A DNA stretch of 32,000 nucleotides from Phycisphaera mikurensis NBRC 102666 (lineage in GTDB: Bacteria > Planctomycetota > Phycisphaerae > Phycisphaerales > Phycisphaeraceae), in contig NC_017080.1 in the NCBI RefSeq assembly GCF_000284115.1, positions 3,720,001 through 3,752,000 of the forward strand, in the 5' to 3' direction. This document shows, in pieces, positions 1 through 32,000 of the stretch (positions are counted from its first letter, which is position 1; each line of letters opens with the position of its first letter). The notes beneath the pieces are model-generated. The model was not told where the DNA came from. It did not search any database and saw nothing but the letters and a program-made list of their open reading frames with translations. Made by a program: the position numbers and the translations under genes.

Positions 1-1128
1 CACCGGGTCGTTTTCGCACAGGTTGTAAGCTCGATCTTCCACCTGCTTCGTGGCCCAGTCGCCCTTGCTGTTGGCAACCTGCGTCGCGAGGGCGTGCGGG
101 CTGCTCATCATCGCCCGGCAAAGCGACAGTGCTTCGAAGTAGGAGAGTGTCTCGCTGACCTCACGGACCAGCTTGATCATCTCCTTCTCCACCCGCCGCG
201 GCTTGAGCGTCCGGCTCTCGATGTCGCGACTGGGGAAGTTCAGCTTCACGTCCACCCGCCGGGTCCGTCGGAGCGTCCTCCGCACCGCACCGTGGAATGC
301 TTCTTCTTTGTCTGGACGCAGCCGCAAACCCCGCTGGCTCATGGCACCGTCGAGCAGGTACTCGAAACGGAAGTCGTCGATGTGCCCCAGCGGGTGCTGC
401 CGTCCTTCCGCCGCGGCCGCGAGGTCGAGCAAGCTGTACAAGTCCGTGATCCGGTTCTGCATCGGCGTCGCCGTCAGCAGCAGCATGTGCGGAAAAAGCC
501 GGTCCTTCAGCGCCTTCTGAATGTTCACCGCCATCTTCGGCGGCTTCGGCGTCCCGTGCAGGTTCCGGAGTTTGTGGGCCTCATCCAGAATGAGCATCTG
601 GAACGCCCCCTCCGGGACGCTGCCGCGCTCGAGCACCCGGCTGATGGTGTGGTAGGTCGTCACCACCACCTCCGCCCGCTGGTTGCGGAGTTCGTATGTC
701 AACTCAGAACCGGTGGCCGCGGTGGCCTTCAGCTTGAACTTCTTCCCGAGTTCCTCGACCCATTGCCTCTGGAGGATCTTCGGGCACACCACCAGCGTCC
801 GCTGCACCCGCCCGCGAACCATCAGCTCACTGAGGATCATCCCGGCGCTGATCGTCTTTCCAAGCCCGACGTCATCCGCCAGCACCGCCACCGGCAGCCG
901 CCGCAGCGACGCGATCAGATTCTCAACCTGGTGCTCGAAAGGATTCCAGTCCCGCTTCGGATCGTGGTACCAGCCGCCCTTGATGTCCTGCTCGCTGTGG
1001 AGCACGATCGGGTCCGCCAGCCCCCACTCAAGCGCCGCCCGCCGGAGCCGGTGCCATTGCCGCGACTCGCTCGCTTGGAGCACGGGCCGCTTCAGACTCA
1101 GTTCCGGCGGGGCGGATTGCAGGGCCAT
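1..1128 (-). CDS. SNF2/DEAD-like superfamily-2 helicase, N-terminal 376 aa; the gene continues past the left edge of the window
   Basis: Absent from the ORF track because there is no stop in the window. My manual minus-strand translation from the ATG at 1128 reads MALQSAPPELSLKRPVLQASESRQWHRL... and stays open to position 1. Motifs: motif I DDVGLGKT, motif II LILDEAHKLRN (DEAH box), motif III LLLTATPMQN. The plus-strand ORF 94..1146 is R/P/H-rich antisense noise. Confidence 0.85.
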   Translation of the reverse strand, partial: MALQSAPPELSLKRPVLQASESRQWHRLRRAALEWGLADPIVLHSEQDIKGGWYHDPKRDWNPFEHQVENLIASLRRLPVAVLADDVGLGKTISAGMILSELMVRGRVQRTLVVCPKILQRQWVEELGKKFKLKATAATGSELTYELRNQRAEVVVTTYHTISRVLERGSVPEGAFQMLILDEAHKLRNLHGTPKPPKMAVNIQKALKDRLFPHMLLLTATPMQNRITDLYSLLDLAAAAEGRQHPLGHIDDFRFEYLLDGAMSQRGLRLRPDKEEAFHGAVRRTLRRTRRVDVKLNFPSRDIESRTLKPRRVEKEMIKLVREVSETLSYFEALSLCRAMMSSPHALATQVANSKGDWATKQVEDRAYNLCENDPV

Positions 1129-1329
1129 GGAAACATTCTGCCATGACGCACCGAAGTCGCAGCGCGGTAAATCGCAATAGCAAAGCGGCTTTGGACACCC
1201 CGTTGTCCAGCCCACCGGCACCGGGTTTCCGCTGCCGGAACCATATTGTGCTGAGGCTACGTCCCGCCGCTTGCCCTCACCGCGTCGACCGCTTCCTCGC
1301 CGGCGCAGCGTGCCGCCTCCCGCTACGCG

Positions 1330-1375
1330 CCGCGGACGGTGCGCGGAAACGCCGCCAACCTTCGATGGTCCGCGA
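1330..1375. repeat. Degenerate copy of the IR10-N26 element (CCGCGGACGG-N26-TGGTCCGCGA)
   Basis: The arms differ from the consensus CCGCGGACCG/CGGTCCGCGG at 1 and 2 positions. The spacer 1340-1365 is exactly 26 nt. It lies in the gap between the stop of the 1405..2142 gene and the SNF2 start. Confidence 0.5.
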
Positions 1376-1404
1376 CGTCCGGAGGAGCTTGCTGATCCCG
1401 GCGC

Positions 1405-2142
1405 TCAGGCGGCGAGGCGGACGGGGGGGGTCTGCTCGGTCTCGGGGCGGACCTGGTTGGCGGGGGCGGCGGGGGCGGCGGCCTGGAGGTAGGTGCTCAC
1501 GGGGTCGCTCCAGGGGCCGGCTTGCTGCTTGCCGTTGACCCAGGCGGCGCGGAGCCACACGCGGGTGCCGCCGGGGGCGGAGGCGGGGAAGGAGACCTCC
1601 GACTGGTACTTGGTGGTCGCGCCCTCGAAGGACCAGCCCGCCGGGTCGGCGGGGGTCTGGTCGCCCACGAAGGTCTGCACCCACGCGGCCACGGCGCCCG
1701 GGGCCTTGCCGCGCTTGCTGGCGGTGTGGGGGTCGAAGAGGCGGAGCGTCACCTCGCGGCCGCGGACGGCGCCGACGATGGCCGAGGGCGCCGCGCTGGG
1801 CACCGGCACCGGCGTGGCGCCGTTGCGGAGGCGGATGCCCAGCCGCACCTTGAGCTGGTCGCTCACGTCGCTGTTGGCGGCGACGGTCGCGTACAGCTCG
1901 CGGCCGACCTTCAGCAGCGCGTCGCGGGCGGTGTCGCGGGCGGCGGTCTGCTGCTTGGAGCGCAGGCCCTGGGACCGCTGCACCTCCAGATCGGTCGCCG
2001 CCGCGGCGTACGGCGTGTAGACCGCGCGGTACGCCGCCGCCTGATCGGCGGTCAGCCCGAAGCGCGCCGGGTCGCCGGAGAGCGCCTCGTCGAAGTTGAG
2101 GGCGAACGGCAAGAGTTGAGAGTCCGAAACGGGGAAAGCCAT
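1405..2142 (-). CDS. Hypothetical protein, 245 aa (helical N-terminal half, beta-rich C-terminal half)
   Basis: This is the internal ATG of track ORF 1405..2346. It is preceded on the minus strand by AAGGAG with a 4-nt spacer (tccctcagAAGGAGccccATG). The residues upstream of this Met are G/P/R-rich and non-protein-like. The sequence begins MAFPVSDSQLLPFALNFDEALSGDP...; I recognise no family. Confidence 0.6.
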   Translation of the reverse strand: MAFPVSDSQLLPFALNFDEALSGDPARFGLTADQAAAYRAVYTPYAAAATDLEVQRSQGLRSKQQTAARDTARDALLKVGRELYATVAANSDVSDQLKVRLGIRLRNGATPVPVPSAAPSAIVGAVRGREVTLRLFDPHTASKRGKAPGAVAAWVQTFVGDQTPADPAGWSFEGATTKYQSEVSFPASAPGGTRVWLRAAWVNGKQQAGPWSDPVSTYLQAAAPAAPANQVRPETEQTPPVRLAA

Positions 2143-2357
2143 GGGGCTCCTTCTGAGGGAACGAAGCGGCGGGTCGGCGTCTGGCCCCGGAGCAACACGC
2201 CCCGGCCGCCCGCGGAACGCCCTTCGACCCGCCCCGGCCCCCCCTTGAGCCACCCGGGCGAAAATCCTTAAATCAGCCGCCGGAAGTCCATCACCGCCCC
2301 GCGGTGGCCCCGCCCCAAGCCCCGGCGGCCCGGATCCGTGCGGCACCCGCCCGACCG

Positions 2358-2567
2358 CGCAGAGCCGCCACGCGCGTTCCTGCCACCAACTCCCGGACGC
2401 GCGGAGCCGACACGCGCGTTTCTGCCATTATCTCCCGGTCGCGAGGGGCTGCCACTCGCGTTCTTGTCGCAAACCCCCGGCCGCACGGAGCCGCCAAGCG
2501 CGTTATTGCCGCACGAATCCGGCCGCGGGGAGCTGCGCCGCGCGTTCGCCCTTGAGGTCGGCCCTCC
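2358..2567. repeat. Tandem array of five 42-bp direct repeats
   Basis: Units start at 2358, 2400, 2442, 2484 and 2526. CGCGTT is invariant at unit positions 16-21 in all five units. It is part of the 8-bp palindrome ACGCGCGT at 2370-2377 and 2412-2419. GAGC occupies positions 5-8 in 4 of 5 units and CCGG occupies 36-39 in units 1-4. Positions about 27-34 are variable. The array lies in the 684-nt divergent intergenic region. Confidence 0.85.
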
Positions 2568-2608
2568 TGTTCCTGCGCGTCCAGCCGCCGGCCGCAAGCG
2601 CCAGCCCC

Positions 2609-2654
2609 CCGCGGACCGCCCGCCGTTTCCGCCGTTCCGCCCCGCGGTCCGCGG
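2609..2654. repeat. IR10-N26 element copy A (CCGCGGACCG-N26-CGGTCCGCGG)
   Basis: Perfect 10-nt arms at 2609-2618 and 2645-2654. The complementarity extends to 12 bp (CCCGCGGACCGC / GCGGTCCGCGGG). The spacer 2619-2644 is 26 nt. Confidence 0.8.
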
Positions 2655-2826
2655 GCGGGAAGCCGTCCGCCGGGCACGCCACGCAGCGGGTGCCGCCCGG
2701 GGCCCTCAAAGCCCCGCCAAGCCGTGTGAGGCGTCTGCGGACCGGTCCCACCGCTGGCCTCCCTCTTCCGGCGTACCGTCTCCGCCGGAACCCGCGTCGT
2801 GCCCGCGACCAGAAAGGAGGCTGCTG

Positions 2827-3525
2827 ATGGCTCAAGTCGCAGGAAACGGGATCTACACCCTCCCGGAAGCCGCAGCGCTGATCGGGATGAAGGTCCCGAC
2901 GCTCCGCAGTTGGTTCCGTGACGACGGCCGCCGGCGGTCCCTGTTCCGCGGCGACTACCTCGCGGCCCGGGCCGGGGAGCGGCTGACCGCGCTCAGCTTC
3001 CACGACCTCGTGGAGGCGGTGGTGGCCGTCAAGCTCAAGGGGCTCGGCATGACGCCGCAGCGGATCCGGCGGACGCACGCGGCGCTCGCGGAGGCGTACG
3101 GCACGCCCCACCCCTTCGCCTACCGGGGCTTCTTCGTCAGCGAGAAGGCGGACCGGGTCTTCGCCGAGTTCCGGGAGGACGACCCCGGCGGGCCGCTGCG
3201 GGCGGGCTTCCTGGAGGTCGGCGCCGAGCAGCACGCGATCCGGGAGGTCCTGCAGCCCTTCCTTCAGCGGGTGGACTACGACCCGCGCACCGAGCTCGCC
3301 GCCCTCGTCCGCCTGACCGCGGACGGCTCGGTGCACCTCGACCCCGAGCGTGGCTTCGGCAAGCCGCTCGTGGCGTCGTGCTCGCAGCGGACGGCCGTCC
3401 TCCACGCCGCATGGCTCGCCAACGGGCGGGACGCACCGGTCGTGGCCGACTGGTACGGGGTGACGACGCCGGAGGTCGAAGCGGCGGTGTCGTTCCACGA
3501 GGACTTCCGGGGCCTCGCGGCTTGA
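2827..3525 (+). CDS. DUF433-containing, VapB45-like putative antitoxin/DNA-binding protein (N-terminal HTH plus C-terminal DUF433-like domain), 232 aa
   Basis: ATG at 2827 is preceded by a strong RBS (gaAAGGAGGctgctgATG). The N-terminus YTLPEAAALIGMKVPTLRSWF resembles a MerR/excisionase-type HTH. The C-terminus FGKPLVASCSQRTAVLHAAWLANGRDAPVVADWYGVTTPEVEAAVSF resembles the DUF433 pattern, from my memory of the family. The upstream in-frame part of track ORF 2338..3525 has weaker third-position GC. Confidence 0.65.
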   Translation: MAQVAGNGIYTLPEAAALIGMKVPTLRSWFRDDGRRRSLFRGDYLAARAGERLTALSFHDLVEAVVAVKLKGLGMTPQRIRRTHAALAEAYGTPHPFAYRGFFVSEKADRVFAEFREDDPGGPLRAGFLEVGAEQHAIREVLQPFLQRVDYDPRTELAALVRLTADGSVHLDPERGFGKPLVASCSQRTAVLHAAWLANGRDAPVVADWYGVTTPEVEAAVSFHEDFRGLAA

Positions 3526-3614
3526 GGTTCCTGTTCGACCGCAACGTGTCGGTGCACCTCCCCCGCGGCCTCCACCACTTCTGCCGCGACCACCTACCGT
3601 CGCCTCCGGCGTGA
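3522..3614 (+). pseudogene. Truncated remnant of a DUF5615/PIN-like toxin gene (about 30 codons)
   Basis: A TTG at 3522 overlaps the DUF433 stop in a TTGA junction typical of toxin-antitoxin operons. Its translation (M/L)RFLFDRNVSVHLPRGLHHFCRDHLPSPPA* matches only the first ~16 residues of the DUF5615 N-terminus, including the first acidic residue (FLxDxN). It then diverges and stops. Confidence 0.35.
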
Positions 3615-3648
3615 TCCGGGTGAGCCCGCAAGGTCGATGAGGTGACCC

Positions 3649-4845
3649 ATGACGCACGGAGACGCAGCCGAGACCGACAAAACCTCCGCCGGCGAGGCTG
3701 CGCGGTTTCTCGAGCCGCACCTCCGGGGCGGGAGGTTCGATGCCGACCCTCACGAGATTCCCAGCGAGTTCCTGAAGGACCTCGCCGTCCTCGAAGAGCT
3801 CGTCATCGAGACCGCCAAGTGGCGGCACCGCCAGATGCACCCGACGCGGCAGCGGACGGTTAAGAACTTCAAGCGGGGCGTCCGGCTCAACCTCACGGGC
3901 GTCGGTGAGGGCAGCGCGATTCCGCTCTTCCGGCTGCACCTCGACCCGGCAGCAAACCTCTTTGACGAGCAGCGGAGGTGCTTTGAGGAGGCGCGCCTCG
4001 CCATCGTGCAGACGCTCGGCTCGGCGTCCGAGGTGATCGACAAGGAGATCGGTCGGCTGCCGCCAAAGCTGCTGACCTACTTCGACCGCCTCGGGCGGAA
4101 CTTAAAGGCGGGTGAATCAATGGAACTGGGCGACGGGAGCGGGGCCGTTGGGCGCCTGACGCCGGAGCGGCGGCTGCAGCTGCTGCAGGATGCGCAGGTC
4201 AAGACCTACCGAAACGAGGTGACGCTGCTCGGCTCGATCCACAGTGGAGACAAGCTGAACGACACCTTCGAGCTGGCTGCCGACGATGGGAGGACCTTCC
4301 AAGCGCCTTGGCCCGCACCCTTCCGTGAGCAAGTACAAGAGGCTTGGAGAGGCTTTGAGGACGGCGTGCGCGTCAGCGTGCAGTGCGTCGGCGAGTTCAC
4401 CAAGGAGGGCAGACTCCAAAGGGTCGACTCGGTGGAGCAGCTCACGGTGCTGGATCCGCTGGACGTCGGGCTGCGCTTGGCCAGCTTCCACACCCTCGAA
4501 GACGGGTGGCACGACGGGGAGGGAAGTGCTTTGGACCGAGACGGCCTCGGTCGCCTGACGGAGGCTTTCGACCGACACTGGCCCGAAGACCTGTCACTCC
4601 CCCACCTGTGGCCGATGCCCGAGCCGGAGGCCGGCGGCGGGGTCCACGCCCAGTGGAAGAGCGGACGCCGCAGCGTCAGCCTCGAGGTCGATCTCCGCGC
4701 CTCCTCGGCCTACTTCACCAGCTTCGACCTCGACGACCCCGACCCGGAGGTCGGCGTGGAGGAGGAGGGCCTCGACCTGTCGCTCCCGGCGAGCTGGGAG
4801 CGGGTCGCGAGCGAGGTGCGGGGCTTCCTCGGGGGCGACGCTTGA
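3649..4845 (+). CDS. Hypothetical protein, 398 aa, no recognisable catalytic motif
   Basis: ATG is preceded by GAGGTGA (gatGAGGTGAcccATG). Third-position GC is high and amino-acid composition is balanced. G+C looks lower than in the core genes (for example ttaagaacttcaag). I see no Walker A, HNH or PD-(D/E)xK signature. Confidence 0.7.
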   Translation: MTHGDAAETDKTSAGEAARFLEPHLRGGRFDADPHEIPSEFLKDLAVLEELVIETAKWRHRQMHPTRQRTVKNFKRGVRLNLTGVGEGSAIPLFRLHLDPAANLFDEQRRCFEEARLAIVQTLGSASEVIDKEIGRLPPKLLTYFDRLGRNLKAGESMELGDGSGAVGRLTPERRLQLLQDAQVKTYRNEVTLLGSIHSGDKLNDTFELAADDGRTFQAPWPAPFREQVQEAWRGFEDGVRVSVQCVGEFTKEGRLQRVDSVEQLTVLDPLDVGLRLASFHTLEDGWHDGEGSALDRDGLGRLTEAFDRHWPEDLSLPHLWPMPEPEAGGGVHAQWKSGRRSVSLEVDLRASSAYFTSFDLDDPDPEVGVEEEGLDLSLPASWERVASEVRGFLGGDA

Positions 4846-5219
4846 GCCCTGAGAAGCCCCTGCACCGGTCGATCCACCCGACGAAGCTCGACCCCGTTGG
4901 GGCCATGGACTACCTCGCGTTCCGGCCCAACTCGGCGGACAAGGACCAGCTGTCGCTCTATGACGGTGATCAGATCGGGGCGGAGGCGGCTTGGCTGCAC
5001 CACACCCGCGACGGGGCACACTCGCACGGGATCGGGACCGTGACCGCCGCGGAAGCCACCGCCGCGGGGACGCCGGCCAGGAGCGACCCGGACGAGTTCC
5101 CCGAGCACGTTCTCGCCGACTTCTCGGCGCTGCCCGGACGGAAGGCGAAGCAGCGGGCCGCGGCGACCCTGTGCGAGGCGGCGAATGCCCGCGGGTGGTC
5201 CTTCCGGCCGGAGGCCTGA
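4842..5219 (+). CDS. Hypothetical small protein (125 aa from TTG 4842, or 104 aa from ATG 4905)
   Basis: It shares a frame with the tail of track ORF 4383..5219. TTG 4842 overlaps the upstream TGA in a TTGA junction. Third-position GC is high from 4905 onward (MDYLAFRPNSADKDQLSLYDGDQIGAEAAWLHH...). The start codon is uncertain. Confidence 0.5.
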   Translation: MSPEKPLHRSIHPTKLDPVGAMDYLAFRPNSADKDQLSLYDGDQIGAEAAWLHHTRDGAHSHGIGTVTAAEATAAGTPARSDPDEFPEHVLADFSALPGRKAKQRAAATLCEAANARGWSFRPEA

Positions 5220-5232
5220 CGCTGCGGCGGAC

Positions 5233-5253
5233 GCCCCGCTGTCCGGGCGGGGC
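5233..5253 (+). terminator. Short GC hairpin after the small gene; a possible transcript boundary before mod
   Basis: GCCCCGC (5233-5239) and GCGGGGC (5247-5253) form a 7-bp stem with a 7-nt loop. There is no U-tract. Confidence 0.3.
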
Positions 5254-5297
5254 TGGCGGGGCACCGAGGCGGCCTCGCGTTCCGGTAGCTTCCGCGG

Positions 5298-7553
5298 ATG
5301 CTCAACCTCTCGGACGCGGAGAAGCAGGAGGTGCTGCGGCACCTGGACGAGGGGCGGCCGCTGCCGGACCGGTACCGGTTCCTGCTGTTCGGCGACAAGC
5401 GGGAGGTGGAGCTGGTCTGGAACGGGAAGACCTCGGAGGTGTGCAACGCGGTGCTGCCCTTCCAGACAATCGAGCACGTGGACGAGCCGCGGACCGAGAA
5501 AGAGGTGGAGGTGCACCCGGGGCTGTTCGACACGCGGGGCCGTCAGGAGAGCGGGTGGAGCAACAAGCTGATCTGGGGCGACAACAAGCTGATCCTCTCG
5601 TCGCTGAAGAACGGGCCGATGCGGCGGGCGATCGAGGACGCCGGCGGGCTGAAGCTGATCTACATCGACCCTCCGTTCGACGTAGGGGCGGACTTCTCGA
5701 TGGACATCGAGGTGGGCGAAGGAGATACGCTCACGAAGCGAGCCTCCATCATGGAGGAGATTGCTTACCGCGATACGTGGGGAAGGGGCCACGACTCTTT
5801 CATCACAATGATCTACGAGAGGCTTGTGCTGATGCGAGGCCTGCTTGCTCCCACTGGAAGTATCTACGTACATTGTGATTGGCGCCTCAGCGGCTTGGTG
5901 CGAATGGCTATGGACGAGATCTTCGGCAGAAGCTCGTTCCAGAATGAGATTTCATGGTGCTACCGGGAGGCGATCAATTCTAAGAAGCGTTGGAATCGCA
6001 AGCACGATTCAATCCTCTATTACACAGCCGACCCTGTCGACTATGTTTTCAATCCTAATGAGGTGCTCCAGAAGCATTCGGCGGCAACAACGGCGAAGTA
6101 TAAACATATCGATGAAGAAGGAAGGCGCTACCGATTGATGGGGCGCGGCCTCGCCGGGAGCCCGATCAAGTCTGCACGAGATGTTTCGCCAGACTGGGAG
6201 GAGACACACCCAGATCTTGTCTATCGCCATTACCAGCGTGATGGAACGTATGCCGTCGACTACTGGAACATCGACATCATCAATCAGGCAGCCAATGAGA
6301 GGCTTGGCTACCCGACACAGAAGCCTGAAGAGCTGGTCGAGCGTATTGTTAAGGCTTCAACCAACCCCGGAGACCTCGTCGCCGACTTCTTCTGCGGCTC
6401 CGGCACCACCGCCGCCGTGGCGGAGAAGCTCGGCCGCAAGTGGATCGCCACCGACCTGGGCAAGTTTGCCATCCACACCACCCGCAAGCGGATGATCGGT
6501 GTGCAGCGTGAGCGGCAGGCTTCCCGCCAAGGTTTTCGGGCTTTCGAAATCCTGAACCTCGGCCGCTACGAGCGCCAGCATTTCGCGGGCGTCAACCCCA
6601 CGCTCCGCGAGGCGGAGCAGGCGGCCCAGCTGCAAGCCAAGGAAGAGGCCTTCCGCGAGCTGATCCTCCACGCCTACCACGCGGAGGCCACCACCGGCTT
6701 TCAGACCTTCCACGGCAAGAAGAACGGCCGGCCGGTGGCGATCGGCCCGGTCAACCGCCCGGTCTCGCGGCTCTTCGTGGAGGAGGTGGTCAACGAGTGC
6801 CGCCAGAAGAACCTCACCCGGTGCGACCTGCTCGGCTTCGAGTTCGAGATGGGCCTCTTCCCCCGCGTGCTCGAAGACGCCAAGGCCAAGGGCATCGACG
6901 TGGCGGCCAAGCAGATCCCCGCGGAGGTTTTCGACAAGCGGGCGGTGGACCGCGGGCACGTGAAGTTCCACGACGTGGCGTACATCGAGGTGGAGCCCGA
7001 AACGCGGACCGGCAGCCACAAGCACGGCCACGCCGCGGGCATCCGCGTGACGCTGGCTGACTACTCCGTCTTCTACTCGCAGGGTTCGGTCGACCGGGCT
7101 CAGGAGGAGTTCGGCGGCAAGAAGAGCGGCTCCAAGGTGGTCGTCGACAACGGGCAGATCGTGAAGGTGACCAAGGAGAAGAGCGGCCGCGTTCACACGG
7201 AGGTGCTGACCAAGCAGTGGACCGACTGGATCGACTACTGGTCGGTGGACTTCGACTACGAGTCGAAGAAGGAGGTGGTGCTGCGGCAGACCGCGGAAGA
7301 GGCCGGCCCGGCGGAGCAGGGGCTGAGCGCGTACGAGGAGGTCTGGACGGGCGACTACATCTTCGAGAACGAGTGGCAGAGCTTCCGCACCAAGAAGGAC
7401 CGCAAGCTGGACCTCACCAGCGCCTGGCACGAGGTGAAGCCCGGCAGAGCCGGCCCCCGGAAGGTGGCGGTGAAGGTGGTCGACATCTTCGGCAACGACA
7501 CCACGGCGGTGGTGGCCGTCGCGGCGCCCGAGCCGCTGAAGGAGAAGAAGTAG
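5298..7553 (+). CDS. mod: Type III restriction-modification system methyltransferase (Mod), beta-class N6-adenine/N4-cytosine DNA methylase, 751 aa
   Basis: Motif [15 protein letters not shown] (DPPF at nt 5667-5678) precedes motif [27 protein letters not shown] and [12 protein letters not shown]. This IV-before-I order is the beta-class order. The stop TAG abuts the ATG of the following res-like gene. Confidence 0.9.
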
Positions 7554-10235
7554 ATGGCTCTGCACCCCGACTTCCCTACCGACCCGCACGCGGTGCTCGA
7601 CCCGTCGGTCCGCTGGTTCCCCGCCGACGAGGCGCTCCGCGAGGTGGCCGCCAATCGACTGACCCCGCCGCTGGTGGCGGAGCTGCGGAAGAAGGTCCAG
7701 GCCTTCCGCGACTCCGGCTACGAGGGGGCGAGCGAGACGAGCCGTGCGCTGCTGCACTGGTGGTTCGTGGAGGAGCACCTGATCGCCCCGCACGACGGGC
7801 CGAGCTTCCGCTTCAAGTACTACTTCGCCCAGCGCGAGGCGATCGAGACGATCGTCTGGCTGACCGACGTGGCGAAGGTGCAGGACCCGGCGGACCTCCT
7901 GCGCTACGACGCGACGGGCGAGGTCTCCCGCAAGATGTTCGACGAGGACTGGCGGCGCTACATGGTGAAGATGGCCACCGGCAGCGGCAAGACCAAGGTG
8001 CTGAGCCTGGTGCTCGCGTGGAGCTTCTTCAGCAAGACCTACGAGGCCGACTCGCCGCTGGCGCGGAACTTCCTGGTGATCGCGCCCAACATCATCGTGC
8101 TCGACCGCATCCGCAAGGACTTCGAGGGGTTGACCATCTTCTTCCAGGACCCGGTGCTGCCCGAGAACGGCTTCCGGGGCCGGAACTGGCGCGACGACTT
8201 CCAGCTGACGCTGCACGTGCAGGACGACGTGCGCGTGCGGCAGCCCACCGGGAACATCTTCCTCACCAACATCCACCGCGTGTACGACGGGGCCGACGTG
8301 GAGGCGACGGCGGAGGACGAGGACACGATGGACTACTTCTTCGGCAAGCGGCCGACCGGGGCGACCAACGACAGCAAGGTGGACCTCGGCGAGGTGGTCC
8401 GCGACATCGACGAGCTGGCGGTGCTCAACGACGAGGCCCACCACGTCCATGACAAGAAGCTGGCGTGGTTCAAGTCGATCCAGGACATCCACAACCAGCT
8501 GGTTCAGAAGGGCGGCGTGCTCTCGCTGCAGGTGGACGTGACGGCCACGCCCAAGCACGAGAACGGGGCGATCTTCGCGCAGACGGTCTCTGATTACCCG
8601 CTGGTGGAGGCCATCGCCCAGGACGTGGTGAAGCATCCGGTGCTGCCCGACGCCGCGAGCCGGGACAAGCTGGAGGAGCACCAGACGACGCGCTTCACCG
8701 ACCGGTACGCCGACTTCCTGGAGCTGGGCGTGCTGGAGTGGCGGAAGGCCGCGGCCGAGCACGCGAAGGCGCGCAAGAAGGCGATCCTCTTCGTGATGAC
8801 CAACGACACGAAGAACTGCGACGAGGTGGCCGCCTGGCTGGAGCGGCACAACCCCGACCTCGCCGACGCGGTGCTGACGATCCACACGAAGAAGACCGGC
8901 GAGGTGAGCGAGGCGTCCAGCGGGAAAGCCGCCGACGAGCTGGCGGACCTGCGTCGCCAAGCCAACGGCATCGACCGGGCCGACAGCCCCTTCAAGGCGA
9001 TTGTCTCGGTGCTGATGCTTAAAGAGGGCTGGGACGTGAAGAACGTCACCACGATCGTCGGCCTGCGTGCCTACTCCGGCAAGAACAAGGTGCTGCCCGA
9101 GCAGACCCTCGGCCGCGGCCTCCGCAAGATGTACGGCGGCGGGCTGGAGGAGCGGGTGAGCGTGGTGGGCACGCCGGACTTCATGGAGTTCATCGAGGGC
9201 ATCCAGCAGGACGGCGTGGAGCTGGAGCGCTCTGCGATGGGCACCGGCACCCCGCCCGCGGCCCCGCTGGTGGTGGAGGTGGACACCGAGGACGAAAGCA
9301 AGGACATCGACGCGCTCGACATCGAGATGCCGGTCCTCGCGCCCAGGTACCGCCGCGAGTACCACAATCTCGGCGACCTGGACCCGGCGACGGTGCCGAT
9401 CCACCCCGTGACGTACCAGCGGTTCTCCGCGGAAGAGCAGCGGGAGATCGTCTTCAAGGACATGGCCACCGGCGGCGTGACGCACACCACCCGGCTGGAC
9501 GGGGCCGGCGTGGCCGACCACCGCCGCGTGCTCGCGTGGTTCACGCAGCGGCTGCTCACGGACCTGCGGCTGGTGAGCGGCTTCGACGTGCTCTACGGCA
9601 AGGTAAAGGCGGTCGTCCGCGACCGGCTCTTCGGCGGGACGATCGATCTGGAGGACCCGAACACGCCGCGGAACCTGTCCGAGCCGGCCGCGACCAAGTC
9701 GCTGCTGGACGCGATGACCAAGGGGATCAACGAGCTGACGGTGCAGGAGTCCGGCGACGCCGAGATCCGCGACACGATCAAGCTGCGGACCACGCGGCCG
9801 TTCATGGTGAAGAGCCAGGACTTCGTGGCGGCGAAGAAGAGCGTCTTCAACCGGACGATCGGGGACAGCGGGCTGGAGCTGCGCTTCGCCGAGTGGCTCG
9901 ACGGCTGCGCCGACGTCGCCTCCTTCGCGAAGGTCTACCTCGCGGTGCCCTTCACGCTCGACTACGTGAAGGCCGACGGCGACCTCTCGACCTACCGGCC
10001 CGACTTCTTCGTGAAGCTCACCGACGGCAAGAGGTACGTGGTGGAGACCAAGGGCCTCGAAGACGTGGACGTGGCCCCGAAGATGGCCCGACTGAAACAG
10101 TGGTGTGAGGACGTGGGCCACGCGAGCCCGCCGTGGGAGGTGGGCTTCGTCTACGTGGACGAGGACGGCTTCGACGAGCACCGGCCCAAGAGCTTCGCGG
10201 GGCTGGTGGAGGGGTTCCGGGAGTTTCAGGACTGA
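7554..10235 (+). CDS. res: Type III restriction enzyme Res subunit (SF2 helicase plus C-terminal PD-(D/E)xK-like nuclease), 893 aa
   Basis: Motifs: Walker A MATGSGKTKV; DEAH box LNDEAHHV; helicase C-terminal block LMLKEGWDVKNV; C-terminal YRPDFFVKLTDGKRYVVETKG (D...E.K nuclease-like). The start is directly adjacent to the mod stop (tagATG). Confidence 0.9.
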   Translation: MALHPDFPTDPHAVLDPSVRWFPADEALREVAANRLTPPLVAELRKKVQAFRDSGYEGASETSRALLHWWFVEEHLIAPHDGPSFRFKYYFAQREAIETIVWLTDVAKVQDPADLLRYDATGEVSRKMFDEDWRRYMVKMATGSGKTKVLSLVLAWSFFSKTYEADSPLARNFLVIAPNIIVLDRIRKDFEGLTIFFQDPVLPENGFRGRNWRDDFQLTLHVQDDVRVRQPTGNIFLTNIHRVYDGADVEATAEDEDTMDYFFGKRPTGATNDSKVDLGEVVRDIDELAVLNDEAHHVHDKKLAWFKSIQDIHNQLVQKGGVLSLQVDVTATPKHENGAIFAQTVSDYPLVEAIAQDVVKHPVLPDAASRDKLEEHQTTRFTDRYADFLELGVLEWRKAAAEHAKARKKAILFVMTNDTKNCDEVAAWLERHNPDLADAVLTIHTKKTGEVSEASSGKAADELADLRRQANGIDRADSPFKAIVSVLMLKEGWDVKNVTTIVGLRAYSGKNKVLPEQTLGRGLRKMYGGGLEERVSVVGTPDFMEFIEGIQQDGVELERSAMGTGTPPAAPLVVEVDTEDESKDIDALDIEMPVLAPRYRREYHNLGDLDPATVPIHPVTYQRFSAEEQREIVFKDMATGGVTHTTRLDGAGVADHRRVLAWFTQRLLTDLRLVSGFDVLYGKVKAVVRDRLFGGTIDLEDPNTPRNLSEPAATKSLLDAMTKGINELTVQESGDAEIRDTIKLRTTRPFMVKSQDFVAAKKSVFNRTIGDSGLELRFAEWLDGCADVASFAKVYLAVPFTLDYVKADGDLSTYRPDFFVKLTDGKRYVVETKGLEDVDVAPKMARLKQWCEDVGHASPPWEVGFVYVDEDGFDEHRPKSFAGLVEGFREFQD

Positions 10236-10258
10236 CGCGAGGAGAGCGGGAACGTGCG

Positions 10259-11308
10259 ATGACGAAGGCTTCGAAGAGGTTGATGAGCCCCGCGATGATC
10301 CGGGCGAGGGCCAATGTTGTGGCACTCGGTTACCGCGCGTCGGTCGTGGACCAGTGGCCGGATCGGCAAGTGGACGCCGCTTGGCGGCTCTTGCAACCGC
10401 TGTTCGTGCTGCGCGTGGCGACGCGGCTGAGCCCCCACGAAGCGGCCTGGCGGGACCAACTCAATGACGCGGTGGCTCGCAATCTCCCGCTGCTGAAGGG
10501 GTCGCAGGCGAACTGCATCGCTTGCGGATCGAAGGTCGGCTGGGGGAAGCTGAAGCGGCACCTGTTCGAACGCTGCCGCGCCGTGCAGGGGGCGACGCTG
10601 CGAGGAGGGACGGGCGGCAAAGCAATTCTTTCGGTGGCGGTAGAGGCTCCGCGGCCAGCGAAGCCGTCGCCTCGCGCGACGTCGGGACGTCGACGCAGAG
10701 AAGCACGGATCAGCACCTATGACGGCACCCGCGTAGAGGGCGACGACCCCGGAAGAGACCGAGGCACGGACCGGACACCGGACGGCCAGGACTCGCTCAC
10801 CATCACGTCCGCCGAGGAGAAAGCCGCGGCAACAGCCGGCCGGGCCTCCGGGCGTCACACCGCGCAGCAGTACATCACGCTCATCGACCAAGGCTACGAC
10901 GGCGACGAGGTCAAATCCTGGACCTTTTACCACGCGAAGAAGGTGCTTGACCACAACGCCACGCACGGCGTGCCGGCCTCGGCGAAGCGGAAGCGAGAGG
11001 AGCGGGAAACGCGGAGGGAGGCGATCCGGGCCGCGCTGGCCGCGGAACAGCGAGACGACAGGAGGCGCCCTACCTCTTCAATCGTCGGCCGAACGTCGGT
11101 CGCCATCAGGACTGGGTTCGCTCGATGCCCCAGCTGCGGCGTGGAACTCAAGCGCAAGAACCTGCGGGTCCACATGAGGAAGGTTCATCCCGTTCACGCG
11201 ACAGAGCTTCCACCCCCTCCGGCGGCTGGCCCGACGAAGAAGGCGAAGTCGAAGCGGAGGAAGCGGAAGATCATCAGGCACGGGCCACTCACCACGCCGA
11301 AGGAATGA
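10259..11308 (+). CDS. Hypothetical protein with two C2HC/C2H2-like zinc-finger motifs and a Lys/Arg-rich tail, 349 aa
   Basis: ATG at 10259 lies 23 nt after the res stop, with GAGGAG upstream. Finger 1 is CIACGSKVGWGKLKRHLFERC (nt 10514-10576). Finger 2 is CPSCGVELKRKNLRVHMRKVH (nt 11126-11188). Both have the spacing C-x2-C-x11-H-x4-[C/H]. The middle is charged and looks disordered, and the C-terminus is PTKKAKSKRRKRKIIRH. Confidence 0.6.
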   Translation: MTKASKRLMSPAMIRARANVVALGYRASVVDQWPDRQVDAAWRLLQPLFVLRVATRLSPHEAAWRDQLNDAVARNLPLLKGSQANCIACGSKVGWGKLKRHLFERCRAVQGATLRGGTGGKAILSVAVEAPRPAKPSPRATSGRRRREARISTYDGTRVEGDDPGRDRGTDRTPDGQDSLTITSAEEKAAATAGRASGRHTAQQYITLIDQGYDGDEVKSWTFYHAKKVLDHNATHGVPASAKRKREERETRREAIRAALAAEQRDDRRRPTSSIVGRTSVAIRTGFARCPSCGVELKRKNLRVHMRKVHPVHATELPPPPAAGPTKKAKSKRRKRKIIRHGPLTTPKE

Positions 11309-11403
11309 TCTTCGCGTGGGTGTGCGCAAGACGAGCGCGAGCGAAGGGTCCGCCTCTGCGGAGAATCTCGACCGCACCACGCGAGCGCTGTACGCCGCGG
11401 ATG

Positions 11404-11449
11404 CCGCGGACCGTCGCAGCAATCGGTAGGAAGGTTCAGCGGTCCGCGG
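11404..11449. repeat. IR10-N26 element copy B
   Basis: CCGCGGACCG at 11404-11413 and CGGTCCGCGG at 11440-11449. The spacer 11414-11439 is 26 nt. It lies about 96 nt downstream of the zinc-finger gene stop. Confidence 0.8.
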
Positions 11450-11484
11450 AAGCAGCCGCAACGCGAACCCGCCGCGGAGGACGC

Positions 11485-11880
11485 ATGCCACACGCTTTCG
11501 AGGAGATCCGCGACGCGATGCGGGAGTGGACGCCGGGGTTTCGGCCGGATTGGTTTCGGCGGAAGATGGGGGGCCAGCCGCCGGAGGGCGAGGAGATCCT
11601 CGCGGGCTTCGACGAGGCGTTCCCGCTGCTGTGCTTCACGGCTACGCGGATGCTGTTGGGGCGGCGGCGGGGCTTGTTCTTCCCCTCCTGCGACGTGACG
11701 AGCGTCCACTACCGGGAGGTGGCCGGCTTCGAGACGCTGGAGCGGGGCGGCGTCGGCCGCCTGCCGCTGCTGGTCGTCCGCGACACCGGCGGGGTGGAGC
11801 ACGACGTGATGCCTGGAGGCCGGGCGCACCTCCACGCGGCCGCCGCCTGCCTCACCCTCGGCGTGGAGTCGACGACCTGA
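11485..11880 (+). CDS. Hypothetical protein, 131 aa
   Basis: This is the internal ATG of track ORF 11125..11880, preceded by GGAGGA (gcGGAGGAcgcATG). Third-position GC is high. The sequence begins MPHAFEEIRDAMREWTPGFRPDWFRRKMGG...; I recognise no family with confidence. Confidence 0.5.
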   Translation: MPHAFEEIRDAMREWTPGFRPDWFRRKMGGQPPEGEEILAGFDEAFPLLCFTATRMLLGRRRGLFFPSCDVTSVHYREVAGFETLERGGVGRLPLLVVRDTGGVEHDVMPGGRAHLHAAAACLTLGVESTT

Positions 11881-11888
11881 CCGCAGGT

Positions 11889-12033
11889 CCGCGGACCGTC
11901 GAGGGATCCCAGGGCCATCGCTTTCGGCTGCGAGCACCAGCAGTGGCTTCGGTCAGCACTCATCCGGAGCCACGAAGACCCCGAACGCGATGACCCTGCA
12001 ACGGGTTCTTGGTGAAACGCCCACGGTCCGCGG
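11889..12033. repeat. Long-spacer variant of the IR10 element (same arms, 125-nt spacer)
   Basis: CCGCGGACCG at 11889-11898 lies within the palindrome GGTCCGCGGACC. CGGTCCGCGG is at 12024-12033. The pair brackets almost the whole intergenic region between the 11880 stop and the 12052 start. Confidence 0.55.
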
Positions 12034-12051
12034 GTGCGGTACCTTTGCGGG

Positions 12052-12741
12052 ATGAGCGAGGCCGCTTCGGGTGGGCAGACCGTGGCGGGCCGGCTGCGGG
12101 CGGCTTGGGAGCCGGAGCGGGACCGGCTGCGGGCGGTGGACACGGAGCACCCGACGAACATCCGGGTGCACCGGGCGCTGTCGTGGCTGGACGCGGCGGA
12201 GGCGGCGGAGGCCGACGCGGAGGCGACGGACGAGCGGGTGCTGTTCCGGTGGATCGCGTTCAACGCGCTCTACAACCGGTGGGACGAGAAGCTCCTGCGG
12301 CCCTGCGGGGACCAGGACAGCTTCCGGGCTTTCCTCGCGGAGGCGGTGGCGCTGGACGCCGCGGGCGCGGTGGCGGGGATGCTGGAGGCGCACAAGCGGC
12401 TGGTGCTCACGCTGCTGGACAACAAGTTTCTGAAGGGGCAGTTCTGGAAGGATCCCTCGGTGGCGCGGTCGCTCCGCTGGACGCCGCACCGGCAGACGGC
12501 GCAGCAGCACTACGCGAACAAGCGGTGGGGCGAGCTGCTGGAGGCGGCTTTCGAGCCGGTCTACTTTCTGCGGTGCCAGCTCGTCCACGGCGCCGCGACG
12601 CGGCGGAGCTCGATGAACCGCGACGGCCTGCGGCACGCGGACGACTTCCTGCGGTGGGCGGTGCCGCTGCTGGTGGCGGTGGTGATCGACCGCGGGATGG
12701 ACGAGAACTGGGGGCCGCTGTGCTACCCGCCGCAGGTGTGA
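12052..12741 (+). CDS. HEPN-like protein (Rx4H motif), 229 aa
   Basis: ATG 12052 is an internal Met of track ORF 12034..12741. LRCQLVHG fits the HEPN R-x4-H(G) signature. The protein is helical, with FRWIAFNALYNRW in the N-terminal half. The assignment rests on motif resemblance only. Confidence 0.5.
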   Translation: MSEAASGGQTVAGRLRAAWEPERDRLRAVDTEHPTNIRVHRALSWLDAAEAAEADAEATDERVLFRWIAFNALYNRWDEKLLRPCGDQDSFRAFLAEAVALDAAGAVAGMLEAHKRLVLTLLDNKFLKGQFWKDPSVARSLRWTPHRQTAQQHYANKRWGELLEAAFEPVYFLRCQLVHGAATRRSSMNRDGLRHADDFLRWAVPLLVAVVIDRGMDENWGPLCYPPQV

Positions 12742-12767
12742 GCCCGCGGGGCGAGGCGGGGTGGAAT

Positions 12768-13089
12768 GGGTGCCACGCCGCTCGCGGGGTGGCGAGCGCG
12801 GGATGGCGTCGTGGCCCGGCCACCCCCAAAGGGGCGTGGCACCCGGCAAGATGGGGATCTGAAGTGGCCTTGTGGTTCGGCCACCCCCCGAGGGGCGTGG
12901 CACCCGGCGGGGTGGGACGGCAGGCAGAGCGGGTGAGGGCTGGGTGCAGGGTGCCACGCCGCTTGCGGGGTGGCGAGCGCCGGAGACCGTCGCGGTCCGG
13001 CCACCCCCCAAGGGGCGTGGCACCCGGCGGGCTGGCGGGTGCGGAGCGTTGTTGAGGTCCGGCCACGCCCCAAGGGGCGTGGCACCCGG
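12768..13089. repeat. REP/BIME-like cluster 1: six 22-nt palindromes
   Basis: The palindromes lie at 12772-12793, 12819-12840, 12880-12901, 12953-12974, 13000-13021 and 13062-13083. L type is GCCACGCCGCTTGCGGGGTGGC and R type is GCCACCCCCCAAGGGGCGTGGC. Two L-R pairs are 47 nt apart start to start. The other two copies are unpaired: an R-type copy at 12880 and an L/R hybrid at 13062. Confidence 0.9.
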
Positions 13090-13112
13090 CGGGCGGGCGT
13101 ACAGATGGCGGC

Positions 13113-13694
13113 ATGAAGCTTCTCTCCGCCGCCGGCCTGTTCTGCGTGTTCGCCTGCCTCTGCCCCGACGCGGCGGCGGGCGGGTCGGCGGCGGAGGACG
13201 GCGTGTTCGTCGACTTCTCCGACGCCGCCGAGGCGGAGCGGTGGCGGGTCGTGAACGACGGCGTGATGGGCGGGGGGAGCGAGGGGGCGGTGAGCTTCGA
13301 AGGCGGGGTGATGACCTTCGCCGGGGAGATCGTCACCGACGGCGGCGGCTTCTCCTCGGTCCGCCGGGCGCTCGAGCCCGGCGTGCTCGCGGGCGCGGAG
13401 GCGGTGACGCTGCGCGTCAGAAGCGACGGCCGCGGGTACCGGGTGAGCTTCCGCGACGGCACCCGCGTGAGCTGGGGCGGCGAGGTGATGCACGCGGCGA
13501 GCCTCGACGCGGAGAGCCAGGAGTGGACGGAAGCCACCGTGCGCTTCGACGACCTCACCGCCAGCTTCCACGGGGAGCCCGCCGACGTGGAGCCCTTCGA
13601 CCCCGCCGCCGCGAACCAGATCGGCGTAATCCTGAGCGACGGGGTCGATGGGGCGTTCCGCCTGGAGGTGGAGTGGATCCGGGCGGAGCGGTGA
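13113..13694 (+). CDS. CIA30-family (complex I intermediate-associated protein 30-like) secreted protein, 193 aa
   Basis: The N-terminal signal peptide is MKLLSAAGLFCVFACLC. WRVVNDGVMGGGSEG....FAGEIVTDGGGFSSVR matches the CIA30 signature as I remember it. Confidence 0.75.
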   Translation: MKLLSAAGLFCVFACLCPDAAAGGSAAEDGVFVDFSDAAEAERWRVVNDGVMGGGSEGAVSFEGGVMTFAGEIVTDGGGFSSVRRALEPGVLAGAEAVTLRVRSDGRGYRVSFRDGTRVSWGGEVMHAASLDAESQEWTEATVRFDDLTASFHGEPADVEPFDPAAANQIGVILSDGVDGAFRLEVEWIRAER

Positions 13695-13706
13695 GCCGAC
13701 GCGGCG

Positions 13707-13752
13707 CCGCGGACCGCGGGCGTACCGGGCGGTTTGGGCCGACGGTCCGCGG
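13707..13752. repeat. IR10-N26 element copy C, between convergent genes; a possible bidirectional terminator
   Basis: CCGCGGACCG at 13707-13716 and CGGTCCGCGG at 13743-13752. The spacer is 26 nt. It sits between the stops at 13694 (+) and 13762 (-). Confidence 0.8.
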
Positions 13753-13761
13753 CGGGTCCGC

Positions 13762-16700
13762 TCAGACCGGCAGGATCTCGATCTTGTCGAGCAGCAGGCC
13801 GTCCTCGCGGAGCGCCACCTCCACGAGGTTGCTGCCCCCAAGCGGCGTGTACGCGCCGTTGAGCAGCACCGAGCGGGCGGACGTGTTGTCGTAGCCGTTG
13901 AAGGTCTGCCAGGCGCCGCCGTTGACGCGGGCGAAGAAGGAGTCGTCGTCGAACGCGGACGAGCCGGCGAGGAAGCCGACCGCCACGCGGAAGTCGCCGC
14001 GGCCGGCGCCGTCGAAGCTGAAGCGGACGGTGGGCGTGGAGGACGTCGGCGTGAAGACGACCGGCGAGGGCGTGCTGCCGTTGGGCACCACGCGGTAGGT
14101 CGCGGCGCCGACGGAGCGGACGACCCAGGCCGGGTCGGCCTCGGCGGCCTCGGCCTCGAGCACCAGCGTGCCGTTGCTGCCCCCGCCGATCGCGGTCCGC
14201 GGCGGCCCCAGCGGGCCGGCCTCGTACCCGGCGCCGGTGGGCATCGCGAAGAGGGACGGCTGGACGACCAGCTTGTCCAGCCGGGTGCCGTCCTCGCGGA
14301 ACAGGATCCGCACCTCGTGCCGCCCCGCGTCCAGCTGGAAGGGCCCGGAGGGGACGACGCCGTTCTGGTCCTGCGGGGTGGCCCACTGCCAGCCGGCGTC
14401 GGGCCGGATGCCGTTCCACTTCATCCAGCCGCCGCCGTTCACGCTGACCCAGAAGGAGTTGTCGGCGAAGGAGGGCGCCTGCACGCGGGCGAGCAGGTCG
14501 TAGGCGCCGGCGGTCCCGACCTCGAAGCCGTAGGTCAGCACCGGGTCGCCGGCGACCGGCGGGCCCATCCGCTGCACGCCGGCCTCGGACTCGATCCAGG
14601 TGGTGGTGCCGTCGGTGCCGGACCGCCAGCCCGGCGGCAGAATGGCCTCCTCGGCCTCGATCTGCACCACCTCCACCGCGGCGGCGCCGGCGGTCGTCAC
14701 CGTCATGGAGTCCAGGTTCGGGCCGGTGGAGTTGTAGGCCTGCAGGCGGACCGTGTGAAGCCCCGCGGAGAGGTCGACGCTGAGAGACGCCACGGCGTGC
14801 TTCGTCCAGCTCCCGGTGGGCCCCATCGCGAGCGTCCCCACGGAGACGCCGTCGACGAACAGCTCGGTGGAGCGGTCCTGGCCGCTGCCGTTGGCGTAGC
14901 GGAAGTCCAGCCGGGTGGGGCCGCCGGCGCCGGCGTCCACCGACTGCCACTGCACCGCCGAGGAGGTGCCCCAGTAGTCGACGGTCCCGCCGTCGGCGTC
15001 GGGGATCCCGTTCACCACGCCCGCCGCGGTGAGGCTCGCGTTCTCCGCCTGGTAGGTCACGGAATCCTCGACGGCGAAGCCTTCCCGGTCCTCGTCGGAG
15101 AGCGGCGCGTCGCCGTCGGGGACCGCGTGGACGAAGCCGTAGCCCGCGACACCCACGTACAGGTCGTCGACCTCCGTCGGCGAGGCGCTCAGGTAGTAGG
15201 GCTCGGCGTGGAGCCCGGCGGGAAACTCGGCCATCCGCTGCCAGTCGACGCCGGCGTTGGTGGAGCGGTAGATGCCCTGACGGCCCTCGAGCACGCCGCT
15301 CACGTAGAGCGTGGGATCGGTGGAGCCCGCGGCGGCGGCGCCCAGCGCCACCGAGAAGGTGCGGCCCCAGCCCGGCGACCTCTCCCACGTGGCGCCGCCG
15401 TCGGTGCTGTGCCACAGGCCGTTGCGGACGACCGCGCCGGCGTCGCGGCCGCTGGCGAACCACAGGTCGCCGGAGACGCCCGGCGTCGCGGCGAGCTGGG
15501 CGTGGAAGCCGTACTCGGGCAGCTGCGTGTTGTTGGTCGCTCTCTGCGTCCACGTTTGGCCGCCGTCGGTGGTCGACCACACGCCAAGCCGGTTGAGGTA
15601 CAGGTAGAAGGTGCCCGCGTCCACCGGGTCGGCAACGAGCAAGCGGCTCTTCACGTACGAGTTGAAGTGGCCGTGCTGGAAGCTGAAGCGTTGCCAGTCG
15701 GCGTCGCGCGTGTCCAGCGCGTCGAAGCTGGGGCTCTGCTGCCAGGTCGCGCCGTTGTCGAGGCTGAAGAAGGGCGCGTAGTCGTCCTTGGGCAGCCAGA
15801 CCAGGTTCGTCTCGGCGACGGTCTCGCCGGGGGCGCGGGTGCTCACCGCGAGGTTGCCCGCCGCCAGCGGGGCCGGGTGGGTGCCGCCGGCGACCGACGC
15901 GAAGCGCTGCCAGGTGGCGCCGCCGTCGGTGGAGTAGCCCGAGAACGTCGGGTACGCCGGGTCGTTGCTGTAGTTGCCGCCCTGGTAGTTGAAGCTCACC
16001 GCCGCGACGTAGTCGCGGTCGTTGGCGGGGGTGTCAACGCTGGAGCCGTTGGCGATCGGCGAGCCCTGCTGCAGGCCGATGGCGACCTGCGCCGAGCTCT
16101 GGGCGGGGTCGGTGATGAGGAAGGCGGTGCGGTCTTCGGCCGCGACCACCACGCCCGCGGAGGTGTGCACCGCGTCGCGGGCGACCATCATCTCGATGCC
16201 CACCGAGTCGGACACCCACGTCACGCCGTCGCCGTCCTGGGCCTCGGTGGGCTGGTCGGCGGAGGTGTTCCACACGCCGATGCCGCTGCTGACGGTGAGG
16301 CGGTCGGGGCGGAAGGGGTCGATGCTCAGCTGCGCCGTGGAGAAGTAGTCCTCGGTGGTGACGGCGAGCCACGGCGTGTCGGGGCTGGCGCGGAGCGCGC
16401 GGCCCATGCGGTCGAACGTGACGCCGCCGTCGGTGGAGCGGTGCAGCGTGCCGTCGTTGCTCATCGCGAAGATCCGCTGCGCGTCGAGCGGGTCCACCGC
16501 GGCGGTGACGATGCGGTCGGGGTAGGCCTCGGTCCAGCCGTTGGCCGCGACCCCGCCGGGCAGCCGCGTGATGCCGCCGTAATTCTCGCTGATGTAGACC
16601 GTCCCGTCGGGCGTGAGGTCGATGTCCTGGAAGAAGGTGCCGTCGACGGCGGTGCCGTCGGAGATGTTGGCGAAGCTCTGCCCGCCGTCGAGCGACTGGA

Positions 16701-17505
16701 ACACGTCGCCCAGCCGCGTCGCGGCGTAGACCTTCGCCGAGACCGTCCGCCCGTCACGCTGCACCGTCCCGCCGTTGGGGTCCACCGCCACCAGCGCCGC
16801 GTTGGTGGCGGCTCCCGGCCCGCCGTCCGCCACGACCGGCGCAAAGCTGCGCCCGCCGTCGGTGGAGCGGAACAGGCCCTGCTTGAAGGAGCCGTAGTAG
16901 ACGACGTCGGGGTCGTTCGCGTCGAAGGCGAGCCGCCGGCTGAACTTGTCCATCAGATCGCCCGCGGAGATGTCCACCGCGAGGTTCGCGGCCGTGAACG
17001 TCCGGCCGCCGTCCTCGGAGCGGTAGACGTTGCCGGGCGTGCCGAAGTCCTGCTGGTTGCCCGAGGCGAAGCCGCCGTAGCTCAGGAGCACGACGTCCGG
17101 GTCGGTGGGGTGCGTGGCCAGCGCCTCCACCCCGTAGGAGGTGCTGCTGCCCGGCAGCCGGTCGAAGCCGAAGCCCTCCGTGGTGACCATCTGCTCCCAC
17201 CGGCCCGGCTGGCCGGTGAGGCCGCCGGCGCCGGCGGGGTCCCAGCGGAAGGCGCCGCCGACGTCGCTGACGGCGTACCTCACGTCCTGCTGCGCCTCGC
17301 TGTAGACGACGTCCTGGATGAAGCCGCCGCCGCCGATGTTCACCGCGTTGAACTCGTAGAACGAGGTCGCGTCGATCACCGTGCCCGAGAGCAGCACCCG
17401 CTGCTCCAGCGACTCCAGCCCGTTGAAGGAGGGGACCGGTTCGACACGGGAGCGGGAGCGGGAGCGGGAGCGGGACCGGGCGCGGCCGAAGAGGCGGAGA
17501 GCCAT
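13762..17505 (-). CDS. Large secreted BNR/Asp-box beta-propeller protein (GH74/sortilin-like) with CBM6/35-like and two further carbohydrate-binding-like domains, 1247 aa
   Basis: At least nine S-x-D-x-G-x-[TS]-[WF] Asp-box repeats are present, for example STDGGATW, STTDGGQTW, SLDNGATW and STDGGRSF. The CBM-like block is YQAENASL...LDFRYANGSG..HTVRLQAY. Two later repeats end in REDG(T/L)(R/L)LDK. The N-terminus is MALRLFGRARSRSRSRSRSRVEP..LESLEQRVLLSG. The opposite-strand ORF 13648..17613 is R/G/A-rich noise. Confidence 0.7.
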   Translation of the reverse strand: MALRLFGRARSRSRSRSRSRVEPVPSFNGLESLEQRVLLSGTVIDATSFYEFNAVNIGGGGFIQDVVYSEAQQDVRYAVSDVGGAFRWDPAGAGGLTGQPGRWEQMVTTEGFGFDRLPGSSTSYGVEALATHPTDPDVVLLSYGGFASGNQQDFGTPGNVYRSEDGGRTFTAANLAVDISAGDLMDKFSRRLAFDANDPDVVYYGSFKQGLFRSTDGGRSFAPVVADGGPGAATNAALVAVDPNGGTVQRDGRTVSAKVYAATRLGDVFQSLDGGQSFANISDGTAVDGTFFQDIDLTPDGTVYISENYGGITRLPGGVAANGWTEAYPDRIVTAAVDPLDAQRIFAMSNDGTLHRSTDGGVTFDRMGRALRASPDTPWLAVTTEDYFSTAQLSIDPFRPDRLTVSSGIGVWNTSADQPTEAQDGDGVTWVSDSVGIEMMVARDAVHTSAGVVVAAEDRTAFLITDPAQSSAQVAIGLQQGSPIANGSSVDTPANDRDYVAAVSFNYQGGNYSNDPAYPTFSGYSTDGGATWQRFASVAGGTHPAPLAAGNLAVSTRAPGETVAETNLVWLPKDDYAPFFSLDNGATWQQSPSFDALDTRDADWQRFSFQHGHFNSYVKSRLLVADPVDAGTFYLYLNRLGVWSTTDGGQTWTQRATNNTQLPEYGFHAQLAATPGVSGDLWFASGRDAGAVVRNGLWHSTDGGATWERSPGWGRTFSVALGAAAAGSTDPTLYVSGVLEGRQGIYRSTNAGVDWQRMAEFPAGLHAEPYYLSASPTEVDDLYVGVAGYGFVHAVPDGDAPLSDEDREGFAVEDSVTYQAENASLTAAGVVNGIPDADGGTVDYWGTSSAVQWQSVDAGAGGPTRLDFRYANGSGQDRSTELFVDGVSVGTLAMGPTGSWTKHAVASLSVDLSAGLHTVRLQAYNSTGPNLDSMTVTTAGAAAVEVVQIEAEEAILPPGWRSGTDGTTTWIESEAGVQRMGPPVAGDPVLTYGFEVGTAGAYDLLARVQAPSFADNSFWVSVNGGGWMKWNGIRPDAGWQWATPQDQNGVVPSGPFQLDAGRHEVRILFREDGTRLDKLVVQPSLFAMPTGAGYEAGPLGPPRTAIGGGSNGTLVLEAEAAEADPAWVVRSVGAATYRVVPNGSTPSPVVFTPTSSTPTVRFSFDGAGRGDFRVAVGFLAGSSAFDDDSFFARVNGGAWQTFNGYDNTSARSVLLNGAYTPLGGSNLVEVALREDGLLLDKIEILPV

Positions 17506-17647
17506 GAGCGGAATCCTGGGGGTGCGGGTTGCTCCAGCGGAGCGGGAGGACGGGACCGGAAGCCGTGCGCTTCATCGTACGGAACTTTCTCTTCCGTTCA
17601 CGAGAACCCGTGAGCCACGACCCCCGGCGCTTCTCCCCCCGCCGGCC

Positions 17648-17976
17648 GCCACGCCGCTTGCGGGGTGGCGAGCGCGGGAGGTGGTTGCGATGCGGCCACC
17701 CCCCAAGGGGCGTGGCACCCGGGGGCCCCGATCAAGCGGAAATCTCGGGTGCCACGCCGCTTGCGGGGTGGCGCGCGAAGGGTCGTCGCGACGCGGCCAC
17801 CCCCCAAGGGGCGTGGCACCCGGAGACCCCAACCAAGCGGAGATCTCGGGCGCCACGCCGCTTGCGGGGTGGCGAGTGCGGGAGGCGGTTGCGATGTGGC
17901 CACCCCCCAAGGGGCGTGGCACCCGGGGGCCCCGAGCAAGCGGGGATCTTGGGCGCCACGCCGCTTGCGGCGTGGC
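17648..17976. repeat. REP/BIME-like cluster 2: seven 22-nt palindromes in about 3.3 tandem units of ~102 bp
   Basis: L-type copies lie at 17648, 17751, 17852 and 17955. R-type copies lie at 17695, 17796 and 17899. L-to-L spacing is 103, 101 and 103 nt. The cluster lies in the divergent region between the BNR gene start (17505) and the dehydrogenase start (18022). Confidence 0.9.
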
Positions 17977-18021
17977 ACCCGGCCGGTGTGGGAGGGGTGG
18001 ACGGCCGGGTAGCTTCCGCGG

Positions 18022-18972
18022 ATGGCCCACCGCGTGATCGTGACCGAGGAGCTGGACGAGGCGAAGGCGGCGTGGCTGGGGGAGCGGGTGGACCTCGTGC
18101 GGCACCGGTTCGATGCGCCGGGCTTCGAGCGGGCGCTTGCCGGAGCGGATGGGTTGATCGTGCGGACCTACACGGTGGTCGACGAGGCGCTGCTGGCGGC
18201 GGCGCCGCGGCTGAAGGTCGTTGGGCGGGCCGGCGTGGGGCTGGACAGCATCGACGTGGCGGCGTGCCGGGCGGCGGGCGTGGAGGTGGTCCACACGCCC
18301 GACGCGAACACGCAGGCGGTGGTGGAGTACGTGCTGGGCCTCCTGCTCGACCGGTTCCGGCCGAGGACGGACCTCGCCGCGGACGCGGGCGACGCGGCGT
18401 TCTTCGCGCTGCGGAAGAGCGAGACGGGCGTGGAGCTCGCGGGGATGACGCTGGGGATCCTCGGCTTCGGCCGGATCGGCAAGCGGCTGGGGCAGGCGGC
18501 GGCGGCCCTGGGCATGGCGGTCGTCGCGGCGGACGTCCTGCCGGAGCAGACCCTGCGGGCGGCGGCCGGCGACTACGCGTGGGACCACCTCTCGCAGGCC
18601 GAGCTGCTGGAACGCGCGGACGTGGTGACGCTGCACGCGGACGGGCGGGAGGCCAACCGGCACATGATCGGCGCGGCGGAGCTGGAGCGGCTCAAGCCCG
18701 GGGCCCTGTTCGTCAACGCGGCGCGGGGCTTCCTCGTCGACGGCGCGGCGCTGGCGGGCTGGCTGCGGGCGAATCCCGGCGGGTCCGCGGTGCTCGACGT
18801 GCACGACCCCGAGCCGCCGCCGGCCGACGACCCGCTGCGGACGCTGCCGAACGCTCGCCTGCTGCCGCACCTGGCGTCGCGGACGGTGGTGGCGCTGGCG
18901 AACATGAGCGGCGTGGTGGAGGACGTCGACCGGGTGCTGCGGGGGCAGACGCCTCGGCACCCGGCGCCCTGA
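18022..18972 (+). CDS. D-isomer-specific 2-hydroxyacid dehydrogenase family protein (phosphoglycerate dehydrogenase-like), 316 aa
   Basis: The NAD-binding motif is GILGFGRIGKRLG. NAARG and HLASRT are catalytic Arg/His contexts. The overall layout is typical of the family. Confidence 0.85.
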   Translation: MAHRVIVTEELDEAKAAWLGERVDLVRHRFDAPGFERALAGADGLIVRTYTVVDEALLAAAPRLKVVGRAGVGLDSIDVAACRAAGVEVVHTPDANTQAVVEYVLGLLLDRFRPRTDLAADAGDAAFFALRKSETGVELAGMTLGILGFGRIGKRLGQAAAALGMAVVAADVLPEQTLRAAAGDYAWDHLSQAELLERADVVTLHADGREANRHMIGAAELERLKPGALFVNAARGFLVDGAALAGWLRANPGGSAVLDVHDPEPPPADDPLRTLPNARLLPHLASRTVVALANMSGVVEDVDRVLRGQTPRHPAP

Positions 18973-18984
18973 CGGCCGGCGGGA

Positions 18985-19314
18985 TCAGCCGGTTCGCTCG
19001 ACGTTCACGACGCGGACGTTGCGCCGGAGCGGGTCGCCAAGATCCGCCGGCGGTCCGACTTCCCGCGGCTTCGGCGTGGCGTCGATGCCCAGCGCGTCTC
19101 CGGCGAGCACGATCAGGCGGCAGATCCCGAAGGCGAGCACGCCGGTGCCCAGCGCCACCACGGCGGTGAGCAGCAGCGGGACGGCGGCCACGATCGCCGC
19201 GGAGACCAGCCCGACCTTCAGCGGCCACGCCCAGCCGCGGAGGGTTCGCGCCGCGGCGGCGGGATCTCGCATGAAGGCGGCACCCGGGCCGCTCTGGAAG
19301 GTCTCGAAGCGCAT
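18985..19314 (-). CDS. Small hypothetical membrane protein (about 109 aa)
   Basis: This is an internal Met of track ORF 18985..19422. A long hydrophobic stretch, VGLVSAAIVAAVPLLLTAVVALGTGVLAFGICRLIVLAG, is present. No RBS was recognised, and both the start and the reality of the gene are uncertain. Confidence 0.4.
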   Translation of the reverse strand: MRFETFQSGPGAAFMRDPAAAARTLRGWAWPLKVGLVSAAIVAAVPLLLTAVVALGTGVLAFGICRLIVLAGDALGIDATPKPREVGPPADLGDPLRRNVRVVNVERTG

Positions 19315-19454
19315 CGCCAAGACGGTACGGCTCCGGTCGGCGGTGGGTTCGCGATTCCGCGTCGGCGGGCTGAAGTGGTCGGCCGGTCGCTCCGATGAAA
19401 CCGGCACAACCCTCGCGGCCACTCCTCATGGCCTTCCTCTTCCCGGAGCACCCA

Positions 19455-20339
19455 ATGTCACCCGCCACCGCCACGACCGACGCCGAGACCGAAGCGATGA
19501 TCCGAGGCTCGATCGACGAGATCTCGCACATCGCCACGCTGCCCGAGGTCACGCTGAAGATCATCGAGCTCGTCGACAACCCCGACTCGACGGCGCAGGA
19601 CCTCAACAAGATCATCAGCCACGACCCGGCGCTGGGCGCCCGCATCCTCAAGGTCGTGAACTCGGCCTTCTACGGCCTGCCCGGCCAGATCGGCTCGATC
19701 AACCGGGCGATCGTGCTGCTGGGCCTCAACGCGGTGAAGAACATCGCGATCGCCGCGTCCCTCACCAAGCTGTTCCGCGGGGGGAAGATCTGCGACGGCT
19801 TCGACGCCCGCGAGCTCTGGTCGCACTGCATCGCCACCGCCACCGCCTGCCGCCTGCTCGCCGAGCGGGCGAAGCTGGGCAAGGGCGACGAGGCCTTCCT
19901 CGCCGGCCTGATCCACGACATCGGGATCATGGTGGAGATCCAGGCCCGCCGCACCGACTTCGTGGAGGCGGTCAACCACGCCGTCGCCAGCGAGGGCACG
20001 TTCCGCGCGTCGGAGATCGCCGTGCTCGGTGCGACGCACGAGCAGTTCGGCGCGGCCCTGTGCAAGACGTGGAAGTTCCCCGAGACGTTCCAGAACGTCG
20101 CCGGCTTCCACCACGAACCCCGCCTCCTGCCCGAGGGCGCCCGCGCCCTCGCCGTGCTCGTGCACATCGCCGACCACCTCACCAAGACGCTGGAGCTTGG
20201 CTTCACGCTGGACGTCGAGGGGGAGCTGGACCCGGCCCTCGTCGCCGAGTTGAACCTGACCCAGGCGGATCTCGACGAGATCGCCACCGGGCTGCCCGAG
20301 GCCATCGCCGAGGCGCAGGGCGTCTTCAGCGGCGGCTGA
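19455..20339 (+). CDS. HDOD domain-containing signalling protein, about 294 aa
   Basis: LPEVTLKIIELVDNPDSTAQDLNKIISHDPALGARILKVVNSAFYGLPGQIGSINRAIVLLGLNAVKNIAIA is a typical HDOD N-terminal pattern. The start could instead be 19395 or 19428. Confidence 0.85.
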   Translation: MSPATATTDAETEAMIRGSIDEISHIATLPEVTLKIIELVDNPDSTAQDLNKIISHDPALGARILKVVNSAFYGLPGQIGSINRAIVLLGLNAVKNIAIAASLTKLFRGGKICDGFDARELWSHCIATATACRLLAERAKLGKGDEAFLAGLIHDIGIMVEIQARRTDFVEAVNHAVASEGTFRASEIAVLGATHEQFGAALCKTWKFPETFQNVAGFHHEPRLLPEGARALAVLVHIADHLTKTLELGFTLDVEGELDPALVAELNLTQADLDEIATGLPEAIAEAQGVFSGG

Positions 20340-20461
20340 AGCCGACCGGGGTTCCCGGGCCCCTCGCGGGCTCGGGGCGGGGCCGCCCGGACGCGGGCCC
20401 GCGCCGGCAAGGACGCCGTCCGGAGGAGGAAACCGCCACCGCACGGCGGAAGAGGAACGCG

Positions 20462-20487
20462 ACCCGGGCCTTCACCGGCCCGGGTTT
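20462..20487 (+). terminator. Candidate intrinsic terminator between convergent genes
   Basis: ACCCGGGCC (20462-20470) and GGCCCGGGT (20477-20485) form a 9-bp stem with a 6-nt loop, followed by TTT. The U-tract is short. Confidence 0.4.
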
Positions 20488-20505
20488 GCGCTGCGCGCCG
20501 CGGGC

Positions 20506-22368
20506 TCATCGGCGGACCGCGGGCCCTCCGGGGGAGGCGGGCCGGAAGTCGACCAGGTGCAGCTCCGGCCGCGTTCTGCCGTTCCAGGTGTTGAGCTTGA
20601 GCTCGGCGATGGCGTCGAGGCGGTCGCCCACGGCGTGCAGCTCGGCGTCGTCGCCGCGGCCGAAGGCGACGGCTCGGAGGCTGCGGTTGCCCAGCCGAAG
20701 CTGGAAGCAGGCATGGGCCCCGCGGCCGCCCATGCGGCACGGCGGACGCTCGATCTCGAGCCCGCGGAGCCGGACCTTCGGCCGCGGGTTGCCCATGCCG
20801 AAGGGGGCCATCCGCGTGAGCGCGTCGATGGCCTCGGCGGCGAGGTCGTCCTCCCCCGCGTCGCCGTCGTGCCGGACCTCCCGGCACAGCCGCTCGGCGG
20901 GCAGCACCGCGGCGACGGCGTCGTTGAGCGCGGCGCGGAAGGCGTCCAGCGCGGCGGGCTGGAGCGTCATCCCGGCGGCCATGCGGTGGCCGCCGAAGGC
21001 GAGCAGGTGGCCGGCGCAGGCGGACAGGCAGGCGTGCAGGTCGACGCCGCCGACGGAGCGGGCGGAGCCGCGGAGCTGGCCCTCGGGCGTGCCGGCGAGC
21101 AGCACGACCGGGCGGAAGTAGCGCTCGACGAGGCGCGACGCGACGATCCCGACGACGCCGGGGTGCCAGTCCGCGCCGGCGAGCACGATCACCCGGCGGT
21201 CTTCGGTGGCGTGGCCGCCGGCCTCCACGGCCTCGGTGGCCTCGGCCAGCACCTCCCGCTCGACCTGCCGCCGGCAGTCGTTCTCGGCGGTGAGCGTGTG
21301 GGCGAGGTCCTCGGCGCGCCGGCCGGTGGCGGTGGTGAGCAGCTCCACCGCCTCGGCGGCGTGCCCCATGCGGCCGCAGGCGTTGATCCGCGGCCCGATC
21401 ACGAAGCCGACGTGCGTGGCGGAGACCTCCTCGCCGTCGAGCTTGGCGGCGCGGATGAGCGCGGCGAGGCCGGGCAGCCGCGTTGCCTTGAGCCGCTTGA
21501 GGCCGTTGGCGACGATGCGCCGGTTCACGCCGCAAAGCGGCACGAGGTCGGCGACGGTGCCCATCGCGGCGAGCGACAGGAGGTCGACCAGCTTGTCCTT
21601 GAGCGGCGGGGGCAGGCGCGGCGTGCCCATCGCGACGCGGGCGGTCGCCCAGGCGAGGAAGAAGGCGACGCCGGCGCCGCACGGCGGCGGATCGAAGCCC
21701 TCCGCGGGCGTTCCGCCGAGCTCGGGGTGGACGAGCAGCGCGTCAGGGGGCGAGCCCTCCGGCGGCCGGTGGTGGTCGGTGACGATCAGGTCGAGGCCCA
21801 GCTCGGCCGCCCGCGCCGCGGCCCCGACGGCGGTGATCCCGCAGTCGACCGTGACCACCAGCGGCGGCGTGCCGTCGCCGGGATCCAGCGCGGGGTGCGT
21901 CGCGTACCGGGCGATCCGCTCCAGCGCCTCGGCGTGCAGGCCGTAGCCCTCCTCGACGCGGTGCGGCACGTAGGTGCCGACGCGCGGCCCGCCGGCGGGA
22001 CCGACCCGCCGCCCCAGGTCGGTGAGCACGTGCCAGAGGATCGAGGCGGCGGTGATGCCGTCGACGTCGTAGTCGCCGTACACGATGACCGGCCGCCCCG
22101 CCGCCACCGCGGCGGCGAGCCGCGCGGCCGCGGCGGGCACGCCCGGGAGCGCGTCCGGCTCGGGCAGCTCCGACAGCCGCGGGTCGAGGAAGGCCGCGGC
22201 CGCGTCGGGGTCGGCGTGGCCACGCTGCACCAGCAGCCGCGCCACCAGCGGGCTCACGCGCAGCGCCGACGCGATCGCCCGCAGCCGGGCGGGGTCGGCG
22301 GTGAGCGTCGGGTTCTCTCCCCCGCGCTCGATCCAGCGGGAGAGCGTCTGCATCCTTGCGACGGTCAT
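20506..22368 (-). CDS. recJ: Single-stranded-DNA-specific exonuclease RecJ, 620 aa
   Basis: DHH-family motifs are VIVYGDYDVDGITA, TVDCG and LIVTDHH. The length and order are typical of RecJ. Confidence 0.95.
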   Translation of the reverse strand: MTVARMQTLSRWIERGGENPTLTADPARLRAIASALRVSPLVARLLVQRGHADPDAAAAFLDPRLSELPEPDALPGVPAAAARLAAAVAAGRPVIVYGDYDVDGITAASILWHVLTDLGRRVGPAGGPRVGTYVPHRVEEGYGLHAEALERIARYATHPALDPGDGTPPLVVTVDCGITAVGAAARAAELGLDLIVTDHHRPPEGSPPDALLVHPELGGTPAEGFDPPPCGAGVAFFLAWATARVAMGTPRLPPPLKDKLVDLLSLAAMGTVADLVPLCGVNRRIVANGLKRLKATRLPGLAALIRAAKLDGEEVSATHVGFVIGPRINACGRMGHAAEAVELLTTATGRRAEDLAHTLTAENDCRRQVEREVLAEATEAVEAGGHATEDRRVIVLAGADWHPGVVGIVASRLVERYFRPVVLLAGTPEGQLRGSARSVGGVDLHACLSACAGHLLAFGGHRMAAGMTLQPAALDAFRAALNDAVAAVLPAERLCREVRHDGDAGEDDLAAEAIDALTRMAPFGMGNPRPKVRLRGLEIERPPCRMGGRGAHACFQLRLGNRSLRAVAFGRGDDAELHAVGDRLDAIAELKLNTWNGRTRPELHLVDFRPASPGGPAVRR

Positions 22369-22384
22369 CGGCGGAGGTTATCCG

Positions 22385-22430
22385 CCGCGGACCGCGGGCC
22401 CGCCCGAGCGAAACGGGCCGCGGTCCGCGG
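22385..22430. repeat. IR10-N26 element copy D
   Basis: CCGCGGACCG at 22385-22394 and CGGTCCGCGG at 22421-22430. The spacer is 26 nt, and the stem can extend into the spacer with one bulge. It lies between the icd-like stop (22480) and the recJ -10-like hexamer (22375-22380). Confidence 0.8.
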
Positions 22431-22479
22431 AACGCGGTGCCGCGGGGCCGGGGTTCCGGGTGTTCGGGGGCGTCGCGGC

Positions 22480-23988
22480 CTACTGCCCCTGGCCGAGCGA
22501 GAAGCCCGCCTCGCCGTCGAAGGTGCACAGGTGCTCGGTCTTGATGAAGTCCAGCCCGGCGTCGGCGAGCCGGGTCAGCAGGCCGAGGACCTGCCGGTGC
22601 GAGGCCTCGCCCCCGCCCCGGGGCACGAAGCGGCAGCGCCAGTGGTCGGTGCAGAAGGTTTCGGGGAAGCCCTCCGGCCACACCTTCACGCCCCGGTTGG
22701 TGATCATCTGCAGCTGGAGCGGCTGGCCATCGGCCGCCGCGTGGAGCTCCGCGGCGAGCGCGTCGGGGTCCCGCTCCGCCGGGTCCCAGTCCAGGAAGAC
22801 GTCCACCCCGACGAGCGCCTTCACCGGCTTCTCCCGCGTCGCCGGCCCGACGCCCGGGGCCGCGCGATCCGCGACCCCGGCATAGACCGCGGCCGGCAGG
22901 TGCTCGGGCCGCTGGCCGAGCCGCTGGATCACCGCGTCGGCGAAGGCGCGGGTGCCGACCGGGTCGTGGCCCCGGCCGTCGTGCAGGTCGGCGGTGTGCA
23001 CGCCGTCCTCGATCGTGCGGAGCACCGCGTTGTGGATCTTCTCGGCGGCCCCGGGCTTGTTGAGGTGCACGAGCATCTGCACGGCCGCGAGCAGCAGGCC
23101 CGTGGGGTTGGCGACGTCGCGCCCGGCGATGTCGGGGGCGCTGCCGTGGATCGCCTCGAACATCGAGCAGGTGTCGCCGATGTTCGAGGTGCCGCACAGG
23201 CCGACGCTGCCGGCGATCTGGGCGGCGATGTCCGAGAGCACGTCGCCGTAGAGGTTCAGCGTGAGGATCACGTCGAAGCGCTCGGGCCGGTCGGCGAGCA
23301 TCGCGGCGCCGATGTCGATGATCCAGTGGTCCGACTCGATCTCGGGGTACTCGCCGCGGATCTCGTCGAAGACCCGGTGGAAGAGGCCGTCGGTCGCCTT
23401 CATGATGTTGTCCTTCGTGAAGCAGCTGACCCGCTTGCGGCCGGCGGCGCGGGCGTACTCGAAGGCGTGGCGGACGATCTTCTCGCAGCCGGGCCGCGAG
23501 ATGAGCTTGAGGCACTGCGTCACCTCGGCCGTCTGGCGGTGCTCGATGCCGCCGTAGGTGTCCTCCTCGTTCTCGCGGACGATCACGACGTCCATGCCCG
23601 GGTGCCGGCTCCCGACGAAGGGCGCGTAGGCGACGCACGGGCGTACGTTCGCGTAAAGCCCCAGCGTCTTGCGGGTCGTCACGTTCAGCGACTTGTAGCC
23701 GCCGCCCTGGGGCGTGGTGATCGGGGCCTTCAGGAACACCCGGTGCTTCCGGAGCGTGTCCCACGAAGAGGCCTCGATGCCCGCGGAGACGCCGCGCTCG
23801 TAGACCTTCTTGCCGATCTCGATGGTGTCGTAGACCAAGCCGGCACCGGCCGCGTCGAGCACGCGGAGCGTCGCGTCCATGATCTCGGGGCCGATGCCGT
23901 CGCCGTGCGCGACGGCCACGGTGACGGAGGCCGGGGGATCGGGGAGGTCCAGCGGGCGGTCCGGGGCGGTCGAGGGGGCGGCGGGCAT
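22480..23988 (-). CDS. icd: Isocitrate/isopropylmalate dehydrogenase family protein, most likely NAD(P)-dependent isocitrate dehydrogenase with a C-terminal extension, 502 aa
   Basis: Motifs are HGDGIGPEI, SLNVTTRKTLGLYANVRP and NLYGDVLSD (family signature). The start is set at the internal ATG 23988 because a good promoter would start transcription near the ORF's first ATG at 24078. Confidence 0.8.
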   Translation of the reverse strand: MPAAPSTAPDRPLDLPDPPASVTVAVAHGDGIGPEIMDATLRVLDAAGAGLVYDTIEIGKKVYERGVSAGIEASSWDTLRKHRVFLKAPITTPQGGGYKSLNVTTRKTLGLYANVRPCVAYAPFVGSRHPGMDVVIVRENEEDTYGGIEHRQTAEVTQCLKLISRPGCEKIVRHAFEYARAAGRKRVSCFTKDNIMKATDGLFHRVFDEIRGEYPEIESDHWIIDIGAAMLADRPERFDVILTLNLYGDVLSDIAAQIAGSVGLCGTSNIGDTCSMFEAIHGSAPDIAGRDVANPTGLLLAAVQMLVHLNKPGAAEKIHNAVLRTIEDGVHTADLHDGRGHDPVGTRAFADAVIQRLGQRPEHLPAAVYAGVADRAAPGVGPATREKPVKALVGVDVFLDWDPAERDPDALAAELHAAADGQPLQLQMITNRGVKVWPEGFPETFCTDHWRCRFVPRGGGEASHRQVLGLLTRLADAGLDFIKTEHLCTFDGEAGFSLGQGQ

Positions 23989-24045
23989 AACGGGGAGCGT
24001 TTCGGGGCGGGCGGGCGGGCGGGCGATCCGCCGCGGCGGTCGCTT

Positions 24046-24074
24046 TTGGCAAAGCCGATTGCATGAAGTAAGGT
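24046..24074 (+). promoter_or_regulatory. Candidate sigma70-type promoter for the wHTH regulator gene
   Basis: TTGGCA (24046-24051), a 17-nt spacer, then TAAGGT (24069-24074). It lies about 40 nt upstream of ATG 24114 in the only AT-richer patch of this intergenic region. Confidence 0.4.
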
Positions 24075-24080
24075 TCATGA

Positions 24081-24109
24081 ATCCTAGATCGACTCCTCCC
24101 GCACGTCAA
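24081..24109 (-). promoter_or_regulatory. Candidate sigma70-type promoter for the icd-like gene
   Basis: On the minus strand: TTGACG (24109-24104), a 17-nt spacer, then TAGGAT (24086-24081). Confidence 0.5.
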
Positions 24110-24113
24110 CCCG

Positions 24114-24455
24114 ATGCCCAAGACCCGGAAGAACCCCGGCCCCGCCCCCGCCCCCGCCCCCGCCCCCGCCAGGGAGGCGGCGCCACGCTTCACCTTTCTC
24201 ACGAACCATTCCCACGTGCTGCTGCTGCTCGCGGGCGAGCCGGCGCTGCGGGTACGCGACCTCGCGGCCCGCGTCGACGTCACCGAGCGGGCGGTGCAGA
24301 AGATCCTCGCCGACCTGGTCGCGGTGGGGGTGCTGACCCGCGAGCGGGAGGGGCGGCGGAACCGGTACGAGGTCCACCCCGAGCGGTCGCTGCGGCACCC
24401 GGTGGAGTCCCACCGCACGGTGGCGGACCTGATCGCGATGGTGCACGGGGCGTAG
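24114..24455 (+). CDS. Winged helix-turn-helix transcriptional regulator (ArsR/MarR-like), 113 aa
   Basis: LRVRDLAARVDVTERAVQKILADLVAVGVLTREREGRRNRYEV is a wHTH pattern. The N-terminal (PA)5 tract is encoded by (CCCGCC)x5 at 24141-24170. Confidence 0.75.
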   Translation: MPKTRKNPGPAPAPAPAPAREAAPRFTFLTNHSHVLLLLAGEPALRVRDLAARVDVTERAVQKILADLVAVGVLTREREGRRNRYEVHPERSLRHPVESHRTVADLIAMVHGA

Positions 24456-24583
24456 CCGAGCCCGTGCGACGGGCGCCCGGGAATGCGTTGCTGCGCGACC
24501 GGAAACGGGGCGTCCGCGGCGGCGAGGGTGTCGCCGGGGCGGTGTTGCCGCTGCGCGGGGGATCGGGCCGATCCCGGGCTTGC

Positions 24584-25933
24584 ATGCCGCTGCCCCGAAC
24601 CCCCGTCGCGCGTCCGATGCGTTCCGTCTGGCTCGTGCTCGCGCTCGCCGCGTCGGCGGGCCTCGCCGCCGGGCAGGGCGCAGGCCGCGTGGCCGCCGAC
24701 GTCGAGGCGCTGCTGCGGCCGCGGCCGGGGGTGGAGGGGCCGCCGCTGGGGCAGGTCCACGCGGAGCCGCGGATTAGGGTGCGGGTGCGGGCGGGGGTGG
24801 ACCGCGTGACGCTCGGCGAGGCCGGCGCCCGCGTGGCGCTGCGCGGCGGCGGGCCGACCGGCCCGGGGTCGCTGCTCCCGGGGCCGGTGGTGCTGCGGGC
24901 GGGGGCCGGCTTCTTCGTGAGCGAGGACGCGACGGGGGCGCGGCTCCGCTGGCCGGTCGCTCGCCTGAGCGCCGCGGCCGGGTCGGCCGGGGCGCCGCTC
25001 GCGCTCGACGGCGAGCCGCACCCCGGCTCGCTGACGCTCGCGCTGCGGAGCGGCGAGCCGCGGATGGACGCGATCGAGCTCGTCGGGCTCGAGTCGTACC
25101 TGCCCGGCGTGCTCGATCGCGAGCTCTACGCCTCGTGGTCTCCGGAGGCGTTCCGGGCTCAGGCCATCGCCGCCCGCAGCTACGCGATCTGGGAGGTGGA
25201 GCTCACGCGGCGGGCAGCCGGCGGCGACCCCGGCTTCGACCTCGAGAACACCACCGCGAGCCAGGCCTACGGCGGCGTCGCCAAGAACCCCAAAGCCGCC
25301 GACGGCGTCGCGGCCACCCGCGGCGTGGTGCTCGCGTACGGCGGCCGGGTGCTGCCGGCCTTCTACTGCTCGGCCGTGGGCGGGCCGGGCGCCGACGCGG
25401 CCCAGACCTTCCCGGGGCGGGCGCCCGACCTGGCCCCGCTGCGCGGGAGCGACCACGGCGGACGCGACGCGGCGAGCCCCCGGTTCGGCTGGGGCCCGGT
25501 CACGCGGGACCGCCGCGAGCTCGCCCGGCGGATCGCCGCCTGGGGCGCCGCGAACCAGAACCCCGTGGCGGGGCTGCGGGTGCTGGAGGCGATCGAGCCC
25601 GCCGCCACCAACTTCGTCGGCCGGCTCGCCGCGTACCGCCTGCGCGACGCCTCGGGCGCCGCGTTCCTGCTCCGCGCCGACGAGCTGCGGCACGCCGCCA
25701 ACGCCGCCGCGCCCGGCCTGCCCGCCGCCGCCGGCGACGACCGGCTCTTCTCCGGCGACTTCGCCGTCCGCCGCGGGGGCGAGGCCTTCACCTTCTCGCG
25801 GGGCCGCGGCTTCGGTCACGGCGTGGGCCTGAGCCAGTGGGGCGCGCAGGGGATGGCGGCGCGGGGCTTCGCCCACCCCGCGATCCTCGCCGCCTACTAC
25901 CCGGGGGCGACGCTCGCGCGGGCCTATCGCTGA
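24584..25933 (+). CDS. SpoIID/LytB domain-containing protein (cell-wall amidase enhancer-like), about 449 aa
   Basis: This is an internal Met of track ORF 23879..25933, and ATG 24617 is an alternative start. The signal peptide is MRSVWLVLALAASAGLAAG. Motifs are LESYLPGVLDRE...AFRAQAIAARSYA and GRGFGHGVGLSQWGAQGMA. Confidence 0.85.
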   Translation: MPLPRTPVARPMRSVWLVLALAASAGLAAGQGAGRVAADVEALLRPRPGVEGPPLGQVHAEPRIRVRVRAGVDRVTLGEAGARVALRGGGPTGPGSLLPGPVVLRAGAGFFVSEDATGARLRWPVARLSAAAGSAGAPLALDGEPHPGSLTLALRSGEPRMDAIELVGLESYLPGVLDRELYASWSPEAFRAQAIAARSYAIWEVELTRRAAGGDPGFDLENTTASQAYGGVAKNPKAADGVAATRGVVLAYGGRVLPAFYCSAVGGPGADAAQTFPGRAPDLAPLRGSDHGGRDAASPRFGWGPVTRDRRELARRIAAWGAANQNPVAGLRVLEAIEPAATNFVGRLAAYRLRDASGAAFLLRADELRHAANAAAPGLPAAAGDDRLFSGDFAVRRGGEAFTFSRGRGFGHGVGLSQWGAQGMAARGFAHPAILAAYYPGATLARAYR

Positions 25934-25992
25934 CGCGCGACCCGCGACGCGGGGCGGCGCAGCCCCCGCGTCCCCGCGTCCCCGCGTCCCCG

Positions 25993-26038
25993 CCGCGGAC
26001 CGTCGGCGGTTCGGGCGCCCCGAGTCCGCGGTCCGCGG
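25993..26038. repeat. IR10-N26 element copy E, between convergent genes; a possible bidirectional terminator
   Basis: CCGCGGACCG at 25993-26002 and CGGTCCGCGG at 26029-26038. The spacer is 26 nt. It sits between the stops at 25933 (+) and 26043 (-). Confidence 0.8.
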
Positions 26039-26042
26039 AGGT

Positions 26043-27434
26043 TCAGTTCGTCGCGCCGGCTCCGCGGGCCCGCAGCCGGTCGGCGACGTTGAACATGGCC
26101 CGGACCGTGTGGTACGGGCCCTTCCAGGCGTTCGCCTTGCCCTCGGGCCCGGCGGGCGTGCCGTCGGCCGCGGTCGACCAGCGCCAGCCGCCGAGCCGGT
26201 GGTCGATCAGGTGGTCGACGCTGAACGCCCACGTGGCGGCGAAGGCGTCGCGGTACGCGGGCGTCTCGTCGCCGAAGAGGTCGTCCATCAGGAGCAGCGC
26301 GTGGGCCGCCTCGGCCTGCGCCCACCAGACCTTCGTCTCGCTGGTGGGCGGGCCGAAGGCGGGGCCGGCGTCGAAGACGCCGCCGTGCTCCGGGTCGAGG
26401 CCCCAGCGGATCGCGTGGTCGGCCAGCGCCCGCGCCACGGGCAGCGTCCGCTCGATCTCGTCGGGGCCCAGCCGCTCCGCCGCGTCCAGCAGCAGGTAGG
26501 CCGACTCCAGGTCGTGCCCGTAGGAGCCCGACGAGGGCACCGCCCGCCAGTCGGGCGTGAAGAAGAGGTTCATCGCCCCCGGCTCCACCGTCACGGTGTC
26601 CCGCAGCAGCCCGAGCAGCTCGGCCAGCCGCTCCGCCAGTTCCGGGTCGGGCCAGGCCCGGTGCAGCTCGGCGTACGCCTCCATCAGGTGGAGGTGCGTG
26701 TTCATGGATTTGAAGCCGTACGCCGTGCCGATGACGTCGCTCCCGTCGCGGTCCCAAGCCGGGGCCTCGAGGATCGGCGTGCCGTCGCGCAGGAAGGCCT
26801 CGCGGTAGCCGCGGTGGTCCGGGTCGCGCGCGACTCGCTCGATCCAGCGGAAGCCGTCCTTCGCCAGTTCCAGCGCGGCGGCGTCGCCGAGCGTGCGCGC
26901 CGCGTTGGCGGCGGCGTACACCGCGAAGGACACGCCGTAGAGGTGCTTCTGCCCCGCCTCGGCATCGGGCTCCCCGGCGGCGGAGGTGTCGATCGACCAG
27001 AAGAAGCCGCCCTCACGCGGGTCGCTCAGCGGGCCGGCGAGCAGCTCCAGCCCGTGGCGTGCGAGGGCCTCGGCCTCGTCGACGGCGCCCGGCCGCTGCC
27101 GCGCGGCCTGCGCCAGCGTCCAGATCACCCGCGACTGGTAGACGAGCGTCTTCACCGGGCTCGGGGTCGGGGTCCAGCCGTTGTCGAGGTCGGTGTGGAA
27201 GCCGCCGTGCTCCCGATCGACCGCGTGCTCGGCGAAGGCGCGGATCTCCGCCAGGCCCGCCGCGTCGAACGCGGCGGCGGCCGGGAGCGCGAGCCCACCC
27301 TCCGCGGGAGGCGCGGTCTCGGCCGCCGCGGGGAATGCGGCTTCGCCCGAGGCGGTTGGGGCCGCGGCGACCGGGAGCCACACGAGCGCGGCCACGAAGA
27401 GCAGGCGAGGACGGCGGGGTCTGGGCGAGATCAT
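26043..27434 (-). CDS. N-acylglucosamine 2-epimerase (AGE) superfamily protein, secreted, 463 aa
   Basis: This is an internal ATG of track ORF 26043..28700; the upstream part of that ORF is antisense to the LacI gene. The signal peptide is MISPRPRRPRLLFVAALVWLPVAAA. Blocks typical of the (alpha/alpha)6 fold are KHLYGVSFAVYAAA, KSMNTHLHLMEAY, YGHDLESAYLLLDA and KVWWAQAEA. Confidence 0.75.
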   Translation of the reverse strand: MISPRPRRPRLLFVAALVWLPVAAAPTASGEAAFPAAAETAPPAEGGLALPAAAAFDAAGLAEIRAFAEHAVDREHGGFHTDLDNGWTPTPSPVKTLVYQSRVIWTLAQAARQRPGAVDEAEALARHGLELLAGPLSDPREGGFFWSIDTSAAGEPDAEAGQKHLYGVSFAVYAAANAARTLGDAAALELAKDGFRWIERVARDPDHRGYREAFLRDGTPILEAPAWDRDGSDVIGTAYGFKSMNTHLHLMEAYAELHRAWPDPELAERLAELLGLLRDTVTVEPGAMNLFFTPDWRAVPSSGSYGHDLESAYLLLDAAERLGPDEIERTLPVARALADHAIRWGLDPEHGGVFDAGPAFGPPTSETKVWWAQAEAAHALLLMDDLFGDETPAYRDAFAATWAFSVDHLIDHRLGGWRWSTAADGTPAGPEGKANAWKGPYHTVRAMFNVADRLRARGAGATN

Positions 27435-27663
27435 GACGGGATCGGCGAGAGGCGGAGCGGGCACCAGGTCATACCACGCCGCACGCCCGCGACGCAAGCA
27501 TTTTCTAAAGAAGCCCGGATCCAGCGCCGCCCGGCCGGTCCGGCGAGTGCTCGTGGCCACGCGGTTCACGGGACCGTCTCCGGCGTAGGATGAGAGATCC
27601 GTCACGATCGGGTGCGCTGGAGCGAAGGATGCTTCCCGCCGCCGCGGCCACGAAACGGATTTC

Positions 27664-27692
27664 TTGACGCGCGGCGGCCGGGGGTTTAGATT
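27664..27692 (+). promoter_or_regulatory. Sigma70-type promoter placed so that the LacI-family gene would be leaderless
   Basis: TTGACG (27664-27669), a 17-nt spacer, TAGATT (27687-27692), then 6 nt (ccgcac) and the GTG start at 27699. No Shine-Dalgarno sequence is present. Confidence 0.6.
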
Positions 27693-27698
27693 CCGCAC

Positions 27699-28715
27699 GT
27701 GGCCCGCACCGGATCCCCCTCGCTCGCTGAAGTCGCCCGCCTCTCCGGGGTGTCGCCCTCGACGGTGAGCCGGGTGCTGAACCGCCACACCGAGAACTTC
27801 TCGGTGAAGGAAGAGACCCGGAAGCGGATCCTCGAGGCGGTCGACACGCTCGGCTACCGGGCCAACCCGATCACCCGCTCGATCCGGGCGAAGCAGACCA
27901 ACCTCATCGCCGTGCTGGGCATGCGGGACTTCGGCACCGCCATCCGCGGCGGCACCGAGATCGCGGTGAACGCCTTCATGCAGGCGGTCTACGCCGAGGG
28001 GTTCGAGCTCTGCACGAACATCATGAGCCCCAAGGAGCCGCCCTTCGTGCTCCCGCCCTGGCGGACCGACGCGGCCCTCGCGGTCGACGTCTCCGACGCC
28101 AAGCAGGTGGCCTGGCTCGAGGACGGCGACACGCCCTACGTCGTGCTCAACGGGCCGGCCGGCCCGACGGGCTCCTCGGTGCAAGCCGACGACACCGCCG
28201 GCGTCCACGAAGCCGTCCTGCACCTGGTGGTTCTGGGCCACAAGCGGATCGCTTTCGCGATGCCCGACACCTTCGACTGGCACGAGTCGCTGCTCAGCCG
28301 GCACCAGGCCTACCTCGCCAGCCTGCACAGCTTCGGCCTGAAGCCGGTGAACCCCGAGTTCAAGCCCGGCCTCAGCCCGCTGGACGTCGTCCGCCGCACG
28401 GTGATGCAGGGCGAGGCGACCGCGATCCTCTCGTACAACCACCTGATGGCGGTGAAGCTGCTGCGGGCCTGCTCGGCCATGGAGATCCGCGTCCCCCGCG
28501 ACGTCAGCCTCGTCTGCTTCAACGACCTCTTCCCCTGCGAGGACCTGGTGCCCTCGCTGACCGCGATGGCGCTGCCGAGCCGCGAGATGGGCATCCACGC
28601 GGCCGAGATCGTGCTGCGGCAGATCCGCGCCGACGGGCCGATCGAGCCCGAGCTGGTCCGCCTGCCCGAGGCGCTGGTGATCCGCGAGTCGACCGCCCAC
28701 CCGCCGGGCGACTGA
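27699..28715 (+). CDS. LacI family transcriptional regulator, 338 aa
   Basis: The N-terminal HTH is [21 protein letters not shown], followed by a periplasmic-binding-protein-like sugar-binding core. The start codon is GTG. Confidence 0.9.
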
Positions 28716-28830
28716 ACGTCTTCTGCTCCGGCCGCTTCACGGCCTCTTCCTCTCCCCGTCGCCGCGGTCGCGGCGGCTCCCGAACCCCCTCCGCGGCGGC
28801 CCGCCCGTCGCCCCTGCTCAGGACTCCGAC

Positions 28831-29688
28831 ATGACACGCTCTTCCCGGGCTTCCGGCGCCTTCACCCTCATCGAGTTGCTCGTGGTGATCTCCATCATCG
28901 CGCTGCTCATCGGCATCCTGCTGCCGGCGCTGGGCGCCGCACGCGAGACGGCGCGGACGGCCGCCTGCTTGTCGAATCTGCGGCAGGTTTCGATCGGCAC
29001 CTACGCCTACGCGACCGATTCGAGGAGCTTCGTCGCCCCGCCTTCCGAGGACAACACCCGCAAGATCGGCCCGCAGGGCTTCGCCGGCGTCTACTGGTGG
29101 AACCGCCTGGACGAGCTCGACTACGTGCAGGCCACCGAAGGATTCGACTCGGGCTTCATGTGCCCGGCGGGCCTGAAGGAGGTCGCCAACACCTCGCTGG
29201 GCGGCCCGAAGAACTGGTTCGACCCGCCGCTGTCGCAGACCGACGAGCACGGGGCCCGGTACGTCGCGGAGTTCGACATCCGCAACACCCAGCGGCAGGC
29301 CAACAACTACGGCTACAACGCCTACGACGGCGGCTTCGGCGACTTCAACTGGGGCGGCAAGAACATCCGCAGCTACTTCCCCGCCGCGATCATCCCGGTG
29401 AGCGGCCGGAACCACCAAGCGAGCCTCGACGCGGTGAAGGACCAGACCACGCTGCTGCTCGCGTTCGACGGCCTCATGTTCTTCCGCGCCGACAGCAACC
29501 GCCTCAACCGACGCCACGCCGGGGGCAGCGTGATGAACGCGTCCTACGTGGACGGACACGCGAGCAGCGTGGTCGCGGGCGCGATGCCGACGGACGACGA
29601 CCCTTCCTTCCCCGGCTACACCGCCCCCAAGCTCGCCAACGAGGGCAACGACTGGGACTTCCGGGTCATCGTCAAGAACCCGTTCTGA
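28831..29688 (+). CDS. Prepilin-type N-terminal cleavage/methylation domain protein (DUF1559-like pseudopilin), 285 aa
   Basis: [26 protein letters not shown] is the N-methylation motif plus hydrophobic helix. The C-terminal H-x(n)-DG-like motif is [15 protein letters not shown]. Confidence 0.9.
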
Positions 29689-29796
29689 CCGCTCTCGCGG
29701 CCGCGGGCCGCTGCTGTTCCTTTCTCACTTGCGGGGGCCGCCGTGGTCGTCGCGTCAACCCCGCCCGGGTCGCCGGGCACCCTTGGAGATTCCGAC

Positions 29797-30390
29797 ATGA
29801 CCTCACGCTTCCCCCGTCTCCTGGCTCCCGTCGCCGCCGCCGCCCTGGCGGCGGTCCCCGCGGCCGCGGCCCCTTTCACGCCCACCCAGGCCCAGCTCGG
29901 CGGCCTGGTCACCGGCTTCGACGGGGTCGTCCTCACCAACACCAACGAGGCCGGCGGCACGGGTGTCGTGCTGACGGCCGACCCGACCGACAACGGCGGC
30001 TTCAGCCGCGTCGTCGCGCAGCTGCCCAGCTTCGACCAGGACCTCTCGGCCTTCGCGTCGTTCGACCTGGAGATCGAGCTCGCCGCCGGGTCGACGGGCA
30101 TCGACAGCGTCTCGTCCTTCATCCAGACCGGGCCCGCCTTCACCTTCGAGCAGTCGGCCGCCGTGTCGCTCAGCCCCGGCGTGGCCGTGCCGGTCTCGCT
30201 GGACTTCTCCGGCACCACCGGCGACCTCACCGCCGTCCGGCAGATCGGCCTGCAGTTCTTCGGCCCCGGCGGCGCCGCCGCGCCCGGCCAGGTCATCACG
30301 ATCCGCCCGATCCCCGAGCCCGCCTCGCTGGCGACGCTGGGCGTCCTCGGCGGTGCGGCGTTGCTGCGTCGCCGGCGCCGCGGAGCCTGA
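29797..30390 (+). CDS. PEP-CTERM sorting-domain secreted protein, 197 aa
   Basis: This is an internal ATG of track ORF 29743..30390. The signal peptide is MTSRFPRLLAPVAAAALAAVPAAAA. The C-terminus is PIPEPASLATLGVLGGAALLRRRRRGA (PEP motif, TM helix, Arg cluster). Confidence 0.85.
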   Translation: MTSRFPRLLAPVAAAALAAVPAAAAPFTPTQAQLGGLVTGFDGVVLTNTNEAGGTGVVLTADPTDNGGFSRVVAQLPSFDQDLSAFASFDLEIELAAGSTGIDSVSSFIQTGPAFTFEQSAAVSLSPGVAVPVSLDFSGTTGDLTAVRQIGLQFFGPGGAAAPGQVITIRPIPEPASLATLGVLGGAALLRRRRRGA

Positions 30391-30554
30391 CCGTCCGCTT
30401 CCCTGAGGGTCCCACCCGGCCCGCACCCGTTCGCCGTCGGCAAACGCCGCCGGCGCACCCTCGCCCCGCTCCCGTCCGCGTCCGCTTGTGCTCAAGCGGC
30501 CAACCCCGCTCCCCCCGGCGCGCCTCCGCGGCGCGCCGCAGCCGCCGCTGTCCC

Positions 30555-32000
30555 ATGCGCCCCACCGCCCTGCTCCCTCGCGTCCTCGTCGCTCTGGCCG
30601 CCGCCGGTCCCGTCGCGGCCGGCCCGGCTCTTCAAGCCACCGAGCCCGCCTTCGGCTGGGTGCCCGGCGTCCGCCTCGGCGGCGAGACCGTCTTCGACGA
30701 GCTGAACCTCCGGCTCAACGAGGCCGGGGGCGGGGCGAGCCTGCTCCGCTTCCAGAACGCCACGGCGGACGCGGGCTCGACCGCCGCGGCACAGGCGAGC
30801 GGACGTCTCCTCGACGCCGACGCCCGCTTCACCTGGTCGCTGGAGCGTGAGGCCGGGCCCGGCCTGCTGGACGGCCTGCGGATCCACCAGGCCATCGTGC
30901 CCGGCGAAGACTTCCGCCGCGGCGACACCGTCACCCGCCTGCTGGTCCCCGCGGGGCTCGTCGCGGGCCGCCCGTGGCGGAAGGGCAACGGGGCCAACGA
31001 GGCCGGGGCCTTCCCGGAGTCGAAGCCGAGCGACGGGCACGTGCTGCTGGAGGGCTCGTCGGAGTGGATCGCCTGGCAGCTGCCCGATGCCCGATGGATC
31101 CGCGTCCGACCGGACGCGCCGTCGGTCATGCGGTGGCAGCTGCAGGACAACCGGGTCTTCGACGACGATCGTTTCGAGCTGCAGCTGTACGGCCGTGGCG
31201 GCGGCGGCATCGCGGCGGCCGGGACGCCCATCGACGTGCGCTACACGATCGACCTGATGGACGACGCGGCGCTGCAAGCCGCTTACGCCGCGCCGCCCGA
31301 AGCGCCGGCCGTCGACCGCGGCCCCGGCGTCGCGATGCTCGTGGGCGAAGGCCCGGCCGGGTTCCGGGGCCTCGAGCGGCTCGCCGGTGCCGACGCGGTG
31401 GCCGACCTCGTCGAGTTCCGCATCGACCTCGACGCCGACTACCAGAACCCCTTCGACCCGGAGGACGTGCGGCTCGACGCCGAGATCACCGGTCCCGACG
31501 GGCGAACCCGCACCGTGCCCGCCTTCTTCCAGGTCGGGTACGAGCGTGCGCTGCGCGGCGACGAGGAGGTGCTCATCGGCACCGGCGAGCACGGCTGGCG
31601 GCTTCGCTTCCGCCCGGACCGTCCCGGCACCCACAGCCTGCGGCTGAGCCTCGACGACGGCGAGAACGCGGTCCGCTCCACGCCGACGACCTTCCACGTG
31701 GACGGCCCCTTCACCCGCGCCGCGTTCATCCGCATCAGCCCCGAAAACCGCTTCGCCTTCGCCACCGCCGGCGGAGAGCCCTACGTGCCCATCGGCCTCA
31801 ACACCGCGTGGCCCGGCAGCGGCGGCACGCACGCGTACGACCGCTGGTGGGCGGACCTCGCCGACCACGGCGGCAACTTCGCGCGGATCTGGCTCGCCCC
31901 GACCTTCAACCGGCTCGGGCTGGAGCGTCCCGAGAAGGAGGGCGTGCCCTCCTCCGGCGTCGGGCGCATCGACCAGCAGGCCGCGGCCCGCGTCGACTAC
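30555..32000 (+). CDS. Secreted putative glycoside hydrolase with a DUF5060-like N-terminal domain; partial, continues past the right edge
   Basis: Absent from the ORF track because there is no stop in the window. My manual translation from ATG 30555 is open for 482 codons to position 32000. The signal peptide is MRPTALLPRVLVALAAAGPVAA. DYQNPFDPEDVRLDAEITGPDGRTRTVPAFF resembles DUF5060, followed by PYVPIGLNTAWPG...FARIWL. The opposite-strand ORF 30492..31868 is noise. Confidence 0.7.
   Translation, partial: MRPTALLPRVLVALAAAGPVAAGPALQATEPAFGWVPGVRLGGETVFDELNLRLNEAGGGASLLRFQNATADAGSTAAAQASGRLLDADARFTWSLEREAGPGLLDGLRIHQAIVPGEDFRRGDTVTRLLVPAGLVAGRPWRKGNGANEAGAFPESKPSDGHVLLEGSSEWIAWQLPDARWIRVRPDAPSVMRWQLQDNRVFDDDRFELQLYGRGGGGIAAAGTPIDVRYTIDLMDDAALQAAYAAPPEAPAVDRGPGVAMLVGEGPAGFRGLERLAGADAVADLVEFRIDLDADYQNPFDPEDVRLDAEITGPDGRTRTVPAFFQVGYERALRGDEEVLIGTGEHGWRLRFRPDRPGTHSLRLSLDDGENAVRSTPTTFHVDGPFTRAAFIRISPENRFAFATAGGEPYVPIGLNTAWPGSGGTHAYDRWWADLADHGGNFARIWLAPTFNRLGLERPEKEGVPSSGVGRIDQQAAARVDY

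Follow-up and report, generated by a model that had tools for sequence, protein, structure and literature searches.

What kind of element is the inverted repeat CCGCGGACCG-N26-CGGTCCGCGG, which recurs between the genes of Phycisphaera mikurensis NBRC 102666 (genome G+C, 72%) with its two arms at a constant distance? The window, by which we mean the whole stretch of 32,000 nucleotides that was analysed, contains five perfect pairs, starting at 2609, 11404, 13707, 22385 and 25993 as the first-pass annotation had listed them, compared with none in 100 dinucleotide-preserving shuffles. Two further copies from that annotation were also recovered: a degenerate one at 1330-1375, which has three mismatches (arms CCGCGGACGG / TGGTCCGCGA), keeps the 26-nt spacing and gives a profile E-value of 0.9, and one at 11889-12033, in which both arms are perfect and enclose a 125-nt spacer. 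An independent gene map, based on GC3 frames and Pfam, agrees that all seven are intergenic.

The neighbourhoods of these copies are diverse. The degenerate copy lies 29 nt 3' of the stop codon (1405) of a minus-strand hypothetical gene, and the copy at 2609-2654, whose A/T tracts are at spacer positions 8-10 and 17-18, adjoins a 42/84-bp tandem repeat in a long divergent intergenic region with minus- and plus-strand hypothetical genes on either side. At 11404-11449 the flanking genes are co-directional, with a stop codon (11308) 95 nt before the element and an ATG (11485) 35 nt after it. As noted previously, two copies stand between convergent stop codons: 13707-13752 occupies most of the 67-bp gap separating a CIA30-domain gene (stop 13694) from a BNR/CBM6 gene (stop 13762), and 25993-26038, which abuts the microrepeat CCCCGCGT (3.8 units), lies between a SpoIID-domain gene (stop 25933) and a GlcNAc 2-epimerase gene (stop 26043). 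The copy at 22385-22430 separates two co-directional minus-strand genes, 49 nt from the stop codon (22480) of isocitrate dehydrogenase (IDH) and 16 nt ahead of the ATG (22368) of RecJ. The copy with the long spacer begins 8 nt past a stop codon (11880), and an ATG (12052) lies 18 nt beyond its end. Its two half-sites, 11889-11911 and 12011-12033, are both intact and each is matched by the profile; they are split by a 99-bp insert (11912-12010) placed at the dyad centre. This insert is strongly self-complementary (DNA fold z = -4.6) and unique, since a search for other copies of it found none. The Rfam scan of the window detected no family at the gathering score, and a permissive search of 11300-12100 returned only a 14-bit chance match.

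The spacing was studied in unbiased sequence, composed of the window and the L121 and L175 loci. Every complete copy in this sequence has a spacer of 26 nt, and the invariant length described earlier is confirmed. At 26 nt there are 11 perfect pairs, four with one mismatch and one with three, followed by background, and the remaining spacings between 12 and 40 nt yielded no perfect pair. The bimodal mismatch spectrum suggests that copies are created in one step. The density is ~1 copy per 4.5 kb (4-5 kb), and extrapolation from about 86 kb gives a genome total of 600-800 sites. Fifteen of 17 copies are intergenic; by context (n=16), 4 lie between convergent, 7 between tandem and 3 between divergent genes, and 2 are intragenic, the intergenic ones being near the expected convergent:tandem:divergent ratio of 1:2:1. 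Taken literally, it is correct that six of the seven window copies follow closely on a stop codon, but with contexts so close to 1:2:1 the observation carries little weight.

The unit is always the pair: the window has 14 perfect arms, 12 of which are paired. The remaining two contradict the earlier impression that no perfect 10-mer occurs inside a CDS: 5487-5496 (plus strand) is in a Type III methylase gene and has five mismatches at the partner position 26 nt away, and 14193-14202 (minus strand) is in the BNR/CBM6 gene and has no partner. With ~1 lone arm per window expected from composition, these two in 32 kb are probably chance matches outside the family. Outside the perfect elements the 10-mer was found 5 times in the window against ~2.7 expected from a Markov model, and in L175 it is at most about 3-fold above expectation; intact arms of imperfect copies account for most of the excess in L121 and L175. 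The component palindromes CCGCGG and CGGWCCG were not found to be over-represented by themselves.

To describe the spacer interior we used 47 copies, or 94 half-sites, 33 of the 47 copies coming from one marine metagenome. The spacers had been regarded as free sequence, which proved incorrect: a position-specific pattern of strong (S) and weak (W) bases recurs, and the spacers are more alike than shuffles. Across the 47 copies the spacer opens with Y (position 1) and closes with R (position 26), and its A/T tracts span 7-10 and 17-20; the W frequency is 67-74% at positions 8-9 and 18-19, 50-60% at 1 and 26, and at most 21% elsewhere. The pattern reaches significance in each of three sets taken separately: the window (p = 7e-6), L121 with L175 (4e-9) and the marine copies (2e-31). 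It is absent among 18 chance metagenome matches. Of the 94 half-sites, 99% have Y at position 11 and 77% have G at position 13, and the flanks have A in 50% at -2 and never A at -1. With the A/T of the arms included, the W profile shows dyad symmetry and has its power maximum at a period of 10.3 bp, A/T positions falling at ~±5, ±16.5 and ±25 bp and the more conserved G/C positions at ~0, ±10.5 and ±20 bp.

Pairing constraint is absent from the motif. Every arm pair at 26 nt has one and the same 10-mer, compensatory variants being absent, and six pairing tests of the interior, covering long-hairpin segments and two mini-hairpin models, revealed no base-pair covariation (z between -2.8 and +0.6 relative to column shuffles). 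Interior folding energies equal those of shuffled spacers, and the T-or-A counts of the left and right tracts (15, 12, 6, 3) are as expected if the two are independent. Because the spacer keeps base classes without covariation and the halves vary independently, the motif consists of two inverted half-sites of 23 bp that abut, and the "26 variable nucleotides" are their two 13-nt inner parts. Read from the outside in, each half-site is (A at -2, never A at -1) CCGCGGACCG, Y, S, G, SSS, a 4-nt A/T tract (T>A) and SSS. The possibility that the spacers form a single conserved sequence once oriented, as in an ordinary REP family, finds a weak echo in the information content of oriented spacers (6.1 bits over 26 positions against 2.0 after shuffling), but what is conserved is base classes and not a sequence.

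The same arms at 26-nt spacing are present in P. mikurensis, in three related uncultured species (L121, L175/L176 and L181) and in marine metagenome contigs. The motif is absent from the more distant relatives L177 and L178, and a search of 2.9 million viral contigs did not find the pattern. Within a conserved gene block, copies occupy different junctions in P. mikurensis and in L175/L176. The IDH-RecJ junction of L175/L176, relatives strongly diverged from P. mikurensis, is 21 bp long and without the motif, and L176 has a plain G+C hairpin there in place of the P. mikurensis element. The intragenic copies are native coding sequence and not insertions. The copy in NAPRTase_C uses the same codons in L121 and L181 (80% amino acid identity), with the arms kept and the interior diverged, a case of maintenance at the DNA level inside a gene, and the Pfam alignment runs unbroken through the element. 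In HrpA, the linker that contains a copy equals that of a 62%-identical homologue in length, and the peptide it encodes is homologous. All three in-family intragenic copies share one frame, xADR-x8-xVRG. One-step creation, as hinted by the mismatch spectrum, is at odds with these copies being no insertions.

No described repeat family fits the 46-bp motif. We give about even odds (probability roughly 0.5) to the reading that this strict motif is recognised and bent as double-stranded DNA by a putative two-fold-symmetric protein. Such a protein, consisting of one dimer or of two, would bind sequence-specifically to a two-fold symmetric site of about 50 bp formed by the two inverted 23-bp half-sites meeting at the centre; it would recognise the invariant outer boxes through contacts with individual bases, the intervening DNA would be bent, and the A/T positions would be those where the minor groove faces the protein as the DNA curves. 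Purifying selection on the DNA would keep every copy intact, the intragenic ones included, and the near restriction of copies to intergenic DNA would follow because 46 constrained bp are seldom compatible with protein coding. Judging from sequence, we infer that the likeliest role is architectural or topological, the motif serving as a dedicated binding and bending site between transcription units, perhaps with a parallel in the E. coli BIME clusters that bind gyrase and IHF. A protein is favoured over a hairpin by the lack of compensatory arms and of covariation, the shuffle-like folding, the independent halves and the 10.3-bp dyad-symmetric A/T. The evidence therefore leans to the dimeric-protein recognition that the first-pass annotation preferred to a terminator hairpin, although its premise of fixed geometry with free sequence was wrong. 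Among the window proteins there is no convincing candidate for the binding protein.

A hairpin in RNA, or in extruded DNA, is quite an unlikely explanation; its 10-bp G+C stem would terminate transcription in both directions or shield mRNA 3' ends and so stabilise them, as E. coli REP elements do. The motif resembles intrinsic terminators in being a G+C-rich inverted repeat just 3' of genes and usable by both genes of a convergent pair: most copies are 2-100 nt from a stop codon and several fill convergent gaps, the arms suffice for a stable stem, the folding energy of whole elements is -20 to -44 kcal/mol, and a 10-bp stem made of G+C alone would arise in RNA or in single-stranded DNA too. 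The plain hairpin of L176 at the IDH-RecJ junction also fits, and the window shows no enrichment of canonical terminators with stem and U-tract (6 versus 3.9 expected), so that another device may be needed. A hairpin requires pairing only, yet the arms are one fixed 10-mer, and the fixed length and phased, unpaired A/T of the 26-nt loop would have no role. Intrinsic terminators have a loop of 3-8 nt, a U-tract and a stem that need only be complementary, whereas here the stem is invariant, no U-tract was found after the elements and the flanks contain no T runs. Some copies are only 16-35 nt 5' of the next start codon at tight co-directional junctions, 3 of 16 are in divergent promoter regions, two are inside genes, and none of the seven copies is among the terminator-like sites in 11000-27000. 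A miniature mobile element, REP/REPIN- or MITE-like, is an unlikely explanation as well, though less so. The 23-bp halves would be terminal inverted repeats or transposase-recognised hairpin arms, and a RAYT or another transposase would continue to move a copy only as long as both its ends are perfect. In REPs, a stem of 5-13 bp closes a loop of 2-20 nt; these stem-loops measure 20-40 bp, are conserved over their whole length, mostly bear the tag GTAG or CGTC and are in many cases accompanied by a RAYT transposase (PMC3733652). The motif is likewise a short palindromic, high-copy, lineage-specific and almost wholly extragenic dispersed repeat, often between convergent or co-directional genes and at positions that shift among related species, as in the block shared with L175/L176; its 10-bp perfect ends with a degenerate extension to 23 bp would suit a MITE, the non-autonomous derivative of a DDE transposon, and the mismatch spectrum and the 99-bp insert between intact halves of the split copy agree with mobility. 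BIMEs, moreover, are protein-binding DNA sites, BIME-1 (RIP/RIB) binding IHF and BIME-2 binding gyrase. Unlike a REP, the motif is invariant only in the outer 10-11 bp of each half, with an interior that is unpaired, phased in S/W and fixed in length; its stem is 10 bp, its "loop" exceeds 2-20 nt, and hairpin covariation is missing. No GTAG or CGTC tag occurs in the flanks of the 94 half-sites, although REP families without terminal tags exist (PMC3733652). Target-site duplications were not found (2-bp flank matches, direct in 6/47 and inverted in 8/47; 3 bp or more essentially absent), and among 65 copies there is no near-identical pair, the best matching at 19/26, unlike transposing families. 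With intragenic copies native and without length change, the tiny mobile or templated element proposed earlier receives no positive support. The pattern is missing from the viral contigs, and no window protein matches Y1_Tnp (RAYT).

We regard as very unlikely an uptake-signal-type motif, accumulated and kept in place by a biased process such as preferential uptake in transformation. Like the Haemophilus USS and Neisseria DUS, the motif has an invariant core of ~10 bp common to related species, forms dyad pairs between genes, and has native genic copies in a preferred reading frame, here the single frame of the three in-family intragenic copies. Uptake sequences are indeed known to use preferred frames in genes, to be under-represented in coding DNA and to form dyad pairs between genes (PMC2817400). 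USS and DUS are, however, single non-palindromic cores, roughly one per kb and many of them genic, whereas the motif is a strict dyad of fixed spacing. Single cores are not over-represented here, as the two lone perfect arms per 32 kb against about 1 expected indicate; outside perfect elements the 10-mer stays within a few-fold of the Markov expectation, the unit is always the pair, and the continuum of sites with 2-5 mismatches expected from such a drive is not seen. Planctomycetes are not known to be naturally competent. Chance, or a compositional artefact of a 72% G+C genome, has a negligible probability. Exact-arm matches do arise by chance in unrelated high-G+C genomes in huge databases, for example in an actinobacterial SGNH-hydrolase gene encoding AADRPGFRYANLAVRG, with broad spacings. 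Chance is refuted by the five pairs against none in shuffles, by the 11 perfect pairs at 26 nt with none at the other spacings from 12 to 40, and by the absence of the interior pattern from chance matches.

Two other known motifs can be compared. A precedent for the phasing is the E. coli gyrase motif, which shows phased G/C variation at ~10.5-10.75 bp; BIME-2 is a strong, transcription-independent gyrase site, and gyrase cleavage is concentrated in the regions downstream from transcription units (PMC6379681). The gyrase motif and the 46-bp motif are both centre-symmetric with a phased G/C-A/T alternation, which in gyrase is ascribed to protein-wrapped DNA. The gyrase motif spans 130 bp, is highly degenerate and relies on indirect readout, in contrast to the 46-bp motif, whose 20-22 essentially invariant positions imply direct base readout by a specific protein. 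HIP1 of cyanobacteria (GCGATCGC) is an 8-bp palindrome that occurs about once per kb and is mostly genic. The motif resembles HIP1 as an over-represented palindrome that stands in place within and between genes, and differs from it as a 46-bp bipartite dyad nearly excluded from genes.

A pattern search recovered exactly five perfect copies of CCGCGGACCG-N26-CGGTCCGCGG in the window, at 2609, 11404, 13707, 22385 and 25993, the positions claimed by the first-pass annotation, and 100 dinucleotide-preserving shuffles of the window gave no match to the same pattern. The degenerate copy proposed at 1330-1375 is also present, with the 26-nt spacing kept and three arm mismatches, as is the split copy at 11889-12033, in which perfect arms enclose a 125-nt interval. 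The gene map, built from third-position G+C and Pfam, agrees that all seven elements are intergenic; convergent stops flank two of them (13694/13762 and 25933/26043), four have co-directional genes on either side and one, the 2609 copy, falls in a long divergent region. Perfect arms occur 14 times in the window (ten in the five N26 copies, two in the split copy and two solitary). Both solitary arms are intragenic, at 5487 in the Type III methylase gene and at 14193 in a BNR/CBM6 gene, and the earlier statement that no perfect 10-mer lies within a CDS was thus wrong in detail; from composition, about one arm per window is estimated to arise by chance. The split copy keeps both 23-bp halves intact, with a unique 99-bp self-complementary insert (11912-12010) exactly at the dyad centre. 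The whole split element, insert plus arms, folds at z = -4.6; no second copy of the insert was found among the sequences compared, and it had no Rfam match. Two simple repeats stand beside elements: a perfect CCCCGCGT microrepeat of 3.8 copies (25964-25993) directly adjoins the 25993 copy at its left arm, and immediately to the left of the 2609 copy its divergent intergenic region holds a 42/84-bp tandem repeat (2350-2547; 4.6 copies, 72% matches).

The isocitrate dehydrogenase (IDH) encoded in the window matches that of P. mikurensis NBRC 102666 with 100% identity. Loci of relatives were fetched through protein homologues and chosen blind to the motif, which makes them an unbiased sample. Locus L121 (IDH 83% identical, G+C 72%) carries four perfect and two one-mismatch copies, and L175/L176 (IDH 80%; a pair of samples sharing 99.85% identity; G+C 73%) two perfect and two one-mismatch copies. 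L181, whose NAPRTase C-terminus is 80% identical to that of L121 (G+C 73%), has one perfect and two one-mismatch copies, and none were found in L177 (IDH 74%, G+C 61%) or L178 (IDH 66%, G+C 63%). A variant arm "dialect" in distant relatives was also considered and rejected, as L177 and L178 hold no recurrent dyad; the 10-mer CTTCCGGGGG, which recurs in L178, occurs there as scattered singles with no inverted partner and no common context. When metagenome contigs were scanned for the exact N26 pattern, 53 loci were obtained, 31 of them in the marine assemblies ORXU/ORXM/ORXT, two in Ga0115029 and the remainder as scattered singletons. The pattern was absent from the viral contigs searched, and full-text literature searches returned no account of such a repeat in Phycisphaera, nor of this sequence. 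We conclude that the element is real, lineage-specific and present in high copy.

The invariance of the 26-nt spacing, proposed in the first-pass annotation, was borne out in the unbiased loci (the window, L121 and L175), where 11 perfect pairs have this spacing and none has any other spacing from 12 to 40. A scan of genome contigs with a variable gap (N11-41) serves only as a background control; the matches listed are chance matches from unrelated high-G+C genomes, and their spacers range widely, with 26 nt in only 3 of about 130 among those listed. The mismatch spectrum at 26 nt in the unbiased loci is bimodal: 11 pairs are perfect, four have one mismatch, none has two and one has three, and those with at least four correspond to background. 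Element density is about 1 per 4.5 kb, which extrapolates, without being a count, to roughly 600-800 copies per 3.8 Mb. Four copies in the unbiased loci are in convergent, seven in co-directional and three in divergent contexts, and two are intragenic; these counts depart little from the 1:2:1 ratio that intergenic classes should show, indicating that the association with gene 3' ends is weak.

The spacers had been described as free sequence, which is refuted by the profile of a non-redundant set of 47 copies, drawn from the window, L121, L175 and two multi-hit metagenome sources and grouped by source and not by content. A/T frequency in the spacer is position-specific, reaching 50-60% at positions 1 and 26 and 67-74% at 8-9 and 18-19; the A/T tracts extend over 7-10 and 17-20, and all other positions have at most 21%. 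The pattern was replicated by source (window, p = 7e-6; L121 and L175, p = 4e-9; marine set, p = 2e-31) and was absent from 18 scattered metagenome matches (p = 0.085), which are taken to be chance matches. Counting the single A/T within each arm and that of flank positions -2/+2, these positions lie about 5, 12.5, 16.5 and 25 bp on either side of the centre, and spectral power of the profile is highest at a period of 10.3 bp. In the half-site profile (n = 94), position 11 is a pyrimidine in 99% and position 13 a G in 77%, while in the flank position -2 is A in 50% and -1 is never A. The oriented spacer consensus holds 6.1 bits, compared with 2.0 +- 0.13 in shuffles. Pairwise spacer identity is likewise above that of shuffles, with a maximum of 19/26, and no near-identical pair was seen among 65 copies. 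Since the halves behave independently and both remain intact around the central insert, the unit is two abutting inverted 23-bp half-sites, the 26 nt being 2 x 13. The arm itself holds two overlapping palindromes, SacII (CCGCGG) and RsrII (CGGWCCG); a restriction or repair signature was discarded, as both sequences are neither depleted nor over-represented elsewhere than in the elements.

Dispersed palindromic repeats are customarily classed as REP hairpins or terminators, and the element fits neither class. Column-shuffle tests covering the long hairpin in three segments (positions 1-6, 7-10 and 11-13, each paired with its mirror positions), the long hairpin as a whole and two mini-hairpin models detected no excess complementarity in the interior (z from -2.8 to +0.6). 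An extension of the stem into the spacer was apparent at first (1.13 contiguous pairs versus 0.39 in shuffles) and vanished when column composition was controlled, and is thus a by-product of the pattern of G+C and A/T classes. Whole elements have the same folding energy as elements with shuffled spacers, and the choice of T or A in the left and right tracts is consistent with independence (counts of 15, 12, 6 and 3). No compensatory arm changes were found, all arm-like 10-bp inverted repeats at this spacing being the same 10-mer. A relation between orientation and transcription was also rejected, because a faint T/A asymmetry follows the strand of the neighbouring gene in no consistent way. 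A hairpin, of RNA or DNA, that serves termination or stabilises mRNA is improbable as an explanation; as a terminator the element has too long a loop and no U-tract after it. Canonical terminators show no enrichment, and no element falls at one of them. The element has no Rfam match.

A mobile element of REP or MITE type is somewhat less improbable than such a hairpin and still unlikely. Intergenic copies do shift: in the conserved block SpoIID-MarR-IDH-RecJ-HDOD-dehydrogenase they sit at junctions that differ between P. mikurensis and L175/L176, with none common to both. At the IDH-RecJ junction, which bears an element in P. mikurensis, L176 has 21 bp (2461-2481) in which a short, plain G+C hairpin, CCGCCCCTCGCCGAGGGGGCGG, extends into the RecJ start. 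Together with the perfect-or-absent spectrum, these shifting positions suggest creation in one step followed by strict maintenance. Against a simple mobile element, a MITE included, no target-site duplications were found at element copies, no recent copies were seen among the 65, and the intragenic copies are not insertions. All three intragenic family members are read in one frame, as xADR-x8-xVRG. The copy in the HrpA helicase gene of L121 encodes AADR-ALLEAFDA-AVRG in its 46 bp, and the counterpart in a 62%-identical homologue is the peptide AADRALCEAFDAV, with a linker of equal length, encoded by CCGCCGACCG, 23 nt and CGGTCACCCA. The copy in the nicotinate phosphoribosyltransferase gene of L121 is crossed by a gapless Pfam NAPRTase_C alignment (residues 3-68 versus profile 44-110), and in L181 the element sits at the same codons (PADR-GCRDLLEP-VVRG) with one arm base changed and the interior diverged. 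Synonymous sites changed in 1/6 arm codons versus 16/54, the expected direction with too few sites for significance. The third copy, in an ORF of the marine contig L126, encodes SADR-GHVEALGD-AVRG within a strong coding signature, and this ORF has no Pfam match. The intragenic copies are native coding sequence. One-step creation is in tension with native intragenic copies, one of which has stayed at identical codons in different species, and we cannot reconcile the two; shifting, perfect-or-absent intergenic copies beside long-kept intragenic ones are an evolutionary puzzle. A tag, a short loop and a pairing constraint are traits of REP sequences, and the element has none of them (criteria in PMC3733652). 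An uptake-signal type of drive is the least probable of these alternatives, as single cores are not over-represented (criteria in PMC2817400). In L121 (4829-8116) and L181 (6728-8195), the HrpA and nicotinate phosphoribosyltransferase genes each appear as three adjacent ORFs with an intact coding signature, which in these metagenome assemblies are either assembly frameshift errors or recent pseudogenes.

The element is best described as a variant of the dispersed extragenic palindromic motifs that bears the signature of protein docking and bending instead of that of a hairpin: it is invariant without compensatory change, its unpaired interior is helically phased and its length is strict. The invariant sequence and strict length suggest that a two-fold-symmetric protein reads the outer boxes directly on double-stranded DNA, and the DNA between the boxes would be bent toward the bound protein. 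The independence of the halves, together with an interior where base class alone is kept and A/T returns once per helical turn symmetrically about the centre, argues for the same reading, to which we give a probability of about 50% on these sequence statistics. The E. coli gyrase motif, with phased G/C variation (PMC6379681), and the Haemophilus uptake signal, with phased T-tracts (PMC3458573), are read by the same logic. More tentatively, the motif may be the recognition site of a putative lineage-specific two-fold-symmetric DNA-bending protein, marking an extrapolated 600-800 chromosomal places and created and policed in place, even in genes whose protein product tolerates it. Much more loosely, and by analogy with BIME clusters, we would guess at an architectural or topological role between transcription units.

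Planctomycete chromosome biology is poorly known, and the elements would occupy an estimated 1% of this small genome. If the docking and bending reading is true, a 52-bp probe should yield a new sequence-specific nucleoid, topology or uptake factor, and the element sites would be a natural map of its action. A protein that marks sites created and policed in place would make the motif a genome-wide signal of a new kind, of the architecture or self-marking type, and outside the Proteobacteria, the group from which the definitions of REP/BIME elements and uptake sequences come.

Other repeats and genes were recorded in the same loci. A second family that looks like a genuine REP/BIME-type repeat is found in two intergenic regions (12742-13112 and 17506-18021), as clusters of two G+C hairpins of about 22 nt, GCCACGCCGCTTGCGGGGTGGC and GCCACCCCCCAAGGGGCGTGGC, and includes a 103-bp tandem array of 3.3 copies at 17643-17976; its inverted 10-mers CGTGGCACCC/GGGTGCCACG are also 26 nt apart, by coincidence. 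In several Kitasatospora species (L006, L036, L056, L078 and L091), the same 10-bp arms as in the element surround a 40-nt interior that is conserved and palindromic (CGACGGCAGTCCCGCACCCACCGGTGCGGACTCGCCGACG and variants); this is a separate actinobacterial palindromic repeat. The segment 4000-12800 has a lower G+C (0.65-0.68 versus 0.72-0.78) and is probably a defence island. Its Type III restriction-modification genes are Mod (5298-7553) and Res (7554-10235). The 391-aa product of 10133-11308 matches a BED zinc finger weakly; 11485-11880, which has a dyad copy on either side, encodes an orphan of 131 aa, and in the 229-aa product of 12052-12741 an RxxxxH motif suggests a HEPN domain. The orphan was considered as the cognate protein and set aside, having no informative family match. 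The longest IDH ORF (22480-24078, ATG at 24078) has 532 aa and the database protein, 100% identical over 90% of the query, 479 aa, so the annotated start lies downstream of the 24078 ATG; a sigma-70-like promoter match lies at 24109-24081 on the minus strand. In L121, tandem repeats of about 155 bp each, containing CCGGATCGCG and CGGTCCGCGT, occupy 8800-9470 between the HrpA fragments and a MarR-like gene.

Follow-up and report, generated by a model that had tools for sequence, protein, structure and literature searches.

The two genes considered here, designated A and B, lie in a 32,000-nt stretch of Phycisphaera mikurensis NBRC 102666 DNA (contig NC_017080.1, positions 3,720,001 to 3,752,000 of the forward strand), referred to below as the window. 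They are preceded by a weakly matched HTH protein and a toxin remnant and followed by Type III restriction-modification (R-M) genes; all coordinates are collected in Table 1. A sequence-only reading of this DNA had described two coding ORFs of 398 and about 125 aa that meet at a TTGA stop/start junction, with a Shine-Dalgarno site before the first, and all of these features are present. The reading frame downstream of A is open from 4383 to 5219 and offers two candidate starts, TTG 4842 and ATG 4905. The longer, 125-aa form of B is favoured because position 1 of its family profile (PDC-M32B, see below) aligns to residue 1 of this form, because its close relatives P0019 and P0020 are also 125 aa, and because most paired loci have a comparable NTGA overlap. 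Measured against an 87%-identical relative, A has a dN/dS of 0.14 and B one of 0.22, indicating purifying selection, so both genes are clearly coding.

Table 1. Features of the A-B cassette and its immediate surroundings, in window coordinates.
Feature	Position	Strand	Basis or remarks
DUF433/MerR-like HTH protein (context)	2830..3525	+	Weak Pfam matches: DUF433 E=0.012, MerR_1 E=0.019
30-aa remnant of a PIN-like toxin (context)	3522..3611	+	PIN_10 positions 1-22 of 84, E=0.012
Shine-Dalgarno-like GAGGTG, gene A	3639..3644	+	Direct sequence reading; GAGG core ends 6 nt 5' of ATG 3649
Gene A, PDC-M32A family, 398 aa, ATG start	3649..4845	+	ORF; PADLOC profile match
TTGA stop/start overlap, translational coupling junction	4842..4845	+	B start TTG, A stop TGA
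Gene B, PDC-M32B family, 125 aa from TTG, putative effector	4842..5219	+	ORF; PADLOC profile match
GC hairpin in B-mod spacer	5233..5253	+	Present; terminator role unsupported
Type III mod (N6_N4_Mtase), context outside the cassette	5298..7553	+	Pfam PF01555, E=7e-44
Type III res (ResIII helicase, C-terminal endonuclease-like region), context outside the cassette	7554..10235	+	Pfam PF04851, E=2e-15

In the window the cassette lies in a lower-GC islet. As the sequence-only reading had it, the pair lies just upstream of mod, although the spacer measures 78 nt (5220-5297) rather than 79; res, farther downstream, also has weak RE_endonuc and TnsA-like matches. A hairpin and a -10-like TAGCTT hexamer in the spacer had been taken as signs that the pair is separated from mod. 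The hairpin does exist, but the RNA fold of the spacer is at the level of dinucleotide shuffles (z = -0.45, with 59 of 200 shuffles folding equally well), there is no T-tail or T-run, and the terminator scan did not report it; nor was the hexamer picked up by the promoter scan. Neither element is thus above chance, and a terminator and promoter at this position are not supported.

Both proteins match models of a phage-defence candidate cassette in PADLOC-DB v2 nearly end to end. For A the match is to PDLC04575 (PDC-M32A; E=1.4e-115), in which residues 18-392 cover positions 4-369 of the 375 in the profile, and for B to PDLC04579 (PDC-M32B; E=7.4e-37), with residues 1-122 aligned to positions 1-121 of 123. 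As in PDC-M32 generally, the genes overlap and are direct neighbours on one strand, A preceding B, and by these matches the window pair is a complete copy of this two-gene candidate cassette. It is therefore not undescribed, as had been supposed: PDC-M32 is already listed in PADLOC-DB, and the published entry for CAS_00128 reads "Assign as candidate PDC-M32" (Payne, Hughes, Fineran & Jackson 2024, supplement file 8, bioRxiv 10.1101/2024.01.29.577857). The candidates of that study were drawn from genes found inside BREX, DISARM and Type I R-M systems (Payne et al. 2024, bioRxiv 10.1101/2024.01.29.577857). Embedding of this kind was the discovery criterion for PDC-M32 and is not needed for membership; the window copy differs from the defining ones in that it is not nested in any such system but lies upstream of the Type III mod-res genes. 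Its clade forms a divergent branch that shares about 40% identity with most members, and Ala stands there in place of a Cys carried by at least 90% of the family. Overall the family is large, with 3723 representative clusters for A and 3225 homologues (clusters at 90% identity) for B, every one of the latter named hypothetical, and its distribution across >15 phyla is patchy. No functional study or experimental report was found in the literature under the name PDC-M32, which appears solely as a PADLOC match in an S. meliloti prophage.

Conservation of the pairing was surveyed in 80 A-seeded loci, each from its own genome, from >15 phyla. B directly follows A in 79 of them, and in 65 of these 79 the genes share a 4-nt NTGA overlap, with the TTGA form of the window found also in loci L012 and L013. 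Starting from B gives the same picture: each of five distinct neighbourhoods has an A-like gene (289-384 aa, no Pfam match) directly upstream. In L087 the gene upstream of B is truncated (289 aa) and a gap of about 150 nt precedes B. A single locus has lost B and kept A, and no B-only locus was seen among the B-seeded neighbourhoods. The homologues are thus not mostly single genes, in keeping with the conserved pairing that the sequence-only reading had thought worth looking for.

Type I R-M genes flank or adjoin the pair in 32 of the 80 loci, usually in the order hsdM-A-B-hsdS-hsdR. In at least 18 loci hsdM and hsdS enclose the pair strictly, all on one strand, and in seven the hsdM stop overlaps the start of A while hsdS begins at the end of B. 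Genes for RhuM, Abi_2, FRG and CAP12-type TIR proteins are co-embedded in Type I operons as well; they share this niche and orientation, often adjoining A-B, but have no sequence or fold kinship to either protein. One of them, RhuM (PDC-S05), protects E. coli (PMC12881386). An earlier suggestion of a link to R-M genes therefore holds in that the tie to R-M and other defence genes is strong, but the characteristic partner is Type I, with nesting between hsdM and hsdS, and not Type III.

Such nesting could mean that A and B serve as an R-M accessory or guard through contact with R-M subunits, either silenced in the manner of PrrC or modulating restriction or methylation (restriction alleviation, subunit assembly). 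EcoprrI keeps PrrC silent until the R-M enzyme is hit by an anti-restriction factor of a phage, which sets PrrC free. Like PrrC, the nested A-B copies are non-R-M cassettes that share the orientation of the surrounding Type I hsd genes, and they would plausibly serve as a second line should restriction fail. This precedent, also cited by Payne et al. (2024), is consistent with the nested loci and their stop/start overlap chains, and with the position of the pair directly upstream of N6_N4 methylase/ResIII genes in both the window and L086. PrrC, however, which is nested in a Type Ic R-M operon, is one protein combining ABC-type ATPase and anticodon-nuclease domains, whereas neither A nor B has an NTPase, PrrC or known nuclease match (Pfam, PADLOC). 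PrrC is also almost exclusively embedded (Payne et al. 2024), unlike A-B, which has no hsd gene in the available flank in 48 of the 80 loci and stands beside a Type III system in the window. Both close and distant relatives occur without any R-M neighbour, and association with Type I, Type III, Type IIG and non-R-M genes alike argues against a specific protein partner. A guard acting through R-M subunits is, overall, an unlikely explanation.

In the 48 loci lacking a recognised hsd gene the immediate neighbours are mostly housekeeping genes; outside Type I operons the pair is found alone, amid plasmid toxin-antitoxin modules, or in other defence islands. Type III adjacency is rare: apart from the window, L050 is the one locus of 80 in which a mod homologue follows, some 2 kb downstream, and further cases are limited to a single Type III methyltransferase match near non-Type-I loci and to L086, where methylase and ResIII are fused in one protein. 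Other defence settings include an island with CBASS and methylase/ResIII genes; Avs4, Type IIG, MzaA and MADS neighbours; and a DarT-Macro pair 5 kb away in L088-L090. Gimesia and Maioricimonas copies have non-defence surroundings. The 87%-identical relative (L083) adjoins the S10 ribosomal operon and has no mod-res genes, so that the cassette is autonomous and horizontally mobile. Judged from these comparisons, the two genes are a conserved, translationally coupled and self-contained unit, autonomous from any particular R-M type. That the pair is self-contained had been proposed from the spacer hairpin and hexamer; it stands instead on these comparisons between genomes. The window copy itself is best explained as having been acquired together with, or next to, the Type III mod-res genes in the lower-GC islet.

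A distant copy on the Limnohabitans plasmid pTEGF4 lies amid RelE/ParE and VapBC modules. This setting, the toxin-antitoxin-like architecture of two overlapping genes, the patchy spread over >15 phyla, the lower-GC islet of the window copy, and the loss of B with retention of A in one locus when no B-only locus was seen would all fit a purely selfish addiction module that stabilises mobile islands and plasmids, hitch-hikes in R-M operons and plays no part against phage. They also fit abortive-infection systems, however, and many toxin-antitoxin modules defend. Embedding in defence operons is also a good predictor of defence, since 7/9 HEC and 4/8 PDC/HEC candidates protected when tested (Payne et al. 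2024; PMC12881386). With no toxin fold recognised in either protein besides, a purely selfish role seems quite improbable.

The predicted architecture of A begins with an N-terminal alpha/beta region (residues ~16-155), followed by an OB-fold in the middle of the protein (~185-267) and, at the C-terminus, by an alpha+beta domain (~273-394) bearing a GWxDGxG motif (AF2 model, pLDDT 80). The protein is acidic (pI 5.0, and 4.75 for the OB domain), with a median net charge of -19. Foldseek searches of the PDB and BFVD gave nothing but local OB-fold matches (IF1, CspA, aaRS anticodon-binding domain, SSB/RPA) and viral proteins that are uncharacterised; among the latter an unnamed Myoviridae protein scored best (E=1.6e-7). 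A sequence-profile search gave zero PDB matches at E<=10, and no HTH, RHH, AbrB or Macro match was found in Pfam. Among the 150 best A representatives, checked for fusions, P0148 (564 aa) and P0282 (422 aa) were the only length outliers, and their extensions contain no Pfam domain.

A matches phrog_30544 (E=9e-49) and B matches phrog_31579. These PHROG families, the match in the S. meliloti prophage and the strong acidity of A would be compatible with a phage or mobile-element cassette for counter-defence or superinfection exclusion, in which A might act, for example, as a decoy or DNA mimic. A tblastn search of 50,697 phage genomes gave no match, however, and most copies are chromosomal; an anti-restriction gene co-oriented inside an hsdM-hsdS operon would, moreover, be self-defeating. 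Such a role is very improbable.

B is predicted to be a compact alpha/beta protein (AF2 pLDDT 96.4, pTM 0.89). R9, D33, S38, D82, H89 and R117 are invariant, and the invariant polar residues are kept even in variants of only 23-31% identity. Foldseek found no fold match in the PDB (best E=0.6, TM<=0.35), a sequence-profile search gave zero PDB matches at E<=10, and no family recurred when 93 B homologues were scanned one by one against Pfam at E<=10. Single-sequence searches with A and B against Pfam and NCBIfam returned noise only (Hera_DD, TPR_25), in agreement with the earlier impression that neither protein has a recognisable motif. Taken over Pfam, NCBIfam, PDB profile and Foldseek searches, no toxin, nuclease, NTPase or NAD-processing domain was recognisable in A or B. 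B is near-neutral (median pI 6.6), which, like the acidic OB domain of A, is atypical of nucleic-acid-binding proteins.

R9, S38 and E88-H89 of B fall on strands 1, 2 and 5, an arrangement that we take to resemble the R-S-E signature of ADP-ribosyltransferases. With an hhalign probability of 0.3% against the DarT of L088 and no ADP-ribosyltransferase among the Foldseek results, this assignment was reduced to a tentative lead. A papain-like Cys-His-Asp triad (C72, H89, D93) was rejected, since both the window clade and the plasmid variants have Ala or Phe in place of Cys72.

In its general plan A-B resembles DarTG and other toxin-antitoxin or abortive-infection (Abi) pairs such as AbiE and RelE-type modules: it is an overlapping two-gene operon, it includes a small protein with invariant polar residues, and it is likewise found among toxin-antitoxin modules and R-M operons. 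It differs from DarTG in that the B profile does not resemble DarT, as noted above, and A has no Macro or other antitoxin domain, and from these pairs in general in its unusual sizes, with a gene of about 375 aa first and one of about 125 aa second. The coupled, overlapping arrangement of a type II toxin-antitoxin system is shared, but no known toxin fold (RelE, MazF, PIN, HEPN, Doc, ART) was found in Pfam, NCBIfam, PDB or Foldseek searches, and where an antitoxin repressor domain would be expected A shows only its acidic OB-fold. For a type II system, an antitoxin of about 375 aa in which no DNA-binding repressor domain can be recognised is atypical.

The best explanation, to which we give an even chance of being right, is that A and B make up a self-contained defence module of abortive-infection or toxin-antitoxin-like type, in which A senses or neutralises and B is the effector. 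Anti-phage function, complex formation, the identity of the effector and the trigger are all things that we infer; as neither protein has a recognisable domain, the roles of B as effector and A as sensor or antitoxin are guesswork from size and conserved residues. A and B would be made in fixed proportion and would form a complex, in which A, large and acidic with its OB-fold and two uncharacterised domains, could sense the trigger or neutralise its partner, and B, with its unrecognised fold and invariant polar residues, could be the effector and an enzyme. When a phage infects, or when the adjacent R-M system fails or is inhibited, B might then be released or activated, and it would damage a host or phage macromolecule and so abort the infection. 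The pair would in this way act as a second-line module, analogous to other Abi and toxin-antitoxin cassettes nested in R-M operons.

A more specific form of this defence module is doubtful but worth stating: B may be a new enzyme fold and the effector of autonomous abortive infection, A a new kind of sensor built around an OB-fold, and nesting between hsdM and hsdS a way of backing up restriction, the cassette being switched on, for example, once the R-M complex has been disabled by anti-restriction proteins. If true, this would be a second mechanistic case of R-M guarding, unrelated to PrrC.

For annotation, the pair is best recorded as PDC-M32 (candidate) and not as a fresh discovery. It nonetheless represents a large family, spread over >15 phyla, in which neither protein has a recognisable domain and the model of B is very confident yet has no match in the PDB. 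Should the pair defend against phage, bacterial immunity would gain an effector chemistry and a sensor that are both new, and the nesting of such cassettes within R-M operons could become easier to understand.

Searched against PADLOC-DB v2, the overlapping genes A and B matched, over their full lengths, the two components of the phage-defence candidate PDC-M32: PDC-M32A for A (PDLC04575, E = 1.4e-115) and PDC-M32B for B (PDLC04579, E = 7.4e-37). No match for either was found in Pfam or NCBIfam, and each belongs to a PHROG family without an assigned function. The sequence-only reading had called the pair unknown; a PADLOC run gives the label at once. PDC stands for "phage defence candidate" (2024, bioRxiv 10.1101/2024.01.29.577857), and experiments in that work were limited to Hma-embedded HEC candidates, sisters of the PDC set. 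A later study assayed eight PDC/HEC candidates, PDC-M32 not among them (PMC12881386). PADLOC also finds PDC-M32 in a Sinorhizobium meliloti prophage (PMC12429752), beyond which no main-text mention was found in the literature. Because a label exists and no functional report on PDC-M32 was found, the pair is, going by its profile matches, a catalogued candidate whose function is likewise only a candidate one.

Both frames, their junction, the Shine-Dalgarno sequence proposed for A and the Type III mod and res genes downstream were found as that reading had described, so its coordinates and description are correct. The residue encoded by the TTG start of B pairs with position 1 of the PDC-M32B profile, and close relatives of B are likewise 125 aa long. 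The spacer before mod does contain the proposed hairpin, but its folding is no better than that of shuffles (z = -0.45) and it has no T-tail. A consensus scan reported no terminator in the spacer, and the TAGCTT hexamer suggested as a -10 element is absent from its output.

Positions of features in the window
Feature	Position	Strand	Remarks
Long ORF	2338-3525		
Tandem repeat	2356-2547		42-nt unit, 4.6 copies, 72% matches, very GC-rich
DUF433/MerR-type HTH protein	2830-3525		weak match
ORF remnant	3522-3611		30 aa
Shine-Dalgarno	3639-3644	+	GAGGTG, upstream of A
ORF A	3649-4845	+	ATG start, 398 aa
TTGA overlap	4842-4845	+	A stop and TTG start share the tetranucleotide
ORF B	open to 5219	+	candidate starts TTG 4842, ATG 4905
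B residue 72	~5055-5057		Ala codon
Hairpin	5233-5253		
mod, Type III	5298-7553	+	N6_N4_Mtase; 78-nt spacer after B
res, Type III	7554-10235	+	ResIII
391-aa ORF	10133-11308		directly after res, no Pfam match
Prepilin-type/DUF1559 protein	28831-29688		

All features of PDC-M32 membership amenable to testing are present in the window pair. Its neighbours are Type III genes, not the Type I R-M, BREX or DISARM systems in which the candidates were discovered as embedded genes. The ATPase and anticodon-nuclease domain that define PrrC are absent from A and B, and PrrC is obligately embedded, unlike A-B; the ART and macro domains of DarTG are also absent, and operon architecture is the sole feature held in common with type II toxin-antitoxin systems. 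The window pair is therefore a further member of a known candidate family, here in a less frequent setting.

An alignment of A homologues was scanned against GTDB representative genomes, and the best 80 of 161 loci were kept. Their hosts include Planctomycetota, several Pseudomonadota classes, Acidobacteriota, Chlorobiaceae, Desulfobacterota, Verrucomicrobiota, Bacteroidota, Firmicutes, Gemmatimonadota, Latescibacterota and others. A homologue of B lies immediately 3' of A in 79 of these 80, with a 4-nt stop/start overlap (ATGA, GTGA or TTGA) in 65 of the 79 and one of 8 or 11 nt in eight more, bearing out the translational coupling read from the window. In the sole exception (L046), B is gone and the C-terminus of A is rearranged. 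Look-ups seeded with B found a 289-384-aa gene without a Pfam match directly 5' of B in every distinct locus; in one (L087) it is shortened to 289 aa and a gap of ~150 nt precedes B. The A family comprises 3723 representative clusters (E ≤ 1e-3), nearly all of ~375 aa, and the B family 3225 clusters at 90% identity, all of ~125 aa and all named "hypothetical". Comparison with an 87%-identical relative gives dN/dS values of 0.14 (A) and 0.22 (B). These surveys show an obligate, translationally coupled pair under purifying selection, moving horizontally as a unit.

In the locus that lost B, A is kept with its altered C-terminus (7986-9164 of L046), while in another both genes are broken (8001-9686 of L036). 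No B-only locus was seen, in a tiny, A-seeded sample; within that limit, the asymmetry is as expected if B is harmful without A.

ORFs of the 80 loci were clustered, the clusters named by Pfam, and HMMs built from them to find Type I genes. The neighbours that recur are HsdM, HsdS and HsdR, and 32 of the 80 loci have Type I genes flanking the pair. In at least 18 loci the pair is enclosed strictly by hsdM and hsdS, all on one strand; it follows hsdM-hsdS in three, and abuts a convergent Type I operon in three. In seven loci (L017, L020, L004, L007, L042, L063, L066) the stop of hsdM and the start of A overlap, and hsdS begins 347-374 nt past the A stop, at the end of B; the result is a chain of 4-nt stop/start overlaps, hsdM-A-B-hsdS, which implies co-translation of the cassette with the Type I methyltransferase genes. 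Co-embedded with the pair are RhuM, Abi_2, FRG and CAP12-type TIR genes; RhuM is PDC-S05, which protects E. coli against T4, T5 and T7 (PMC12881386). The pair nests preferentially in Type I R-M operons beside known Abi-type and defence genes. Counter-defence is an unlikely role, because the nesting is co-oriented within hsd operons and no copy was found among 50,697 phage genomes.

The 48 hsd-free loci mostly have miscellaneous or housekeeping genes as immediate neighbours, with a minority of defence genes (Avs4, Type IIG, Type III methylase, MzaA, MADS). One of the genes next to the pair in non-Type-I loci is flagged by PADLOC as a Type III methyltransferase; by sequence, L050 alone of the 80 loci resembles the window in having a Type III mod homologue close to the pair. 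The 87%-identical relative (L083) has the S10 ribosomal-protein operon and a C5-methylase island as neighbours, and no Type III genes. Among B-seeded loci, two are in ordinary chromosomal settings (Gimesia, Maioricimonas) and a third lies with HigB in a decaying Type I operon. Another, L086 (4178-11885), has DUF433, A, B, a pentapeptide-repeat protein and a 1373-aa fused N6_N4 methylase/ResIII protein, with a CBASS pair (SMODS and S_4TM) and an AAA_15 ATPase upstream; its neighbourhood follows the same logic as the window's, and a DUF433/PDC-M32/methylase-helicase grouping may be recurrent. One more, represented by L088-L090 (Lentisphaerae), has a DarT-Macro (DarTG) pair ~5 kb downstream of A-B, and L089 also a group II intron reverse transcriptase and a Fic-like gene nearby, indicating a toxin-antitoxin/defence island. 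Distant variants occur amid RelE/ParE and VapBC modules on Limnohabitans pTEGF4, and on Rhodococcus plasmids 3.5 kb from a methylase/helicase pair. The many R-M-free loci weaken the idea of an R-M-dependent guard or accessory. Overall, the picture is of an autonomous, mobile cassette with a strong, non-obligate preference for R-M operons and other defence loci; its identity as PDC-M32 and its autonomy are both assigned with high confidence.

G+C is 0.58-0.68 over positions 3500-11500 of the window, against ~0.74 on either side; the drop is consistent with acquisition and suggests that A-B, mod-res and the next ORF are a horizontally acquired islet. That 391-aa ORF, which may belong to the same islet, has two alike zinc-finger-like motifs, Cys-x2-Cys...His-x3-4-(Cys/His) (CIACGSK...HLFERC and CPSCGVE...HMRKVH). 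Upstream of A, the supposed decayed toxin stub does look like a decayed DUF433/PIN-like toxin-antitoxin pair (2830-3611), the remnant aligning with positions 1-22 of the PIN_10 profile (E = 0.012). The tandem repeat upstream of the HTH gene gives repeated peptide motifs in the long ORF. Elsewhere, the protein at 28831-29688 joins a prepilin-type N-methylation motif to a DUF1559 domain, as is typical in Planctomycetota; along with the high G+C and the many planctomycete homologues, this suggests an origin of the window in that phylum.

An AlphaFold2 model of A from a 17-sequence alignment (mean pLDDT 80) has three parts: residues ~16-155 form an alpha/beta region at the N-terminus, ~185-267 a five-stranded barrel into which a helix is inserted, and ~273-394 an alpha+beta domain at the C-terminus, the last with a conserved L-x-D-G-W-x-D-G-x-G motif. 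Foldseek gave no full-length match, only local OB-fold matches (probability ~1.0, E 5e-3 to 0.1) to IF1, CspA, the class IIb aaRS anticodon-binding domain, SSB/RPA and DNA ligase OB domains. A is acidic (median pI 5.0, net charge -19); in the window protein the OB region and the C-terminal domain have pI values of 4.75 and 4.3, and the N-terminal region one of 8.0. Residues including R29, S89, E156, R175 and W287 are invariant even at 21-25% identity.

The model of B, from 93 sequences, is very confident (pLDDT 96.4, pTM 0.89); no PDB match improves on E = 0.6 or TM 0.35, its sequence profile has no PDB match, and none of its weak Pfam matches recurs. R9, D33, S38, D82, H89 and R117 are invariant, also in plasmid variants of 23-31% identity, and H12, R28 and D93 nearly so, a pattern more in keeping with a small enzyme than with a scaffold. 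The near-invariant Cys72 is Ala in the window clade, which excludes a Cys-His-Asp triad, and is replaced in the plasmid variants. An ADP-ribosyltransferase-like (R-S-E) site found no support (hhalign probability against DarT 0.3%, no ART matches in Foldseek). The window clade also departs from consensus at other near-invariant positions, including T5, Q10, Q17, T30, P31 and K32, and on these residues is a divergent sub-branch.

A and B may form a complex acting as an autonomous second-line defence of abortive-infection or toxin-antitoxin type, with B as effector and A as sensor or neutraliser; the trigger could be nucleic acid bound by the OB-fold of A, or loss of R-M function. By analogy, the prospects of an anti-phage function are about evenly balanced, in line with validation rates of sister candidates, seven of nine (bioRxiv 10.1101/2024.01.29.577857) and four of eight (PMC12881386); the specific assignment of roles to B and A is more doubtful. 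A purely selfish addiction module is a rival to the defence reading, with the same expectations in silico. As a large family without recognisable domains, with a confidently predicted small protein that has no PDB match, PDC-M32 is a reasonable experimental target.
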